A stretch of 60,268 bases of DNA, filler included, from Hausera hauseri (taxonomy: Eukaryota): NCBI GenBank assembly GCA_046269625.1. It is 10 parts of 10 records of this genome, joined end to end, with 100 filler letters (N's around TTAATTAATTAA, not from the genome) between each part and the next. Parts side by side here need not be neighbours in the genome. Positions count along the whole stretch, not along the records: positions 20,700 to 30,159 come from JBJURY010369926.1; 9 more parts are not named here. One strand, 5' to 3'. The notes beneath the pieces were generated by a model that worked only from the letters and a program-made list of their open reading frames with translations, did no database searches and had not been told where the DNA came from. Of this stretch, positions 1 to 60,268 are shown piece by piece. Position numbers and translations under genes: made by a program. How positions within the stretch are numbered: the first letter of the stretch is position 1; the number at the start of each line of letters is the position of its first letter.

Positions 1-1365
1 GAAGATTACAAATGGATTTCTCTTTCGACATCGTCATGGACTTCATTGGTATGAAGGCAATTCAATTTTCTGTGCGATGTGTATTATGGGAGATATTTGT
101 GATTGTTTTGACATTGAAAATACAATATTTTACATTAAAGTTCAAATTGTCGGGCGAAAATTTACGCAACTCCATTCACAGTTTTCCGAATTGTGAATGA
201 CGACGTATTCAACATCAATATCAAATAGCTCGCTGGCGATTGTACCTGACAATATTATGTTTATATCTCGATCATGGACCGATTGTGCTTACAAAAAATG
301 TCTACGGCTTTGTATTAACTATATTTCATGCAAATAAATGTATTTCTCTGTTTCTTTTTTCTTTCTGTAAACAAGGTTCGTATTGGTCAATTGAATAGTT
401 TAAAAATAGTGTATGTATCATTGTAATGAGATAATATATCTTTGTTGTGATATGAGAAAATACATACAAAGTAAATGTTTATTGTTTACAATGAAAACAA
501 AAGCAGATATAAATGTGGATGTTTTTTCATTTCACTTTGTCTCTAAAATGTCTGAACAACAAAACAACAGCATCTACAACAACGAACGTTCAATTGTGCT
601 AGGTTGCAGTAAGTCCATTTCATTTTTACTTTTTGTCCTTAATATGTATTTAGAAAGCAACAGTGAATCCAAGTACGGCCCGTATTTCCTCAGACAGTCC
701 AGAGTATATAACGGGTACAATCTACAATTCCTGCGAACCCCCATTGTAGTGCAGTTATCAACACCGATCAAAGTGAACCAAAAAAATATGGCCTGTTGGC
801 AAAGAAAATAAGTGACAGTGACTTGGATGCATTGGAGGAAACGATGAAAAAAGTGGACAATGATTTAATGTTGTCCAATGATATTCGGGACACATCCTGA
901 CTTTTCCTTAAAGGCAACGTGGCGAAAATTGTGCGTGTAAATGGACAAACAGCAGTTTTGCCAACGGAAGAGGTAAAAGGATACCTGACAATGAAGCTGA
1001 AAGAATATAAGGAACTGTGTGGTATTAAATCGCCAATGTGGAATATGCGGAAGTTTACCCTAATGAATTGACTTTAGTTTTTTGGTGTTTTTAGTTTATT
1101 ATTTGTAATAAAATTTATTTGAGTTTTTGTGTTGTGTTGTAAAAAGTATTTGAGATTTTGAGTAATATGAGACTTTTTTCGATAACCCAACTTAAGCTCC
1201 ATTTCCTTGTTATAAAACAGAAGACAAAAACTAGTGTACGCATACGTTGTTGATCACATATACAGCAGATGAATGTAAAACAAACAAAGATCACAAATGT
1301 CACAATGATCTGGCAGGTCTGAATTGCATCTTTGTACTGACTGAACTGTTTTGTTACTGACTGTG

Positions 1366-4300
1366 TTATCTCAAACGCCAATGTCCGTACGTCAAACTCT
1401 TATTTCGCCCCACCCACTTTCGCTTGTCATCGTTGCATAATAAAGCAACCTTTTTATTTGTGATGATATACAGCTGGTGCTTAATCGATCCTATGGTAGT
1501 TTGAGACAACAGCCTTTTGTCCGTCTCCGTCTTCTTCTTGTCCATAATAGACACGGCAATAATCACCGTGATTTATTTCCGTCTGTTTCAGCTGGATACC
1601 TTTTACGCGCATTTTCGGCCCACAATCCGTTAGCAGACTGTAGCACTTTGGGCGTAGGAATATCCATTCCCTGTACTGAACCCAGCCTTTACTTTTGTCC
1701 TTGAAGCAGCCGATTTTGTTTGTTATCGCGCTGCTGTACAGTGGATGGTCCGGTAAGTAGTTGGACGTATCCAGTAGTCCATCTGATAACATTCGTCGGA
1801 GCAGTTAACCTCGATTTATGTTTTTCAGCTCAAGGAAGAAGCTGTCTGTGTCATCTGCAACGATACTAATCTCACGGTCGTCGAACATTTGCCGGTAACG
1901 TGCCAAGTCGCGATATTGGAGCTTGTACATTCGCAACTTGTTCAGGTCCAAAACAATTTGTCCGATGTAGCTTGGCTGGTCCAGAACGACTTCTTCCCGG
2001 TTTAGAAGCACGGCGACCAATTTATCGGCAATGTGCATTGACCGCCTGAACTGAGCCTTGCTGGTGTACGTAGCCAGTCGTTTTTGTTGTTGCACAGGAG
2101 CACTTGAGCCGCTTCTTCATATTTTCCACTGTTTTCCCTAGAGTGAATTGTTTTTGAGCTTGTAGTAGTCATTTTCGAACTTTGTACAAGCTGCAGCTCG
2201 CTTCCCGGAATTTCCATCAATGTACGCCTTGAATATCGGCGCCTGATTGAAGCGGATTGCACGATGCATCTGTGTAACGCATACACCGAGCTGCATATAA
2301 AACTGCAGCAGACGCCAATGAACCACGTAATTCGATTTGGGTTCATGTGTCATGAGCAGTTTCTTTACTTTTGAGCCACCGGGTAAACATTATCTAATTG
2401 GTGCGACCGGCAGTTCATCCAGAAAATCATGCAGCTCATCCGGTACCACGAGATCAACCTCCATTAGGTAGCCGACTGAGCTGCCTTTTGTCGTGTTTGC
2501 TGCTGGCAGACTGTCCAGCAATGTATCCAGTTCTTGTTTGTCCATTATGCATTCAAGTAAACCGTACGGCGAGGTTTGCGAAAGCTCCCAGCCGTACAGG
2601 TATTTAATATCGATGTAGAACATTGACGTTGTATCATCATCGTCATCATTGGTTACGTGATGCTTGTTGACAAATGTCATGCCGCCACGAATGCCAACGT
2701 CAAAAAGTCGTACATTTCCGGGTCTTGTACCAGCTCAATGTTCCGATCCAGTGACATTAGTGCCGATGCCCAACTCATTCCCGGTATTGAGTAAAAGTTG
2801 AGCGGTTCTAACCTATCTTCCTCCAACGCTTTAGACCGAAATGTCTAAAACACATCGGCTAATAGGTACACATCGAGCTTTAGATAGTAAAGCATGTAGT
2901 TCAACATGTTTTTACAACCGAGCTATGTCTAAGATTCCTGTGCTCACTGATATTCATCTTCTGTGACACCTATCCATCGCGGCGGTAATTCTTCTGTTGT
3001 CCGGAGTCGCTCATATGACACGGCAAAGTCATACGGGAATACGCCTTTTCTGCGTGAAATATGTGTGGGGAACTGCATCAGTGTTAGCGGCACATCGGAC
3101 AAGGCATTTAGGAGCTTTGCTAGAAACTCATTGAGGAAGGTACTTCTGAGGTACTTCTTCATCGTTGTTGGGATTATGGATAGCTCCCAGTGCGGAAATC
3201 CGTTTATGGCCCATTTCAGAATATGGTGACAGTCATAACTCCTAAAGTTATGAAATATCACCGGCAAAAATGGTCGCACCCGTCTTGCCAAATTGCATGC
3301 GTTGCATGCTGCTCCCACGTATCGACCGTTAAGTGATCGTGATCCGGTACGAGCCATTCAGGTAATATTTTGTGGTGGCACAGGTAACATTCATCGGTGG
3401 CTGCAAACATCAGGCTTTCATCTTCATCTGTCCAAATCAGGGGTTTTGTGCTGTTACTGTGATACCACGGTGCGATTTCCGTTTCTACTATCGTTTCCAA
3501 ACGCTGCAGGAAATCACGCACACAGGTCCAGCCGTGAAAGGTGTAATACTGCGGCTGACCGACCGCTTTTATTGGGACAATCAACATACCAACGGCGGTT
3601 GGAACGTGTTTTTGATCATACACGTTGTGCCGTGATAGAATTGGCTCAATATCGGCATGTACCACATATGCCGGACTGTCTGTTTTTGACCAATCTGTGA
3701 ATCTGAGTTCCTTTTTGACGGGCATGACATACATTGTGGTTCCCGATGAATTTTGTCTGCACAGAGTCACATGTTTCTCTAGTGATGTTTCCGACCTGAA
3801 TCCATGCAGACATACAGGACACCATTTACATTGTATACGCTTTTGGACAAACTGATGGTGATCCATGTTAAGTAGTCTGTCCAAGTTGGTTACTGCCACT
3901 TAGTGAAATCTATCTGCTTGCTCCAGTAGCAACAAATTTACTACTGAGTAACCATTTGGGTTCCGACTTCGATAGAGTATATCTACATGAGGGTTTTTTG
4001 TAAATTTTTTCATCCGCCTGTATTTCTACGACTGTGTTGTACCGGAGCACGTTGATTGTCAGTGTTGGATTACGCTGTTTAAAAGCCGGAATGGATTTCA
4101 CTTTCATCGGCATCCAGTTTTCATCGAAATCCAATTCGGAAAAATATTTCTGATACTGTTTTGGACTAGATGCACTATGTCTGTCCACTTCGTCGTATTT
4201 CAATACTTCCAGAATACTGTAAAGAAAACATTATTCATCGTTGGTATTTTTTACATTCACTACCGCCAGAGATTGCTTCAGAGCTGCAGGTGTCGGTATA

Positions 4301-4900
4301 AATGATCGTCCAGACAGATATATCATATCACTCGACTTTGTTACGATAAAGCCGAGAGTGACAATTCGTATAATTCGCCATTCACTACCCTTTTCCGTGT
4401 AGTTGGCGATTTTCTCATTGAGCTTTTCGCCTACGTCGGAAATAAAATCTTCAGAGTACGGTACGGCTCGATGTGACAGGTACCATTGTTTCCTGTCACC
4501 TTACAAATTTTCAAATTCTGCAAGTGCATAATATTGCACTTTGCAGTGGTGTTGTTAATTTTTGGCCACCTCTATTTCCAACCGGTTACGCACATGAGTG
4601 GGTACATCCTTCGATTGCGTTGCTGTTTTTCTCCGTCATGTGCACCTTCATGTCCACGTACGACCTGTTCAGGTCGTACTTGACTGTAATGTTGGAAATA
4701 TTGGCCTCCAGTTCTTCTTGTTGATGCTGTTCCTCCTGCTGCTGCTGCTGCTGTTGCTGGGTACTGTTTTTGATTAAGTCGTCAAGACTCGTTGAGGCCT
4801 AACGTTTCCAACTGGTTGTTGTTGTTGTTGAGGGGATGATGCTGCTGCTGCTGCCGCTGTTGTTGTCCATAAATATTTGTTTCTTGGACCGCCTAAACTG
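1366..4900 (-). pseudogene. Polinton/Maverick (adintovirus-type) protein-primed family B DNA polymerase, multiply frameshifted
   Basis: Collinear fragments on the minus strand: GSEW..SFIPTP..AVVNVKNTNDECFLYSIL; C2H2 finger CPVCLHGF..LEKHVTLC; ExoI YVVHADIE; endonuclease VII-like CYLC..DHDHLT..GAACNACN; FHNFRSYD; RKGVFPYD; RGG..MFYIDIKYLYG (motif A); YKLKNNSL (motif B); DDTDSF (motif C); LDTSNY; LRPKCYS; KGI; C-terminal DDKR..YGHW. Confidence 0.92.
4720..4866 (-). repeat. CAG/CAA microsatellites (poly-Gln) at the 5' end of the PolB pseudogene
   Basis: Runs of tgc/tgt triplets on the + strand; minus strand reads QQQQQQQEEQHQQEE. Confidence 0.75.
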
Positions 4901-4965
4901 GTTTAAGTGGTCCTTGTGCAAATTATAGAATTGTTCCTAGTTGATTTGATCATCATCATCATCAA

Positions 4966-5065
4966 NNNNNNNNNNNNNNNNNNNNNNNNNNNNNNNNNNN
5001 NNNNNNNNNTTAATTAATTAANNNNNNNNNNNNNNNNNNNNNNNNNNNNNNNNNNNNNNNNNNNN
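4966..5065. other. Artificial contig linker 1 (N44-TTAATTAATTAA-N44)
   Basis: Fixed 100-bp spacer with a six-frame stop core at 5010-5021; same design repeated 9 times. Confidence 0.99.
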
Positions 5066-5167
5066 GATAGATACGAAGGGCCATACCGAATAGTTAAATT
5101 CCTTACTCCACATCAGGCGGTACTACAATTTCCGAATAGACTGAAACCCAGGCGAATCGAGTGGTAA
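5066..5167 (+). pseudogene. C-terminal tip of a Ty3/gypsy integrase (GPY/F motif), cut by contig start
   Basis: Translates DRYEGPYRIVKFLTPHQAVLQFPNRLKPRRIEW*. Confidence 0.7.
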
Positions 5168-6875
5168 GAGGGAAGTTAGAAAATGTGATAATTTGTTTAA
5201 ATAATGTCAGTGTTATATTAGAAATATAAAATGATATGGAGTCTTCTAGTTCTCTTACTTATAATAATCATTTAAGAGGTTTTATGGATTCAATTTTAAG
5301 TTTTATGATTATATAATAGAAGGTAAACAAAAAACGTTCATGGATTAGATTCTTAAACGTTGCACGAATCCAACCAACTAATTTATAAACAGTTTAATAA
5401 AATAAGGATATTTAGATAATTTAATAAGCCATATCCAAAAAGTTTGGTAGATTTAATTTTGCTCCACTCTCGAAGCTTTTAATGAAACAATTTTCAATTT
5501 GACAATCCTGAATTAAGCAATATTGAAATTTCGTAGTGTAGTTTTTGCGCAACCATCTAAAAAAAGATCACACAAATACTACATTTCATTTCAAAATATA
5601 TATCTAGAATTATACTGTATACAGAACGTAAAATACCATCATATTCCAACTTCTGAAAAATTGTAGACAGAATAATATTGAGTGAGACTGAAACAAAAAT
5701 TTTCTTGAAACGAATCGGACCGCGTTTCTATTCGGTACACAATTGGGTCAGTACGTAAGCTCAAGATTAGAAACTTAGACTAAGCAAGTCTTGAAGAAAA
5801 TTTAAACAGTGCATTTCAAATCATTGATTAGGCAAATTTACGACATTTAAAAAAATTAAAATCGTGGAGTGCTTTCAATTTTATTTTCAGGCGAGAAGCT
5901 TTGTAAGGTTCCACCTTACAATCACAAAAACTTTAAAAAATAATAAAGCACAGTTGCATTAAAGTAATAAATTAAACGTGAAAATTAAATCAAAAATAAA
6001 AATAAATTAAAATACAATGCAGGAAATAAAAAATTATAAAGCACAATTTAATCAAAATACCGGATTTACTAAACAGACACATCAAAATCAGCAAAATGAC
6101 TATAAGCGTCAAAAAACGAATCACTGCTGAAGTGACCAGCACTTGTAGTCAATAAGCAAAATTACTAAGTAAAATCTGTGGATTTAAACCCGTTTGTTTA
6201 AATCCGCGGTAAAATATTTGACTTGATTATTCACAAAGCGAAAAACCGATTGGAAAAGAAAATGAACCACAAAAGCCACGAATTAAACGTTCTATCCAAA
6301 AAGAAGATCCAAGTAAGCGGAACGGTCGGAGTAGGGACCAGTACTACGAGACCTGATGAAGCAATCATCAGGAGCCGGTCAGTATAGCTTCGGGATATCG
6401 CATCCCACGCATCCTACGGACAATCAAAACTTATCATATCAGTCCAGAACGTGATTGTGTCATATTTAAGGCAGATAAACTATCCATAGATTTCACGATT
6501 TTAAAAACAGTATTTCAAAACAAGGTCAAAATATAATATGAGATGTCGTACATTACATACTACTCAAATAGTAATTTTACAAAAAGCAGTCACAAAACTG
6601 AATGTAAGCTATAAAAAAGATGAAACTTTTACACTACGAACATTAAGAGAGATTTATGCACAACCGTATGTAAAACCCTAAATACAGATTAGCACGGAAA
6701 ATGTGAGTACTACGGAAAACCGACCGAACTAACAAACTTACCGATAATATGAATTTTTGGTTTGTCAACATTTGATTATGATAATTTCGATTGTTTTCTT
6801 AGTTGCCAAAATTGTCATTTTAAGCGTTCTAAAATAAAAGAAGAGTAACCGAAGGGAAGTCCCAAGAGGAAACCT

Positions 6876-9400
6876 ATGATGCAATCACCTGACAACTACA
6901 TATCAGGTTATTCCATCATCAAACAGAGAATTGGTTTTATTTTAAATCGACACGATTTTAGAATTAATCTCTATTTCTTTATTTTTAGAAGTGTAAATAT
7001 AGCAGAAAAGGCCGATGTTATCCAGAAAAGAAGACACGATATTGAAGAATTACTCAGAAAGCATGTGACGGTCCTTGTACCGAGTTCAAATCCCTTTATA
7101 GGCAGATCAATATGGAATTGCAGACTAAAACCTTTGTCAACTCAACAAAATAAAACCCCAAATGGATTAAAGAGAACGACCGAAGAAGATCGAATCGTTC
7201 GTCTCTACGCCATAAGAAGCGACACTGAAGCCCGTCCTTATGCACTGAAGAGCCTAGTAAATTATGAAGCAATATATCATCAGGAAATCTTCATCCATTT
7301 GACCGAAGGCGAAGTATACTACAGAATTGCAAATCAACCCTCGAACATAAACGAAGGACGACAATATCCATTTAGTACTTTCCACATGTATAGTCGTAAC
7401 ATATACGACTGAGAATTAGAATTTTGAGTCGCTACACTTCCAGTGAAGCTTCATTAAAGCCACGTACAAAGACACACCTTTTATCAAATTGCCCCCACTA
7501 GTATATCGACGACGACCAGCAAAAGAAAATATACATTGACATTTGAATTCATTTAGATTGGTACAGGATGGGCGAAACGCCGGTATAATTGCGGTAAATT
7601 ATGGAGAAGAGAAAAACGGTGATCGAATGCCAATCGAAATCTCAGCTAGAGAGGTAAACGGAGTAGAAACATATTGTAATCTCATTACACCAAGAAAAAA
7701 GTCAGAGAGACTTTCCCTGAAGTGACTGCGATTAAAAAAGAAAATCTTACAAACAGAAAGATATTTAGATGCTTGAAGCAGAAGTGAATTACAACGCCTA
7801 TGGATTAATTATTGCAGGATATGAAATCTAGGAACTGATAATAAATCCCACAAATATCGCAAGAGTACGCTAAATGGCGACACATCCAACAGTAATGGAA
7901 CAAGTTAAGTTACATTACAAGAGAAAAATAGTCCTTTATCGATAACCGTAGAGGCACGATTTAAATTAGTGCTGGAGGAAATGAGAGGAAAAAATTTCCG
8001 AATCTCGACTTCTATCGGCTACCAAAAGAACACAGTATCTCCGAGATATATACGTGTCGCTAAGATGGGATTATGAATGACCACCACAGAATCCGAAAGA
8101 GAACCTTCAAAGCAAGATAAACCCCAAAGAATTAAGTCACAAATACCGAAGGAATTTTCGTCCTTACTCACCGATTAGGCTCGTCGAGCCGAGATAGAAT
8201 AATCATTTTCAGATCACAATCAAAAACCAGAAGAAGCCAAGTACAAATCAAAAGGATTCTAACCCAAAAGTAAACACCAAAGATATGGTCAAAATTTCTA
8301 ACCAACCCAGTAATAGCATAAGACAAAGTAACTCAGAACCGATAACCTCTCAAAAATAACGTAACCAAACTAAAGGCACGTACAAGTCAATGTAGCAAGT
8401 ACTCCAAAACAAAACCGAAAATAGATAAAACATCAGAATTGAAAAAGACGAAAATAAAAAGACCAGCCGAAGAATCCAAACCCTCACTGTTTAATTTTAT
8501 TGGACAAAAACGAAAAGAAAAAGAGCATAAAATAGTTACCAAATTGAAAGAAATTAACGCTTTGACGAAAAAAGCAAATGCTACTCCAATAAACCCCAAA
8601 TCAAGAAAAATATAGAGACCAAAGAAACTGACAACAAACCAAGAATTTAGTAATGGCCGAATACAGTAGTCACGGGCGAATAAAAGAAGTCCTCTTTTAT
8701 GTTGATGTAGTCCAATGACAAAAGGTTCATAAAAACGCTTACAAAAAGGAAGACGTAGGAATCGGGAAATACTTAGCCCTAGTGTTCCGTTCCAAAATTG
8801 AAACCAAGAAATTAACCCTATCTGTCGATATTTATGTCAAGGTACAACTAAAAACCCAGTACAAAAATGAAGAGAATTCCCTATTTAGATAAACAAGATG
8901 TGGTAGAATGGACCTTAGTTCAGTTAGCTAACGATTCAAAAAGGAGTTCAATCTACCCCATGCAAAAAGAACTATATGGTTACCTACACCAGTATCGGAC
9001 AGATCTAGTCTTTAAAAGAATCAGGATAGTAGCATATGTGGATTTAAACTAAGATGAAGTGGAAACCTGTCCAGTATGTGAAGCAAATCTTAGGCAGGGA
9101 TATGTCGGAATCGATATTGTCGAGACTGTCTTGAAAGGTGGACTCTGGATAACGGCAAAATCACCTGTCCAGTATGTCGAACAGAGGCGACACAAGTATA
9201 ATATTATTCGAATGGGGAAAATAATATAGTGGTATAGATTCGACCAAATACAAGCTACTACCCAGAGACGATTCTCCTTTCAAAAATTAAAGAAATTTAG
9301 GATCAGAAAATGATCTCTAAAGAAGACTAAATCTCTTGAGACATACAAATGAAGACGGTACCTCCTCTGACGCATTGGGCACATCCGAGAGTGCCGTTTA
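6876..9400 (+). pseudogene. Decayed LTR-element cargo gene: conserved block + pseudo-DEDDh exonuclease-like domain + C-terminal RING finger
   Basis: Fragments align by eye to the 711-aa ORF at 52933-55068 (QEIFIHLTEGEVYYR vs EKILIHVACGRIQWR; IIAVNYGEEKNGDRMPIEI..YCNLITPRKK vs YLAVSLAYGMNGEPLPVEV..YQAYINPRKK); RING remnant at about 9068-9180 (CPVC..YCRDCLERW..ITCPVCR); several stops and frameshifts. Confidence 0.75.
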
Positions 9401-9830
9401 GGGAGGAGAAATATTGTAATACTGTAAATAAACTTTATTAATAACCAGAAGAATGTAAAGAAGTATGGCTGCAAAACTTTAGAATTATTTTGAATTTAAA
9501 ATAGAATTGTCGGTTATCAAAATGCGAATATTTAACCAGAAATGTAAAATAATTCGGTCGAAATGTGAAATAATTCAGTCGAGATGTGACGCCTACACAA
9601 CATATAAGACTACATAAACTTATTCGAAAGTCAGTTTAGAGAACAATTTTTGAGTGACGTTTATGAAGATAGAATTGCGAGATAAATTCAAATCGAAGAG
9701 TTGCCGAGGAGATTTTCCAATTTTGCTGAAATTGATCAAGTCGATTAGACGATTTTTCTTTTACAACGCTGTAAGTCGATAGTGATTTCATTTGTTTGTT
9801 AATAAAGTTGTTATTTTAAAATTCTCTACA
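9400..9830 (+). mobile_element. Polypurine tract (9400-9411) and putative 3' LTR (about 9415-9830)
   Basis: AGGGAGGAGAAA then TGTAAT; TATA-like tataag near 9604, AATAAA at 9801, candidate end ..CTACA at 9830; right boundary uncertain. Confidence 0.55.
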
Positions 9831-10272
9831 GTTTTTATCGCCCATTAATGGGGGATTTGACTACCTTAAGAAAATAAAATCAAGAGTAAATTATATATAA
9901 GTAGTCAGAATTATTCAACACCGCACAGGATAACGCAATCAGTACCTGCACACACTAAAATCAAAGCACAAACAGTTTAACGAGATCGTTAAACCATTCC
10001 TGCATAAGAATTATATAAATTTCAGTGTAAATTATTGTTATAGTCGGGAGAAGTTAGGACCAATTGAACCTATAACATTGTTAGCATTATTTTGCGATTT
10101 AATGTTATTAAGTAGCATGCACAGAAACCGAAAAATTTATAAAAAGGACAAAAATATATTGTAAAGGACTATAATTAAAGTTATCAAAATTGCCAGGTTT
10201 AACGGTAACATCGTTTACAAATTTATTCACAAAGTGTATAGTTCTGGTCTGGACTACCATATACTTCACAAC

Positions 10273-10755
10273 TCACATCATACTTCTCTTTACTCTCTCG
10301 ATTAATTCCGAAAACATCTCTATGTCCAAGTAGTTTGTCGATTCGTCAAGACTGAGAGAATGCGGATTTCTCAAAAACAAAATTGCATATGTCACACTAG
10401 ATCTCTGAAGCATCGAACAAACTGTGAATTCGCCTTGATGCATTCTCACCGTTGGTACCAAAATAAATGCATTTTCCCCAATAATTTTCTGACGTAACCG
10501 GGATACGCCAACTGGAAAAGTCCAATAAAGACTGCTGGCCTACAACTGATTGACGTGATCCCGACAGAAATAACAAAATCGCAGATTTTTGTGAATTCTC
10601 AACGTGCTACCCTTCGGATCCAATTGATCAAGTAGAGTCGATATATTGGCATTCTTTTCACCGACGATACATACACGATGCCGTTGACCAGCCTGGATTT
10701 CCAAATTGTCTATGACAGTTCGTTTTCATCGTACCCGAAACGCACACCATCGGCC
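10273..10755 (-). pseudogene. ABC-F family (ABCF/GCN20-like) ATPase fragment, degraded, no introns evident
   Basis: GVRFGYDEN..VIDNLEIQAGQRHRVCIVGE (toward Walker A); LAYPG..RKLLG; LFLRNPHSLSLDESTNYLDIE (ABC-F-type LDEPTNHLD Walker B region). Confidence 0.7.
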
Positions 10756-10940
10756 AGTCAGGGTTTCACTATTCCCATCCCAATTTGTTTAAATTTTGCA
10801 AAGTTGATATAAATACGCCTGTGTAAGTGTCACTTGTGAAAAAATGTCTCAACATTTGTCAACGTTTAAATGTACACTATGACAAAACAGAAGACAAAGA
10901 AGTCTGTACAAATATTTATTAATATAACACATACAAACAA

Positions 10941-11129
10941 TCAAATATTTACAATACAATAATGTCCATAGGCGACACTTTTGTTTTTCGATATCCAGTG
11001 TCGTTTGTCATCAAAAGGGTTCAAAGTTTTCTTTTTTGTACTGATCGTCATCAGTTGATGGTTCTTTGTCCCAATCCGTTCTTGATCAACAATTGTCCCA
11101 CATCCATTTTCATATGCTTGCAAGTAGTT
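10941..11129 (-). pseudogene. Polinton/adintovirus pPolB extreme C-terminus (contig-truncated)
   Basis: IGTKNHQLMTISTKKKTLNPFDDKRHWISKNKSVAYGHY matches the end of the PolB in contig 1; close nucleotide copy at about 43680-43864. Confidence 0.85.
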
Positions 11130-11229
11130 NNNNNNNNNNNNNNNNNNNNNNNNNNNNNNNNNNNNNNNNNNNNTTAATTAATTAANNNNNNNNNNNNNNN
11201 NNNNNNNNNNNNNNNNNNNNNNNNNNNNN
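11130..11229. other. Artificial contig linker 2
   Basis: Same 100-bp spacer. Confidence 0.99.
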
Positions 11230-12378
11230 GCCCATCCTACACCATACTGCCCTGTTTGTACATATGAAATCAAATATTGTATTCATCATAATGCATACCC
11301 ATCCGATGCCGATCAATCATTACTAGATGCTCAGACCCTTGACGTCATCGAGCCTACGGATCATACTACCTATTACTACACCTGGAATGTATCCACCCCT
11401 TTTTCTATCCCAAATTTCCAATTGCATATGTGTTGTCTATGTCAAAAACCTAACAGAATATCCTATCAATTTAGCTGTTGTAATGCCGAGTATTGTGCTC
11501 ATTGTTACCAACTAGAATCCCATCATCGATATTTAATCTGCAGTATATGTAACTTTTGCCCTCAATTTATTTATGCATATTTCCACCATCCTAGAAGAGC
11601 CCTCCTTACCATCACCAACACACCAATTCCACAGATACTTCCGACAAGATACTTCCGACTAGAACAACAGGCATCAGTTAGAATAGAATTCCCAATTCAC
11701 AAATTTGACCCCTCCATAATAACCAGACTACCACCGATTGTTCTTCAAACACCCTTACCTCACATTAATGTCATGACCCTATTACGACAACCATCTTCAA
11801 TACCACACCCACGCTATCATCCCGAACAAATTACTAGACCATTACCTGAATTACCAGTATCTGTACCTACAATAATACCCACACCAACTATTTCCTATAG
11901 TCCACCATTACCACTATCTCTACGAGAAGATTGGTTCCCTGTATTCAACAAATGTCCAATAGACCTTATTTCTGATCTAGCCCCTCCTGATCTATGGGCA
12001 ATATTGCAATCACACTACTACGACCAGTTTCCCACCTACGAATGCACTATATGTCTAACCGAAAGAATAACAGTGGTTCAATTTCAATGTAACCACCAAT
12101 TGTGTGCAACTTGTTTCAATAAACTTCGATCCCAATCTCTCAAATCAATTGACCCCGAAGATTCTCTTCAAATGACTTTTCAGAACGGTATCTCGTGTCC
12201 ATACTGCAGACAACCATCAGTATACTATCATTTCTCCTATACCTATGACAACAGAACCCAACGATTATGCCATTGGATGAATCCGATAAACGATGCGACA
12301 ATGACAATCAGACCCAGAAATCTCAGCTTCGTCGATGTTTGTACCCAGAGTGATCCGGAGGACCGAATCCTTCCTTAA
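11230..12378 (+). CDS. Multi-RING-finger protein (5'-truncated), terminal ORF of an LTR element
   Basis: Frame open from contig start: CPVC (end of a possible first RING), CCLC..SCC..YCAHC..CSIC, Pro-rich linker, C3HC4 RING CTIC..CNHQLCATC..CPYCR; stop overlaps a PPT. Confidence 0.8.
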   Translation, partial: AHPTPYCPVCTYEIKYCIHHNAYPSDADQSLLDAQTLDVIEPTDHTTYYYTWNVSTPFSIPNFQLHMCCLCQKPNRISYQFSCCNAEYCAHCYQLESHHRYLICSICNFCPQFIYAYFHHPRRALLTITNTPIPQILPTRYFRLEQQASVRIEFPIHKFDPSIITRLPPIVLQTPLPHINVMTLLRQPSSIPHPRYHPEQITRPLPELPVSVPTIIPTPTISYSPPLPLSLREDWFPVFNKCPIDLISDLAPPDLWAILQSHYYDQFPTYECTICLTERITVVQFQCNHQLCATCFNKLRSQSLKSIDPEDSLQMTFQNGISCPYCRQPSVYYHFSYTYDNRTQRLCHWMNPINDATMTIRPRNLSFVDVCTQSDPEDRILP

Positions 12379-12400
12379 GGGGGGAGAAATGTTAGGACAT
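12377..12400 (+). promoter_or_regulatory. Polypurine tract and start of 3' LTR (TG at 12390)
   Basis: AAGGGGGGAGAAA followed directly by TGTTAG. Confidence 0.75.
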
Positions 12401-12484
12401 TGTAATTCGATACAAATTCGATACATTGTAATTCGTTGTAATCCGATACATTGTAATTCGATAAATCGACAATTGTAGTTCGAT
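12398..12484 (+). repeat. Short degenerate tandem repeats (ACATTGTAATTCGAT-like) in putative U3
   Basis: About five imperfect copies of TTGTAATTCGAT. Confidence 0.8.
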
Positions 12485-15400
12485 AATTCAACAATCTTTA
12501 ATAAGTAACCTTTCCAAATTGGATAACATTTTGACTTGACTTTATTTTATTTTATTACTAATTTTGTGAATAAATTTTTCATTCTTATCTTCATGATGTT
12601 CTTCTTGTAAAACCCGTTGAAGGGTGTCCAATTATTACCACTGATATTGTATTATATTGTTAACCAAAGTAACGACCATCATTCCTGCAGTTTTTAGAAA
12701 TTTAAATAATTAGAAATTTTAAATAATAACTGACAATATACTAAATGAACAATCATTATTGCAGTTTTGGTAGAAATTAGTATTTAATTGCAATAATAGC
12801 AATAGTGCTCTGTGTCAAGCACCAAAATTAACGTCTGTGTCAATCACCAAAATTTAGAATTAGGAAAGTGCCTTACACCAATTAACAAAATTTAAAAATT
12901 TAGAAAATTGCTCAGAACAAAATGATTGACACCAAGGAAAATAAGCAATGTGGAAATTCATAATACAAAATGCATTTAGTTAATGGACAAGCAGATTTTG
13001 AAATCCATTTACTTAATGGACTAGCAATTTTAGATTTAGAAAACATTTGCGGAGTGAATTTGGTTAATGGACAAAAAGGTTTTAAAAAATCCATTTTAAA
13101 ATAATTGACATTCCAGAACATAATGGATCGACATATTTTAAAAATTATTTTTGAAAATGACTGACGTAAAAAGCTGGTATATAAGCCAGTGACGTCCAAA
13201 CAAAAAACTAACCTACATAACCTGACTTAAAAAAATTTTTGCAGTAGCAAATTAGTGATAAATACAACGAATATTCGAATAGATATTCGCGAAGATATTC
13301 AGAAGAAGAATCTGTTAATTAGATCTCCAATCTTAGTGAACGAATAGTAAATATTACTGTTTTCTAATTGACATTAATGAAATATAGAAATCCATCTCAG
13401 AAGAACTGCTGAATTGGATCCAGCTTACTAAAGGAAACTATATTCCCATTATTATAAAGTATCGATGAGTATGTCCAACCAAATGAACGAACCGAACAAT
13501 AATGACAATACCGGTAAATAATTTTGAGTTTCCTTTGATGATAAAGAGTATAAATAAAATTGATTTCCTTCGATCATAGAGGTGTTGAATGAAATTGATG
13601 GTCGTTACCCTGCAGTATTGTTGTAATTATTTGTAATATAATATATATTTGAAATAATAAATTTACCTTAATATTCGATTTTGATAATGTGGTTAGATAA
13701 TGGTTAATCGGTTAATTCATCGATATGGTTGACTCAGATTATAACATCAGTGCGAATTGTATACAAAAATCATACGGACCACATGGACGAGGAATGACTA
13801 CGATTTATGGTAATCCCCGAACAATAGACTTCCTATAACGAATTGGAAAGTGATGGAATATCATTAAATGAACCGCGTCGTCGAAACAAGATCTATTGAG
13901 ACGAGGATTGTGGATAAAGAAATAATTCATGACTGCTTCTAGTGATTCTCTGACGATGATATTGATAGAAAACTACAGATATCTTTGTGCAATCAAATAA
14001 TGATAATTCGTTAATCAGGACAAGATGAAAACGACTTTTAAATTATGAATCTACTTTTGGTGATTGAAATAAATTGATCATGGGATATTGGAAAGTATTG
14101 GGACTATTCCCAGCAACTTCATGCATAATGACAATTGTCCCATACTGAAATTAAATTATGAGTTGGCAAGGATAATAACATGGAGATGAAGGGTATGAGT
14201 CTGTGTAAAACTAAAAACATGATTAATCGTTTTGTATACGTTGATTGATCATCGAGAAAAGGGGGGTAAATATTGACTCTCCAGAGGGTTATGTGGTTGA
14301 GAATATGTATAAATCGACAGTAGTAAGTTTAAATGATCAAATTATATGTTATATATATACCTATGAACACAGAATGAGAGTGAATAATAATAAAAATGTC
14401 AAAGGTATTATATAATCCCTATATCTCAATTTAATACAAGCATGTATATATCTATATTGTATTATATTATATTATTGTAGATGAGGAAGAATAATGTCAT
14501 GAAGTAATGTAATCATGGTTCACATCATGAGATATTTTAAATCGCAATAAAGATAATGAGTAAAATTTGTCAAGAACAACAGGATAAGAATTGATGAAGC
14601 CATTATGAACAATAGTCACTGATAAAAATAAAAATCCAATACATGATGATTAATGAAATACAAAATTATCTCAGAACTTTTGAAAGGAGATGATAACATT
14701 ATACAAAATAATTGAGCACAAGTTATACCAAAAAATTATGATAGTTGATGTCTTAGTAATGAATACATAAAAGAGAGGCTGACACAATGAAGATATACAG
14801 AGTCCCATTTCGAACGACCAAATTACCCTGATCCATAGAGTACTAATCTAATGTAATCCCGGAATACTTGACTTTATATGTGATTATCCCCGAAACAATA
14901 TTACAACCATTTCATCCAAGGTATGTGTCGGATCAAATGTCCTCGTAAAGACGTATCGTTATATAATTATAACTGAATACATTAAATACTCTAAGTTTAT
15001 GAATACCTTTTGATTTAGCATAAACCTCTTAATTATGAATGAAATTTTACCCATGCTTTGGATCAGTGAGGTTTCTTTAAAGTTTTATTTCCAACTTATT
15101 CAATTGATAGAGTATTTTACGATGGGTGGATTAACGATTTAAAGTTTTATTACAAATTATTTTTACTAATAATACACAGTACAATGACTAGATCAATAAC
15201 ACGAACCGTAAAGGTCAACGTATGATTTAACGACACCAACATAATTTTGATACTAAGAATCTAAAATAATTACTCTGATCACAACTGTTTTGGATTATTG
15301 TAGTCTCTATTATAATTCTTTTAAGCACAGAAATAATTTTTGTAAAAACATCAGCTGGCCAGAAAAGTCAGCTTTTTGGTGAATCTGCTGTCATACAATC

Positions 15401-16134
15401 AAGTGTGATGGCCACTAGTGTAGATTAGTCTTTTGCCTGGATAGCTGAATGAACCATAGGAGTCTTAATTTGTCACTTGTATTCATGCCAATGTGTCCAC
15501 ATTCAGCATAAAATAGCATTCATTGTGATGTTTAAGCTCCTCTGTCCACTCTGTTTTTTGAATGCAAAAGTAAGAACATAGCCTTCATGTAAACATGAAA
15601 AGATCTGTAACCTAAAAAAGTATAATGAAAAGATGTGGACTGTATCAAATCCTTTTTTTTTGCATTTAATATCAGGAGTAAGATTATTAACAGATTTCAG
15701 CAAATAAAATATGCAGGTGTGGCTGTTGGCTGTTGTTTTAGGCTCTTATCAAGCTTTCCACAAACATTTCAAACAAGCTGACCGGACTTTGTGATGATGC
15801 TCATCCTGCAAACAAAATGTGGTTTGTCTCCAAACTGGGGACAAAAGCACATTTATACACTCACTTAAACTTTGGGAGAAGTATGCTTCAAGTGTGTCTC
15901 CATATCCACCAAACCCCCATAAGTGGTGGGAGTCGTGAGGGCTGGTCAAAAAAAAAAAAGTTCCCCTTGGCTGCTGGAGCAGAGATAATTAGAGCCAGGT
16001 TCAGTCGAGGTTTTGGTATTCACAACTCAAGCCAAGTTTTGGTCTTCACAACTTCTCTTGCCAGACAGGCTGTGTGTGAGCCGGTCGACGGACCAGGCAA
16101 CATATTTTGGCATGTCTTATTTATTTTTTTCTCT

Positions 16135-16234
16135 NNNNNNNNNNNNNNNNNNNNNNNNNNNNNNNNNNNNNNNNNNNNTTAATTAATTAANNNNNNNNNN
16201 NNNNNNNNNNNNNNNNNNNNNNNNNNNNNNNNNN
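16135..16234. other. Artificial contig linker 3
   Basis: Same 100-bp spacer. Confidence 0.99.
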
Positions 16235-19200
16235 TAGTTTACGTCGAACACATAAGTTCCGTTGTCAAACTTCTTATTTAGGAAGGTTTCCAATAAGAGG
16301 AATCGTTTGAAGACTATTGCATGATGTAGTGGTGTACTACGTAATTTGGCTTGGAAAATAGCTTGAAATACTTTATTGTCGTAGGCATAGTCGAATATCA
16401 GGATCGCCAAATTATGTCGACCATATCGTATAGCGAGCAGCAGAGGAATATCTCCGTCGACGTTAGGTATATGTAATGGTGCTTGTGATTGGATAAGCAT
16501 AAGTATGAAAAAGTCGTGACACTCGCTCATAATGGCCAAATGAATGATAGTGTTTCCATTTGTGTCTTGGAATTTCAATGCTTCAGCAGCTTTATCGCCT
16601 AATTGGGTTATAGCTTCTCTAGCTCGATCTTCGTTTCCAGATGCTACTGCTAACATTAATGGAGTTGTTCCAGCTTTATTGACTATTATATATTCTACTG
16701 TGTCGGTCGGTTCGTCCGTACATCCCAACATATATCGTTTTGCTCTGGGAAGTATTTGTTCCTTATGTGTTTCAACATAAGGGTAATATTCTTCTTCTTT
16801 AATGTTCGATAGCCATTTTTCATCACCATAAATTTCAAGATCGTAATCCAAGTTGGTCAGAGGAATTTCAAATTGTCTGGTGTAATTGAGTGTTGGTTCA
16901 TGACGGAATAGGTTTCTTTTTCCATGTTTACGCTTGTATATACATATAGCAATAATTGCTATTACAACAAGTATAATAGTAGTGGGTAATACAATTACGA
17001 TTAGTAAAAGTTTGTTGTAATTTGACTGGAGTCGTTGTAACGGCTCAGTTGATGGTAATATAATATTTAATGTTCCATTGTCCTTGGGAGAGTCTGTAGA
17101 TATTCTAAAAACGAATTTTCCTCTTTTCATTATCTCATTGAGTGTAGGAAATTTGAATAGTGAGTTTACTCCCTTTCTGAGTGTAGTGACTTCGAATAGA
17201 GCAACTGTTTTTAATTTTCGTAATGGATCGTAGTGAAGCAATTGAATATGAGCTAGATAGGGATAGTCTGATATCAATTGAGCGCACTCAACATGTGTAT
17301 TAGTAATTAGGAATCAAGCGTCATTTGTATTTTCTAGTGTAACGATAAAGTCAGGATTTGGCAAACTGAACATTATGCGATCAGATCTTACTTGCACATA
17401 GATGTCTAATGGCTTGAGCGGAATCATCTGAATACGTTCTGGAGTTTGTCTTATTCCTGTTATTAAGTAGGGAATTTGATTATGAACTGAATAATGGAAA
17501 CTGCTCAACCAGAAGGTATTTGGACAAGATGATTGTAATTGCAATGTAAGGAGTATTTGTCGATTATCTTGTTTTGTGCATGATATTGGAGGTCTGGGGC
17601 TTGTGACCTCTAAGGTATATACTTCGTCAATATATCGTTTCGCAGCGCATGATAGGGTGTAGCTGACTCGACTGATTTGAGGTGCTACCAATAAAATTCC
17701 TTTTTTATTAAATATCTTTGCTCCGACTCGTTTATTGTCTTCAACCGAAGGGGCGCATGGTATCATTGATGCTTTTCTTTCTATTCCAGTTACTGTACAT
17801 CGCCATATACCATCTATGACACGAAACATGGAGAATATTAATGAGTACTCTTGGTCAGGTCGTGTAAATATGCAAGTTGATTGATTATGTTCTCGGGAAT
17901 AGTGAACATTATTTTGTCCGAGAGTTGTATCAGCATATCGTGTGGTTATTTGCATTACTCTACCTTTTGGGATCTTCCTATCCCATTCAATTGGTAAGCA
18001 TGGTCGTTTATAGTCAGGTTGCCCTATAAACACTCTCTCTTCTAAGAATGATCTATCGATTTTGGTTAACTCTTTCTGTTCAGGTGAATTGTCTGTTAGA
18101 GATAATGTAACTGTTTTGGGTCTTAGTGGTATCATTATTTTGAATTTTCGATCTTCATAGAGGGGTGAATTCCTGTCTTTCGACATGTGTATCTGCACTG
18201 AATAGGCGATTCCGGGCTTAACTTTACAACAATTCTCCCCATACGTGGACGTGGTCGTACATAGCATTTTTTCTTTTCTATAGAGTGTTAACGTACCCCA
18301 ATTTTCGTTCATAGTTTTATTATTGTTTATTTCAATTCGTGGGGTAAATAATTTCAGCGATAAGCACTTTCTCGTATGATTATATTGGATGTATAGGTCT
18401 CCTGGGGTAGTTCCTTGAATATCCCATGATTCTTCCTTTGGAATTCCTTTAAAATACTTCATGAAGTTTGAAAATGTGTCTAGTGATGTCTGGCTAAATA
18501 AATTTGCTGTTCTTGGCACATTTACGGCTGGCTGTGTAGATGAATCTGGTATACAACAAACCAGTATGCTCATTGGTAATAGCATTCGATGAGGTTTTAA
18601 ATCATGTTTAATTCGTGGTGGATGAGTTTTGTTAGGTTTCTTGATTTGTATATGGTTTTTGACATATAGAAATACTACCCATATTAATATGGAAACGAGA
18701 ATAATGACAGGTACGATAATTGTCAATAATAGGTATTCATCAACTTGCCTTGTTGTCGCAATGAGCTTTTGATTTTTTATCAATATCTTATTTTCACCTG
18801 GTATGGTTTGTGGTTCCGTATGAACGTCAAGTCGTTTGCCAGTAGTAGTTATGTGACACAGGGCTATTGTCTTCTGCTGATGTGTTATCTGTACTATGTA
18901 AAGACATTGAGGTTTGAGATTGTCACAGGTAATAGATGTATCCGTAAGTATTGAACACTTGACCGTATCGCCATCGAATGTTATCATATAATTTTTGTTT
19001 GGGAGGTTGAACACGACGTTTTTATCGGTTATTCGATAGGAAATGTTCAAAGGAATAAATCGAATTGTCTGGATATACTCGGAAAGTTGTAAGCCGTCGT
19101 ACGACGCACGCAATGGTGAATTAAGAGCATTACAATAAGTTGTACTAATCCAAAACATATTTGAACATGGAGATGATAGTTGCAAGGTCAACAGTATTTG

Positions 19201-20223
19201 TCTGTCATTGCCTGGTACACAGATTCCCGATGGTTCTATGCTAGAATATTCCATATTATAATCCTCATCATGTGTTAACTTTGCTGTGCATGTTATAATG
19301 TAGGTGACATTTTCTATTCTGGGTATAATTCTTATAATTCCTTTGGAGTTATCTACATCAGCACTTATTGATCGATCGTATTCAGGTGTTAGACGACATC
19401 CATTATTATTATCTTTAATGGGACTGTCCTTTTTAGTTCTTACTCTCATTGGTTTAATAGTTGTTGTTTCTAGGGGTATTTTAACAAGGATGGTTTGTCG
19501 CATGGTAATATTGTAACCGAACCCATTTGATCCTATGGTGATCTGTGATAACTGAAAAGTCAAAGAATAAGCACGTCCTTGAACAACCGAACAACATTTG
19601 TTATCCTTTAACTCTGAATGGGCAACACAAATAGGTCTATTTGCTTCAAACAGTGTCATTACTTCCCTTTCTTGTCCATTCAACCCACTTACATAGGTTA
19701 TCATCAAGCATTTTATCTTGGAATTATAATGGATTGAAAAAACCTTGAACACGAATCGTCGATTATTACTCAAGTCCAAACTCACATTTTCTGGTAATTT
19801 TGAATAGTCTTGATATATAATATGTAATTCTTGTCTTTGGTCAAAATTTGAGGTCAGGGTTTGATTCAAATGAGGTGTAGAAGCTAACTGAGCTAAAACA
19901 TTGGTCATGCATAATGCTAATATACAGGAAAATAAAGTCATTTTGCTAAGATTTGATTGTATTCTTTGGTTTTGATGGTTTACTAAATTACTTTCGGTAT
20001 TTCGTTGATCATTCAATTCAATAAAGCCTTCACTTGAAATGGATCCCGTACTTACTGTAGAATTCATGTTCTGTCTATTTTCAGCAAACGGATCATCTAA
20101 TACATGGTTTGAATTATTCAATTCGGTGGGACTTACGCTAATGATAGGCTCTTCTTCTTCTTCTGTTATTGATTCCAAGTTACATTTATCTTTTGTGGTA
20201 GATTTTGGCAGAAGTCGAAGCAA
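16235..20223 (-). CDS. Large multi-membrane polyprotein: signal peptide - FN3-like Cys modules - TM - signal peptide - FN3-like modules - TM - ankyrin repeats (one in-frame TGA at 17314-17316; 3'-truncated)
   Basis: The 969-aa and 364-aa ORFs share one frame (TNDA*FLITNTHVECAQLISD); hydrophobic segments MTLFSCILALCMTNVLA, YLLLTIIVPVIILVSILIWVVFLYV, MLLPMSILVCC, LLLIVIVLPTTIILVVIAIIAICIY; ankyrin motifs GTTPLMLAV, GNTIIHLAI, GDIPLLLAI, STPLHHAI; no introns evident. Confidence 0.75.
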
Positions 20224-20599
20224 TTTGTCGATATTTTCTTCCGTTCTCTCCCAGGCTTTTTTTATCTCTGGTAGGTCCTCGGAATTTCTTTTCCTTTCTT
20301 AAATAATGCTTTACATTAATTGTATGTATCGACATTTCTATCAAGTACCACTGGTAGGGCAATTTAGTCAACACTATTGCTCTTTGCGGTATTTTAGCTA
20401 AATATTTTATTAAATGTATCTTTTCTTTAGGTAATAAATTTACTTGGGTTAGTCCTAAATAAGCCATCACTCTATTAATCCATCTGGTGCTATAAACTAT
20501 TTTGCTATCTATTCCGTATTTTTGAGCGAGCGAGTCTATTCTCTCATAGTGTAATTGTATTGATCGATAATAAATCTCGAAAGTGCTCGCTCGTGTTAG

Positions 20600-20699
20600 N
20601 NNNNNNNNNNNNNNNNNNNNNNNNNNNNNNNNNNNNNNNNNNNTTAATTAATTAANNNNNNNNNNNNNNNNNNNNNNNNNNNNNNNNNNNNNNNNNNNN
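20600..20699. other. Artificial contig linker 4
   Basis: Same 100-bp spacer. Confidence 0.99.
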
Positions 20700-21246
20700 A
20701 ATGCTACATGAGTCTGAAAGTACATTTCCTCCATTCCCACAAGGATTTTCCCCAAAACCTTGGATATTTCAGTAAGGAGCAAGGAGAAAGCTTTCAGGAG
20801 GACATCACGGAAATGGAGCATAGATATCAGGGGTACGGCAATGTCAGAATGATGGAAGACAACTGCTGAAATATAAAACGAGATTATATTGTTAGCATGA
20901 AAGGACGCAAATCCATAAACGTACATTTTCACGTGAATAAGTGAATCTTTTGAACAATGCATCAATTTCAGTTCTTTTATTATTCTAGATATATGATGAA
21001 GTGATAGTTAATAATTTTAACTTGTTCTTTGTTGTGTTACAAAAACAAATTAATTACAGCTTGGCCTATTCAGGCACTTGATTGTTGTAACTTAATTTTA
21101 ATAAAACTTGAATGTTTAATATGATTCTGCAAAAAAACTTACGTGATACAGAAAAATGTTTGCCATATTTAGAATCAGCACACAAAAATAATATAGTCAC
21201 ATGAAAATTCAAAACATCAGACACAAAATGAAAATTTGCAGCAGTG
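20700..21246 (+). mobile_element. 3' end of a Chapaev-like (CMC superfamily) DNA transposon
   Basis: MSLKVHFLHSHKDFPQNLGYFSKEQGESFQEDITEMEHRYQG matches the MSLKxHFLHSHLDFFPxNLGxVSDEQGERFHQDI transposase C-terminus; candidate terminus ..GCAGCAGTG at about 21246. Confidence 0.6.
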
Positions 21247-21555
21247 TTTTTTCTACATACAGCTCACGAAAGTCGAAATTCAAATACTGAATATCAGTCA
21301 CGAAAATTGTCTTTATGATCAGGTCATATAAGGGTCGTGTTGGATGTTAATAACATTAAGCAACATGAGTAGAAAATGCAGATCATGGCATTTTCTTAGA
21401 ACCACAGTTTTAAAAAATTCCTTTAATCCTGTGCTGTGGAAGGATTGAAGTACAAATTGAGCAGAATTGTTACGTAGCCATAATATGTTATATCTTCTTC
21501 AAATACCGGATGTAAAGTTGACTGCATTTGTTTTAAATTTCATTGAATGTCCTAT

Positions 21556-23629
21556 TTACCTACTTTCAGAAATCATTGAATTTATTTGATTATATTCTAT
21601 ATCATCATTATCAGGTATACTATACGAGGATTCTTTCATGTCTTTTCTTTGTAGAATTTTCCTTTTCCATAGTGCATCGTGGTTTGCTAAAAAACAACTT
21701 GCTACTGCCGGTATTACAGCTATTAGGACTTTCCATGAGCATCCTACTGCTGCATGTATTCCATATATCTTACCTAGTGCCATAAATACTGTCTTTATGG
21801 TGCTAATAATAAAATATAAAGCCAAAAAACCGGAAGCTGCTTAACCGAAATATAAGAACTTTTCAGACATCTTCTCCATAACGTTTTTGTTACCTTCTTT
21901 AAATAGTCTTTACCCATTAGATTTTCCCATTGTGGTGATCTTTCGCCATCCCACATTACTCTCCTGGTTAATTCTGTTATAACTCTTTGTCTCTGTTCGG
22001 GGAATAATAGCATGCGCCGACAATCTTCTAGATTTTGTTGGGTATAAATTCCTCCCTAAGATATTTCTGCTAACTGTTCAAATTTTTGATTCTTTGCAAA
22101 TTAATTAAACTTAATGTCTCTGGCTTCGGCACTGGCTCTCTTTTTAGCATTCGGATCCATTTGCCATTATCGATTTTAAACATCGGCGACATATTGAAGG
22201 TACAATTATATAGTGGAGTAGGTTTCACGTTAATATCCAATAGTATTCGGGTTACTGGCATCACGTGTCTCGCTTCTGTGTGGTAAACTACTGGTAATTC
22301 CAGTGTACATTCATCCGTTAGTGTAATTGATACCTCTACTTTTTTGCATTCTATTGTTATCAGAACCTCACCCATCACTCGTCCGATAATACCGTCACCG
22401 AAAGGCATTACTGGCGCTACCATATCTGGGTTTGTTATTACTAATGCCATTTTATTACGCATTATTTCGTAATTCAACTTGCATTCGTTCATTACTATTT
22501 CTCGATACAAACCTCTAATTTCCTTCCTTACATAATTAATTAGAAAATCGATCTTATTATCGAAATATTGTGCTAACTTGATATTTTTCTTATTTATTTT
22601 AGTTTTCGCCCCGGGTATTTCTTTTCTCGATAAGAAAATACCCTCATAGTTAGTTTTGATATTTATTCGCTACACTTATTTGCTACTCCCGTGATTTTGA
22701 ATCGCATCATTTCTTCTGGATTTTCCGAATATACAATTGTAGATATCTCCATCATTTTGACTTCTTTTGTTCCTTCTTTATATGTTGCTGTTTCTTTTTT
22801 CGCCGTTTTTCCTACTGCTTTGTTAAACTTTTCTTCCTTTAACAGTGTCAACTGGCATTTACTTGAAGAAGTTTCTCATGTCATTTTTGATTTTCCAGTA
22901 TCACATTCGCCATTATCATATTCGCACTCACTCATCGTCGTCATCAATTTTGTTTGTGAGTCGAATAATCCTTCATATTCTTTCAACTGGATCTGGTAAT
23001 CTTCTATGGCCACTGTTCTAGGCGCGATGGTACCTCCAACGTCATAATCTACTCCCTTACAGGTGCTTCCGTTGTTTTATTTATTAATCCTGCCCTGAAA
23101 ATCCTAGTATATTTTATCCTATGTCGTACTGCAGGTATATGCGCGCTTTGTATAGTTATGATGCCAATCTTAAAAACGTCCTGGCATTCTGCTGGTGATA
23201 TTATTATTGGTTTGAAAGGTGTTGTTGGCTCGATTATGGCCGAATTTCTCGAATAATAAGCACAATTAAACAGGAAAAATGATCCTTTTACGTAACATTC
23301 CCTGATTTTTGCTTTATAAACTCAGATTCTTGGTATACCCAGTATGTAAGCCCACCTGTAGTTGTTAACTGTTCTAGATCGGCCTCTGGACATTTCTTCA
23401 AATCTACTAGGGAGTATTTCTGTCCTTTGCTAGGTTTAGAGCAATCGTAAGCTACTATACCTACAGATTTCGGCATCAATAGCGACGTTATTAGGAGAAT
23501 TTGAAGAATTTCCATCATTGACATACCTGTCATGCCTAGTCTAGAAACGTTTGGTTGCATTGCAGTATGTGTATTTACTAATCTTTCTCGTTCTCCTGAC
23601 CTCATTATATTAGTCATTGGGCTGTTCAA
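21556..23629 (-). pseudogene. Env: chuvirus-type / herpesvirus gB-like (class III) fusion glycoprotein, full length but disrupted
   Basis: Signal peptide then IVAYDCS..YSLVDLKKC; LYREIVMNECKLNYEIMRNKMAL..PD..GRVMGEVLITIECKKVEV..ECTLELPV..PVTRIL..PMFKIDNGKW; GIYTQQNLE..MLLFPEQR; C-terminal hydrophobic ASGFLALYFIISTIK..GCSWKVLIAV. Confidence 0.85.
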
Positions 23630-23746
23630 CCATCCACCTCTACATTGAGCCCAGCTTCCTAGTGTATCCTTTAAAATCTTTAAGGATGTCTTTATATTTC
23701 GTTCGATCTCTTCTAGATTTTGAGTCTGATGATTAATTACTATTAT

Positions 23747-24970
23747 TTAATAGAGCAGGTAAAATATAGCCGTTTGAGCTTTCTCTCGTGTGATCCCTGT
23801 TGCGAATATCTTCTCCAAAATATCTAGCTCAGGCAGTTCGTTTATTCGTTCTTTGTCTAAATTCTCATAGAATTGTCGATTTATTCGCAGCATGCTATTA
23901 CGTAACGTGTTGAATAGTTCGTCGGGAATTATTGTCTGCATGTCAAATGAGGCAAATGACGTATGCCGCCTAGCCAATAAAGTTCTTAGTAATGGATCAA
24001 TATCCACCGATTCGGGTGTGCCATTTGTTCCTGCTAGTAACAAACGTCTTGCTATTTCTTCATTTCTATCTTTCCTATTGCGTATATCACTTATTTTTGT
24101 TCCTCTCGGCCTACCTCTTCTCTTGGTCTCTGTCTGAACTGTGATGTCTTGTGTATCACCCATGGGGTACTCTACTTTCTGCGGTTCCATTTCCCTTAGG
24201 ATATTCTCCACTGTTGTCTGTGCTCTTGCCTCTGGATGTATTTTGGTTATCGTTATTGGATTGTAGTTCTCACTTCTACATCATATTCTCAGTAACTTAT
24301 CGTAATTATATAGTGTTCTTCCATAATAATTTAATCCATAAGGACTATCTTGATAAAAAGTCTCAAACTCCTCAATCTTTTCTCTTAAAGTTTGTACATC
24401 ATCTATTTCGTTCATCCTGATGACCCTCATATCCTGGTTTCCTTCTTTTACCGTTATTCGTATAGCTTCATTCCTGCCTTTCTCATCTTCTGCGGCTTTG
24501 GCCAATACTGTCCTGGCTATTTTTTTGACAGGACTGGCATCTTGGGCTAATAATACCAACTCAGGTAAGATTTTTTTCATTCTTTCTACCGTTACATTAC
24601 TAGTGATTATCTTCAATATCGTGGTAGTCGCTTTATCCACATCGATTATATTACCAGGATCTACAGCCAATACTGCCTGAATGATATCCTCCTCCTCGTC
24701 TAAGTCTACCCCTGGGTTCCTTATTATTTGGTCTAATATAGTTTATCAATATTGGTGTAGCTTGAGGTTCATCTTCGTCCAGTGAGGGTTTACTAAGGTT
24801 ACTCTTCGTTCTTCCTTTTTCTTTTCTTTCACTACCTCTTCCCTCTCTGTTGACGTCTCTCTTGATCCAACCTTTGCGTCAATTATTTTCTTATTACCTT
24901 TCTTCCTTCCTTTATGAGATGCTCTTTTTTCTGGTTGATCTCCTATCATGTATGTATTACTCTCTTTCAA
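23747..24970 (-). pseudogene. Unknown charged/coiled-coil region between gag and env, with an AT-hook-like motif
   Basis: Same-strand ORF fragments 24746-24970, 24281-24670 and 23747-24211; KRRGRPRG motif. Confidence 0.5.
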
Positions 24971-25189
24971 TTTTTGCTGTTGTCTTTTATACTCTTAGTT
25001 CTATTTCCAATTGTTTTTTATGTGTTGAGGTAGTCTGTCATTTATATAATTGACACTTTATTTCTTTTTATCGTTTTTCTTAACTTCTGGTTCGCTATCC
25101 TCCGTTTCATATTCTCTATCCGATGATTCGTCTGACATAGCTGATGTGTGATCCTTCTTTTATTTATTTTTATTACTTGCTTTTGAGGG

Positions 25190-26030
25190 GTCTCCTCTAC
25201 GTGATCTACATGATTTCGCTATATGTTCATATATATATTACAATTAAAACATTTCAATCTTCCTTCGGAATTTATTTTAGGTAATGCCCTTCCATCCTTT
25301 TTGGACCTCTTCTTATAACTCATTTTCTCTCCATCGTTTCGTAGATTAAATCTCACTTTCTTTTCTGTATCTTATTCAGCTTCCGTGGCTGACGTTTGTG
25401 ACGGACTTCTACTTTTTTCATAACGTTGATACTTTTAAGAACTATTATTTCTTCTTCTGTCGTATCCAATGTTATTATAATTAGACTTGTTCCATGTATA
25501 CAGTTCTGTATCTGGTTCGGCCTTTCGCGCCTTTCTTATTGCTTCCTGAAAAGTAGGTGGGTCTGATTGTGAGATTATCGTCCTTAATCTTTCGTCCAAT
25601 CCGTATTGAAATTGAGCTAGGAGCGCATTATTTCTTGTAGTAACGTCTGGATATGCTCTTGGTGCGAGTTTTTTCAATGCACAGACAAATTCTTGGATGT
25701 TTCATCTTTACGTTGCCTCCTTCTTATAAACTCTTCAATTCTCCCCTTTCCAGAGGGATCTATTAAAAACTTTTCAGGCAGTTTTTCTTTAATTCCCTTC
25801 TAGTCCTTCTTGTCTTCATCGGGCATTTGAAAATAAATCATAAGGGCCGTCCCATTTAAATTTATGGGTAATTTTTCCATTCTTTGCTTATCGTCCCAGC
25901 CAAAACTTTTGGAATAGACTTCATATTCTTTCATAAAATCCTGTATATCTTCTTTGCCCGAAAACTCTTTCATCGGTAGGGTGAAATCAGCCTTCGACTG
26001 AATCACCTGCTCTACGTTATGATTCGCCAT
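25190..26030 (-). pseudogene. Ty3/gypsy gag (capsid + CCHC zinc knuckle), disrupted
   Basis: FSGKEDIQDFMKEYE..GWDDKQR..LPINLNGTA; LKKLAPRAYP..QFQYGLDERLR..PPTFQEAIRKA; knuckle KCFNCNIYEHIAKSCR at about 25200-25260. Confidence 0.85.
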
Positions 26031-26157
26031 GGGTTCGTCCTCACTTAAATTTCTTAGATATTCTAGTCCGAAAGGCTAGTCTTTTTGTGGTTGGTAAACT
26101 GTTCCTCTTCTTGTGGTAATGGTGATACATTTTTAATCCAAAGGTCTTCAATCAATG

Positions 26158-26176
26158 ATCCCGGGTCACGGCACCA
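26158..26176 (-). promoter_or_regulatory. Primer-binding site complementary to tRNA-His, just after a 5' LTR end
   Basis: Minus strand ..TTGAACA aac TGGTGCCGTGACCCGGGAT, about 130 nt before the gag ATG. Confidence 0.85.
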
Positions 26177-26960
26177 GTTTGTTCAATCCTCACTAATTAG
26201 ACCAAAAATGATTAATTTCGTAATTTTGCCAATTAATTGGAAAACAATTTTTAGTTATTGTATTTCAAGATTGGGATATCGTGAGCTCTTACCTAGGTGA
26301 TAGTAGGTAATGTGTTACAAGCCAGTAATTTATTTTGTTTCTTACTCACCTAGGGTTTAATATCTTATTTATTTATTTAAATTTAGTTGGGCGGTCGTCA
26401 GGTAGCTTTAACCTGGTCGACCAAAATTCCAAATTTAAACACGCTTAATTACTTATTTATTTTTACTGATTCAAATGAAATATAACTCCAAGAGTAAGGT
26501 GACCAATATAATTAAACCAATTATGAGAATTTATGATACAAATCAAATTACGAGAATACACACTTACGTGAAGTCATTAAAAATATCGTTGTCAGAAAAC
26601 TCAATGTATCAATGTTCAATTCTTTCAGTTCTTGTCACCAATTATATATCCTTTATAGTCAAATTTTATTACAAAATTCACCATGGTCACAAGATAAAAT
26701 AAGACAATCATTAACAGTAATGTCGATGTATGAAACATAAATCGTGAACGATATATACACAATGAGAATAATGTAATTTTACAAATACCAAAAACGACAA
26801 CAAAAGCGGTATAATTACTAATTCAGTTAAACGTCATTGTTTCATACATAATTAATTTGACGACAACAATGTTTCATACATAATTAATTCGCTATTGTTT
26901 TGCTATTGTTTCGCAGTTCACAGATTTGACCGAGTTTGGAAGAAAATTGACCCAAATTTA

Positions 26961-27723
26961 TTAATCTTTCGGGAGGGGCATGTGGATGAATTTGTCGGTC
27001 GTTCTGGATTTGTATCCGATAGATTCAGGTTTGAACACTTTATTATCCACAATAATGGTTTCATCCACCTGGAGATGTCTTTTTCTGCCACACTGAGATG
27101 TAGTTGGTGCTGTTCGCACCCCTTCGGAAGCCGCACTTTTAATTATTAATTCATCAGTCCATTTCACTTGTTTGTACAACGATTGGTAGTACTGCACTAG
27201 GGCAGTACTACGAAGAAGAAACCCTTTTGTATCGTAGAATTTTCTGGCTAACTCTTTGAAAGTGCCCGTCACTAGCTGATACTGGCGAACAATTTCCTCA
27301 TGATAAAGAATGTCGCGGATTCCGGCCAGCCGCCGGATTGGGCATTTGAAATGATTTACTACCATTTCAATGACGTCGGCTACGATTACAATCTTGTCCG
27401 TCAATAATTCAGCAACCTTGCAATAGAAGTCCGGTTAGGTACGTTATGTGCGTATCAAAGTTGTTGATACGCTGTTTTTGGGTGATTATGCCATATAGTA
27501 TCGTGTCCCCGTGCAAAGTCATAATTGATGCCTCGATGGGTTTGAGTTGATTCCATTGGTCATAAGCCAAGTTTACGGCCGCTATGACCATATCACTATT
27601 TGTTATTTTATCGATTCTTCGGAACGGAATACTTTTATATTTAACGTAGTCCGGTTCTGGACGATTGAAGCATTTTCCTTTGGGCAGGCTTGGGCGAAAT
27701 TTCTCTTGCTTTATTATTTCCAT
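26961..27723 (-). pseudogene. Pseudo-DEDDh exonuclease-like cargo domain (split by a frameshift near 27405)
   Basis: IAAVNLAYDQWNQLKPIEASI..ILYGIITQKQRINNFDTHITYLT and KIVIVAD..PIRRLAGIRDIL..TFKELARKF align to the same domain in the 711-aa ORF. Confidence 0.65.
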
Positions 27724-27833
27724 TGCAAAGATAATTCGGTTAGTGTTGGAGCGGATTGTGAATGTGTTTGCGTTAAGAAATGTATGGTCGAAAGAGAGAC
27801 CATGTTCTACGTCCAGGCTGATGAGATCTCCTT

Positions 27834-28247
27834 TTACGGATGTTTTTTATCGGAGGTTTTAACTTGCAGTTGGCCAGTAACACAATAGAGATTCATGGAG
27901 TGAAAACGTTCATGTAGAATCAGTATGTCGGAAAGATAGAAGGAAATAGCCTTTGAAATTTGCATAAGGGCAATCGAACGATTAGCCATACTGTAGCTCT
28001 TTAAGTTATTTGGGATCTGTTGTGTTTGTGGATAATTAAGACTGATTGTAGTATCGTTGTGGCTTCTATAATATTGATTGGAGGGATTTGCGTTTATCAC
28101 GTGATTCTTTGCATTGTTATACCAATGCTTTGATCGGTTAATCGTCTGGATTTGGTGGAACGTTGATGAAGATACTATAAAAAACAAAGTCAATATGATT
28201 CCATACACGGTATTTAGACTCAACACAACGGTTACCATACACATCAC
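27834..28247 (-). CDS. Hydrophobic-leader ORF of unknown function inside the cargo region
   Basis: N-terminal hydrophobic stretch MVTVVLSLNTVYGIILTLFFIVSSS; same strand as the flanking cargo. Confidence 0.35.
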   Translation of the reverse strand: MMCMVTVVLSLNTVYGIILTLFFIVSSSTFHQIQTINRSKHWYNNAKNHVINANPSNQYYRSHNDTTISLNYPQTQQIPNNLKSYSMANRSIALMQISKAISFYLSDILILHERFHSMNLYCVTGQLQVKTSDKKHP

Positions 28248-28360
28248 TACGGTAATCGTTATGGTTAACGTGGGGTGAACTTTTAGACTAAAGAAAACCA
28301 GTGTTATTTGCTTATCTCAGTACTTAGGGTTGCGTTGATCGCAATCCCAATATCTAATTG

Positions 28361-30070
28361 TCAGCTGGGATTGTCTGTATCTAACGGATTCGTTAGATCA
28401 CGCATGTTAATTATAACCCAGCTTTGTCTGCTCCGTTTACATAGCGAGAGCGAGACTTTAATTACTATTATCAATATTACTATCAGCACTATGGGAACTA
28501 ATGATCCGATTAGTATCATCTCTAAATGAGAATGTTTATATGCGGCTCGGGAGGGTTTGCTAGTTACTTTGTTACTACTTGTATTGTTCTTATAATTCGT
28601 TTCACTCTTACGACTCTTCTTTGTAATTGCCGATATTACCTTGGTGGAAGTTATTTTATCGCTATCGTCCAATAATTGTAGAACCACCGTATATCTTGTG
28701 TCAGGGTTTAAAGCTGGGCATGGTGCTATCAAATAATCCGGTGTTATAACTTCCTTTACTACTATTGTATCTTGTTTCTTACAAGTAAATCTAATTTTTA
28801 TAAAATCTAACTCCGGTCTAACGGATATGATTAAAGCAGTCGGAGCTGCTATAAGGGTTACGTTTTCTCATATAGAGCGCTTTTGACGATAATAAGACGT
28901 GTAAGGTCTGACCATAATAGTCATTTCGTTTTTATCGGTCCAGAATTGCACCGCTGGTGTCGTAATCTTTTTCTGTATGTCATCGTATTCCTTTTGATTG
29001 TTAAATCGTATAAACATTGTTGGTCCTATTCGCTCTATTGGGTACTCAAATTTACCGTTCCTTCTCCGAAATAAACGATAATAAACGTGATATATCTTTC
29101 CCGGTGTAACCATACAGCAAACTCGTCGTTGAATACCTTTTAGTCTGCAGACTAAAATTTCTGAATTTATTGTTCCTAATAGTTTTATTGTCATTCGTCG
29201 ATTTTCTTTTAGTTGTATCATCGTTATTATCTCTATGCAACTTCGTCCACTTTTAAATCCCATTGATCTAGCTATCATCTGGTTAAATATTTTTTCATCT
29301 AGTTGAGTTTTGTTCATCTGTTGCCTAGTAGGAATCACTATTAATCTATAAAATTTTGTTTTCCGGCTTTTGTAATAATCTCCTTGTCTCTTTATAAGTT
29401 TAAGATATATATAATGGACACCTGAACCTTGTACCCTGCACTGTGTTTGGTTGGTATCTGGGTGAAATAAGCAGTTATATTGTCGCTCGCTGGGGTCTGT
29501 TTGATTATCATTACACGGTATTATTTGTATCCCCATTATATATATTGGGGGCATTCGTTCTGGTATACTCCAGTTTATCACTTTTTGACCTTTTTCTGAG
29601 TATGTAAATCTGTACTGTAGGTTCTTCATTAATGGGTCTTCTGTTATGGCTATTGCGTGCCGTATTTTTGCTCTTTCAATCTCTTTATTCGTCATTTGTC
29701 TAATCACTTCAGGAAATAACAAGAAGACACTTAATAATAGGTACCGCATTAACCAATGAGATCTATGAGTTGGGTTTACCTTGGCTGCTTTTTCATTAAC
29801 ACTTAGTACTATTTCCTTTTCACCTTTTCTTAACTCGCTTTGTTTGGGAGCCGGCTTGCATCTATTGACGTGAACCTTCACAGATGTATTAGTTTTCATC
29901 AAGCAAACATTCGGTAAATCCACTTTCTCCACTTCATACGGCCCTTTGTAGTGCCTGTCCAACTTGGACGTTTTACCCTTTTTAATTGCAGGTGAGTATA
30001 GCATCACTTGGTCGCCTGCCTTAATTTTTGGTTGTCTGGTTTTCTTATCGTAATACTTTTTATATTTTTT
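28361..30070 (-). pseudogene. Gypsy integrase C-terminus fused in frame to signal peptide - FN3-like ectodomain - TM (one in-frame TGA at 28868-28870)
   Basis: KKYYDKKTRQPKIKAGDQVMLY..SKLDRHYKGPYEV..VHVNRCKP, then WLMRYLLLSVFLLFP, CCMVTPGKIYHVY, CPALNPDTRYTVVL, TM MILIGSLVPIVLIVILIIVI. Confidence 0.8.
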
Positions 30071-30159
30071 ATTAAATTATACATAAATGCCTTTTAGAGG
30101 ACAATAATGTTGCTGGATTCGAACGTTCTAATATTTCGATCTTACTAAGATCTTCATCA

Positions 30160-30259
30160 NNNNNNNNNNNNNNNNNNNNNNNNNNNNNNNNNNNNNNNNN
30201 NNNTTAATTAATTAANNNNNNNNNNNNNNNNNNNNNNNNNNNNNNNNNNNNNNNNNNNN
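30160..30259. other. Artificial contig linker 5
   Basis: Same 100-bp spacer. Confidence 0.99.
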
Positions 30260-31607
30260 TTCAAATTTTGATTATTGTTATGATTTTCAACAAAGTGACA
30301 GTGATATAAGAGTAGGTAGAAGTGAGGATGATGAAAATGTTCCGTCACATGCTGGGATCCTTCAAATGCTACATCAAATTTGTCTCCATCTTCTCAAGCA
30401 TTCTTCTTCTGCGGATCACTTTTGTCACTTAGACTATTTGCAATTTTGTGTTACTAACGCAGCATTTAGCAGCAAAACACAAACGACTTTTGATAAAATT
30501 TTAACAATCGACTGATTACCTTTCTCTACTGAATATTGTGTTGTATCTGTTGTCCTCTAAACTCTACAAAGGAAATGTGCTGATTGTCACTTCAGTTACT
30601 GTTAAGCTTGGATTGTGAATCGATTATAGCGATGGAAACAAGTCAGTACAGCTGCGTAAAGTGTGCAATTTTCAAAAAATCGATTATAATAAAATCAGTT
30701 TGTAATAAATTTTTTTCTGGCAAAAAGCATTTTATTATATCCAGAAGTTATTTTAATTGCCTTTTATGAATTTTATTATGCATGAAATTAAATGTGCTAC
30801 ACATGTGGGGTATGAATATTTCAGTTGAATGAAAAAAATGATATTTATAATTTCGAAATCTAATATCTATGAATAACCATGATTTCCATGTGGCACACAC
30901 AAACACACACGCAGTAGAGAGGTATGTGAAAGGAATACCAAAATCCATCGTAGCTTATTGTATGACTGAAATCAATACATGGCTTCATTCGCGCCTGATT
31001 AAATGTCGCATCTAATTTGTCTTCATTTGAAATCCAAGCCCGAGTATCACAAAAGTCAGTAAGATTACACAGTCAAGTAGGACTACGATTGCATAAGTCT
31101 TTGACCTAAAAACATTCCTTTTGTTGTGTCCAATAAACATTGTTTCTGTGAAATTACATAATGTTTCTACTCAATCATAAATAAACTGCCTTAATATTCG
31201 TTATATCAATTTATGTTACAAAACATGCAGAACAATCGGATTTACTCAAATGGAATTTTATTCACTGTATATAGCGTATACACTGTGTGTGAATTGAAAT
31301 TAGGCAGACATATTATTTTTAGATCATGAAATTCAATTGACCAATGAGAAAGTAGTATTGGCGTTGGTAAAACGTATGTCACATGGGCAGAAGATGCCAT
31401 CAAATTCAGATTTATTTTTATATGTTAGATAAATAATATGCTGGGCAAGTTTCTGAGCTAAATATAAAAATTTATTATCAACTGTCACTTTTAGTCCACT
31501 TCAATAAAATATGGCATTGAATATTTTCATATTATTATTCATTCATTCGTATTTCATGTTATTCATTCGATTTACGTAATAAATACCAATGACATTTTAA
31601 CTTTTAG

Positions 31608-34600
31608 CTCCAACACTTCCTCCATTAATATTGACTGGAATGCCAGCTAGTTCAGGGGATTGCTCATTTTCACTTACTATCATTTGTCAAATCAATACTG
31701 ACCCAAATGTAACGATCACAGCACCTTTAGTTCAAAGCCTTGTTCAAAACATGTTCAGTTCAATACAACAACGAATAATTACTCAAAATTTCAGAATTGG
31801 AAAAATGCAAATGACAAATTATCAAATCACGTAAATGACAATGAGATTATTTAATTATTTACCCATTTTTCAATAGTAATTATTCAACTTTGACTGTCAA
31901 CATCAATGCAGTTTTCATCGCAAACTCCATACAAGATCCATCTCAACTTACTCGTTTGGTTTCAACTTACTTTTCTGCACTTTTCAATAACACTGTCACG
32001 TTCACTAACAGTAAAAATAGATTTTGAGTTTCTATTATCATTTTGATTTAGTCAATGCAACGTCTTTGGGATGCGTAGCCGTAGGTAAGTATTATCTATT
32101 TATCATATTCGGTAGGCGATGAAAATATTTACGTGACAGACAAGTTTGATAAATAATCTTGTTATTTAGTCACTCAAGCACCGGTAATATGGCAGTTCAA
32201 CAGCGTCGTCTCCTTTACTTGTTCTTTCACATTCCAATGGTTCAGCTATTATTCCGTGTCAACATCTGCACAATATTTGGCCTTGCAAATAAACATTCAA
32301 CATAGTTATTCGTTTTATTTTGCCAAACGATCATATGGATTAACAAAATTCGAATTGAGATCAATTCGACAGTAATTTTACTATGCAAATGTATTTTTAT
32401 GAATGACAACAGAGGGACATTCGGTGGTGTCGACGTAGATATATCCATAGAATTCGGATCGACTTCATTCCTGTCATCAACGAGCATTCAATCCAGTCTA
32501 ACGTTAGTGACGAATGATGCATTCGGTACCAGTGTGACTGGATTATCCAACAGTAATTATCAATGGCTGATATAAAATATGAATTATTTGTTTAGTTGTG
32601 GCAATTAGCAGTCAAATTACATCACCGGGTATAAATTCTTTTTGTTAATAATAATACCAAATGTTACATAAATATATATTAATTTGTTGTACTCGAGTTT
32701 TGTGTAGAATTATCGGATTTTAATACAAAATTCGGTTTGACGTGTGTTTCATGCAATTGACTAAGAATAAAACTACAGTTTATGTTGATTTTACAAATAT
32801 TTTTTTGTGGTCAGTGGATGAGAATTTGTAAAAATTGAAATAACTGAATGTATATATTTGATAATGATGGTAAATAAAATTCAATTATGAAACAGAAAGA
32901 TGAATTATTCGGCACGTGATTTTGATAAGAAATTTCAATATAATATGAAATGAGATTGTTAATTGTTTTATTATTTACCGGTATTCAGTTTTTCATAACG
33001 TTTCCTCCAACTGATTGTTTGCTGTCGGTTCCATTTTCGAATGGTAGCCTAATGAGTTGTTCGATAATTGACTAATCTACACACGATTCGTATCAATACT
33101 CTACCAACTGACTGTTATATAACCGAATTACGTGACAAAATTTCAAATTCAAAATTTTATTATTACTACAAAGAGTACAATAATCAAGCAGCTTAGTTAT
33201 TATCAATTATTTGTCAAATTCACATCGATTAACTTAAATTTAATAGTAAATCATTAAGCAGACAATTGTATATTTCATACAATAAGCTTGAAGAGGCAAT
33301 TTTATAAAAATCTCGTCTCTTTACCTGCTCTTGCCAATTAACACCATGCACTGGTCTGGCATTTCCATCCTGTCCATCCATGATAGTATCTTGGTAGTAT
33401 TAATTGTCAAAGGTTGTAACAAATTGTTGAGCATTTGTCTCATGTTACACTGTAGCAGTGATGTGTAAATGCTGACGGTAATTTGGTTTCTTCTCGGAAA
33501 ATAAGATAATCGCAGAAACGCAATTTGATTTCCTCTGGTCAACTTAACTTCTTAGTTTTCTATACTATTAGGATCGGATTCTAATCGTCGAATCACGGAA
33601 ATTATACGTATATATATACGAATATATTTACCCAAATTTCTGGAGAGATTCACCTCCATTTACACAGTATAAAAAGTTACTAACTTCGTCTATAAGGTTA
33701 TAGTAGTTAGGCTTCTGTAAAGGTCTAACAGTAATAGTGTCAGTAAGAACATGCGTTTACCTTCTGACAATTTCCTCTCAATTGAGTTGTAATTTAAGTT
33801 GCAGGAATTATGCTTATTGATCTCAGTTGGTGGGAGATTATTTACTACTTATGAAGGTAATTTTCGGAATTCATTTCCCCAATTATGAAAATTGACCTTC
33901 GGGTTTTTCTACATCGATTCAAATCAAAATTTGAATTTTTGAAATTGGATCCGCTATCATTGAAATTGGCCTTCGGGAATTCTTACTGCTGGAGATTTTC
34001 ACAAACGCTTTGTACGACAATTATTGAAATTGTCCGGCGCTTGCAGAAAACCCGTTTGGGTACAACTAATGCACATGACACCTATTAATTAAGGAATTTG
34101 AAGTTCCATAGTTGTAAAGATTTGTAATTTGTATATTTATTTTACTTTTAATTAATCCTTCATATGTGCAAATTATGTCATTGTCGTAACCTTATTTCTT
34201 TTCATTTTGATTGTAAGATGGAATTCTGAGAAATAAAGAGACAATAACTGGCACTTGTTCATTATACCACATATTGGTAATTGTACATCGTGTGGTACAT
34301 TACACTCGTTACCGGGACTTGTTCATTATGTACTGCAATATTAACACTTGTGTATTTCGTATTTTATTAATTATTTAATTATTACTTTAGCCGCCTTGGT
34401 TAACAATGTGTGTACAAAACGCAGCAGTTATGGTGATACCTATGCAGGGGTTCAACATAATAAAAGCAAGAAGACATTTAAAAATGTACAAGAGTTTATT
34501 ATACACAAATATTTATACAGTCATAGTCAATTGTTTGAATTGCACAGATTTCGAATCACAAAACGTTACTGTTGTTTTCGTAATGTCTGTCAGTGTTTTC

Positions 34601-35478
34601 GAATTAGATAATAAATATTCTCTGATTCTATTCGATTCGGATTTTCTGGTTTGGTTCGATCTTGAATTAGAATTTCGGGTTTTTGAATTTGGTTTATCTA
34701 TTAACAAACCCTAACAACAATCTATTTAATGATGGAACGGAAAAACCATGAGAAAGTGTGTAAAGATAATTGTATTTGTTGTGAAATTATTGGTAAACAA
34801 TGATGTGAATTATGACAATTCATGGAAGAAGAGTTTGTGGATTTGTTATTGAGTTATAAAGGCAATTATCAACGATTGTGTTCATATTACAAATGCATAG
34901 AAAGGTTTAAATATATTGTTTGTCTAGTCGTTATTTAAAATTAAAATATTTGTAATAATTATATGAAAATGTACAAAGGAATTTGTAATGAATGTCATTT
35001 TCCATATAGTACAATTCATCGGACTACCAGCAGGTCAAAATGATTGCTCGTATTCACTCATTGTCATCAGTCAATTCGCCATAGATCCAAACATGACCAT
35101 AACGCAGTCAATAATTCAAAGTGAAGTGAACAATGTATCGAGCTTGTTAATGCAATCAGGTATGACTCAGCCATTCAGAATCGGAATGCTTCAACTCGTA
35201 AATTTTCAAATATCGTATGTAGTACGTAACAATTTAAACTGTTTGACCATGTCGAATTCAGGAACTCAACATTAACAGCGAATATCAGAGCTGTTGTAAT
35301 ATCAAACATCATTCATAATACATCACAATTAGTAACAGCAGTTCAAAATTACTTGGCAATTGTTTACAACAGTTCAGTTTACAATACATTGACCTACAAC
35401 ATAAGTAAACATGTTTTTTGTCTTTCCGTTTTATTTTTCATGTAGCCAATGCAAATCAAACTGGTTGTCTCACCACAG
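31608..35478 (+). CDS. Fragment of a spliced host gene with duplicated extracellular modules and a SEA-like domain (mucin-like)
   Basis: Exon-like blocks bounded by GT..AG with short AT-rich introns; paralogous modules GMPASSGDCSFSLTIICQINTDPNVTIT..FRIGKMQMTNYQI (about 31640) and GLPAGQNDCSYSLIVISQFAIDPNMTIT..FRIGMLQLVNFQI (about 35020); SEA-like FQWFSYYSVSTSAQYLALQ..GGVDVDISIEF. Confidence 0.55.
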
Positions 35479-36048
35479 GTATATTAATGTGGCTTATTTA
35501 TTATGTTATACATTCGAGATAAAATAATTGTCTAAACAAATGGTCTAGTTTAAATTTATAAATGATCTATATATTTTGAAATGTTGCAAAACATAAGAGT
35601 CATAAGTCTTCATAAATAAAATTAATTGACATAAAGATACGTACATTTAACTCATTTAAATTGCTTGAAAATATTTCATAGTTTACAGAATTCATTGGAC
35701 TGGGATTATTACAAAATATTTTATATATAAATAAGTAATTATTACCTTAATGTAATTATTTTACCAACTTTAGCTGCAGTATACACATACATATATATAA
35801 CGAAATGCATTTTCAAATTTTCGACAGATACTGCCTTTGCCATTAGCAAGTTTCCATCCGGAATAATATTTTTATTGTTATTTTGGATGAGATTCAATTA
35901 ACAACTGGAGCAATTGTATTTCTCAGAATTCACGAAGAGGTTTCCAGAAATGCGTTGAACTCAGCAAAATAACTTCTGTGGGTTTATCTCAAAATTTTGA
36001 TTGTATATGTTTAGTATTTGTTTGCAAGGGAAATTGAAATTGCTTAAT

Positions 36049-36442
36049 TGTCTTAGACTATCTGTGAGTGTAGCCTAAGGAGTTTTTATTTATAAAATAA
36101 GAGATGAACGCTTTGGTTAACAAATTTTATTAATCAATAAATAAATACTCACTATGATTTCACTGATGACAAAATACCACAATAAATGTTTCAATGTGCG
36201 TAATCAAACAATTGTATTCTTTAAAATGCGTTTCAAAATGTTCATTGAACTGTTCGTTTCCTCATTTTTACATCGAATATTTATACCAATTGGTAAGCCA
36301 AATTTAGTTACAAAACCGGGATAGAACTTTTCCTCATACAAAATCCGATAAGCTAAATTTAGCTCTACAACAGTCACTAATCACCAGTCAGTAATTACAG
36401 CCAATCATAACGGTCAGTAATCACAACATTCCCCTACCCTTA
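36049..36442 (-). mobile_element. PPT (36429-36442) and putative LTR (about 36049-36428)
   Basis: Minus strand AAGGGTAGGGGAA then TGTTGTG; TATAAA and AATAAA in order; far boundary uncertain; preceded by an unknown ORF remnant (36624-36899). Confidence 0.55.
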
Positions 36443-37012
36443 AAAATTGGGGGTTCCAAAATAAGAATAAAAATAAAAGATATGCACACATTGATTACAG
36501 AATAAAAGTGAAAGTGTACGAAGATAATGCAGAGAAGAGAGTAAGAATATATACAATCATGTTATTCGAATATCAAGTTAATTCAAAATCAATCGATTGC
36601 TATCGCATTGGAAGTTCTATGATTCAATGATCCAGATCAACATTTTCATAGGATATTCTGGTATTGATGAAGTCTTCTTTACCTGGTTTGTCTCCTATAT
36701 TTGATCGTTCTATAGGAATCAAAGTCGGCTGGGTGTTTTTCATCAATAACAAATATTTGAGATGACCATTGAAAAAGGTTTCGGTTAGTGATTGGATTGT
36801 CGCAGTCACAATCAATTTGGTTCTTAACTTGGTGTTGAACTTGACTCCGAAATTAACGGGTAATTTCAACACTGTCAAAACCGTTAGATGCGGTACCATA
36901 AAATACTGATTATCTGTATTTTGATAAATTGCTCCAATAGGTGTGTTCCTTTATGTGTTCCATTTGGCAAGTTTTTTTGCCGAAATGGTTTGTCCCATGT
37001 AGTATGGTGCGT

Positions 37013-38100
37013 TCAATGTTCTAAACAATAGTCATTCCTTAGTTGCTTTCGATGACGTGGACAAACAAGTAGATGATATACGCAATATAGGGAACGGCTC
37101 CACTTTTTGCAAACGTGACATCTTCGTGCTCGGTTGTGAACAACATTACCAACGGGAAAAATTACATCTTTCACTGGTACAACACATCCCATTTTGGCAG
37201 CAATTTTCTTTAGATCCTGAGATATTGTGCAACGTGGATGGGCCAATCTTTTTTCAATGTAGGACTTTGACAATTGAAAGGTCAACTGAAACAAAAACTG
37301 CTTTCTGTCACCAGAATAATCTCGCTTTCGCATTATTAAGAAAACATTGTAACACGAAACATCTAGAATATTGTAGTGAACAAGCATAGGACATCGCACA
37401 GTTTTTCTACGACATGTAAGGGTTTCTAAACAATCATCCAAACGATCAGCATCACTTTTGGTTCGGTTATCCCTCCTGTTTGTATTTAATGTCCGAAGCA
37501 ATGGTAAATGTTTCTTGAGAAGCTCTGTGACTAATGTATGCGATGTAAAATAACGATAGTTACAATTTCTTTCCCCAATCCATGATACGGTTCTGTCAAT
37601 TGCATTACAATATTAGTGCCTAAGTTTTTGTGCGGTTCCAAACGATTTCCTGCAGAGTGAATAAAAATTTGAAAGCATAACCGGATGAAGATTCACAAAT
37701 CCAAAAAATTTTCAGCCCAAATTGTCTTGGTTTGCGTGGAATGTAAGTTCTTCCTGCTATTCGTCCACTGTAGCCAAGTAACTGTTCATTTACGGTTAGA
37801 GAAAAATCAGGAACATAAAATCTTCTAAGGTTTCCATCGAACAAGGATATCACGTCCCTTACAGCTGAAAGTTTGTCATGTGTCTTTCTTTCTTCTCGGG
37901 TTCTTATGTTATCAAATCTCAAGGTTCTGAGGAAAAATTTAAAGCAGTTTTGTGACATGCATATTCTGTAAAAGGGACGTGCACTGAGAGAATCCCACAA
38001 CAAACTCAAATCATTGAAGTTATCTCTATCAAGTCCTACAGACAACATGATTGCAATACCAGTAATGTATTCATCATAAGAAAATTCACAATAAATATGC
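37013..38100 (-). pseudogene. piggyBac transposase, disrupted
   Basis: MSQNCFKFFLRTLRFD..DKLSAVR..LTVNEQL..YIPRKPRQFGLKIFWICESSSGY; YFTS; DRLDD..TCRRKTVRCPMLVHYNILDVSCYN; C-terminal Cys-rich RRCHVC..VCPRH. Confidence 0.9.
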
Positions 38101-38155
38101 TTATAGTAGTGTAAAAACGTCTGTTCTTTCCCCCCCGGGGGTCGCGAGAGGAATC

Positions 38156-38255
38156 NNNNNNNNNNNNNNNNNNNNNNNNNNNNNNNNNNNNNNNNNNNNT
38201 TAATTAATTAANNNNNNNNNNNNNNNNNNNNNNNNNNNNNNNNNNNNNNNNNNNN
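38156..38255. other. Artificial contig linker 6
   Basis: Same 100-bp spacer. Confidence 0.99.
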
Positions 38256-38275
38256 ACTTATCAGTCACGTATTTT

Positions 38276-38540
38276 TTAAAAATGTGAAGTTAATATAGTC
38301 TTTGCTCCAAAACTATAATCTATTGGTTTTCCTCCATAATCACGAATATTAACTTCTATTTTACTTATTCTTGTTAATGAAACAGGCAAATACATTGGAT
38401 TAGTCGGAGCAATATATACTGTATCCCCATATTTGAATTTTGAACCGTCTACCCAAACACATCTTAACAGAGGAACTCTATCTGATCCAACCATTGTTGG
38501 TTCAACTATACTCGAATAGATGTATTGTTTATCCGGCATT
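38276..38540 (-). pseudogene. Polinton/adintovirus minor capsid (penton) C-terminal fragment
   Basis: YIYSSIVEPTMVGSDRVPLLR..PMYLPV..ISKIEVNIRDYGGKPIDY..TSHF is the typical single jelly-roll penton C-terminus. Confidence 0.75.
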
Positions 38541-38924
38541 ATAAGGAGATAACATAGATCAAACGATAGTAAAAACAGCTTCTTGAAGACAATCATTTTG
38601 TATTTCTTGTATTATTTCTTAAATTCAAAAAAACATCAATAAATCCATTTTTGTATATACACATACACATCCATATATACACGTAGATACATAACAAGTT
38701 GTAGGTAATGCAACTAATGTCTTTAGAAATCAGTTTATCTATTGGTAATTATCGTTTCATTCCAATATTGTCATATATAAACAAATTGGAATAACAATAT
38801 TCATTGGAATTGTCATTCAATCATGTTGTCTCATTGAAAGTCCAAATAGTAAAATACTGAAAAACACTATAATACAAATATGTATAATTACTAGAGCTAC
38901 ATCAACTCGTAAAATTTTTTAAAT

Positions 38925-41900
38925 GTGTAGCCATATGGCGGGAAAAATCTCGTCACTCATCTGCTAACCCCTCCAGTGCAACCACATTTTAGGTATTACA
39001 TCACCCCCGTGCCAAGATAAAGACTGTAAAGGGAAAAACAAACGCATGTGTCAGGCGTTGGATTCCATCTATAAATTTCTCCCTACTGTAAGTACTAAAT
39101 GTCACATGACGTGATCAGTTAGATGTTTCTGGCGCTTGTGGAGTTGTTTGAGGGAGAGATGATGCAGATTTTGTGGTGTTTTGGGAGGATGTTTTATGAA
39201 GATGTGAAAATGGAGAAGAAACTGAGAAGGGAAAATGGTCACGCGAAGAAGGCGAAACTGAAGATGGAAGCGAATCGTGCGATAAAGGTCACACGACTGC
39301 AGGCTGATTGTGTGGATGTGCAGGCGATGACGGCGAAGTAAGTGGTAAAAGAACAGTAGACGGAAGTGAGCATAACTAATTGTGACGTGTGAACGATTGG
39401 TGCGACGGATCAACATCATCGAGGAAATTGGATGATGGCTCGAGGGGGAAAAAGTTACAGTTAGGATTTGAAACAATGCTGTTATCCTGGTCATCGTCAA
39501 CGAAGAAATCTGGCTTAAGATTAGAAATGTGTACATTTTGAAGTTTGGCCTTTCGTAAAATAGTAGCGGTGTGAGAAGAAAGGTTTAGCAGTGTGTAAGG
39601 GCCAACGTATTGAGGCTGAAAACCAGAGAGTGACGGATCCTTAAGCTACACAAACTTGGCTGAGTATAAGTCCTCTGGAATATAGGATTTGTCTTTATTT
39701 ATAAGAAGGCAAAATGCGTTTGAGTTGATATCTACAAAGTGAGACTGTGCCGCACGAATAACATCATCTGACAGACTTGGATCGAGATTGGAGAGCTCAA
39801 AACGGCACGAATTGGTGTCCCAAAGAGAGCAACAGCTGGAGCACAACCTGTGGTGGTGAATGGCGTGTTGCGCCAACCACGTAGGACAAGCGGAATAATT
39901 GAGGTCCAGTTATGATTGCTGTTTGCCAAGATTTTCAAAGAAATCTTTATGGTGCGGTGAAATCTCTCAAGAAGACCATTTGCTTGGGCATGGTGCGGCA
40001 TCGTATGGAAATGGGCTATCCCCAAGTGATTTACAAGAGATTCAAAAAGGTCAGCTTCAAATTGAGGATCCTGGCCCGTTATGATGTGACGTGGTGAACC
40101 AAAATGGCTGACCCATATCTTGAGAAATGCATCTGCCACAGAGTCGGTGATGGTTGATCGAAGCGGAACGGCTTCCGGCCAGTGAGAAGCTCGATGCATC
40201 ATTGGTAGGTTATATTGATAGCCGTTGTCGGATGGCAAAGGACCCACAAGATCCAAATGAACGGTGTCAATAGAAGACGTGCAAGGAAAGTGATAAAATG
40301 GAGGTTTGAGATGTTAATGAATCACAGTAGGGCACCATGGGCACCACAGTTGACATGCTACACATCCCTTAACCCTGACATGTACATCTGTACACATAGT
40401 CGGCTATACAACATCGCACTGCTGTAGACGAAATATAGCTTTTGAATCCGGATGATAGAGTGAAAGTGATTGAAAGCTGTCTTTGTAGCGATGGAGCAAG
40501 AATGATTTGCTTGCTGGTCGAGTTGGATGTGTCATAAGCGATGCCATCGATGATTTCAACAGATTTAAAAGCTTGAAGAATGTCAGATGATGGCTGATTA
40601 CTTCTTAGGACTTCAGATGAAAAAATTTGCTGAACTGTAATTGAAAAAAATAAACTAAACGTGGATAAGTATGATATCTGTCGTTCTTGTCTCGGCAATG
40701 GATGATTTAACGTCATTATATGAAGTAGAGGCATATGGTCGGTTTGGATGGTAAATTGTCGTGACAGAAGCAAGTGCTTGAAATGCTTTACCGCTAGAAC
40801 TACATCCAAAAGTTCACTATCGAATGTCGAGTATCGACTTTCTGGTTGCGTGAGCTTTCAGGAATAGAATTCGAATGGTTCATCGGCACCATTATATATT
40901 TGGTATAATATCGCACCAGTGGCTGTGGTGGAGGCATTGTAATGAATATTAGTTCCGCGTTGGGTTTTGGAAAGGCCAAAATTTCAACGGTTTTCAGACC
41001 TTCACGAAGGCGATCAAATTGATTTACTAGATCGGAAGTCCAATGGATTAATTGTCTTTTCTTCCCAAATGAGAAGTGTGCAAAAGGTGCCGTTAGTTCG
41101 GAGCAGTGTGGCACGTATTTGTGTATGAAATGCAATGTCCCTCGAAAACTCCTCATATCGGTAGTAGTAGTTGGCAAGGTCACATTTTTTAATTGTTGCA
41201 AACGATCAGGCTGGGGCGAATGCCCTTCGGGGGTACTTATGTGGCCTAAGAAGTTGACGCGTTTCTGGAAGAAATTGCAACTGGCGAAATTAACTTGCAG
41301 GTTGCCTTGACGCAATCTGTGAAAAATAATTCTAAGGTGCTCATGATGTTGTTGGATGGAGCTGTAAGCGACTAATATGTCATCTATGTATGGGTGAGCA
41401 AAATCGAGACCGCAGAAAACGGTGTCAATGTGGCGCTAAAAGGTCTGGGATGAGCTACGCAAGCCGAAAGACATGAAGATGTATTCATAAAGACCAAATG
41501 GTGTGATGGCAGCAATTTTTGGAATGTCATCATGGGCATCAGGAATTTGATGGTAGGCTTTGTGCAAATCAATGGTAGAATAGGTATTGGTGTTGTTGAG
41601 GCTATAAAGAATATCATTAATGAGTGGTAGAGGATAGGCATCTGTAATAGTTAGATTGCTTAATTGTCGATAGTCGCCACATGGCCTATATGTGCCATCT
41701 TTCTTTACCACTTCATGAGGAGGAGAAGCCCAGGGAGAAATCGATTTCCGAATGATGCCAGACCTTTCCAGTTCATTAAATTCCTGTTCCACAGCTTTAC
41801 GTCTGCGTGGCGACAAAGGTCTGACCTATTGTTTGATAGGTCTCTGATGGTCTGTTACTATGTGATGATAAGTTGTGGATAGATGCTTGATATTGACGTC

Positions 41901-43400
41901 CCTTTTAACTATGCGAAAGTAAAAACGTTGTGACGTATGATTTAAGATTGGAGTATAGAGACAAGAATGAATGAGGCATATCATTAAAGCGAACAGCTCC
42001 AGTGATTGACGGAAAGCAACTGGCATCGCTACTGTCGACGCCTAATTTAAATTTTTGTTTTATAATAGATTTATGATTATCGTTCATAATTGAAATATTT
42101 CCGACTTTATTGGAAGTTGTTTTATAGATGACGAGGCGTTCAACATGTTCACAGATGAGTGCAATGAATTGCTCTCTAAGTTGTCTACGAGACACATGTT
42201 TGGAGTTGCAATCGAGTTCCTGCTTAAAAGACAGCTGTATTTTCATTCGACCAATAGATCATATGCGGCAAGAAAATCTAAGCCTATTATGGGAGATTTA
42301 ATGTTGGCCACGTGGAACTCCCAGACAAACTTATCTGGCAAGTTGGCGAATATGAAAGTCAATTCTGTGGTTCCTGCAACGTGCAACGGTTGACCACTGG
42401 CAGTGAAAAGCGATGGACAGGAAATCATAGTCGATGTAGGAACGAAGGAGCGGAAAGGCAGCTCCTGAGTCTATCAGGAAGTCGATATGTGAAGTATCTA
42501 TGCATAACAGTGCAGCTTTCAACAGAAAGACTGCAGAGGCGGTGTTGAAACGGCCAGAAGATTGAGCGATATTGCCTGCGCCAGAAGGTGCCGTAAAATC
42601 TGGCGGCATTATTAGTTTTTTGAGGGATTTGGAAAAAAGGAAGAAGAAGAAAAACGAGGGGATTTATCATTGTAATGTTTACAACCAGGCACACATAATC
42701 TAGCCTTTGACTAAAACTTATTGTGATAGACGCAAATAAGGTTGTCCACAGCGTACCTGTCGCTGTAGAACCGACAACCCAAAAAGCATTTCCCATCATC
42801 CCTTCGAAAGCGCGTGTGATAGAAGCAAGTCATGCGTCCTCCAGGTGAAATGGATCGAGTAGAGTGTCTTAAAGTGCTTCTCTCCCTTGAAGGTCTAGTT
42901 TCTCTTCGTCGAAGCCCATTAAGATTATTTAATTGGGTAGTAATGGCCGAAATGGACTTCTGTAACTTGTCAAACTGTTGCTGCATCATTTGCAATAGTT
43001 AAGTAAAAAATGTTGTGTCTGTAGTTGGAGCACATGTGGTTGCAGCCCAATAGGAAGAGAACTGTTGGTATGAAGAATCTCAAAGGATTTGTCAGCCATT
43101 ATTGCCATTTTTTCGATAGCAGTGAACTCGTCGACAACTGTGAGCAAGGCTCTGATTGAGGTGGGCAAAGATGATGAGAAATAATGGCAAATTAAATCCC
43201 CTAGAGCGCTATGCTGCAGAATGGCTGTTTGGAGAAAGTCGGATGGATTTTGGCTTCCTATCGCGTGGTCGTTAAAATGCTTTTGCATTATATTGTCAAT
43301 CGAAGGATCTGTGACATGCAGCACAGCTTCACAGAGTGTCTCGTGCTGTATCGAGGATTGTAGCAAGTAGGGGGAAGGGAGGACACGAGGCCAGTATAAA
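38925..43400 (-). mobile_element. Decayed Ty3/gypsy retrotransposon, CsRn1/Kabuki-like (gag-PR-RT-RH-INT, PPT, LTR start)
   Basis: Gag CHCC-type motif CFYHTRF..KCFLGC; protease FLIDSGA; RT SPWASP..RPCGDYRQL..DAYPLP..IDLHKAYHQI..TPFGLYEY..FGLR; RH TDHMPL; INT DLVGPLP..WPEAVPL..QANGLLERFHRT; YVGPY; PPT GGGGGTGA then TGTAAT at 39000. Confidence 0.88.
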
Positions 43401-43438
43401 TTTCCTATCTCGAGGACCCCCCAGGATTGGAAATCAAT

Positions 43439-43560
43439 AATCAATATTTTATGTAGGAAATTTTGGCCTCATATTGGTTTCATTATTCCAACCCCCAAAA
43501 AATCAATATTTTATATGGGAAATTTTGGCCTCATAGTGGTTTCACTATTCCCACCCGAAA
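43439..43560. repeat. Two-copy tandem repeat of about 62 bp downstream of pPolB
   Basis: AATCAATATTTTAT..GGAAATTTTGGCCTCATA..GGTTTCA.TATTCC twice; its tail also occurs at about 10762. Confidence 0.75.
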
Positions 43561-43680
43561 TTTGATATAAATACGCCTGCTTAAGTGTCACTTGTGAAAA
43601 ATGTGTCAACATTGACATGTACAAAACATAAGACAAAGACGTAAGTACAAATATGTATTAAAATAACAAATACAAACAAC

Positions 43681-43864
43681 CAAATATTTACACAATAATG
43701 TCCATAGGCGACACTTTTGTTTTTCGATATCCAGTCTCGTTTGTCGTCGAATGGATCTAGAGCTTTCTTTTTGGTACTCATCGTCATCAGTTGATGGTTC
43801 TTGGTCCCAATGCGTTCTTGATCAACAATTGTCCCACATCTATTCTCATACGCTTGCAAGTAGT
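43681..43864 (-). pseudogene. Polinton/adintovirus pPolB extreme C-terminus (contig-truncated)
   Basis: QERIGTKNHQLMTMSTKKKALDPFDDKRDWISKNKSVAYGHY. Confidence 0.85.
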
Positions 43865-43964
43865 NNNNNNNNNNNNNNNNNNNNNNNNNNNNNNNNNNNN
43901 NNNNNNNNTTAATTAATTAANNNNNNNNNNNNNNNNNNNNNNNNNNNNNNNNNNNNNNNNNNNN
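43865..43964. other. Artificial contig linker 7
   Basis: Same 100-bp spacer. Confidence 0.99.
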
Positions 43965-44850
43965 CGAAGGAATTCAGGGCCGAGTCTTAGGAGAAGTGCT
44001 ATATACATACAAATGTAAACGATTAGACTTACCCCTGATTACTGGTACTCCTTGCTACTCTGAGATACCTGTTAAGTATAATGAAGAAATCCGATACGTT
44101 CAACCGATTATCCGAGTAATTCTGACACCACATACAATACCCACGAAAATTCAAAATTGTTCAGCACTAAATGAACCATTTATTAAGTACGACAATCAGG
44201 ACCTTTGGGTTAGATTACCGGACCGTGAAAGAGTTAAAGAAACACCTAAGAAATTGACGATGGCAAATTTGAAACATGCAATTGAAACCAATATGTTTAC
44301 GGACGTGTCCAAATCCGCATTATACAGCAAAAAAGAAATTGATTCATTCGTGAAGTTTCTAGCATATCCTCGACAGAGAGAGCAAATAGTAAATCGCGGA
44401 ATATACCGGGTAATCGACGACACAGCCGGAGAAAGAAAATGGGACCGGTTATGGACACCTGACGCCTATATTAAAATCGTTTCAAATCTGTGGTATAAAA
44501 TGTGGGGCGGATTCCTGAAATTCGGCCAAGTAGCTTCTGGGTTTCTGGCCATATACTTTATCGTACAAACTTTGAAAGCCTGTATCAATTCCATATTAAA
44601 TGCCTATGAGATTTACAACTTAACGGGACTATCTCTAAGTATAATAGGTGCTCTATTTTGCCCACTTGGTAAAATCATTAAAGCTTACTATGAAAAACAA
44701 TGGCGAGGTAAACTAGAAAAACATGTTGATTATAAATCGAAAAAGCCTTTCCAAGGGATACCCCGTCAAGTTCCGATAACGACAACGCCCCTGGATATTA
44801 TCCTACCACAGGGATTACAAAGGATACAAAAAGAAAATTCAGGTTTATGA
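43965..44850 (+). CDS. Env: C-terminal half of a chuvirus-type / gB-like fusion glycoprotein (5'-truncated)
   Basis: GRVLGEVLYTYKC..CYSEIPVKYN..QPIIRVIL..ALYSKKEID..LAYPRQRE..KMWGGFLKFGQVASGFLAIYFIVQTLK; paralogous to 21556-22510. Confidence 0.85.
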
Positions 44851-45379
44851 AACCAAAATGGAAAAATAGACCTAAATCACTTGTTGCGCCATATGAGAAT
44901 TAAACAGTGCCAATTTGCAGATTACCAATATTAATAGACCTAAAGGATCCATATGGAAAAATGGAGGAGTATATAAAATTACTTAATTTACCAAAATACT
45001 CCCAGGAAGAGATACGTCAGTTCGTTATCACGCGAAACATGGAAAACAATTGTGTAATATTACCTACATCACCTAAATTAGGCATACCGCCTCTTATACC
45101 TTATCACAAAACAACTCGATTATTGAAAAATCAAGTAGATAGAGAACCCCATTTAACGACCTCAGAATCCGTTAGTAAGCAAAACATAACATTACCACGT
45201 GGAAGTTGCTACCCAGACTTGACTGAACTCAAAGAGGAAGAGAAAGGAGTGGAAAACAATGCTCAATCTTTAGAAAGTTTAGCGGTTATATTATCAACCG
45301 ACACTATCCGATATTGTTCAGATAGTTACAGCTTGATGGAACCACATATAGGTAATCATAACGATGTATTAACGTTTCT

Positions 45380-48300
45380 CGAGTTGTTACGGGATAATCG
45401 ACCTCACACCATAGTTTACTTTGATAGCTTTGAACTGAATTCTATGGTTGACACTGGAGCTAACGTTGCATTAATAGCAAAACATGCAATTCCAAAAGAA
45501 TTACAATCTCAAATAAAATTGGCTACTAAAGGCTCGCCTGGCACTACTTTGGCTTTTTAGCAATGCAGTAAACCTTATGGATACTGGAAAAGTGAACCAT
45601 ATATTTTTGGACAGAGAGTCAAGAAAACCTTTGATGTAATGCTTACCTAGGATCCGCGATGCATTTTGTGTATGAATGTGTTGCGAAAATTGGAAGGAGT
45701 ACACATAAACTTACAATCGGGATCAATTTGTCCAAATAATGAAGATATACCCCCTAATTATGCCAGAACAGATATCTGGGTAGGACATGTTGAGAAAATA
45801 CCACCCAATTCTAGAATGGTTATACATGCCAGAACGATATTCTCAGACAACAGCGTAATTGAATTTGTGCCGAAAACTCTTCAAAATGGGCTTATATTAC
45901 CACATTACTGCGTTAAAGTACTCGGTGGTACCATTCCCCTAGAAGTTCTAAATCCCACTCCAAGACGTGTCACGATATTCCCTAAAACGAAAATTTGACA
46001 AGCACTGGAAACTACACGCCAAGAAAAATACAACAATAAAGTTGTGACCATTTCAACAGCGGAACATAATAATGTTGAAGCCACACTTAATGTCGTTCTT
46101 ACTAAAGTCAAGAAAATTTTATCAAATGAATATCTAAGGAATTTCTCAGACCTCATTTGTCAGTACCTTGATATTTTTGCAAAAAACGAAACGGATATCG
46201 AACGAACAGATTTGGTCAAATTTAGATTGCCATTTATGCTCGACCCCACAACCGGAAAAGAGGTAGATCTGTTACAACAATCCATACCAAAATTGTACCT
46301 TCCTCCAAAAGCACTCCAAAAGGAAGTTGAGGAACAAATTCAGGCAATGCTCAAAAAACGTATCATAGAACCAAGTCAATCACCATGGCCCTCTCATAGT
46401 TATGGCCAAGAAAGCTAATACAAATAAACATCGCCTGTGCGTAAATTACGTCACCTTAAACAAGCACTTAATGAATCATGCTTACCCAATTCCGTGAATA
46501 CGAGACATCATTGATGAACTAAAGGATTGTAAATATTTTACCACATTGGACTTACAAAGTGGGTTTTGGCAAATTCCCGTAGCTGAATAGGATCGGTGGA
46601 AAACCGCATTGAAAACCCATACAGGGATCTACCAGTTCACACGCATGCCATTTGGCTTAAATGCGGCACCCACTTTCTTCCAACAGTTCATTCGTCTAGT
46701 ACTAAAAGGAGTGCGAGGGTTATCGTACATTGACGACATCCTCATTGCGTCCAAAACATGGTCTGCCCATTTAACAAAATTGAAGGAAGTATTCGACTGA
46801 ATCAGACTTGCTAAATTGAAATTAAACCCAAAAAATGTGAATGGTGTAAGAAGGAGGTTAGATACCTGGGAATTGTCGTTTCCAGTAAAGAGATATATAC
46901 CAGCCCTGAGTTAGTAACTAAAATACTGGAATACCCCCTCCAACCAATGTGCATGAAATGAAAGCATGGTTAGAATTGGTAGGATTTTATGCCGCCTTCA
47001 TCCCTGACTGCAGAAATAAATCAGCCTCAATATAGGTTATTACGGAAAGACCAAAAATGAGAATAGACCGAAGAGAACCAGAACATTTCGATGAAATTAA
47101 AAAACGAATGGTGTCATCACCAATATTGAGGTACCCAGATTTTTCATTACCATTCATTCTAAAAACCGACACTAGCATTAAAGCTATTAGTTTTATATTA
47201 GCTCAACAAAATCCAGAAGAAATAACTCAGTATGTAATCGCCTACGGCGGACGTAGCTTGAATAATGCAGAGCAGAAATATTCAACTACTATTAGCTATC
47301 CGTGACGAATTGCGACATTACGAATATTATATCTACCGTCATAAGATTATAATATTTACTGACCATAAGGCACTATTATCTTTACGCTCAGACAACAGAC
47401 ACGTATCAAGTCGACTCCAAAGATGGAAGTTGGAACTTTTGAATTATGATCTCGAGTATCGATATCGTCCTGGCAAAGAAAACATGGACTCCGATGCTCT
47501 GTCAAGAATGCCATACGAAAGAATAGTAGCCGCAGCTTATAAATCAACCGATAACGAAAGTGATAAACATCTGAATGAGAGAATCATTAATGATGTTACA
47601 AGAACAACGCCAAATCCAAATACGAAATATCGAGACCTTACAAAACCAAGATCCCTTTATTGTTCAAATCAAACAATTAATCAATGGGCAATTAGTTGAC
47701 TCGGCATCAAATCACATTCAAAAATTTTATGAAAAGAACCGAGTGAATTTAGAAATCGAAAATGGCATTTTACGACTGAGAGTCGGAGAACGAAAACTGG
47801 CCATGGTGCCGGCACCGGCCATCAAAGCCGTCATGCTACAAGAACATGATTCACACTTAGCTGGACATCCGTCTTTAAATAAGACTTTAAAGCGTATAAC
47901 CGCTAAATATTATTGGCCTCAAATAAATAAACATATTGAAGGATGGGTACGTTCATGCAAAATGTACGCTACAAGAAAAGATAGAGGATTTCGTATCAAA
48001 CCGTTTTAGGAAGCTTACCTGAAGCTCGTAAGCCAATGGAATTGTGCGCAATGGACATCTATGGGCCCTTCCCAACTTCGGACTCAGGATACAAATACAT
48101 ACTGTCGCTTGTTGACTACTTCGCTCGTTACGTTGTACTAGTACCATTGAAAAACATGACTAGTAGTACACTTGCTGAAGCCTTTTTCTATAAAATTATT
48201 GCCGTACTGGGCACCCCGAAACAGTTGTTGACTGATCGTGCACCTTACTTCATTAGCGAGCTCTTTGAAAAACTATCAAAAATATTCCAATGAAAACATT

Positions 48301-48900
48301 TATTAACGACATCATACCAATCTCAATGTAATGGTATGATCGAAAGGATGAATCGTACCATTCAGGGTATTCTTTCTACAAAGGTAGCACAGGACCAAAA
48401 AGATTGGCTCAATCATCTGATAACTACGGCTTTCGCAATCAATACTACACCTACCAAAAGTACAATCATTCCCCTTTTGAGTTAATGTTCGGACGAGCGC
48501 CTTTGATGACATTGGATACTGAATTACTGCCATCTTCCTTGTTAAATAGTGATCATATGGATGAACAGTACCAGAATTTGCTTAAACGTCTTGAATAGTT
48601 TCAACGCGAAGCAAAGGAGTTTGAAGAGAACTACAGATCCGGATATAAAAAGCAATTTAACAAAAAATCACGACCACATACTTATAAAATTGGAAATTAC
48701 ATAATGGTCCATTACCCCGCGGCGAAGAAAGGCAAATAGTTAAAATTAACACACACAGGCCAAGGACCGTACAAAGTTGTCGATGTGCGCCCACAAACAC
48801 TTTTTATTCAGAAAGGGCCCGACAAATACGAGGCTGTATCTGTTCAACGAGTAACCCGAGCACCTACTCCATACAACGATTTCATACACGAAACAGATCT
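45380..48900 (+). pseudogene. Ty3/gypsy pol (PR-RT-RNaseH-INT), disrupted
   Basis: MVDTGA; IIEPSQSPW; LDLQSGFWQI; RMPFGL..YIDDILI; YPDFSLPFILKTD..AEQKYS..TDHKAL; HDSHLAGH..YYWP; MDIYGP..VDYF..LLTDR..NGMIERMNRT; GPYKVV. Confidence 0.93.
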
Positions 48901-48949
48901 TGAAATACCCAAAACGGGAAAACCCAAAATAGCAGCAATGCTCAAAATT

Positions 48950-49475
48950 CAACCGATGAGTAACTCAGAGCATTGCCCCGTCCACTTCATTTTTAATAAA
49001 CACTTAGGTATCTTCATCCTCCTGTTCCTCGTTCTCTTAATATTTATTACGGTTGCTGATACCAGCCTAGATACCACAAATACACCATACACTGAATTAA
49101 TTGAATGCGCTACGATTATCAGTATAGATATGCATAAACCCAGTATTTGCCTTCGGACTCACCTGTAATGATACACCACACGGTTGATTTTGTCCTAGTG
49201 TCGCAGCATAACGTCTCTGTTTGCACAATCCTCGAAATGCGTAATAAAACCTGCTGCTACGTCTATTATGTTCGGACATACACGTGCTATGTAATATTGA
49301 AAGTAAACAATACCAATACTATTCTTTGGGAGCCAAATATTATTCTTCACGTCCCTACTTACCGGGAGATGAACTTAGTGGAAACTTCTGATGTATTTTC
49401 GCCAAACCCTTTTATCGCTCGATTCCTGGAATATAATATTGAAATTTCTAATGTCGATCTCACAAGACAACAGTA
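48950..49475 (+). pseudogene. Post-integrase cargo: signal-peptide-like segment and Cys module (3'-truncated)
   Basis: In frame with the integrase tail: HLGIFILLFLVLLIFITVA; after a frameshift VCTILEMRNKTCCYVYYVRTYTCYV, resembling the CC-V..Y module of contigs 4 and 5. Confidence 0.65.
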
Positions 49476-49575
49476 NNNNNNNNNNNNNNNNNNNNNNNNN
49501 NNNNNNNNNNNNNNNNNNNTTAATTAATTAANNNNNNNNNNNNNNNNNNNNNNNNNNNNNNNNNNNNNNNNNNNN
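49476..49575. other. Artificial contig linker 8
   Basis: Same 100-bp spacer. Confidence 0.99.
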
Positions 49576-50208
49576 AAATATCAGACACAAGACAGACAAA
49601 TGACGCGCCGTGTGCAGAAAACAATACAACATTGATAAAATGTCGAACAACTGAGTGAATAAAAACAGTCACGAGTGTAGGGGAAGGTAAAGGAGGGGGG
49701 TCCTAACGTTGATAATGAAATAAACACAAATATGACTTTGCGACACTAGATCTTCATCAGGTAACAACACACCATGAAACATACAATGAATCCACTTTTA
49801 GCTATCCTCCGGCACCGCGTTTTCGCAGCTCTAAGAACAATAAAAATTTGGAAAAGGTATCCAAGCTCCGCCGGCGGCTTTAGATGACTTCACGTGTCTT
49901 TGTCGCGTGTGTATTATCGAGATTTTGGGAGCTTTGCGCATAGTTTTGTTACATTAGTTTTGTGCTTCAGAATAACATCCCGGGTTAGTGCAAATTATGC
50001 TGGCAAATGTATATAAAAGCTACAGTGATTTTAAGTTTAGTGTGGCTTAACCAAGAGATTAACACGCGGGTATGTATACATAAGTTCATCGCCATCCTCC
50101 GTATTAAAGGATCTTAGCTCAGTTTACGAGCCTTCGTTGCACTGACCTGGACCCAGAATGCGCAGATTTAGCTACTGTATCAAGGGGCTTTTAACGTGTG
50201 CGTCATTA

Positions 50209-50371
50209 CACACGGACTTCGATCTCACTACATGTCAGGGAAATTGTCAGAGCACACAGACTTCGATCTCACTACAGGTCAGGGGAATTGTCAGTGCACA
50301 CGGACTTTGATCTCACTACAGGTCAAGGGAATTGTCAGAGCACACGGACTTCGATTTCATTACAGGTCAGG
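50209..50371. repeat. 44-bp minisatellite, about 3.7 copies
   Basis: Unit CACACGGACTTCGATCTCACTACAGGTCAGGGGAATTGTCAGAG-like, starting at 50209, 50253, 50297 and 50341. Confidence 0.95.
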
Positions 50372-50829
50372 AGAATTTACTGCTAGAGGATACAGGGGAA
50401 ACAGTATGTAGCAGGGTGACTAAATGAGATATGGACATGGCATGTTTGTTTGGCTTCATAAGGCAAACTGGCATGTTTCTGCAAGAAATGTCAGTTGACT
50501 GCAGGAAGAAGTTACCTGACCATTGGCCAACAAAGCCATTCACCTGCACACATTCGGGCTTCTCATTCTGGTCAGATGCAGTTCAAGTTCAGTTTTTGAG
50601 AAAGAACACACAGACTTTTAGTCTGCCACATAGCCCAATGAAAGCCGCAGGTAATACCCGCTGGGTGTTTTGTAGGGTTTTGTTATGATGATGTTCTATG
50701 GTTAATCAATAAAGAGATGGAACAGGACTCCTGACAGGGTTTCCAGAGTTTTTATTGGTGACCCCTGCCTGAAGAACTAATTCTTCCGTGGTCTGGGTTT
50801 GAATGGAGAGAGTGGAAAGTGTTTCAATG

Positions 50830-51300
50830 CATTGGTCTGTTTTATAGTTCCTTGAAGTGTTCCATCCATCTATTCATTTGTTTTCCTAACCCTAAAATCT
50901 GTTTTCCTTCTTTGTCTTTTACACATTTTTTCTGATCTCCAAAATTTCCCTGATAGTTTCTTAGTGGAGTCATATAACTCATTCATGTTGCCTTTCTTGG
51001 CAGCTGTTTCTGCTTCTTTTACTAGGCTGTTGATGTATTTTCTTTGTTTCTCTGTATATTTCAGTGCATTCTTCCCGTGCTTTGCTTTCTTTGCTCTTGA
51101 ACGACTACTGTTTATCGTTGCCTTCAGTTGTTTTCGTGCCTGTATTATTTTTAAAGTTTCAACCGATATCCATTCTTTGATCTGCTATTTCTTAGGTCCC
51201 ATTATGTCTTTGCAAGTTGATGTTAATGTTTCTTTAATTTTGTTCCGTCTGGTGTCTACTGAATGTTCTTCCTCAAATAAATCTTGTAGCACATGGAATT
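50830..51300 (-). mobile_element. RTE-clade non-LTR retrotransposon fragment (endonuclease-RT linker)
   Basis: KEWISVETLKIIQARK..SRSRAKK..YINSLVKEAETAAKKGNMNELYDSTKKLSGK..WMEHFKEL. Confidence 0.75.
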
Positions 51301-51687
51301 TATTTTTTCTTATGTGTATAGCAGTCTGTAATAATCAACAAATGTTTGGATTATGTTGCGTGGTTCTGTCTGTAAATTGACGTTAGTGTCTACAATTTGT
51401 ACTATCCGTTTGTTGCGTTTTATGTTTTTGTTCTATTGCCATGTACTGCTTGTTAGGTATTTCCTGCGTGATTGCGTTTGACATAGTGCGTAAGAGTGAT
51501 CATTGAAAATCGTACTGTTTGTGTTGTTCGAGTTCAATTTGTAGTGTAAGTAAATGCGTTGCATTTTTGTCTGTTTCGAAAGTGTAATTGCTTCTTCCAA
51601 GATATGTTCTCTCTCTCTTAATTTTGTCTACAATTAGTTTGGTTGTCTCGGGTATTGTGTTTTTCATGTTTTATTTGTCTTGTTCTG

Positions 51688-52782
51688 TGTTGTAATCAAC
51701 AAAGAACAATTATTATTACATATTTTATTTAGCAGTACTAAAATGCATGTAATATTGTAAAAATTCTCGGCTCTGTACTTTAATATGTAATATGTAGCAT
51801 GCATGCTTGTCCATTTTTGTGATGTTTTTCTTGTTTGTTTTTTGGCGTTGTGGTTGTTGTTTATATAGGGCTTTTATTTTTTGTAGGTCTATTTCAGACA
51901 AAGTGGGTGTCATGTTACCTAATTTGGTAACAGTTGTGGTTTGTGGGTGTTAATTTAAAATGTAGGGGTTAGTAGTTACTTTTTTTAGTAACTGTATGTC
52001 TAGCTTTTAAGCTGATTCATCAGTTACTCTTATTTTTGTAATTTCTGATTTTTGTAATTATTTTTAACCTTAACCCAACATACACATATACATACACATA
52101 TACAGCCAATAGCGTGTTTTTGGAATTATTCGAACTTGAACATTCTGTGAGGCACAACAGATATAACTTGTTTTAGAATTGATTAGTCAATAGTATTTGC
52201 ATTTAGAAATTTGGAAAACATTAATAAAAGTATCAAAGTTCATTTTATTGAAATTGCAATCGTAAATATGAAAAGTTTTTGTCGAATTTATGATGTTTGT
52301 TTATTAGAAAATACAATGAATGGCAAGAATTGTGTTAAACTGAAACTATATGTAAAATAACGATAAAAAACTTTAAACATATTTCTTTATCAAAATTTTA
52401 AATGAAGTCAAATTTAATCCAGTATTAACTTCAAATAAAATATTGAATACATTTTGCTAAAATCTCAAAGCATTAGTGCGTAAAACGTATGTAGCTAGAA
52501 TCTCAAAGCATTAGTGCGTAAAACGTATGTAGGCGTTCGAGGGTTACTATTCACTTGAAGCATTTGAGTTTGCAGATAAATCAATGCACAATTTCAAATT
52601 ATCATGTTGTATGTTAGTAGGCTTGTTAGTAGGCTTACTTGAAACATCCGTAAAGTATTGCGTTCAATAAGCTTGAAGTTAAAGATTTTTTGCATGGCAT
52701 GTACCGTCTGTATCGAAAGTCTGTGTGCATGATACAGAAATTTTTGTAATTTTAACCTTATCCCAACATCTTCCTCCCCTTA
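51688..52782 (-). mobile_element. PPT (52769-52782) and LTR-like region with duplicated start
   Basis: Minus strand AAGGGGAGGAAGA then TGTTGGGATAAGGTTAAAA at 52768; near copy TGTTGGGTTAAGGTTAAAA at 52080; TATATAAA near 51865, AATAAA near 51728, candidate end ..TACAACA at 51688; internal 38-bp direct repeat at about 52456-52532. Confidence 0.65.
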
Positions 52783-52932
52783 AAAGAGATTTTTCTTTAT
52801 TGAAAAATCTGGCGTAAATCCGATTTCATTTTTACAATTAAAATACAAAAAAAAATAAAAAAGTATAATAAATACGAAAACACAAGTATTATACATAAGA
52901 GAAGAATAGCAGATTAAAACAGTTTTATGAAG

Positions 52933-54984
52933 TTACAGTTGGATCACACATTTGTAATCTCTTTCTACTTCTTCTTTCGTTGTTGTACTGTTGGAAAGTC
53001 CGTAGAGATTTTCTAAAATAAGTTCGTCTTGTTTGGCGAACAGTAACATTTTGATTTTCTGCTTGCTAGTGTTTTTCAGCTTTATCATTCTGCCTTGCCG
53101 TGGTTTTGGAACTGGTATCTTGTCTACTTGCATTGGGATAGGTTGCTGAGTCATTATTGGGTCCTCATTACGGTTTAATAGTGTTTCTACATTATTTCCG
53201 ATCAGTGCTAAATGCAGTGTGTTGCATTTTAAGTTCCGGTAAACAAATCCGATCAACTGTCCGTGAAGTTGATTTGGCAAAATTTGGTTTTCCTGATTTT
53301 GAGTCGTTTGTGGCTCAAAAAGGAAATTGACATTAATTGTCTGGAGTTTTTCTCCGTATATCAACATAGATAGCTTGGTTGAGGATACTTCCTTTTTTGG
53401 TTGTATTTCATTTATTGCTTTAGGACATCTGTTTTTCAATTGTTGAATAAGACTCATTTTTGCATTTGAGTTTTCTTTTGGTTGTATTATTTCCAGTTGG
53501 TAGTTTTCGTGATATTTTTCTGGTATTACTTTGAAATCGGCATAATCGATAAGATTATTTGATGGTGCTTCCCATTCAAATTCTACTTTTTCATTAGAGC
53601 ATGTGTTAGTTAATTTACCATGGATGTCCATTATCGTTTGAATTATACTTTCCGCGTTTTTGGGAAAGTCATATGTGTATCCATATACTCGCGGTAATTG
53701 GGTCAAGTTAATTTTGAGATTTTCCTCCTTGAATCTAGTTTTGGTATTACTTACAGCCAACAGGTCGATCACTCCAAATAAGAACTGTTCTGGAATTCTT
53801 AGTGCTTGAATAATTATTCTGGTATTTGCGCTGATTACGGTATATCCGAACAAGTATTTAATCACTTCACTTCTAACTTCTTCTTCATCTTCTGATTGCT
53901 GAATTATCGAGAGAGAGAGCCCGTGAACATGCTCATTGGTATTTGATATTTTCTTTCTAGGATTAATGTAGGCCTGATAGATTCTGAGTCTTTCCTGATT
54001 TGTGATGATGACTTCAACAGGCAGTGGTTCGCCATTCATGCCATACGCTAGTGAGACTGCTAAATATCGTTGATTTACAGCTTTTGTTAGCTGATAATTA
54101 TTTATCTCCTTCGTCGGCCTTTTATAAAATATCGGTTCCATTAGTCCCATATTTTCTTTCATATATTGACAAATTTCGACTCCGAGTACCACTGGTATTT
54201 GTAGAACGCGGAAGTGTATATTAGTATGGAACATTGCAGACTTTAATTTCATCGTTGTCTTAGGTCCGATTGTGTTTATTCGTGGATCAATTCCGTCGTA
54301 ATTTTCGTTCTGAGCTCGCCATTGTATTCTTCCACAAGCAACGTGTATGAGGATTTTTTCAAATGGTGGTTCCGGCTGAAACATTTTGGCGAAGTCAACA
54401 TCATATAATGGGCTTTCTAATTTAATAATTCGAAATAATCTTTCATTTAAGGTGGTTGTTTTTAGAGAGTTATCTAAATATCGACATTGGGTATACATTA
54501 AATCAGCTGAATCTTCCATAAGTTGAGTTAATTTGTTGTAGAATTTTGAGGAATAAAGATTGTTATGAGTATCATATATTGTGACAAATTTCGGATACAT
54601 TTCTGCCCATATGCGATTCTTCAATCGGTCTTGTTCAGTTTCCTCTAGATTTTTGGTAATCTGTTCTTCCAATCTCATTCTTTTATTGTCAGGTAAGTCT
54701 GCATAAGTGAAAGATTTTCTTCTTATTTCGTTTTGAGTTTCAAACATTTTTGTATTTTCCAGTCTCATTTTTGGGACAGTAGTGCTTAAAATTCCTCTGC
54801 TCTTTGTGAATGGTTGAATTGGATTCTGGAACGTGAAAGAGGTGGTGCACTGATTAGAAGGTAGTATAACCCTTCGTTTAGGGTTAGGGACTACAGATAC
54901 GACTGAACTGTCACTGTCGGATCCATCTAGGTCTGGATTGAACTGAGTTTCGGTTGGTTCTGGAATATAAGTTGGTGTATCCAT
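52933..54984 (-). CDS. Intact LTR-element cargo protein with a central pseudo-DEDDh (REX/ISG20-like) exonuclease domain
   Basis: Uninterrupted ORF (711 aa from 55068; likely start MDTPTY at 54984); YLAVSLAY..IYQAYINPRKKISNTNEHVHGLS..EEVRSEVIKYLFGYTVISAN..GVID follows the DEDDh pattern; ends about 150 nt before the PPT. Confidence 0.7.
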   Translation of the reverse strand: MDTPTYIPEPTETQFNPDLDGSDSDSSVVSVVPNPKRRVILPSNQCTTSFTFQNPIQPFTKSRGILSTTVPKMRLENTKMFETQNEIRRKSFTYADLPDNKRMRLEEQITKNLEETEQDRLKNRIWAEMYPKFVTIYDTHNNLYSSKFYNKLTQLMEDSADLMYTQCRYLDNSLKTTTLNERLFRIIKLESPLYDVDFAKMFQPEPPFEKILIHVACGRIQWRAQNENYDGIDPRINTIGPKTTMKLKSAMFHTNIHFRVLQIPVVLGVEICQYMKENMGLMEPIFYKRPTKEINNYQLTKAVNQRYLAVSLAYGMNGEPLPVEVIITNQERLRIYQAYINPRKKISNTNEHVHGLSLSIIQQSEDEEEVRSEVIKYLFGYTVISANTRIIIQALRIPEQFLFGVIDLLAVSNTKTRFKEENLKINLTQLPRVYGYTYDFPKNAESIIQTIMDIHGKLTNTCSNEKVEFEWEAPSNNLIDYADFKVIPEKYHENYQLEIIQPKENSNAKMSLIQQLKNRCPKAINEIQPKKEVSSTKLSMLIYGEKLQTINVNFLFEPQTTQNQENQILPNQLHGQLIGFVYRNLKCNTLHLALIGNNVETLLNRNEDPIMTQQPIPMQVDKIPVPKPRQGRMIKLKNTSKQKIKMLLFAKQDELILENLYGLSNSTTTKEEVERDYKCVIQL

Positions 54985-55098
54985 GATGCTGAAAAAGAAT
55001 GAAATAGTATAGCAGGTCGTTTTTAACGGCCTGTTCAAAGAGTAGGTGGTTACTCTTTGACTTTTCATTTGATATTTGTGTTGGTGTAAATCTATTGG

Positions 55099-55198
55099 NN
55101 NNNNNNNNNNNNNNNNNNNNNNNNNNNNNNNNNNNNNNNNNNTTAATTAATTAANNNNNNNNNNNNNNNNNNNNNNNNNNNNNNNNNNNNNNNNNNNN
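55099..55198. other. Artificial contig linker 9
   Basis: Same 100-bp spacer. Confidence 0.99.
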
Positions 55199-58100
55199 GT
55201 TTAAATTCCAGGCATCGACAGGTGAGTTTGAAAGGCTGGAGGAGCCTGTATAATCCCCGAGCTCCTTGATCCAATCTCCGAGGCTTCCCGCCGTTTTGTC
55301 ATAGAATTTTAACGGGGACCAGTCAACGGATAACTTTGCGGCGCAGAGCAACGCCTTCAGACTATTCTGCCTTATTGTTTCGAAGGCATCTTCACCTTGC
55401 TTGCTGAGGTTCACTGACGGTATCGATTTTACCATGAAAGACAGGTGATCTTCAACCTCTTGGTGTCTAATGCACGATTCGCTAGCCTTCTCTATTCTCT
55501 GACATGGATGGATGATCTCAGCACTGGATGCCGACACAGTAAAATCGCTGTCAAGTAGTCTCAGTGTATCGATTACACCGCAGCGGTACGCGTATTCAGG
55601 ATACCAGTTGTCCCCGTTTCCAGACGAAGAGTTCCTATCGCCTTCCGGGCATGAAGAAAAGTTTTTGTCCACTCCCCAAGATACGATATCACTTGATATT
55701 ATAAAATGGTCGCCATATTTTATCTCCTCTATGGTAGCATTCTTTGTTTCTGTAGATCTCGGGTGTATTTCCTGAAATTCGAAATCACGAGGAGATAAAT
55801 CGACTGCATCATGTGAGGGTTCTTCTTGTTTGAATCTCTGAGCATTTTTTTCTGAGAATTGTACCATGCCAGTGGCTGATCGAGCCCGTGGTTTACGCCC
55901 TGAAGGAAAGTTTCCGTTATTTTCATCACCACTTTGGAGGAGACAATTTTCTACCCGCATGTAAGAAAATTGTTCATTTGACTGTGGCTTTTTGTTATGC
56001 GTAGAAAGATCTTTAGTGGAATCTGTCGGGTTTTTTAGATCGAGCCTCTTTTTCTGGAATTCATTAGCTATTCTTCCATGTCCCCGAAAGCAATGCCCAA
56101 AAGTTCGCTTATTTTTAGAACACTTTGGTCGTGTAGACTCAGTCAACGGATTCTCGCTCTTTTGCTGGCTATCCGCGTCGTTTTGCAACGAACTGCAGTA
56201 AAACGGGACACCATTTTTAATCGAATGTATATTTCTTCTTTCATGCAGCTGCAGCGGCTGCTCGGGGGTGATTATCTGATAAAAGAGATCAATCACTCCC
56301 TCCCGGTACACACCAGACTCGTGTCTGTGGCAAGCCGAGTTTGACCGCGACCTTGGAGCACTAACAACGGTATAGTCGCCGAGCGTATAATCTTCGTCGT
56401 CCTGCGGTATTAGTCGTCTGTAGTCTTGAAATTTTGGTGACTGTCTTCGAGTATCGATATGTTGAGCTGACCGTGTTTTAATGCTGTAATCACGATCAGA
56501 AGGATAGTCATCGTGGTCAGGACCACTTCCACCCTCGCAGTACTGTCGGTTCATGCTTTGAACGCCACGATGTCTACCTGTGGTGAAACGGTTGCAGCCG
56601 TGACTTTCCGGAAACACTGTGCTATGTGGGGTCAAGAGATCTTCTTGCTGGTCAAGACTTCCGTGATGGTAGAAGGAATCCTTTCTTCTGTCCTCATACG
56701 TCACCACTCTTTGTATGTCAATGGGAGTACTTCTGCAGCTTGACGAGTTATGACTTTCGTCATGGAAATCATGACGTCGGGACGTCTTTCTTGCGCAACC
56801 CATTCTTATGTCGGATTCATTTTCCGATTTCTGATTTCTGCGCAGCCCACGTCTACCAGCTCTCACCCTTTCATCTGCATCTTCTTCCAGATACTCACTC
56901 TCAATCTCCCCACCAGAGGCTGGTAACGTATTCTCGCTGTTTTCCTCATCGTGCGAGTCTCCTGTTGAATTTCCCAGAGTGGTCGAGCGACTTTCCTGGG
57001 TTTCTGCGTGAGAGTAAATCTTTTTCTGGAGTCGTGCTATTTCTCTCCCACGGGAACCTTTTTTATTTTCACGCATTGTTACAACAGATTCCCTATAAGT
57101 GGAGCCTTGCCCGAGGACTTCACTGTTTCTCGATTCTAAGCTGTGAGATGATCTGGACGAGGTGCTCTTCACTCCATGACTCTTGAATCTTCCATCGGCC
57201 GAGTTGTATGGAGTTACATGAGCTTTCTCTCCGCTGGATAATTGTCTTCCAGTGTCGTATTTAAAAGATGACGACCGGTAAGAAAGACGCCCGGAATTAC
57301 TTTTTCTACTGTCAACGTCTTCATAATCCGAACTTCTAACAGATCGATCTTTCATTGATTTAATTGACCCAGTTTCTCCGTACTCGTCCTGGAGTTCACT
57401 AAACCTCGACTCTCTGCCGCGTCTCTCGCGGCAGTGCAGGGTGGCTTTTAACCGCTTCTGATTGTCATAGTCCGACTGTTCGATTGGTGATTGCTTAGAA
57501 ATGCTGACAGATTCATCGTGACTGGTGACGTCGTCGTCGTCATAATGACTATCATAATTTTTCGACCCGCGTAGGCTTCGAGACCTTGGCTTAAACTCGC
57601 AGAGAGATCTGTCATCATGTTCTGACTGAAACCCGTCACTCGACTCTCGGCACCGATATTCGCTGGGCTGGGACGAATATATAGGCTTTGACTGAGTTTT
57701 GTTAATGAAATCTTTGCGCGCATCTTTCATTTGTCTTAGCCCCGAATGTTCTTGATATCCTTGACTCGATCGTCTTTTGGACGATCGCAAGGATTCCATC
57801 AAGCTTGGCGTTGCTCTCATTTCCTCGGTGTCCGAAAATTCTTTGTTTTTATGCGATCTCTTTCTTGATCTGGTGTCTCGATCATCAACACAGCCTGCCA
57901 TTGTCACTTCCGTGCTAGAGCAATCAGTATTTGGTATTGACGAAGGCTTGGAAGATACAACGCTAAGCGGACGCTCTGCTCCTTTTCTAACTAGGCCGTG
58001 TTGATCTTGGATGGATTTAAAAAGTGGAGTTCCTTCCAAGATCGTATTTCTATCTTTTTCAAAGCTTACAGGATCGATATTCGGGGATCTCTTTGCGCCC

Positions 58101-60110
58101 TTTTGCTCGGAAGAGTTTGAAATAGATCGATTCATCTCGCCCATTTCTGTGACTCCATAAGTTGTGCTGTCATCTTGTCTGCCTCCATGAAAGCCTTCAG
58201 ACAAATGTCTCGTCCTCCGGTGTTCGTGATCAGATTTCGTAGTGTCTGCTGACAGCTGACCCGAGGCTGACCGACCCTGATAATAGCGACTACTTAGCGA
58301 AAATTCAGAAGTCGCTTGGTCATGTTGTCGCTGAGATGATACCTCGCAGGCCGATCTTTGCATGCCTAATGCTGGCCTACCGACGTCGCAGTACTGTCCT
58401 CTCTTGAAAGAGTCACAGGGCGATGGGCATCTTTCAGTCAGAAGTGGCAGACTACAGTCAATTTCTCTCTGTGATGAGGGGTAGGAGTCCTTGATCCTTT
58501 CGTAGTCCCCGGGCTGACAAATGCAGTGAGCTGTTTCACTCAAGTCAGTCGCACCCATCTTCACTGATGTTGTTAATTCATTATCTAAACTATCTGGATG
58601 TTCGCCGGATGATTTTTCTGCACAGCCCATTACGTTCAGTACGACAACATTGCCAGGTGAACGCATTGATGTGCATACCTGGATACTAGTTGGACTTCGA
58701 ATTTCATATTTTACTGTTATTTGCATATCTTGTGTTGTTTCCGACGTAGCATCTTTGCATGTTTCATCTCCACGTCTTATACCTTCTTCCCTTCTGACTA
58801 GCTGTATAGGTTCTTTACTGGAGACAGTTCTAGCAGGGATTTCAGTGTATACTGGCTCCTCCTTCTTCGTGGTTCTCATGTCTATCGGGCGCCCAGACAC
58901 ATATTCCTGCGATCTCTCCCTTAATCTAGTTTTACTCGTCCTTCTGCTTTCAGTCACTGTAGGTGTTCTTCTCTCTTGTTGTTTGTCATCTCGTGTGATC
59001 TGGCCCCCGTGAGCCTCAAATTCTTTCTCGGCAGGTGATGCGGGCAGTCGGCTGTCTTCAGCAGCTGGCTTCTGCTCACCGATAGACTGCCTCCTCTCGT
59101 ATTGTAGAGTCTGTTTAGAATCACTTTCAGCCAGAGTTTCTACGTGTTCAATGTCTTCTCGAGGTATGCTTTCAACAAGAGATTCCTTTTCAGACTGATC
59201 CAGCACTTCGTTCTCATCACGTAAACTGTGTTTCTGAGACATTTCAGCTTCAGCAAAGTCTCTGCTGGGAACCGCCTGTGGCTTGTTGACTCGCTCCAGG
59301 GATTGCTTGGCCTGTTTAACAAATTGCTTATCAGAAGCTGTCACAGATTCACGGCTATCAGTTTGCGATTTTTTATCCGAGCCGGACGACGAGCGTTTTC
59401 TTTCAGTGAGAGTTTGGACTGCAGGTAAATCTGACCGCTGGCTCATTTTTCGTTCAGAAGTTTTCCTAGATACGATCTCAGGTGTTGGTTTTCTATCAGA
59501 AGCTTTCACAGATGTTCTACTGCCACGCAATCGATCTTCGTCTGGCTTTACCTGCTGAATAACTTGTTCTTTTTGTTTTTTGTCTGGTTCTTTTACGGGG
59601 CGATCACTTCTTCTACGGTTTCCTTTGCCGGAGACAGCTGGCTGCTTTTTGACGTCACTCCTTCTGGACCTCGATTCCGATCTGCTGTCTACCAGGGAGT
59701 GCTCGTCCGGTGGCTCTGTCGACTGACTGCTTTCAAGTATACGATCGCCATCAGACGTGATTGTCGACTGACTGGCTAAAATGTCTCTTTCAATTACAGG
59801 CGTCTGCCGCCGCATATCCGCCACGCGTTGCCTTTCACCAGTAACGGCAGACTGTCGACCATAGGACGTGGAGTGTCTGTCGGTAGCTGACAAGAAACGT
59901 CTGCCGTGATTAGTTTGTCTTGATTTGTCCTTGGCGTCGGACCTGCGTGTGTCCCTTTGCCGGAATGACTCTACAGAGTGTCTTCTGTTGTTGTAGAATG
60001 CCGGAGTTCCGTGCCGCCTTGGACTCGACCGCCGGTCCTTTCTGGTGACAGGCGGCTCATTCCAGTCATCACATACTTCGTATGGTTCAGGGTCTTTTAG
60101 ATACGCCAAG
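55199..60110 (-). CDS. Giant exon of a host gene encoding a Ser/Arg/Glu/Asp-rich, probably disordered protein (3'-truncated)
   Basis: About 4.9 kb open frame; candidate acceptor TTGTTCTCCAG ending at 60111; no recognisable domain; visibly more GC-rich than the other contigs. Confidence 0.7.
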
Positions 60111-60268
60111 CTGGAGAACAACATGAAGATTAATTTAGACAATACAAAGTTTTTAAAAATTAGTTTGTTCTGCTGTTTATGCAATTACCTACATCCAAAC
60201 CAGCTGACACTTTCTCCATGATATGATTTAACCCTTATTTCTTCACATTTGGTTCAAGGTGGGAGGGG

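Follow-up and report, generated by a model that had tools for sequence, protein, structure and literature searches.

Make-up of the window

Of the ten contigs that make up the window, the 60,268-nucleotide stretch of Hausera hauseri DNA analysed here, six contain decayed copies of a Ty3/gypsy lineage with a high copy number; the contigs, unrelated and of 4-9.5 kb each, are joined by N44-TTAATTAATTAA-N44 spacers. No DNA similarity among the element copies was detected between contigs, and a complete element, an LTR pair or a target-site duplication is absent from every contig, single LTR ends being all that is present. The span given to the family by the first-pass annotation (21556..49475) takes in contigs 6 and 7, which are non-members, and omits contigs 2, 3, 4, and 9; contig 7 was considered as a member and rejected as an ordinary gypsy element without env. 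The modules listed in that annotation are real, comprising PBS-gag-env in contig 5, env-PR-RT-RH-INT-signal-Cys in contig 8, ankyrins in contig 4, and RINGs in contigs 2 and 3, and the divergence of the copies that it reported is borne out by the absent DNA similarity.

Gag, env, and pol

The 5' portion of the element is represented on the minus strand of contig 5 by a probable LTR/leader (26180..26922), which ends in AACA and whose start is uncertain (TG candidates at 26922, 26868, and 26802). It is followed by an 18-nt primer-binding site (PBS; 26159..26176, assigned from sequence), a 12-mer of which is the sole exact match within the window and which presumably matches tRNA-His; no tRNA gene was found in the window. 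The ATG of gag lies 130 nt after the PBS and opens a decayed gene (25180..26030) with a capsid-like region and a CCHC remnant, the Ty3_capsid match (E 0.003) scoring below the cut-off. A spacer ORF (23560..25000; five stops among the 570 codons of a single frame) runs in frame with the env signal peptide; the 417 spacer codons tested matched no family and the last 60 codons before env gave nothing relevant. The env itself (21556..23518), a Monjiviricetes/gB-type fusion glycoprotein, is matched by PF24664 on five pieces in order, the best with an E of 3e-27, its reading being interrupted by stops and frameshifts. The distance from the PBS to the env stop is 4.6 kb, and no pol follows env in contig 5, which ends there.

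The sequel is found on the plus strand of contig 8, where the C-terminal half of env with its membrane anchor (43966..44850; PF24664 E 6.5e-38) shares 38% identity with the env of contig 5. The chuvirus/gB assignment of envs of the PF24664 type follows the accessible text of PMC13524379; no PDB sequence match was obtained for env. The decayed pol behind it (44904..48860) encodes a protease (RVP E 0.005, DTGA at 45450), a reverse transcriptase (E 1e-25, YIDD at 46726), RNase H, and an integrase (GPY at 48764), and this PR-RT-RH-INT order is that of Ty3/gypsy elements (Metaviridae). A possible dUTPase-like segment (45741-45995) is indicated by a 17-residue match (E 0.006) at the same position of the gypsy protein P0003, with no Pfam match. 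A stop closes env and pol starts in a different frame, which may be decay, so a single polyprotein remains a proposal. The gag-env order is thus taken from contig 5 and the env-pol order from contig 8, no contig carrying all three genes.

Predicted membrane-anchored modules behind the integrase

The integrase end continues in one frame into a hydrophobic signal-like stretch, 51-80 codons behind GPY, in all three copies in contigs 2, 5, and 8. On the plus strand of contig 8, the signal-like stretch in frame with the integrase end (48989..49475) is accompanied by a Cys module (49138-49360). An upstream piece of contig 5, on the minus strand, begins with an integrase C-terminal (GPY) region (29850..30076; 36% identity with the integrase end of contig 8, E 5e-6) and continues in an open frame through a signal-like stretch (from 29755) and an ectodomain (together 28871..29755) containing a Cys/FN3-type module (29260-29005; held-out profile iE 2e-4). 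A further beta-rich unit (28364..28867, minus strand), FN3-like by eye only, includes a transmembrane helix predicted from hydropathy (28528-28433), and neither found a PDB sequence match. The integrase end (GPY) and hydrophobic stretch of contig 2 (5066..5272, plus strand) share a frame containing stops.

Contig 4 holds, on the minus strand, a single frame with one stop (16237..20298) which encodes a signal peptide (19941), two Cys/FN3-type modules (19749-19473 and 18399-18126), two transmembrane helices (18744-18655 and 17016-16927), and ankyrin repeats (E 5e-15) that start near 16700 and reach the end of the contig. The Cys module is common to contigs 4 (two copies), 5, and 8, and it is this module that links contig 4 to the family, at a held-out iE of 2e-4 to 0.14 from alignments whose boundaries were cut by eye; a strict regular expression for the Cys motif gave zero matches. 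Neither gag nor pol, PBS or PPT was found in contig 4. Of the FN3-like and transmembrane modules annotated there in the first pass, the membrane-proximal 'FN3-like' units failed to match the contig 5 unit in a profile test. The 5' ORF of contig 4 was also considered as the end of a pseudo-nuclease and rejected, there being no profile match.

AlphaFold modelled the Cys module as a seven-strand sandwich, with pLDDT of 57-75 per ten residues over most of residues 51-120 (mean 38.9). Compared with known structures, residues 46-141 of the model reached a best Z of 7.5 (rmsd 3.0, 87 aligned; rows tied), a value below 8, which may signify a common fold only, the best matches being FN3 domains of cytokine receptors, CD45, and fibronectin. 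A search of the ESM Atlas with the contig 4 ectodomain returned three rows below 0.9, of which a herpesvirus US glycoprotein at 0.77 is regarded as a lead only. Judging by these models, the 3' tail likely encodes receptor-like, membrane-anchored FN3-type surface proteins.

Pseudo-exonuclease, RING, and 3' ends

An exonuclease-like block is common to contigs 2, 5, and 9 (held-out iE 4e-5, 1e-3, and 7e-6, respectively), in agreement with the first-pass annotation. Contig 9 carries it on the minus strand in an intact 683-codon ORF (52936..54989; ATG at 54984) with a cupin-like region at about 54500-54190 and the pseudo-DEDDh region at about 54084-53640. The corresponding ORF of contig 5 (26964..27989, minus strand) is frameshifted, its cupin-like part being recognised by eye, and that of contig 2 (6971..9200, plus strand) is heavily decayed, with a cupin-like block, a pseudo-DEDDh block, and a RING at about 9062-9190; no database match backs the cupin-like label. 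A likeness to DnaQ is suggested by TIGR01406 (E 4e-4), phrog_192 (E 0.003), and PDB DnaQ (E 0.2), and four independent models match nuclease residues 366-476 with E 4e-4 to 0.02. At the presumed ExoI position, the copies read S-x-A (contig 9), N-x-A (contig 5), and N-x-G (contig 2), that is, without acidic residues, and the ExoII Asp of DnaQ is aligned with Ile. The DnaQ-like/DEDDh domain is accordingly predicted, from these lost acidic residues, to be catalytically dead. AlphaFold gave no usable model of the nuclease alone (31.5), and an ESM Atlas search with it returned nothing.

The RING of contig 2 is matched at E 5e-6, as half a domain scoring 21.4 bits (cut-off 21). In contig 3, a 5'-open ORF on the plus strand (11230..12400) encodes two RING-type Cys clusters, the second matching PF00097 at 21.7 bits (cut-off 21) and the first without a match; its protein shows no similarity to any other contig and is tied to the family by its ending only, a PPT (12377-12389) with an LTR from 12390. 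Contig 9 ends likewise on the minus strand (52080..52781), with a PPT at 52781-52769, an LTR from 52768, and a second LTR head at 52080. A PPT with TGTT behind it thus occurs twice, in contigs 3 and 9, where 0.06 would be expected (200 shuffles). In contig 2, the PPT is followed by TATTG, a probable LTR start without TG (together 9400..9420, plus strand); the PPT-LTR ends claimed at first stand for contigs 3 and 9 and not in full for contig 2. All three PPTs follow nearly the same pattern. With neither a PPT nor a purine run of at least 8 at the junction within contig 5, the upstream piece, at first described as a neighbouring copy, does not qualify as a regular tandem neighbour, and a regular tandem array was rejected.

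Splice-like sites

Two splice-donor-like sites (26349 and 26292) lie in the contig 5 leader within 250 nt before the PBS, a number reached in none of 5000 shuffles, and an acceptor-like site with a T-rich tract lies at 28175..28192 on the minus strand of the same contig; these splice-site tests were post hoc. A second contig 5 'transmembrane helix' was rejected as certain protein, since it overlaps the T-rich acceptor tract. An acceptor-like site is present ahead of the nuclease ORF in all three copies: in contigs 2 (6988) and 5 it precedes the same motif by about 600 nt, and in contig 9 (54989) it precedes the ATG by 4 nt. Over whole contigs, such sites are not above chance (15 seen against about 18 expected), four of them in contig 2. 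Based on the sites' positions, the pseudo-nuclease(-RING) protein is probably made from spliced RNA.

Copy number and database relatives

The copies are abundant in run X1, the one run found to contain this DNA (no RNA run was listed) and possibly the window's own sample, in which 21,012 Logan contigs matched contig 5 and 10,230 matched contig 4, most of them less than 95% alike and too short to link modules. No relatives were found for the contig 9 ORF among 7999 candidates, for the contig 8 env among 1371 longer proteins, or for the contig 4 ORF among 1.84 billion representatives, nor did viral and metagenome contigs contain any. The contig 8 integrase retrieved nine generic gypsy proteins at 30-41%, two of which (P0003 and P0007) contained no env or cargo family in a Pfam scan. 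The best database matches of the reverse transcriptase stand at 34-42%, and PDB sequence searches with the modules yielded nothing significant.

Proposed assembly of the element type

The pieces form an overlap chain, in which contig 8 (env-pol-signal-Cys module) leads to the upstream piece of contig 5 (INT end-signal-Cys module-TM-pseudo-exonuclease) and this to contig 2 (INT end-signal-pseudo-exonuclease-RING-PPT). Read at the sequence level, the chain supports a single element type of about 14 kb. The summed spans give about 13 kb from LTR to LTR (12.9 kb when the tail is of the contig 2 type) and would give more with a contig 4-type tail, the tails varying from copy to copy. The element is hence long, as proposed in the first pass, and not giant; the proposal of one cargo-bearing family holds for the chain, with contigs 3 and 4 loosely tied and the tails differing. 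In our judgement, it is reasonably probable that the decayed copies in the six contigs all belong to one abundant Ty3/gypsy lineage, whose gB-type env lies between gag and pol, and that they share a variable tail predicted to encode FN3-type proteins and a dead nuclease with or without RING.

The six contigs might instead represent two or more unrelated element types, the contig 4 cassettes and contig 3 RING ORFs being foreign and the tiling a chimera. This would agree with the lack of DNA similarity, with the missing protein link of contig 3 and the one weak link of contig 4, and with the joining of the contig 5 pieces without a PPT, at a junction where Logan depth drops to 67-377, compared with 390-1860 for the tail and 3,500-25,000 for gag-env. 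Contigs 8, 5, and 2, however, overlap in the same order through the integrase end, signal, Cys module, and nuclease block, and the near-identical PPT pattern also speaks against separate origins, so that a chimera appears unlikely and is viable mainly for contigs 3 and 4. That the tail consists of host sequence captured neutrally, without a role in the life cycle, is very improbable: the order of its modules is constant across copies with only 22-30% amino-acid identity, no host relatives are detectable, ORFs of 994, 721, and 382 codons are kept, and among the copies aligned to contig 4 only one indel site is listed.

Proposed life cycle

For the single lineage favoured above, the genomic RNA would be translated into a long polyprotein crossing the ER membrane repeatedly, with gag, the spacer, pol, and the ankyrins on the cytosolic side and env and the FN3 cargo in the lumen, and this polyprotein would be processed by the signal peptidase of the host together with the element's own protease. 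The FN3 proteins would most likely be either receptor mimics or the partner that provides attachment for the fusogen. Joining of the LTR-leader donors to the tail acceptor would produce the pseudo-nuclease(-RING) protein, which would most likely bind element RNA or host silencing factors, the RING-bearing form tagging its bound targets with ubiquitin. As to the cargo's pathways, we infer, as did the first-pass annotation, that surface, signalling, RNA, and ubiquitin pathways might be targeted.

A conserved surface-protein tail and a dead nuclease-RING would be concrete candidates for the means by which gB-type retroelements of invertebrates select and enter their cells and by which they persist at high copy number under piRNA silencing. 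A broader proposal, which we advance tentatively and hold to be somewhat doubtful as a whole, is that of an invertebrate 'complex retrovirus', whose polyprotein extends past integrase into one or more FN3-type surface proteins, either the attachment partner required by a gB-type fusogen or cytokine-receptor mimics with signalling ankyrin tails, which makes from spliced RNA a pseudo-nuclease/RING protein opposing small-RNA silencing through ubiquitination, and whose tails are general in flatworm gag-env-pol elements, having been missed so far because searches ended 3 kb after pol. Such a tail, if true, would be an independent parallel to the accessory genes of vertebrate retroviruses.

Comparison with known systems

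The GAG-ENV-POL layout has been published for flatworms, nematodes, and bryozoans by Chary and Hayashi (PMC13524379), whose HSV/gB-type errantiviruses, as far as the accessible text goes, resemble the present copies in being multi-copy LTR elements of invertebrates with gag-env-pol and a chuvirus/gB-type env. They differ in that no coding tail is described behind integrase there, against 3-4.3 kb or more here, and the words 'ankyrin', 'exonuclease', and 'accessory' do not occur in the main text. The LTR search in that work halted 3 kb past pol, and for eight of nine flatworm elements neither LTR nor PBS was found inside this limit (PMC13524379), which the tail, if true, would account for.

According to the available text of PMC6431247, the planarian Burro elements exceed 30 kb, with an internal region of up to 25 kb, and are ordered as gag, accessory domains, mononegavirus-type env, PR, dUTPase-like segment, and RT, with ankyrin and RING-type domains present. 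Burro/GYPSM1 and the present lineage share env between gag and pol, ankyrin/RING cargo, and very high copy number; the dUTPase-like segment between PR and RT has a possible, weak counterpart here, and the one-polyprotein trait of Burro may have one in the frame shared by spacer and env in contig 5, the env-pol border of contig 8 being interrupted. It is quite possible, if short of probable, that the copies are kin to Burro, or to the Smed errantiviruses already published with the GAG-ENV-POL layout, and that the 3' ORFs there had been drawn and never annotated, in which case the gene set would be new on paper only. Besides the shared gene order and motifs (PMC6431247), the eight flatworm elements of nine without LTR/PBS in 3 kb (PMC13524379) would be expected from a long tail. 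On the other hand, the Burro domains, including BIR, BCL2, MATH, and SUMO-like ones (PMC6431247), precede env, whereas the spacer here is short, with 4.6 kb from PBS to env stop, and its 417 codons tested match none of these; the cargo lies behind integrase and adds FN3-type membrane proteins as well as a DEDDh domain without catalytic residues, neither of them listed for Burro in that text; and no env or cargo relative appeared among database proteins. The lineage is set apart from Burro by description, no Burro sequence having come up in any of the searches, and kinship with Burro is compatible with the favoured reading of one lineage with a variable tail.

A nuclease ORF of the DnaQ superfamily downstream of pol is shared with the rotifer LTR elements Juno and Vesta, whose ORF3 is a DEDDy exonuclease; in the accessible description, catalytic residues are kept and env is replaced there, whereas the residues are lost and env is present here (PMC5408684). 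The 3' accessory ORF CERV of the C. elegans gypsy element Cer1 is expressed from spliced RNA and required for genomic RNA export (PMC10309623), its splicing having been shown there and being inferred here; no nuclease fold or RING is described for CERV in the available text (PMC10309623), the two being compared by description only. 'New system', the term of the first-pass annotation, is too strong because gag-env-pol with a gB/mononegavirus-type env (PMC13524379, PMC6431247, as accessible), ankyrin/RING cargo, and LTR-borne DEDDy exonucleases were already published. With the core gag-env-pol layout already known and no description of such a 3' tail found in the open-access literature, what appears to be new here, as far as the sequence indicates, is the 3' tail behind integrase.

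Relations among the contigs

The ten contigs, c1 (1-4965), c2 (5066-11129), c3 (11230-16134), c4 (16235-20599), c5 (20700-30159), c6 (30260-38155), c7 (38256-43864), c8 (43965-49475), c9 (49576-55098) and c10 (55199-60268), are separated by artificial spacers, and adjacency in the window does not equate to adjacency in the genome. The first-pass annotation had tiled c2, c3, c4, c5, c8 and c9 into one family of enveloped, cargo-laden Ty3/gypsy elements; no DNA similarity among these six was detected by comparison within the window, so all ties between them lie at the protein or motif level. Logan contigs of one sequencing run (X1) aligned to c4 (4.4 kb; 10,230 contigs, mostly less than 95% alike) and to c5 (21,012 contigs), with the proviso that alignment depth is not copy number and that X1 may itself be the source sample. 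On this evidence c4 is a repeat and not a single host gene. A 137-codon ORF without assignment upstream of the c4 cassette (20189-20599, minus strand) is likewise repeated in X1. Depth at the integrase end of c5 (29864-30159) reached ~270,000, far higher than on the remainder of that contig, and the sequence there is probably common to many other gypsy families.

Decayed DNA polymerase B-like pieces, presumably of Polinton type, lie at 1380-4230 (minus strand), 10800-11128 and 43558-43864, and c2 and c7 share one such piece of 329 bp (84% alike) at their ends. A transposase relic which we take to be piggyBac-like (36620-38155, minus) is found on c6, as is a duplicated, probably exonic module (31637-32086 and 35021-35480, plus; ~45% identity between both places). 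A LINE fragment, presumably RTE-like, lies on c9 (50870-51300, minus). The low-complexity, Ser/Arg-rich open frame of 1662 codons on c10 (55199-60184, minus; contig 46% GC), for which no Pfam match was found, is likely to be one large host exon.

The gag-env-pol core

The gag-env-pol order with a Monjiviricetes/gB-type env is sound, because c5 supplies gag-env, c8 supplies env-pol, and env identity between them is 38% across 109 residues. The minus strand of c5 carries an LTR-like stretch with AACA at its end, then a primer site (26176-26159), which we take to be of tRNA-His type, and beyond it gag in a decayed state (Ty3_capsid, E 0.003), a spacer ORF and env. The spacer ORF (23560-25000, minus; ~480 codons), a candidate matrix-like or accessory protein without a match in family-profile searches, shares one frame with the env signal peptide (5 stops in 570 codons). 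Five collinear pieces of the c5 env match PF24664 (Monjiviricetes_fusion), the best at E 3e-27, and pol is absent behind env on c5. Contig c8 starts within env (PF24664, E 6.5e-38) and continues through protease, RT, RNase H and integrase, with a possible dUTPase-like segment between protease and RT. An ordinary decayed gypsy gag-pol without env lies on c7 (39100-43470, minus), its RT being ~36% identical to that of c8.

The membrane part of the tail

Behind the integrase C-terminal motif region (GPY), a hydrophobic stretch follows in the same frame 67, 80 and 51 codons on in the upstream piece of c5, c8 and c2, respectively; this frame is free of stops in c5 and, from before GPY, in c8, and is interrupted by stops in c2. 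A Cys-rich ectodomain unit (the Cys module, pattern C...CC.V....Y) lies behind the stretch in c5 and c8 and occurs twice in c4. With module boundaries set by eye, held-out profiles recovered the target as best non-self match every time: c5 and c8 found both c4 copies (iE 0.002 and 0.016), the c4 copies found c5 when combined with c8 (iE 2e-4) or on their own (iE 0.064), and when combined with c5 they found c8 (iE 0.14). The membrane-proximal units of c4 and c5, labelled FN3-like in the first-pass annotation, do not recover each other in profile searches. The Cys module itself is probably FN3-type: in an AlphaFold model from a four-row alignment it is the one part folded with moderate confidence, into a seven-strand sandwich. 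FN3 domains from cytokine receptors, CD45 and fibronectin make up most of its best structural matches, at Z of 7.5 to 6.2 and rmsd ~3, values that can mean only a common fold. Contig c4 is a single frame of 1354 codons with one stop, encoding a signal peptide, a duplicated ectodomain (halves matching at E 3e-23), two clear TM helices and, after the second, ankyrin repeats; no retroelement hallmark was found on it.

The nuclease part and the element ends

A nuclease block is common to c2, c5 and c9 (held-out iE 4e-5, 1e-3 and 7e-6, respectively). The copy within the intact c9 ORF is DnaQ-like, matching TIGR01406 at E 4e-4 along with two further models; phrog_192 (E 0.003) and PDB DnaQ (E 0.2) also matched. 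If the assignment holds, the block would be a pseudo-enzyme, because the ExoI position reads S-x-A, N-x-A or N-x-G among the copies and the ExoII Asp of DnaQ is aligned with Ile. The block directly upstream, common to c2 and c9 (pairwise E 6e-4; whole-window iE 0.08-0.26) and not recovered in c5 by the whole-window profile search, looks cupin-like by eye, without a database match. The c2 tail ends in a RING (E 5e-6), c9 has none, and the ORF on c3, a different one, has a pair of Cys clusters, of which the second is a RING.

The element pieces on c2, c3 and c9 end in PPTs of one pattern; the next bases are TATT in c2 and TGTT in the other two (PPT plus TGTT: 2 seen versus 0.06 expected from shuffles). 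Just inside four LTR starts (26835-26889, 12397-12485, 9539-9580 and 52451-52526) lie short tandem repeats of 16-38 bp, mutually unrelated in sequence. A second LTR head on c9 (52080-52059, minus; 21/23 bases matching), 688 nt behind the first and after a TA/TG microsatellite, represents tandem LTRs or a duplicated head; a 44-bp tandem repeat (50202-50377) lies behind the c9 LTR.

Tiling and putative splice signals

Since c8 (env-pol-signal-Cys module), the upstream piece of c5 (integrase end-signal-Cys module-TM-nuclease) and c2 (integrase end-signal through nuclease, RING and PPT) overlap in order, with c9 fitting the end of this chain, the data support one element type carrying env and tail together. 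This support does not extend to one fixed gene set: tails vary between copies in the presence of RING and in having one or two membrane cassettes. Contig c4 is tied to the element by one module and c3 by its ending alone. The junction within c5 has no PPT and an ambiguous LTR start, which rules out a regular tandem and indicates a deletion or nested insertion. Added across contigs, the stretches of 4.6 kb between the PBS and the env stop, 3.9 kb from there to GPY and 4.3 kb onward to the PPT give ~13 kb plus LTRs.

Putative splice signals, a feature absent from the first-pass annotation, were tested only after the sites had been seen: the last 250 nt upstream of the primer site of c5 contain two AG|GTRAG sites (two reached in 0/5000 shuffles), and ahead of the nuclease ORF 3/3 copies (c2, c5, c9) carry a pyrimidine tract with YAG. 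The c9 acceptor-like site lies 4 nt before the ATG; those of c2 and c5 are each followed ~600 nt on by the same AVN motif, with no in-frame ATG soon behind the c2 site. Acceptor-like tracts are not enriched on the six element strands (15 seen versus ~18 expected; four in c2). CERV, the accessory ORF of the C. elegans gypsy element Cer1, is a precedent for spliced accessory RNA (PMC10309623).

A possible mechanism

Gene order, frames, hydrophobic stretches, loss of catalytic residues and element ends are seen directly. From what is known of ER topology, the element would make a long precursor that threads the ER membrane repeatedly; signal peptidase together with the element's own protease would cut it, so that pol stays cytosolic and env and the FN3-type proteins reach the surface. 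The stop and frame change at the c8 env-pol border, which may be decay, would interrupt such a precursor there. The FN3 proteins would most likely serve for attachment or mimic receptors, and in the c4 type the ankyrins would be a putative cytosolic docking tail. By analogy with the dead DEDD proteins Maelstrom and EXD1, which bind RNA in piRNA pathways (PMC5408684), the pseudo-nuclease is most likely to bind RNA and, with RING, could be an adaptor ubiquitinating a bound host factor.

Comparison with known elements

No relatives of env or cargo were found in protein databases or in viral and metagenome contigs. The gag-env-pol core with gB-type env is already published: errantiviruses of nematodes, bryozoans and flatworms are described with HSV/gB-type env only, in a GAG-ENV-POL arrangement (PMC13524379). 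The LTR search described there reached only 3 kb beyond pol, with LTRs at most 14 kb apart, and no LTRs were found for 8/9 flatworm elements; long tails would produce this result, other causes being possible. For the 3' tail, no published account was found in the open-access literature, and an equivalent may exist, either unannotated or annotated in Repbase. The giant Burro elements of planarians have a mononegavirus-like env in the same position and also carry ankyrins, RING-type motifs and a dUTPase-like segment (PMC6431247). The ~13 kb plus LTRs summed here makes for a long element, at less than half the length of Burro.

Follow-up and report, generated by a model that had tools for sequence, protein, structure and literature searches.

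A decayed, 3'-truncated retroelement copy, very probably Burro-like, with Env in frame behind Gag

How an envelope gene comes to follow gag directly, and what has become of pol, are the questions raised by a retroelement in the stretch of DNA analysed here (60,268 nt, hereafter the window). The window consists of 10 contigs with N spacers between them; the element occupies part of contig 5 (20700-30159), in minus-strand orientation. We conclude that it is very probably a decayed, 3'-truncated copy of a Burro/GYPSM1-like Ty3/Gypsy element, a gB-type errantivirus with the order GAG-ENV-POL, lying in an invertebrate genome rich in repeats, the likeness to Burro being to its published description.

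Layout of the contig 5 element

Read on the minus strand, the element has the order PBS(His)-gag-CCHC-helical-UBL-basic motif-Bcl-2-like-signal-Env-TM (Table 1). It comprises about 860 codons from the start of gag to the env ectodomain, with some 1.7 kb of coding sequence between the decayed gag and Env, and frame reading places everything from the knuckle to Env in a single reading frame. The same series, gag-CCHC-UBL-Bcl-2-env, lies in one intact ORF of 1130 aa in the relative P0002, which is colinear with the contig 5 element at 37-50% identity. The contig 5 copy itself is probably dead.

Table 1 Features of the contig 5 element and of related stretches, in window coordinates
Feature	Position	Strand	Basis
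Env-protease linker start and break point	21556..21615	-	P0011 alignment; depth change
Class III (gB-like, Monjiviricetes-type) fusion glycoprotein and TM	21616..23458	-	PF24664; tblastn
Internal Env signal sequence, in frame with the Bcl-2-like domain	23459..23518	-	hydrophobic, P0001 549-567; PF24664 profile position 1
Bcl-2-like domain (BH1-, BH2-like segments), one in-frame stop	23609..23941	-	Pfam, profile and fold searches
AT-hook-like basic motif KRRGRPRG	24101..24124	-	read from sequence; aligns with the same motif in P0002
Ubiquitin-like domain, one in-frame stop	24242..24463	-	profile, Pfam, Foldseek
Small helical domain	24476..24703	-	kept in P0002, P0017, P0033
Single CCHC zinc knuckle, split over two frames	25208..25251 (approx.)	-	six-frame reading
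Gag capsid domain (Ty3/Arc-like), one stop and one frame change	25504..26030	-	P0002 and Ty3_capsid matches
Primer-binding site, tRNA-His(GUG)	26161..26176	-	single match in window; His_GUG 12-mer
Putative LTR, 3' end	26180..26400	-	PBS-adjacent; ends in CA at 26181-26180
Upstream Gypsy unit, 3' part: integrase C-terminal tail in frame into signal-sequence-to-TM protein	28361..30159	-	tail matches
Contig 8: env C-half, protease, RT, RNase H, integrase; decayed	43966..48814	+	Pfam

The primer-binding site, TGGTGCCGTGACCCGG (26176-26161), is confirmed, in line with the tRNA-His priming proposed in the initial annotation. The window contains a single occurrence of its first 12 nt, where chance would give 0.08 with up to one mismatch allowed, and this 12-mer is identical to the tRNA-His(GUG) entry in the table of supplementary file 1 of PMC13524379. 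A window-wide search found no tRNA genes. Of the LTR and PBS carried by gB-type errantiviruses, the PBS is thus present, whereas the LTR end that had been claimed has as its one support the CA dinucleotide adjoining the PBS, which begins 3 nt further on. No second LTR copy exists anywhere in contig 5, and a repeat comparison of 26178-28400 with 20700-21700 gave nothing beyond chance length (best E 0.27). Summed contig depth drops upstream of ~26390.

A gag with a zinc knuckle, as first annotated, is confirmed. The capsid is about 50% identical to P0002 aa 19-182 and matches Ty3_capsid in Pfam (E 0.0026); the capsid part of P0002 matches the Drosophila Arc2 capsid (E 0.007), and its zf-CCHC lies at 197-212 (E 0.00025). 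The N-terminal Gag with CCHC that characterizes Burro is therefore found in the contig 5 element, with one knuckle.

Env matches PF24664 with E 7e-29 for one frame (Pfam), and P0002, P0004, P0154 and P0011 are colinear with it at 27-49% identity (tblastn). The mononegavirus-fusion-type Env of Burro, in frame after gag, is found here, with PF24664 intact in P0002; so is the ectodomain between signal and TM after gag that marks gB-type errantiviruses. The glycoprotein had been called complete. It does span the full length from the signal sequence at 23518 through the TM segment at ~21860-21780, but it is broken by five frame changes (near 23315, 23070, 22660, 22085 and 21890) and at least three in-frame stops. 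Its closest relatives are retroelement polyproteins. In the Env tree the window rows fall in an unresolved 10-row clade; by eye, the cysteine layout and motifs are those of six Schmidtea rows of group C1a (supplementary file 2 of PMC13524379).

The region between Gag and Env

The initial annotation left about 1.5 kb between gag and env as coding sequence of unknown kind. A coding stretch is indeed present, and it is identifiable: it is the in-frame run-on of Gag into Env, with helical, ubiquitin-like, AT-hook-like and Bcl-2-like parts. That gag, middle region and env share one frame, and that the middle holds UBL and Bcl-2-like domains, had been missed. Compared with the undamaged middle of P0002, this stretch shows 37% identity. 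A 401-residue model was poor (pLDDT 48).

For the helical domain, the model has four predicted helices (pLDDT ~50), and a fold search (VIA) returned only generic HEAT/TND-like matches, with Z up to 9.4. In relatives it always occurs together with the ubiquitin-like domain. The latter matches the UBL of ubiquilin-3 with the A1 profile (E 2.3e-5) and Pfam ubiquitin with E 0.031 on P0002 and E 0.0046 on P0017; Foldseek returned UBL/SUMO rows (best E 0.029), and ESM Atlas gave ubiquitin-like leads, all below 0.9. The basic motif that follows is AT-hook-like.

The Bcl-2-like domain matches Bcl-xL with the A1 profile (E 2.9e-4). Its Pfam Bcl-2 match (E 0.0036) is below the curated cut-off, and such sub-cut-off scores were obtained in 5 proteins or regions. 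The Bcl-2 family makes up all 34 rows listed by Foldseek (best E 0.035) and 22 of 50 VIA rows (Z up to 6.5); Cre and Ndc10 tie at the top of the VIA rows (Z 6.8 and 6.6). The model is middling (pLDDT 62), and ESM Atlas gave no usable match for this part. The matches to the Bcl-2 fold point the same way but are weak. In the alignment the BH2-like segment is retained and the NWGR motif of BH1 is not, which makes BH3 binding uncertain. Taken together, the Ubi2/SUMO-like and then BCL2-like parts that precede Env in Burro are both found here by profile, in that order, and the fold searches agree weakly. Among publications on Bcl-2 in retrotransposons, judged by titles and abstract starts, PMC6431247 alone was relevant.

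Of 155 proteins searched with local profiles, 11 carry the helical-plus-UBL part and 9 carry the Bcl-2-like one; the profiles had been built from 4 and 8, respectively, of these same proteins. The UBL/Bcl-2 module is mosaic among relatives, and some complete polyproteins carry UBL without Bcl-2. P0002 ends in env. P0154 and P0155 have gag-CCHC-UBL-env-PR-RT-RH-IN in one ORF, without Bcl-2; P0004 has Bcl-2-like-env-protease in one ORF that begins at Bcl-2 and ends after two proteases; P0017 is gag-UBL-Bcl-2 and ends without env or pol. None of the fetched proteins combines gag, UBL, Bcl-2, env and RT. A search for related loci with P0002 in viral and metagenome contigs gave no confirmed relatives, and a second, word-based homolog search gave nothing beyond P0002 itself.

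The missing pol and the neighbouring units

No pol family was found between gag and env by Pfam in any minus-strand frame of contig 5, and tblastx of contig 5 against the remaining contigs, among them contigs 7 and 8 with their pol, gave nothing better than E 0.35. As first described, env thus follows gag without an intervening pol; the decayed pol named at the time as the counter-case was looked for in this interval and not found.

In relatives, pol follows env. A Pfam scan of 28 proteins, 24 of them chosen for length or high score from a list of 150 and 4 taken from elsewhere, found PF24664 in 24. A protease lies after env in the same ORF in 15 of these 24, and the remaining 9 end inside env or at most 35 aa past its last match. 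Burro's PR-RT-RH-IN after Env is absent from the contig 5 copy, at least its protease being present in those 15 relatives; the Gypsy-type pol of errantiviruses occurs in relatives and in contig 8. The contig 5 copy ends before the protease, inside the env-protease linker: the P0011 alignment reaches 21559 at aa 1035, and the P0011 protease begins at aa 1083. Around this point, a low-depth contig spans 21134-21569 without any difference, and depth climbs on entering the element. Depth here is summed contig depth from one sequencing run, which may be the source of the window, and not a copy number.

Contig 8 carries the matching env-to-pol half, which agrees with the earlier remark that the two loci fit in order. 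It is colinear with P0154 and P0155 aa 1216-3031, and its env-pol junction has a frame change, one of many in contig 8. The contig 5 element had been taken for a second, divergent copy of the contig 8 one, a relation we rule out: the two env sequences are 38% identical over 104 residues, and blastn finds no match between the contigs. Contig 8 is a different family with the same layout.

The Gypsy unit upstream on contig 5 apparently belongs to the same env-bearing group. Matches to its integrase tail comprise five proteins from env-bearing elements (E 4e-15 to 1e-10) and one protein that has no env match (E 1e-4). The ORF that follows has a TM segment near 28500 and no Pfam or PDB matches. An in-frame signal-to-TM extension after integrase is also found in P0007, P0011, P0023, P0152 and contig 8.

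Could the interval nevertheless be what is left of pol? Pol usually occupies the position between gag and env, which is where the interval sits, and the element might be an ordinary gag-pol-env one with its pol deleted or decayed. Neither Pfam nor tblastx detects a pol domain, however, and the interval is instead similar to the undamaged middle of P0002, with matches to UBL and Bcl-2; this reading is refuted. No better are the chances that gag and the glycoprotein are unrelated neighbours, namely an endogenised mononegavirus or chuvirus glycoprotein beside a gag fragment. PF24664 is named after RNA viruses, but one frame links knuckle, middle region and env, the nearest env relatives are retroelement polyproteins, and the same fusion is intact and colinear in P0002. 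That gag and a viral glycoprotein lie together by chance is refuted by P0002, P0154 and P0155.

The initial annotation had left the choice between a truncated copy and a non-autonomous gag-env element. We regard it as improbable that pol was lost family-wide and that a gag-UBL-Bcl-2-env element is moved in trans. P0017 and contig 5, where no pol follows env, would suit such an element, as would the high depth across the whole gag-env span (3,500-24,700 per bin, lower in the parts of contig 5 upstream; not a copy number). Yet neither a polypurine tract with a matching 3' LTR nor any LTR-like repeat closes the gag-env part, depth collapses at the end of env into a low-depth flank from ~21570, which fits a break in a single copy, and most of the env-bearing relatives scanned continue into protease. 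Because it ends before the protease and without a 3' LTR, the contig 5 copy is truncated, not non-autonomous. A further arrangement, possible if on balance doubtful, would add to the truncated Burro-like copy and not replace it: two units of a single family, arranged head to tail with an LTR in common, and with 28361-30159 as the family's own 3' part. Both units lie on the same strand, the PBS comes directly after, the integrase tail best matches env-bearing relatives, and these have the same kind of extension after integrase. Against this, no polypurine tract was found preceding the putative LTR, depth over gag-env is about ten times that over 27020-29860 (390-1,860 in the latter), a low-depth contig spans 26676-27074, and a nested insertion, with one element placed in the 3' part of a second, fits equally well.

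A possible mechanism and comparison with known systems

We propose that the truncated copy derives from a family making one polyprotein, with tRNA-His priming reverse transcription. The internal signal sequence would thread Env into the ER, where signal peptidase would free the ectodomain; the TM segment would bring the chain back to the cytosol, and the element's protease would release PR, RT-RH and IN. The Gag-UBL-Bcl-2 part would stay tethered to the membrane through the signal anchor, placing the Bcl-2-like domain beside an anchor, much as tail-anchored Bcl-2 proteins are placed. The domain would most likely serve to delay the death of the particle-making cell. A retrotransposon-borne Bcl-2-like protein is a candidate for transposon interference with host cell death, and the short domain of an intact relative offers a simpler experimental subject than the ~4,900-residue Burro polyprotein. 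Speculatively, and with the odds against it, compact Burro-like elements might be enveloped invertebrate retroviruses with a flavivirus- or pestivirus-like polyprotein, in which one segment serves both as Env signal and as anchor of a working, death-blocking viral Bcl-2, and a receptor-like membrane protein follows integrase in frame; they might form a tRNA-His lineage that may reach hosts beyond planarians. The proviral idea for Burro-type elements is already in the available part of PMC6431247; neither the shared anchor nor a membrane protein after integrase is described in the available parts of PMC6431247 or PMC13524379.

According to the available part of PMC6431247, Burro-1 to -4, or GYPSM1, are giant Gypsy elements found in planarians (Schmidtea mediterranea and Dugesia). 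As described there, the polyprotein (4,873 aa in all for Burro1) has Gag with two or three knuckles, Ubi2/SUMO-like and BCL2, an in-frame Env of mononegavirus type, and PR and RT after that; the internal region reaches 25 kb, with MATH, Smc, AIR1, BIR and ankyrin motifs, and in Dugesia MATH has moved out of the polyprotein. The contig 5 element shares the order Gag(CCHC)-Ubi2/SUMO-like-BCL2-like-Env in frame, then, in its relatives, PR-RT-RH-IN. It differs in being probably more compact, with a single knuckle and a Gag that starts ~130 nt past the PBS without an upstream accessory ORF, and in being decayed and truncated. Pfam found no MATH, Smc, AIR1, BIR or ankyrin match in its 5' half, the 3' half being missing. 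For these reasons, and since MATH is relocated in Dugesia, we call it Burro-like and do not assign it to Burro-1 to -4.

The novelty implied by the gene order is not supported. GAG-ENV-POL errantiviruses are catalogued in Platyhelminthes, Nematoda and Bryozoa in the available part of PMC13524379, and the contig 5 element resembles the gB-type ones in its order gag-env, with pol next in its relatives, in its gB-type Env and in its internal signal and TM. Env in frame between gag and pol is already published for Burro/GYPSM1, as is the in-frame UBL-BCL2-Env, so that the order matters little as a discovery. The available text of PMC13524379 does not discuss a gag-env fusion, UBL or Bcl-2 domains ('fused' and 'single ORF' do not occur in it). 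In its table, 8 of 9 flatworm elements have no tRNA and 1 has 'others', and the 17 rows of His_GUG elements are annelid, mollusc, thecostracan and hymenopteran. The contig 5 element adds a compact example of the Burro-like kind with a clear tRNA-His primer site.

Mosquito BEL/Pao elements likewise join a retrotransposon to a chuvirus-derived glycoprotein (PMC7642597, in the part available); the relatives of the contig 5 element, unlike these, are Gypsy, with PR-RT-RH-IN after env. With viral and cellular Bcl-2 proteins (Bcl-xL, KsBcl-2, ASFV A179L, EBV BHRF1), the contig 5 domain appears to share the helical fold, and it has the BH2-like W-x5-GGW and a hydrophobic anchor thereafter. Unlike them, it lies inside a retroelement polyprotein, its BH1 NWGR is replaced, and it stands ~40 residues before an anchor that doubles as the Env signal.

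Gag, env and the region between them

The window, ten contigs separated by N spacers, comes from an AT-rich, repeat-rich eukaryote, with decayed Gypsy pol genes in contigs 7 and 8 (Pfam). Contig 5 (20700-30159) carries the copy on its minus strand: from 26400 down to 20700, a CA dinucleotide, a primer-binding site (PBS), gag, a zinc knuckle, a long frame and a glycoprotein follow one another in that order. The PBS has a 12-nt core with a single occurrence in the window, against 0.08 expected; this core is identical to the tRNA-His(GUG) entry in the available part of a published table (PMC13524379), and the PBS proposed in the initial annotation is confirmed. No pol domain was found between gag and env with Pfam or tblastx, neither decayed nor left over from a deletion, and the claimed succession of gag and env holds.

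Features of the contig 5 copy and of other elements in the window
Feature	Position	Strand	Basis or remark
CA dinucleotide, contig 5 copy	26181-26180	-	reading of the sequence
Primer site, 16 nt	26176-26161	-	tRNA-His(GUG) match
gag, contig 5 copy	from 26030	-	reading of the sequence
Zinc knuckle, contig 5 copy	about 25251-25208	-	split, two frames
Signal-to-TM long ORF, contig 5	28361-29800	-	in frame after integrase tail
Signal-to-TM long ORF, contig 8	48960-49475	+	in frame after integrase tail
Signal-to-TM long ORF, contig 4	16235-20298	-	two TM segments, C-terminal ankyrin repeats
Repeated remnant past the break point	20700-21000	+	depth about 70; presumably resembles a DNA-transposon protein in its C-terminal part
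Decayed gene	1370-4450	-	read from translation; we take it to resemble a protein-primed family B DNA polymerase, Polinton type
Decayed gene, cysteine-rich C-terminus	37000-38155	-	translation; presumably a piggyBac-like transposase
Proline-rich ORF	11230-12378	+	RING finger (Pfam), further cysteine clusters; possible accessory gene of a mobile element
Decayed Gypsy element of a different kind, contig 7	39780-42830	-	RT, RNase H, integrase (Pfam); no env match found
Open frame, 722 aa	52933-55098	-	no Pfam match found
Open frame, 1662 aa	55199-60184	-	no Pfam match found; higher GC, low complexity

The glycoprotein matches PF24664 (Monjiviricetes_fusion) in Pfam and spans signal to TM segment, as annotated; it is not intact, since five frame changes and at least three stops interrupt it. 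With stops read as X, a single frame runs from about 25150 through the signal sequence at 23518 into its start. Gag (about 50% identity), the middle region (37%) and env (42-49%) are colinear with P0002, a 1130-aa ORF from the homolog search, and therefore form one gene.

The middle region is coding, as first described, but no longer anonymous. Pfam gives weak ubiquitin and Bcl-2 matches in it, under the curated cut-offs; weak Bcl-2 matches recur in the homologs P0005, P0060 and P0095, and the ubiquitin match in P0017. A profile of seven aligned sequences finds, along the protein, the ubiquitin-like domain (UBL) of ubiquilin-3 (E 2.3e-5), then Bcl-xL (E 2.9e-4). The structure model of the Bcl-2-like part has a pLDDT of 62. 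Foldseek returned the Bcl-2 family in all 34 rows listed (best E 0.035), and VIA in 22 of 50 (Z up to 6.5), with Cre and Ndc10 tied at the top. In the alignment a BH2-like segment is retained and the NWGR motif of BH1 is not kept. A four-helix domain, tied to no known family by the fold search, precedes the UBL. The UBL and Bcl-2 tests, individually weak, agree with one another.

Truncation at the end of env

The copy had been described as either truncated or a non-autonomous gag-env element. It is truncated: its alignment to P0011, an env-pol polyprotein of the gag-env-pol group, ends at 21559, 48 residues before the P0011 protease. Summed contig depth in the one run containing the stretch (possibly its source), which is not a copy number, is 3,500-24,700 over 21648-26387 against about 70 at 20700-21331, a step that fits a repeated element broken at the end of env. 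A low-depth contig covers 21134-21569 with no differences. The sequence before the PBS is not repeated after env, and no LTR-like repeat was found in contig 5; the copy is not a closed gag-env element. NCBI labels P0011 a Flavobacteriaceae MAG protein, most likely through eukaryotic contamination of that assembly.

Relatives show what follows env. Among 150 proteins listed by a representative search, 24 that were long or scored highly were scanned with Pfam, together with four from other searches. PF24664 was matched in 24 of these 28. A protease follows env in the same ORF in 15 of the 24, and the other nine stop within env or at most 35 residues past its last match. The env-to-protease distance is 17-430 residues (13 relatives). 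P0004 reads Bcl-2-like-env-protease; P0154 and P0155 read gag-CCHC-UBL-env-PR-RT-RH-IN (protease, RT, RNase H, integrase), without Bcl-2. All parts together occur in no single scanned relative; the full chain is pieced together from relatives that overlap and from the literature. Several relatives (P0006, P0007, P0027, P0152) have at least two aspartic proteases after env, one apparently downstream of integrase in P0007 and P0152.

Contig 8, which had been taken to fit the same order, carries env and, after it, protease, RT, RNase H and integrase (Pfam). The plan is indeed shared, but it is not a second copy: with no DNA similarity found to contig 5, and 38% env identity over 104 residues, it represents a different family.

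Upstream of the copy, 30159-28361 (-) encodes an integrase C-terminal tail, best matched by env-bearing relatives, that continues in frame as a signal-to-TM protein. Similar extensions are present in P0007, P0011, P0023, P0152 and contig 8. This unit is either a tandem one sharing an LTR with the gag-env copy or an older element into which the copy inserted; no polypurine tract was found between the two, and their depths differ about tenfold. Short decayed ORF-like pieces (26961-28316, -) separate the upstream membrane ORF from the putative LTR; Pfam gave nothing better than E 0.05 for them. The contig 4 ORF is possibly an accessory tail belonging to a related giant element, ankyrin repeats being reported for Burro.

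Proposed polyprotein topology and known elements

From the observed domain order and frame, we infer processing steps by topology. Gag to pol would be made as one polyprotein. The internal signal would carry Env into the ER, where signal peptidase would cut; the TM segment would bring the chain back to the cytosol, and the element's protease would release Pol and Gag. The N-terminal part, held by the signal segment as an anchor, would place the Bcl-2-like domain at the membrane. Its likeliest role would be to delay apoptosis in the producing cell. Flavivirus and pestivirus polyproteins have a comparable topology.

The available text of PMC6431247 describes Burro/GYPSM1, giant planarian Gypsy elements, as having a CCHC-knuckle Gag followed by a Ubi2/SUMO-like motif, BCL2 and then Env. 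That Env matches mononegavirus fusion proteins and lies in frame between gag and pol, an arrangement described there as a first. Burro fragments undergoing decay are also noted there for Dugesia japonica. The available part of PMC13524379 places gB-type errantiviruses of GAG-ENV-POL order in Nematoda, Bryozoa and Platyhelminthes, with as many as 215 intact copies for some of them. BURRO1 is expressed upon loss of SMEDWI-2 (PMC8532177, in part), and in the available portion of PMC13238120 Burro appears as a citation only.

The gag-env layout of contig 5 is real, was correctly described, and is already explained by this known plan: what remains is the 5' half, no longer functional, of a Burro-like gag-env-pol element. 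The label fits by plan, rather than by tree placement with named Burro elements. Compared with Burro, the contig 5 element shares the plan but looks more compact, with one knuckle and a tRNA-His site.

Follow-up and report, generated by a model that had tools for sequence, protein, structure and literature searches.

The minus-strand frame at 28361-30076 of the Hausera hauseri DNA analysed here (the window, 60,268 nucleotides in full) is best explained as the 3' pol end of a decayed Ty3/gypsy element bearing a gB-type env, in which the integrase runs into a conserved FN3-like single-pass protein. This protein is predicted to be released by signal peptidase and is a candidate attachment factor beside gB. 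We assign this reading as a whole a probability of about one half.

Layout of the integrase–FN3-like frame

The window is AT-rich, contains many decayed mobile elements and consists of ten short contigs joined by nine artificial spacers; contig 20700-30159 carries the frame of interest on its minus strand. Read from 30076, a single frame leads through an integrase tail, a hydrophobic leader, an ectodomain, a stalk and a transmembrane (TM) helix to a short tail. The integrase core is lost at the contig end (30159), and only about the last 78 residues of the enzyme are present, as a GPY/F C-terminal tail of Ty3/gypsy type (29843-30076) whose best phmmer matches are Pol proteins with RT, RNase H and rve domains. 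From the GPY motif (29936-29944), no stop interrupts the 65 residues to the leader (29699-29764), and tblastn alignments of two database relatives, P0014 and P0026, continue from GPY/F into this segment. By hydropathy, the leader is a predicted internal signal peptide with a basic n-region, a hydrophobic core and an in-frame Met codon at 29747-29749; in the window copy it is weak (hydropathy of 2.28 over 11 residues) and its -1 residue is not small.

The ectodomain comprises three modules. Module 1 (29327-29659), with a VINWSIP motif, is beta-rich in a low-confidence model. Module 2 (29027-29293), a four-Cys unit that profile and homology suggest is FN3-like, carries the CC-x-V-x-PG-x-x-Y motif as CCMVTPGKIY (29090-29119). 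Module 3 (28619-28867), the membrane-proximal two-Cys domain, FN3-like by profile and model, carries C..L-x-P-x-T-x-Y-x-V, with LNPDTRYTVV starting at 28711. Both motifs lie in the frame of GPY, so the ectodomain motifs and the TM helix (28448-28516; Kyte-Doolittle 3.43 over 19 residues) pointed out in the sequence-only reading are all present; this helix is the sole confident part of a single-sequence model of the ectodomain. A furin-like RQKR site (28877-28888) and an in-frame TGA (28868-28870) precede module 3, the latter dividing the frame into 402 and 168 codons. The integrase is therefore open as far as the leader, as had been proposed, but not through to the TM helix. The stalk (28529-28618) is rich in Ser, Thr and Lys and has N-glycosylation sequons; its S+T+P fraction is 0.37 vs 0.15 in the Pol of the relative P0021, and the stalks of five relatives range from 0.22 to 0.33. 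A short predicted cytosolic tail (28361-28447) closes with the terminal stop at 28361-28363.

Behind the frame lies a broken 3' accessory gene (26964-28316), assigned by synteny with the related DNA locus L002. It is followed on the same strand by a PBS-like 12-mer (26165-26176), presumably of tRNA-His type, that opens the next element, then by a decayed gag with a zinc-knuckle remnant (25200-26031, approximate bounds from the translation read by eye) and a decayed gB-type env (21634-23521) sharing 29–41% identity with P0021 in the Monjiviricetes_fusion region. The PBS-like site, gag, an ORF of no assigned type and the gB-type env (26176 to 21634) are thus arranged behind the FN3-like frame in the order of a tandem or nested pair; a shared LTR of that pair is not shown, since depth falls sharply at 26704-27019. 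No polypurine tract was found in 26180-28400 by a strict pattern, nor any LTR pair on this contig, which is too short for one.

Unbroken relatives, selection and other copies

A phmmer search with all 571 residues against 1.84 billion representative proteins returned 264 matches, and the 150 of these that were listed all fall within query residues 2-128, with no match beyond residue 128. We read the tails of 45 of the 150 and scanned 16 with Pfam. By a fixed filter, the motif is found in 104 of the 150, a tail of at least 200 residues in 11, and two or more hydrophobic segments in 6 of those 11; P0009 was missed by the filter and added by hand, giving seven leader-plus-TM relatives, each a single record and nearly all without a name. 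In the window copy and all seven, the hydropathy pattern fits a leader and one C-terminal TM, and the integrase–leader junction is open in all seven, as it is in a second element of the window, across spacers of 65–700 residues. In leaders compared by eye, most relatives have a small residue at the presumed -1 site. Modules with C..L-x-x-x-x-x-Y-x-V occur in four of the seven: P0014 (two), P0026 (one), P0021 (one) and P0009 (two clear and one doubtful, with ankyrins ahead of the leader). These four proteins, and at the DNA level L002:3-7106, are unbroken frames from integrase through leader, module or modules and stalk to TM. The in-frame fusion expected by the sequence-only reading is thus conserved. 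Additional searches were weak or empty: a word-indexed protein search yielded 0 of 2744 candidates for the ectodomain-to-tail query, 0 of 682 for the module-2 alignment, and three own members plus P0151 for the module-3 alignment, and viral contigs gave no relative.

The element group is Ty3/gypsy with a gB-type env ahead of pol (GAG-ENV-POL). P0014, P0021, P0026 and L002 have the order PR-RT-RH-IN with a GPY/F tail, and a gB-type env (PF24664) lies upstream of pol in P0021 (E 1.6e-84) and P0136 (E 1.4e-77), in both within one frame; the sequences of P0009, P0014, P0026 and P0002 do not include this upstream part. P0021 is one frame of 2855 residues in which the gB-type fusogen (133-813) precedes the protease and the FN3-like protein follows the integrase; the order is env, proteases, RT, RNase H, integrase, another protease, leader, module, stalk and TM. 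The FN3-like protein is therefore additional to env and not its replacement. It does occupy the canonical gypsy env position after pol, as had been supposed, but as an added gene, the gB-type env being kept before pol. In P0002, P0119 and P0136, unrelated ectodomains fill the same post-integrase leader-to-TM slot (P0002 has one rich in Cys, and a tail with a PPSY motif), so the head appears to be exchangeable, as expected of a host-facing protein. Cytosolic tails are unconserved (19–127 residues), and thus nothing in them points to recruitment of Gag. One more aspartic protease of retroviral type follows the integrase in P0005, P0009, P0021, P0056 and L002:3-7106, and two proteases precede RT in P0021 and P0026.

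L002 represents the P0009 element as DNA, with 2368 open codons followed by two accessory ORFs, one of which encodes a DEDDh-family exonuclease. The first accessory ORF matches the gene directly behind the window frame (L002:7268-8740 against 28181-27921, E 2.6e-5), so the gene order is conserved too. A further ORF at L002:10906-11517 has no Pfam match and a C-terminal part that is ubiquitin-like by eye. The FN3-like protein is under purifying selection: for L001 vs L002, a single pair from a related family rather than that of the window, dN/dS is 0.24 in the modules (95% interval 0.16–0.37, 251 codons), 0.23 in the stalk and 0.61 in the TM plus tail (interval 0.34–1.11). An integrase tree was built from 40 of 151 proteins and two window rows. 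In it, the four FN3 bearers and three other proteins form one clade (support 100/97) with P0002 as sister; the window FN3 copy is without an integrase core and was therefore not placed. The three other clade members show no FN3 protein in the available sequence (P0012 ends after the integrase, and P0005 and P0056 are possibly incomplete), which suggests that it may be dispensable.

The stretch was found in two public runs, X1 and X2, from two organisms, X1 possibly being the sample of origin, and region 28690-28900 was compared with 113 X1 contigs and 6 X2 contigs. The stop at 28868-28870 is absent from 94% of X1 depth (28 contigs) and from 3 of 3 X2 contigs at this codon, which identifies it as decay of the window copy; a programmed end was rejected. 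Of 69 difference rows 40 were listed, corresponding to 37 sites. Among segregating sites (share under 0.7 among the other copies, a threshold picked after viewing the table), 22 of 28 downstream of the stop are at third codon positions (p 1e-6, listed rows), an excess that disappears if all 29 other rows are non-third (p 0.25). Together with the dN/dS of the related pair, this excess agrees with the dN/dS below 1 that the sequence-only reading had set as a check. Where the window copy departs from most others, the nine sites fall 2/4/3 on the three codon positions, as for neutral decay. Among the 12 of 65 indels listed for the whole contig, none falls in 28364-30076. None of the X1 and X2 contigs listed spans GPY to the leader, and the public runs listed with the stretch include no RNA run.

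The second junction of the window belongs to a distant decayed element (48632-49475, plus strand), recognised by sequence comparison. As had been noticed, its GPY is in frame with a leader (48764-49060, plus), but the element shares only 26% identity with the first (150 columns, E 2.7e-8), and its TCCYVYY (49249) is in a different frame behind two stops, so that the same junction in another copy of one element is not what is seen. Its CC motif scores weakly, as the best non-training match (iE 0.24), and its integrase core forms a long, unsupported branch in the tree. On its contig (43965-49475), tblastn gives the pol order PR-RT-RH-IN, with a gB-type env ahead (43966-44847, plus; PF24664, E 6.5e-38). 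A related element at 16237-20298 (minus), also found by sequence comparison, carries the leader-modules-TM unit twice in tandem, both units sharing a frame with one in-frame stop (17314-17316). Directly behind the TM of its second unit are ankyrin repeats, predicted to be cytosolic, which would give this unit a receptor-like build; the repeats matched generic ankyrin proteins and no specific donor.

Additional pieces of the window were recorded alongside these elements. A third GPY tail (5066-5300, plus) is followed by a hydrophobic run in the same frame with several stops between, and a RING-like remnant lies near 9070-9170. An open frame of 382 codons (11230-12375, plus) encodes a RING finger and further Cys clusters, and is likely the cargo of such an element. 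A 717-codon frame (52936-55086, minus) without a Pfam match is a relative of the two 3' accessory ORFs in L002 (E 1e-7 and 3e-6), and fragments related to it lie at 26964-28316 and 6849-7700. The window also contains a piggyBac-like transposase remnant (37016-38153, minus), an unrelated gypsy pol (39735-41894, minus), a 44-base tandem repeat (50202-50421) and a low-complexity open frame of 1662 codons without a Pfam match (55199-60184, minus).

Fold of the ectodomain modules

A module profile built from database proteins only found its best match among 402 six-frame window chunks at 28816-28649 (15.3 bits, iE 3e-4), whereas its best reversed-sequence match reached 7.4 bits. With the same profile, none of 300 shuffles scores as high as module 2 (7.8 bits) or module 3; for module 1, 170 of 300 do. 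With a six-row profile of module 3, all 33 matches among PDB sequences contain FN3 (best E 6e-4; labels partly assigned by protein name), and an AlphaFold2 model from the same six rows is all-beta, with pLDDT 66.7 and six strands by DSSP. Its VIA-align neighbours are animal FN3 proteins in 47 of 50 rows (Z 9.8, rmsd 2.4 A, 83 of 90 residues). Foldseek matched it to FN3 domains with probability 1.0 and TM scores of 0.6–0.7, at a best E of 0.006 and none at 0.001, and viral FN3 proteins match similarly. Since the rows were chosen for the motif, these profile and model tests are not fully independent; an Atlas search with the single module 3 is, and it gave 0.92 to an fn3 cluster (recognition 2527). 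The C, L and Y are invariant in all six module rows, and the motif aligns with that of Tie2; we take L-x-P-x-T-x-Y to be the FN3 tyrosine-corner motif. No match to Pfam fn3 (PF00041) was found for any of six modules at E up to 10, hence module 3 is FN3-like by fold and not a Pfam fn3 member. With moderate confidence, we regard module 3 as a predicted FN3-type beta-sandwich.

Modules 1 and 2 may be FN3-like as well. Module 2 has two homologues among the modules of the element at 16237-20298 (z 7.1 and 4.8), but the comparison of the module 2 and module 3 families by hhalign is not significant (E 0.095), and no meaningful PDB match was obtained for module 2. A single-sequence model of the ectodomain (pLDDT 39.6) places seven strands in module 1 at low confidence, the Atlas lead to fn3 is 0.88 for residues 127-402 together, and Pfam gave nothing credible for the ectodomain. 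The suggestion of beta-sandwich modules thus fits module 3, whereas module 1 is without a module-profile score. An unconserved fusion or modules that do not fold as beta-sandwiches had been named beforehand as evidence against the sequence-only reading; what we found is a conserved fusion and a sandwich model for module 3.

Processing, function and known systems

The polyprotein would thread the ER membrane in the order cytosol, first leader, gB, TM, cytosolic PR-RT-RH-IN, second leader, FN3 head and stalk, TM and tail. Since the chain would re-enter the cytosol after each leader-TM pair, Pol, and the ankyrins where present, would be cytosolic, and gB and the FN3 head lumenal. The hydrophobic segments of P0021 (131, 697-725, 2486 and about 2722) show the alternation expected of a threaded polyprotein, and the element at 16237-20298 has the pair twice. 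Signal peptidase is predicted to free the FN3-like glycoprotein, as suggested by hydropathy and by the (-3,-1) residues compared by eye; the viral protease would trim the integrase, and gB and the glycoprotein would be made one to one. In the least secure step, the variable FN3 head on its glycosylated stalk would tether particles or producer cells to targets, and gB would then fuse them.

Attachment of the particle or the producer cell to target cells, to which we give slightly less than an even chance, is favoured over a receptor decoy because of the head-on-stalk build, the exchangeable head and the co-translation with a fusogen. The unconserved tails, the apparent dispensability and the host-manipulation cargo count against it: ankyrin, exonuclease, RING and extra-protease cargo neighbours the FN3 gene, which fits host manipulation equally well. 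Also against an attachment partner, the related fusogens of class III in rhabdo-, baculo- and chuviruses are not known to need one. Processed in the same way, the protein might be a mimic or decoy of a host receptor on the producer cell, dampening immune or developmental signalling or blocking superinfection. We consider this possible but rather unlikely. Cytokine receptors (IL-22R1, IFNAR) and receptor phosphatases are among its closest neighbours in structure, at tied Z values that do not discriminate, and the cytosolic ankyrins right behind one TM at 16237-20298, those before the leader in P0009 and the L002 exonuclease downstream point the same way, as do the apoptosis and ubiquitin modulators carried by Burro elements (PMC6431247). 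However, most tails are short and share no common signalling motif, and the head-on-stalk build and co-translation with gB suit attachment equally.

An origin of the glycoprotein mainly from a spliced or subgenomic RNA with its own start, which would make the open integrase junction incidental, appears improbable to us: an in-frame Met does open the hydrophobic core in the window copy and lies close to the leader in several of the relatives, and the ORF3 of an LTR element is typically a spliced unit of its own (PMC5408684), but the junction is open in every leader-plus-TM relative and in the second window element despite the wide range of spacers, and an internal leader is already used for gB (P0021, P0136; PMC6431247). 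That the ectodomain is a divergent second fusogen of class II is very improbable, and a class II remnant was rejected. The leader, the furin-like RQKR, the sequons and the TM are env-like, domain III of class II fusogens has FN3 topology (PMC9094657), and one weak Gn-Gc row (E 0.1, rank 42) appears in the structural search; yet P0021 and P0026 have a single module of about 100 residues on a stalk, far too small for class II or III, the number of modules varies from one to three or more, and no Pfam fusogen matches. The earlier view of a non-fusogenic surface protein is upheld by these small heads and by the lack of a fusogen family match. Chance read-through or an assembly chimera with a host gene has a negligible probability: the repeats were assembled into short contigs, none of those listed bridging GPY to the leader, but the same junction in independent database proteins and in L002, together with the L002 downstream synteny, refutes it, and the multi-copy family in two organisms and the selection argue likewise.

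If the attachment role holds, a lineage of invertebrate endogenous retroviruses might encode a two-glycoprotein envelope in one polyprotein, with a gB-type fusogen before pol and a captured, exchangeable FN3 attachment protein that decides which cells are entered; we put this forward tentatively, with the odds against it. Such a division between attachment and fusion is described for no LTR retroelement in the literature searched. Outside Drosophila, the route of env-bearing Ty3/gypsy elements into new cells is an open question, and a conserved, selected, modular surface protein beside a gB-type fusogen is a candidate for cell targeting or immune evasion. With internal signal peptides, an LTR element could insert two membrane proteins and keep the Pol between them in the cytosol. 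For annotation, a leader-plus-TM frame after the integrase is not necessarily env.

Errantiviruses with an HSV/gB-type env and GAG-ENV-POL order are reported from Nematoda, Bryozoa and Platyhelminthes (PMC13524379). They share with the elements described here the Ty3/gypsy pol, the gB-type env before it and an ectodomain flanked by leader and TM, but the portion of that source available to us describes no second glycoprotein after the integrase: fibronectin and ankyrin have no mention in its main text, nor fibronectin, FN3 or ankyrin in seven text supplements. For most of the elements surveyed there, the mechanism of reaching new cells is said to be elusive (PMC13524379). In the planarian giant retroelements Burro/GYPSM1, a mononegavirus-glycoprotein-like env is in frame between gag and pol, within an internal region of up to 25 kb and one ORF of about 4,900 residues from Gag to integrase (PMC6431247). 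Both have env ahead of pol and a long polyprotein with cargo of ankyrin and RING type, ankyrin and RING being present in related pieces here, whereas the accessible parts of the Burro report name no FN3 or post-integrase type I protein (PMC6431247). Burro elements measure 25–30 kb (PMC6431247), compared with window contigs under 10 kb and a longest related protein of 3243 residues. The other Burro cargo, namely BIR, MATH, BCL2 and dUTPase-like domains, had no Pfam match in the 35 proteins scanned whole, from elements that are incomplete and with a method less sensitive than HHpred.

Bdelloid rotifer LTR elements likewise carry non-env genes after pol, including TM proteins and DEDDy exonucleases (DEDDh in L002), but as separate ORFs, and the text available has no mention of fibronectin or in-frame (PMC5408684). 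In the planarian nidovirus PSCNV, one polyprotein, for which processing by signal peptidase is predicted, contains fibronectin modules, a Thr/Ser-rich region and ankyrins, proposed for host interaction; PSCNV is an RNA virus with fibronectin type II and not III, which makes it an analogy and not a homology (PMC6211748). Cellular FN3 proteins (Tie2, EphA2, LAR, IL-22R1, fibronectin) share the fold and the L-x-P-x-T-x-Y of module 3, but at 9–28% identity, below Pfam fn3 detection and without its extra Cys pair, and the donor is not identifiable. The literature searched (including PMC6211748, PMC9094657, PMC11410931 and PMC11952523) yielded no account of an FN3 membrane protein fused behind an integrase. 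Allowing that Repbase entries might annotate it, we provisionally regard the post-integrase FN3 glycoprotein as new, on an element of known type (GAG-ENV-POL, gB-type errantivirus, Burro-like).

Follow-up and report, generated by a model that had tools for sequence, protein, structure and literature searches.

A decayed Ty3/gypsy element of Hausera hauseri with a gB/chuvirus-type glycoprotein upstream of its protease

A retroelement that encodes a fusion glycoprotein ahead of protease and pol poses a puzzle, since Pol has to be produced beyond a membrane protein. We analyzed a 60,268-nt stretch of Hausera hauseri DNA (the window; assembly GCA_046269625.1) composed of 10 contigs joined by 100-nt spacers, one of which, 43965-49475 (~5.5 kb), has this arrangement on its plus strand. 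Spacers cut both ends of the contig. It begins within env, directly behind an assembly spacer at 43865..43964 (an N run with TTAATTAATTAA), leaving upstream gag and LTR outside view. As the contig itself carries no gag, the label 'gag-env-pol' is extrapolated; gag is present on another contig of the window (20700-30159). At the nucleotide level this contig resembles none of the other nine, and the whole window contains no tRNA genes. The reading that we favor, with a probability of about 0.8, takes the contig for a dead piece of a multi-copy Ty3/gypsy element whose gB/chuvirus-type env precedes protease, reverse transcriptase (RT), RNase H and integrase. Env and pol of the working element would have formed one frame, and the env stop would be a break caused by decay.

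An earlier, sequence-only reading had recognized the C-terminal half of a gB/chuvirus-type glycoprotein ending at 44850, and this was borne out. The env frame is open for 294 codons (43966-44847) up to a TGA at 44848-44850, and the segment 43966..44850 matches positions 368-601 of 653 in Pfam PF24664 (Monjiviricetes_fusion, E 6.5e-38). Its similarity to class III fusogens is also visible in structure. An AlphaFold model built from an alignment (pLDDT 80.8, pTM 0.48; a single-sequence fold, at pLDDT 37, was of no use) retrieved 19 chuvirus-type glycoproteins from BFVD by Foldseek at E<=0.001, the best at 4.5e-12, and matched chuvirus G at E 1e-10. Against the PDB, the top 14 Foldseek rows were herpesvirus gB or varicella glycoprotein, with weak E values of at least 0.057, and a 128-sequence env profile matched EBV gB (E 6.5e-4). 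A phmmer search of env against the PDB gave no match, and a VIA wide structure search with the env model, dominated by the long helix, was uninformative (best Z 6.7, no gB row). A membrane anchor is predicted at 44530..44586 (residues 189-207, hydropathy 1.71), and a single strong hydrophobic anchor segment (1.79-2.43) is found in 12/12 env relatives. The second, weaker hydrophobic segment at 44623..44679 (residues 220-238) is probably membrane-associated rather than spanning; in relatives it scores 1.01-1.71, below 1.6 in 11 of 12. Its value of 1.65 here means that hydropathy alone leaves two passes possible, which counts against a one-pass, one-ORF reading.

Behind env, Pfam and tblastn show protease, RT, RNase H and integrase in Ty3/gypsy (Metaviridae) order, again as the sequence-only reading had proposed. 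The aspartic protease (45402..45700; Pfam RVP, E 0.0052; tblastn with P0012 and P0151) contains two internal stops and has its DTG at 45450, exactly 600 nt past the env stop on the same strand. RT, connection and RNase H, with stops and frame changes, occupy 46318..47531 (Pfam RVT_1, RT_RNaseH_2 and RT_RNaseH; tblastn), and a broken integrase with H2C2 zinc finger, core and GPY-type C-terminal part lies at 47617..48865 (Pfam Integrase_H2C2 and rve; tblastn). Between protease and RT, weak evidence suggests a dUTPase-like domain (45750..46010), in an interval with homologous counterparts in relatives: blastp matched P0155 (E 5e-4) and P0154 (E 1e-3), a profile of the interval matched three PDB entries only, all dCTP deaminases (E 0.9-1.2), Pfam dUTPase appeared weakly in one of five members (E 0.046), and in the Atlas the interval fell in unnamed eukaryotic clusters at 0.94. 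The best RT matches are 40-50% identical and have gypsy-like domain sets; none of the 120 RT matches (262-2000 aa) carries env. In a quick tree of 150 columns without named references, the window RT forms a long branch of its own, unplaced and apart from a well-supported clade of five single-ORF relatives, so its expression strategy could differ from theirs, which counts against the one-ORF reading.

The translation continues in frame from the integrase end into a hydrophobic, signal- or anchor-like segment (49004..49057); P0003, P0009, P0054, P0151 and P0154 also have a hydrophobic segment after integrase. Behind it, on the contig, begins a broken, cysteine-containing, accessory ectodomain-like ORF (49058..49475) that is cut by the contig end; it gave no Pfam match, no usable Atlas match and no blastp match to the relatives' tails. 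We considered whether it might be the N-terminal half of the same env in a permuted or tandem unit, and dropped this idea, as the ORF has no PF24664 match and the relatives carry unrelated membrane ORFs at this place.

Env relatives were drawn from a full HMMER scan of 1.84 billion proteins. Among the 12 best env matches, nine continue into protease within the same ORF (eight by Pfam, P0011 by motif); of the remaining three, two do not extend past the env match and P0010 stops 50 residues beyond it. Across 150 matches, protease follows env in 14 (11 by Pfam, three by motif), P0030 having been dropped from the set because its protease motif matched by chance. The longer single polyproteins among the best relatives run on into RT, RNase H and integrase. 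Env and RT-RNase H share one ORF in P0003, P0008, P0009, P0054, P0136, P0151 and P0154, which tile contig 43965-49475 colinearly. Upstream of env, a CCHC or Retrotrans_gag mark of gag is present in P0003, P0007, P0011, P0021 and P0136. The relatives also have in common the domain order, the protease-dUTPase-like-RT succession and the post-integrase membrane segment. The 1371 candidates of a word-index search, which spanned 516-2000 aa only, included no env relative of greater length, and a metagenome scan for related loci gave 65 pattern matches, 0 of them confirmed. Given such single ORFs, the synthesis of Pol past a membrane protein has a simple likely explanation, namely as part of one polyprotein. 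If, as is likely, the working element had env and pol in a single frame, the env stop in this copy is probably a break left by decay.

The copy in hand does not itself have this single ORF, and several of its features count against reading it so. Its env is only 26-36% identical to the relatives, env and protease lie in different frames, and an ATGA stop/start overlap is found at 44847-44850. Both frames are open over 44736..44847 (by the stop map, with length differences at low depth), likely the place where env and pol came apart in this copy. From there the linker between env tail and protease (44851..45401) runs in the protease frame with one stop, at 44901, and the distance from anchor to DTG is 307 codons, compared with 124-376 in the 12 relatives. 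The protease frame of the linker encodes a YPDL motif (45210-45221), 80 codons before DTG, and the env-frame tail lacks it. YPx[LI] occurs in the linkers of 6/12 relatives (2000 shuffles: mean 0.55, maximum 4) and within the last 80 residues of 29/73 stand-alone glycoproteins, the shuffle control applying to the linkers only. We take this tail motif to resemble a retroviral late domain; among the titles listed by a literature search, none was on a YPxL-type motif in such elements, which is not proof of absence. Compared with the relatives' tails, neither frame of the overlap fits clearly better (12 comparisons; the protease frame reaches z 2.1 and 2.6 at best, the env frame 1.5).

Other copies bear on the same break. 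Run X1, not independent and possibly the source sample, gave 5705 contig records on this stretch; 2719 of them are less than 90% alike, and 30/30 bins are covered. The contig belongs to a multi-copy family. The copy analyzed here is dead: 12 stops and nine changes of frame lie in the 4.05 kb outside env. At the 44901 stop 9/9 X1 contigs differ from it, and inside 44736-44847 two single X1 contigs show length differences, with low depth as at the pol frame changes; both observations favor a decay break. Against it, the length differences account for only part of the depth there (8.7 of 73.6 in one contig, 7.4 of 31.7 in the other), with six of the ~5,700 records listed individually. Env before 44735 has 0 breaks in 770 nt versus about 4 expected at the pol rate, a deficit that counts against the env stop as an ordinary decay break (P ~0.02, or 0.06 with the tail break counted, in a post hoc test).

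If env and pol are instead truly separate frames, Pol would be reached by a programmed frame change in 44736-44847, by reinitiation at the ATGA or by translation of a spliced pol transcript; foamy viruses make Pol in the last of these ways. The overlap itself, a protease frame open from 44736, an env frame cleaner than pol, the position of the window RT outside the single-ORF clade and the want of a listed length difference in most of the depth at this site all fit this. We nevertheless consider it unlikely, as 44600-44850 contains no X XXY YYZ slippery heptamer, the family's tail motif sits in the protease frame, 9/12 of the best relatives are fused and the nine other frame changes of the same copy are plain decay. 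A comparably small chance attaches to a separate, unplaced gypsy lineage with env and pol in different frames, where Pol would be reached past the fusion protein by regulated frameshifting or through the stop/start overlap, a YPxL late-domain-like motif would have moved from the env tail to the Pol leader, and a second surface protein would be fused behind integrase.

That env belongs to a different element, nested, recombined or misassembled before an env-less pol, is very improbable and largely refuted, even though the RT tree gives no link between this pol and the env-pol relatives and X1 depth is 140-560 in the linker bins versus 1600-5600 in env. An insertion boundary between env and protease, which the sequence-only reading had named, beside a lack of class III fusogen similarity, as an observation that would refute it, was not seen: contigs of diverged copies span the linker (a 354-nt ungapped record with 39 differences over 44760-45113, a second over 45119-45508), and among the 15 joints and 6 loose ends listed, of which there are 27 and 896 more, no boundary falls there. 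The same reading had seen no PPT, LTR or PBS in the interval; no direct repeat is listed at the linker (the inverted-repeat list showing 25 of 52 pairs). A 19-nt purine run at 45231-45249, followed by TG (to 45251), is not mentioned in that reading and would fit a boundary. We rejected this run as a PPT, since it is in-frame coding sequence of the open protease frame about 200 nt before DTG, a distance too short for LTR, PBS and gag. The relatives, too, keep the same order, the dUTPase-like interval and the post-integrase membrane segment. The clean env frame could also suggest a host-domesticated env, preserved as an open frame and closed by a new stop as pol decays, with 0 breaks in 770 nt in its favor. 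The break test is post hoc, however, and all six env differences among the 40 best-supported rows (1185 further) fall at codon positions 1 or 2, as if unselected, in a listing that favors invariant sites; six of 40 rows on 16% of the length make env not less diverged, and we regard domestication as very doubtful.

Under the favored reading, in which env and pol are one frame, an internal signal before env would thread the Gag-Env-Pol polyprotein into the ER, and the single env anchor would stop transfer and return the chain to the cytosol, so that the env tail, protease, RT, RNase H and integrase would fold on the cytosolic side. The protease could then cut itself and Pol free of the env tail. 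Its Env tether, not a classical Gag-Pol fusion, would bring Pol to the sites of budding, and the YPxL tail motif, whose function is putative, may recruit ALIX/ESCRT. Behind integrase, another membrane protein would start with a second signal. The model, with its one-pass topology, cytosolic Pol tethered to Env and a YPxL before protease that could drive ESCRT budding, is testable, and we did not find it stated in the parts of PMC6431247 and PMC13524379 that we consulted.

The env-before-pol arrangement is real and, as the sequence-only reading held, atypical, but its kind is already known, and this contig is one more member. Burro elements of planarians, giant gypsy-like elements (over 25 kb) with multi-kb LTRs and Bcl-2, RING and ankyrin modules, carry env in frame between gag and pol (PMC6431247). 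The Burro/GYPSM1 Env matches mononegavirus fusion glycoproteins and stands before protease, and a dUTPase-like domain lies between protease and RT (PMC6431247; here on weak evidence). The single polyprotein recurs in the nearest relatives of this contig. One relative, P0006, has a Bcl-2-like match just before env (E 0.00096), a further likeness. The copy analyzed here differs in being broken, with env and protease out of frame, and the likeness to Burro is by description only. GAG-ENV-POL gypsy elements with an HSV/gB-type ENV, termed 'ancient errantiviruses', are described from Nematoda, Bryozoa and Platyhelminthes (PMC13524379). As there, a gB-type env lies less than 2000 nt upstream of a gypsy pol (600 nt to DTG) in a multi-copy family; those elements are intact, under an intact-ORF rule, and this copy is broken. 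YQESDF is present in 7/15 long relatives and CxTGxS in most, and both motifs can be seen by eye in Schmidtea ENV rows of the supplement of PMC13524379, whose Schmidtea elements are presumably Burro. The main text of that paper contains none of the terms frameshift, splic-, in-frame, single ORF, Burro and late domain, and so does not address the synthesis of Pol. Ankyrin and RING ORFs occur here only on other contigs of the window, without linkage to contig 43965-49475.

Capture of gB-type glycoproteins by BEL/Pao elements, noted in the sequence-only reading, is exemplified by Anakin-type elements (PMC7642597), which have a chuvirus glycoprotein of the same Pfam family with env after integrase (PMC13524379, PMC12440569); such captures are not confined to BEL/Pao, as the gypsy elements of PMC13524379 demonstrate. 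In contrast to Anakin/Tas-type BEL/Pao elements, env here precedes protease, pol is gypsy-like and the ORF after integrase has no PF24664 match. One env match, P0085, has a DUF5641 domain and then env. DUF5641 we take to be the BEL/Pao integrase tail. As a dead, truncated copy the locus itself is of little weight. It extends the known env-before-pol gypsy elements by a further divergent lineage and, as smaller additions, contributes the enrichment of YPxL between anchor and protease as well as the fusion of a second membrane protein to the end of integrase.

We examined the order of domains on the contig at 43965-49475, one of ten contigs that are joined by 100-nt N spacers with a TTAATTAATTAA core and together do not make up one molecule. 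It starts inside the glycoprotein, carries no gag, and ends ~600 nt past integrase. Env is represented by its C-terminal half, 294 codons without a stop (43966-44847; Pfam Monjiviricetes_fusion, E 6.5e-38). The DTG codon of the protease lies 600 nt downstream of the env stop (TGA, 44848-44850) in a frame differing from that of env, and Pfam places RT, RNase H, H2C2 and the integrase core behind it in that order. Thus, the glycoprotein does lie upstream of protease and pol, as the sequence-only reading had claimed. A structure model of env, built on a 128-sequence alignment, was confident (pLDDT 80.8) and gave 19 chuvirus-type glycoprotein matches in BFVD at E<=0.001; in the PDB, herpesvirus gB domain IV took the top ranks weakly (E 0.057). 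A wide structural search was uninformative. The env profile matches EBV gB (E 6.5e-4), and together these matches bear out the proposed similarity to chuvirus and gB glycoproteins.

Scanning 1.84 billion proteins in full with HMMER returned 426 env matches at E<=0.001, of which we examined the best 150. In 9 of the 12 best, a single ORF runs on from env into an aspartic protease; among the best 150 of 426 there are 14 such ORFs, 11 recognized by Pfam and 3 by motif. One further candidate was discarded, its protease motif having matched by chance. Env and RT-RNase H share a single ORF in seven proteins, of which two were added as cluster members; six of the seven also have integrase, and all seven tile the contig at 43965-49475 in order. 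Gag marks lie upstream of env in five relatives, with a Bcl-2-like match directly before env in one. The PR-RT interval is homologous in the window element and its relatives, with only weak matches to dCTP deaminase/dUTPase, and a hydrophobic segment follows integrase in five relatives, as in the window element (49004-49057). Several polyproteins (the env relatives P0151, P0007, P0009, P0001, P0002 and P0154) have more than one aspartic-protease motif; P0151 (4844 aa) has seven D[TS]G motifs, two of them past integrase, and P0009 has three. Tandem proteases look unusual within a retroelement polyprotein. The env-PR-RT-RH-INT polyprotein P0003 (HBK71150.1) is listed as a hypothetical protein in a Flavobacteriaceae MAG, where it probably represents DNA of an animal that was binned with bacterial sequence.

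If env belonged to a different, nested element, an insertion boundary should lie between it and the protease. We matched contig records from one public run (share 0.48), possibly the source sample, at 80% likeness. As 5705 records fit the contig, 2719 of them less than 90% alike, with coverage in all 30 bins, the element is a multi-copy, diverged family, although record depth is not copy number. A record without gaps, with 39 differences, crosses the env stop (44760-45113), and another, with a skip of 38 nt, covers 45119-45508 and reaches into the protease. No boundary falls in the linker among the 15 joints and 6 loose ends listed, beyond which lie a further 27 and 896, and the repeat listing has no direct repeat there. 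A run of 19 purines at 45231 codes in frame and lies 200 nt upstream of DTG. Among the rows listed we find no insertion boundary, in agreement with the earlier reading, and env is unlikely to have a nested origin.

We interpret the env stop as a decay break in what was once a single env-pol ORF, with a probability of about 0.8. Between 44850 and 48900 we counted 12 stops in frame along with 9 frame changes, or 5.2 per kb with segment limits taken from tblastn and Pfam matches, and this copy cannot make Pol. The protease frame is open at 44736-44900 and 44904-45557, overlapping the last 37 env codons, and at the intervening stop (44901) all nine covering contigs differ from the window copy. Two single contigs have a length difference inside the overlap (44736-44847); depth there is low, a feature shared with several of the frame changes in pol.

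True recoding or splicing between env and pol is improbable, yet several observations count against a decay break. The length difference is carried by only a minor part of the depth at the overlap; the env stop forms an ATGA overlap; and neither frame of the overlap aligns clearly better to the relatives' tails. Env before the overlap also has fewer breaks than expected from the rate in pol (P about 0.02, post hoc), and in a quick tree the window RT sits unplaced on a long branch, outside a supported clade made up of five single-ORF relatives. However, 44600-44850 holds no canonical slippery heptamer, and YPx[LI] occurs in the protease frame, 80 codons upstream of DTG, but is missing from the env-frame tail. 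This motif is found in the linkers of 6 of 12 relatives (2000 shuffles: mean 0.55, max 4) and within the last 80 residues of 29 of 73 stand-alone glycoproteins.

How might Pol be made past a membrane protein? The C-terminus of env carries a single strong hydrophobic segment (1.79-2.43) in all 12 relatives, together with a second, weaker one (1.01-1.71). An internal signal before env and a single stop-transfer anchor after it would, given one anchor, return the tail and all Pol domains to the cytosol, where the protease could free Pol from the env tail. Pol may be brought to the budding site via Env. The YPxL motif before the protease is similar to retroviral late domains that bind ALIX, and may act as one.

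The env-before-pol order is real and was correctly seen, but it is not new: the architecture is already in print (PMC6431247, PMC13524379, in the portions available), and the window copy is dead and truncated. In the available part of PMC6431247, planarian Burro has one ORF of about 4,900 aa, ordered gag, Bcl-2-like, env with mononegavirus glycoprotein matches, PR, dUTPase-like, RT, RH and IN; BURRO1 is abundant and active (PMC8532177, in part). The available text of PMC13524379 describes gypsy elements arranged GAG-ENV-POL, their ENV being of gB type, that occur in Nematoda, Bryozoa and Platyhelminthes; these elements are not monophyletic and reach up to 215 copies in Schmidtea. By eye, motifs of the window element's relatives, and likewise of the env on the contig at 20700-30159, resemble the Schmidtea ENV rows shown there, which makes a flatworm-like host no more than a guess. 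The window element works like Burro or a GAG-ENV-POL errantivirus, a likeness of kind and not a placement within Burro proper. Troyka, described without env in the accessible part of PMC12440569, is not relevant to it. RING motifs are reported in Burro; the window's 382-aa ORF with a RING finger (11230-12375, plus strand) is on a separate contig.

The second element, at 20700-30159 on the minus strand, has an integrase C-terminus fused to a membrane ORF, then an exonuclease-like ORF, an AT-rich spacer of about 900 nt, gag, a long insert aligning at its end with the Bcl-2-like region of the env relative P0006, and a full-length broken gB-type env, after which no protease matched. The exonuclease-like ORF has no Pfam or PDB match and by eye resembles the REXO/DEDDh type. 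This order of pol end, gag and env could reflect two tandem elements or a permuted layout. At 16237-20298 (minus strand), ORFs of 994 and 359 aa with one stop between them have a receptor-like layout, in which a signal-like segment leads into a long ectodomain and a membrane anchor is followed by ankyrin repeats on the cytosolic side (Ank_2 E 4.8e-15); they match the ankyrin region of P0151 weakly (E 0.007) and are possibly an accessory module of env-pol type elements.

Another decayed gypsy gag-pol (39646-43468, minus strand) has no env match and no DNA-level kinship to the contig at 43965-49475. Long open ORFs of 721 and 1662 aa (52936-55098 and 55199-60184, minus strand), the latter on a GC-richer contig (46%), have no Pfam match. 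A dispersed repeat of ~300 nt, 86-93% alike, lies at two contig ends (10762-11129 and 43538-43864). Broken minus-strand ORFs resemble, by eye, a transposase of piggyBac type (37016-38153) and a DNA polymerase B of Polinton type (2393-3899).

Follow-up and report, generated by a model that had tools for sequence, protein, structure and literature searches.

A DEDDh exonuclease-like domain without catalytic residues, fused to a dioxygenase/cupin-type barrel, in relatives of Gypsy element cargo genes

Introduction

The closest described elements are the GAG-ENV-POL errantiviruses with an HSV/gB-type env, which have been reported from Nematoda, Bryozoa, and Platyhelminthes (Chary and Hayashi, PMC13524379). 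The elements analyzed here resemble them in having env before pol, a class III env (PF24664), a tRNA primer site, and a Ty3/gypsy pol, but the two loci with flanks described below (L001 and L002) add a membrane cargo after the integrase and a separate 3′ ORF. The terms exonuclease, AlkB, and DEDD do not occur in the text or the seven supplement files of that report. Planarian Burro elements are also similar, with env in frame between gag and pol, a very long polyprotein, and accessory domains; the domains listed for them are, however, RING, MATH, BIR, BCL2, ankyrin, and dUTPase, and not a barrel-DEDDh fusion (PMC6431247).

DnaQ-like exonucleases are among the known accessory domains of LTR elements (PMC6338049). 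An ORF3 of the DEDDy type has been described for the bdelloid LTR retrotransposons Juno and Vesta as well as for Athena elements (Rodriguez et al., PMC5408684), and it shares with the present case a DEDD-family exonuclease behind pol. The rotifer protein is described as RNase D-like with the invariant DEED intact, in elements without env (PMC5408684), whereas here an ISG20L2-type DEDDh domain is fused to a barrel, env is present, and one branch is site-dead. A large Gypsy element of Phalaenopsis carries an AlkB/2-ODD ORF that has kept HxD/E-H and RxxxxxR and demethylates m6A (PMC9289625). It is likewise an AlkB-fold domain as extra cargo, but in the present case the motifs are absent, the similarity is confined to the fold, and the domain is fused to a nuclease fold. 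Insertions of AlkB and exoribonuclease domains, some with unusual substitutions, have also been reported for nidoviruses (PMC11848433).

Among host proteins, the DEDDh nucleases ISG20, ISG20L2, and SDN1 give the best sequence and structure matches, but they lack the additional N-terminal barrel and, in contrast to the branch in the window, have catalytic residues. DEDD folds without catalytic residues are known from Maelstrom and EXD1, which bind RNA (cited in PMC5408684), and from Exuperantia and the PXL domain of PML, a pseudo-exonuclease that binds nucleic acid (PMC13659232). As described in these sources, they are host genes with demonstrated nucleic-acid binding, whereas the domain analyzed here is element-borne and known from sequence and models. 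Membership in the PXL, Maelstrom, or Exuperantia families was not supported by any test run; at most, the mode of action would resemble theirs. No description of a barrel-DEDDh fusion or of a dead branch was found in the full-text literature searched, which did not extend to reports in repeat databases, the majority of subscription journals, or supplements on bioRxiv.

Results

The window, i.e., the whole stretch of 60,268 nucleotides of Hausera hauseri DNA that was analyzed, consists of 10 pieces of 4.4–9.5 kb each with N-TTAATTAATTAA-N spacers between them, and many decayed mobile elements are spread across it. The original prediction named three copies of a DEDDh-like domain. They lie on separate pieces (5066–11129, 20700–30159, and 49576–55098), and a single locus is ruled out because each copy is on a different piece of the joined window. 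An open frame was found for one of the three copies only. This ORF (52933–54984, minus strand) runs for 683 codons without a stop, which has a chance probability of 3e-22 at the window's composition. The encoded protein of 683 aa (P0001) has a disordered N-terminus, an AlkB-like barrel, a site-dead DEDDh domain, and a C-terminal tail that is modelled poorly. It matched no Pfam family at E ≤ 0.1. The mean pLDDT of the AlphaFold2 model was 50, while the two cores mostly reached 70–90.

A search of P0001 against 1.84 billion representative proteins yielded four relatives (P0002–P0005; E 1e-8 to 2e-4, identity 23–26%). Two further relatives, P0006 and P0007, were found with P0005 as query, and the alignment of P0005–P0007 led to the two loci with flanks, L001 (99% to P0007) and L002. 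The analyzed family thus comprises eight members, P0001–P0007 and the protein of the L002 ORF. All eight were used for the trees; the broken window copies were excluded and represented by P0003 and P0004, and the cluster mates P0008–P0010 were not used. A word-based protein search with P0001 and with alignment A1 as queries returned nothing; it is insensitive in this case, because the known relatives also escaped it. Matches were scarce in other collections: 0 of 76 metagenome stretches with P0001, 2 of 332 with alignment A4, and, for viral contigs, 0 of 14 with P0007 and 0 of 173 with A4. The phage search gave no match, Atlas feature searches gave no result, and no locus with flanks was found for P0002–P0004 in the contig searches. 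Four sequencing runs were matched with shares of 0.82, 0.43, 0.07, and 0.05; no RNA run was among the matches listed.

The DEDDh fold of the ISG20/ISG20L2 type covers residues 304–469 of P0001 (53578–54075, minus strand) and is indicated by structure and profile matches, in agreement with the fold originally proposed. The AlphaFold2 model matched ISG20 with a Z of 16.4 (rmsd 3.0, 146 residues); the next best structure had a Z of 12.6, Exuperantia (5l80) was among the matches, and Foldseek gave an E of 1.3e-6. When built from just the four site-dead proteins, a profile matched DnaQ (1.1e-6), PolC (2.4e-6), and ISG20L2 (4.5e-6), and the value for ISG20L2 reached 3.4e-20 when all eight members were included. 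The DEDDh domain alone matched TIGR01406 dnaQ with 2e-4, far under the model cut-off, and the comparison of profile A3 with the single E. coli sequences of AlkB and DnaQ was not significant (probability 0.1 and 1.9, respectively).

An active DEDDh nuclease is defined by D-x-E in Exo I, D in Exo II, and H-x4-D in Exo III. In P0001 the five catalytic columns contain A309, S311, I391, K442, and I447. The respective residues are A, N, M, K, and C in P0003, the Exo III columns of which adjoin an insertion and are less certain, yet no His or Asp is nearby, and A, N, T, L, and L in P0004. The sequence of P0002 has A and N in Exo I and stops before Exo II. All five columns are therefore non-canonical in the three complete dead proteins, and those of Exo I also in the truncated one. 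In contrast, D, E, D/E, H, and D are present in all four intact members, P0005, P0006, P0007, and the L002 protein, the latter with Glu at Exo II. Having the Exo III His and matching RNase_T (PF00929), the intact relatives are not of the rotifer DEDDy type. Two more acidic columns are also gone in the dead proteins. The predicted loss of the catalytic residues was thus confirmed, but the Exo I register had to be moved by two residues: instead of S/N-x-A/G, the dead proteins have A-x-S/N at the place of D-x-E. This correction (Asp corresponds to A309 and Glu to S311, not to S311 and A313) was made because the gap-free family alignment and the alignment with SDN1 agree. We are highly confident that canonical catalysis has been lost and that the protein has the two-domain anatomy described here.

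Several acidic residues in the dead proteins could mediate a weak or altered nuclease activity in place of the lost ones. Glu is fixed in column 324 in all four dead proteins and in none of the four intact ones, D366/E369 and D407 have been kept in the dead branch, and in P0004 and the copy near 27 kb an acidic residue lies one position before the Exo II column, which is a caveat on the loss. However, the alignment places E324 at the Glu in the IEIG strand of DnaQ, which is not a DEDD residue, D366 is common to the intact members as well, and neither the two Exo I carboxylates nor the His remains. Such a rewired enzyme is highly improbable.

Upstream of the nuclease domain, residues 129–278 of P0001 (54151–54600, minus strand) are predicted to form a double-stranded beta-helix of the 2OG-Fe(II)-dioxygenase type without HxD/E or RxxxxxR. 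The original prediction had overlooked this barrel, as well as the sister branch with intact sites and the fusion to a RING finger. Folded alone, the barrel had a pLDDT of 76.8. The VIA Z values were 11.5 for Ofd2, 11.2 for ALKBH6, 11.1 for ALKBH7, 11.0 for OsALKBH1, and 10.3 for prolyl 4-hydroxylase (140–145 residues); ten dioxygenase chains gave Z values of 10–11.5 with 136–158 residues aligned. The identity to the structural matches was only 3–10%, and no profile match to E. coli AlkB was obtained. The methods differed in their ranking: the top four VIA matches were Ofd2 and AlkB homologues, while Foldseek ranked seed-storage cupins first, and an independent Atlas model of P0005 also matched cupin-type barrels (TM 0.47–0.56). 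On these models, the barrel is assigned to the 2OG-Fe(II) dioxygenase/cupin superfold. A nucleic-acid substrate is not implied by this assignment, because prolyl hydroxylases match almost equally well and cupins top the Foldseek results.

The HxD/E motif was found in one of the eight members (the L002 ORF, near the N-terminal edge of the barrel, unshared), and RxxxxxR in three, in none of them at the last strand and at unshared places. Both motifs being scarce and unshared, the barrel does not appear to be a canonical dioxygenase in either branch. An active AlkB demethylase was rejected on the basis of this motif scan.

Six columns are invariant in the barrel (Y149, N172, L174, K175, R182, and G218), compared to five in the nuclease domain, for which P0002 is truncated; in addition, H214 occurs in seven of eight members and E/D270 in all eight. 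This distribution, together with the faster divergence of the dead domain, would fit a protein of which the barrel is the working part and the nuclease domain a passenger, a folded spacer that is slowly eroding. Yet the model of the dead domain retains the complete DEDDh fold across 146 residues, and no relative consisting of the barrel only was found within the limited length range searched. We regard the passenger role as unlikely.

In the tree of both domains, dead and intact proteins were split on one branch with a support of 97/98. The split was retained in the tree of the nuclease domain with DnaQ as outgroup (93/94; DnaQ falls among the intact proteins) and after removal of the seven motif columns (78/90). 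Long branches meet in the tree. With the barrel alone, the four dead proteins did not come together (1% of the bootstrap trees), but the AU test did not reject such a group (p 0.23). In Exo I, Ala and Asn/Ser are common to the dead proteins. A single loss of the catalytic residues would be the simplest reading.

As originally proposed, the domain was retained in divergent lineages: the site-dead lineages are 24–29% identical in the DEDDh domain, with 57% for P0002 and P0003, compared to 49–62% among intact proteins, which indicates faster divergence after the loss. Open frames of 683, 870, and 447 aa persist among dead proteins at 24–27% domain identity. The maintenance of three long open frames and of the fold argues for selection with a changed constraint after the loss; the faster divergence would also be compatible with relaxed constraint.

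The presence of the same domain in the three window copies was verified with a profile built without the window ORF, which scored all of them (best values 103, 96, and 80 bits). Direct tblastn from the intact ORF to the other two copies was weak (E 0.002 and 0.035), and relatives bridge the copies. A profile of the four site-intact relatives gave 51.7 bits with the intact ORF and 11.9 and 5.5 bits with the copy near 27 kb, compared to 1.4 for the best of 20 shuffles; the copy near 7.5 kb (−4.0) was under the best shuffle. Two of the conserved patterns that had been proposed, AV(S/N)(L/Y) and P(I/V)E, were found in all three copies, but IxPRKK is missing from the 27-kb copy and G(V/I)xD(L/I)L from the 7.5-kb copy.

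The second copy (26961–28193, minus strand) comprises the barrel and the dead DEDDh domain and is matched by P0004 with 44–57% identity (tblastn, E 1e-114); it is broken by frame changes near 27845 and 27433, the latter with 12 unmatched P0004 residues. The third copy (7011–9258, plus strand) is heavily decayed, with many stops and frame changes. P0003 matched it over most of its length (tblastn, E 7e-59 and 2e-45), including barrel, dead DEDDh domain, long tail, and the C-terminal RING region. In both broken copies Exo I reads A-V-N and the Exo III residues are absent. The second and third copies are dead as genes.

The genomic context was revealed by the relatives. At L001 and L002, the gene lies 335–960 bases 3′ of a polyprotein of more than 3000 aa, which comprises a class III env, proteases, RT, RNase H, integrase, and a membrane-anchored tail, with env before pol. 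This position directly behind the polyprotein identifies the gene as 3′ accessory cargo of env-before-pol Gypsy elements of the errantivirus type. The cargo status that had been predicted was therefore verified by way of these two relatives, while the association with LTR elements within the window held for the 27-kb piece, was suggested for the 53-kb piece, and was not seen for the 7.5-kb piece. The polyproteins of L001 (2–9040) and L002 (1–9624) are single open frames with two or three protease-like stretches, L002 has an extra hydrophobic segment between the proteases, and coiled-coil-like ORFs flank the nuclease gene.

On the 27-kb piece, the end of an integrase followed by a beta-rich membrane-anchored cargo lies directly upstream of the second copy (28364–30076, minus strand; L001 polyprotein 2511–2575, E 2e-7). 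A primer-binding site (26165–26176, minus strand) is complementary without mismatch to the final 12 bases of tRNA-His(GUG), the 12-mer being taken from supplement file 2 of PMC13524379, and is the sole match in the window. It is followed on its 3′ side by gag fragments (25438–26075, minus strand), of which 25438–25701 matches Ty3_capsid with an E of 0.0032, below the Pfam cut-off, and 25803–26075 matches no Pfam family. A broken class III (gB/G-type) env is present at 21616–23471 (minus strand; PF24664, E 3e-27), with identities of at most 40–43% to the L001/L002 env in the main segments. Frames without a family lie between gag and env (23750–24742, minus strand), a slot that likewise holds unassigned sequence in L001 and L002. 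On the piece at 20700–30159, the 3′ end of one element is thus followed by the primer site and by gag and env of the same type, and no pol comes after env; either neighboring elements have an LTR in common, or the assembly has collapsed here. A decayed related element with env before protease, RT, RNase H, and integrase is located on a different piece (43966–48811, plus strand). At E ≤ 0.01, BLAST revealed no similarity of the membrane cargoes of the window pieces to each other or to the corresponding cargoes of L001/L002.

On the piece with the intact ORF, a pattern scan located a polypurine-tract-like run with a subsequent TGT some 150 bases beyond the stop codon (52766–52781, minus strand), which is probably the start of a 3′ LTR. 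The pattern occurs five times in the window on both strands; a purine tract after the gene is absent in L001, L002, and the other two copies, and no second LTR copy or paired LTR was found on any piece of the window. A 34-base repeat (85%) of sequence after the purine tract is present at 52048–52081 and 52740–52769. On the other side, inspection of the sequence revealed a pyrimidine tract and AG four bases 5′ of the ATG (54989–55004, minus strand), and T-rich runs and AG also precede the ATG of L001 and L002 by 2 and 0 bases, respectively. In P0001 this is a possible splice acceptor for a subgenomic mRNA, in DNA that is AT-rich.

Matches to gag, env, or pol were found neither on the 5.5-kb piece of the intact ORF nor on the 7.5-kb piece. 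The lack of such matches next to the sole open copy would be expected for a domesticated host gene that was derived from an element and is no longer mobile. However, only 114 bases precede the ATG on its piece, so a pol could not be seen; in addition, the purine tract and TGT follow the stop codon, and the located relatives are in elements. Domestication is very unlikely.

A RING finger was found in P0003 (PF00097, E 2.6e-7), and one site-dead sub-branch thus has, by its Pfam match, an added predicted RING finger. PML also has a RING finger. A Pfam search did not find a RING in P0001 or P0004, and the tails of P0001 and P0003 did not match. These distributions bear on the possibility that the dead domain mimics a host ISG20L2/REXO4-type nuclease to its partners, or is the substrate-binding part of a RING ligase, and does not bind RNA at all. 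In favor of a protein-binding decoy or adaptor, the charge of the DEDDh domain is neutral, with a net value of 0 to +2 in dead and −1 to +4 in intact proteins, Glu 324 is confined to the dead branch, the RING is shared by P0003 and the 7.5-kb copy, and ubiquitin- or apoptosis-related cargo is listed for planarian Burro elements (PMC6431247). A RING was, however, not found in two of the dead proteins, and a PR basic patch has been kept in 8 of 8 sequences (database proteins and P0001). A purely protein-binding role is somewhat unlikely.

The window contains several further features. At 11230–12392 (plus strand), an open frame of 382 aa that includes a RING finger ends directly in a purine run and TGT at 12377; from this arrangement, it is probably a further 3′ cargo gene belonging to an LTR element. 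Two consecutive frames of 994 and 359 aa with one stop between them (16237–20298, minus strand) contain ankyrin repeats (PF12796, E 5e-15) besides beta-rich segments that recur and hydrophobic stretches resembling membrane segments; they did not match the cargo of L001/L002. A separate decayed Gypsy pol lies at 39735–41912 (minus strand; RVT_1, E 4e-9), and a low-complexity open frame of 1662 codons rich in Ser, Arg, Asp, and Glu, without a Pfam family, at 55199–60184 (minus strand) on a piece with 46% GC. A tandem repeat of a 44-base unit (3.8 copies) is present at 50209–50377, near what we take to be LINE-like ORF fragments at 50873–51184. Two piece ends, 10800–11129 and 43558–43864, share a repeat of about 86–93% identity. 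Fragments at 1–4965 and 37016–38153 (minus strand) presumably resemble, by eye, a Polinton DNA polymerase and a piggyBac transposase; Pfam gave no such match in the two frames tested.

Discussion

The anatomy of the protein and its place behind pol can be combined in the following model. The gene is accessory cargo at the 3′ end of Gypsy elements with env before pol in an animal host, which would be an invertebrate judging from elements of this kind (PMC13524379). It would have obtained its nuclease domain by capture from a host ISG20L2/REXO4-type gene, and its product would be made from a spliced subgenomic RNA. The site-intact branch would trim the 3′ ends of RNAs. In the dead branch, the two domains together may form a non-cutting clamp that binds the RNA of the element, with the barrel reading bases or a base modification and the emptied nuclease pocket holding the 3′ end. 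The clamp would shield the element RNA from 3′-5′ decay by the host or recruit partners, and in the RING sub-branch it may have been converted to a ubiquitin-ligase adaptor.

This model was chosen because the parent folds act on nucleic acids, the barrel is basic (pI 8.5–10.2 in all eight members), and there are precedents for RNA binding by DEDD domains without catalytic residues. Arguments against it are that the dead domain does not carry more positive charge than its intact counterpart and that two of the three window copies have decayed. The results did not connect the protein with piRNA, and the RNA-binding decoy role originally proposed received no support from the tests run. We favor the shielding RNA-end clamp or adaptor over its rivals, but only tentatively. 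A more specific version is decidedly unlikely: two disarmed host enzymes would act as a reader, the barrel taking a modified base and the dead nuclease holding the 3′ end, to capture marked element RNA or host small RNAs and block decay or silencing, with the RING form ubiquitinating a host factor. If true, an animal retrotransposon would encode an anti-silencing factor for which an active and a dead form occur naturally and can be compared.

Little is known about the accessory genes that Gypsy elements carry in animals, or about the means by which such elements withstand RNA decay and silencing by the host. The earlier examples of nuclease cargo in rotifers and AlkB cargo in orchids were separate reports of apparently active enzymes, while here both folds occur in one protein. 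Taken together, site-intact, site-dead, and RING-fused forms occupy the same genomic slot, and therefore a switch from enzyme to binder would be testable with unaltered natural proteins.
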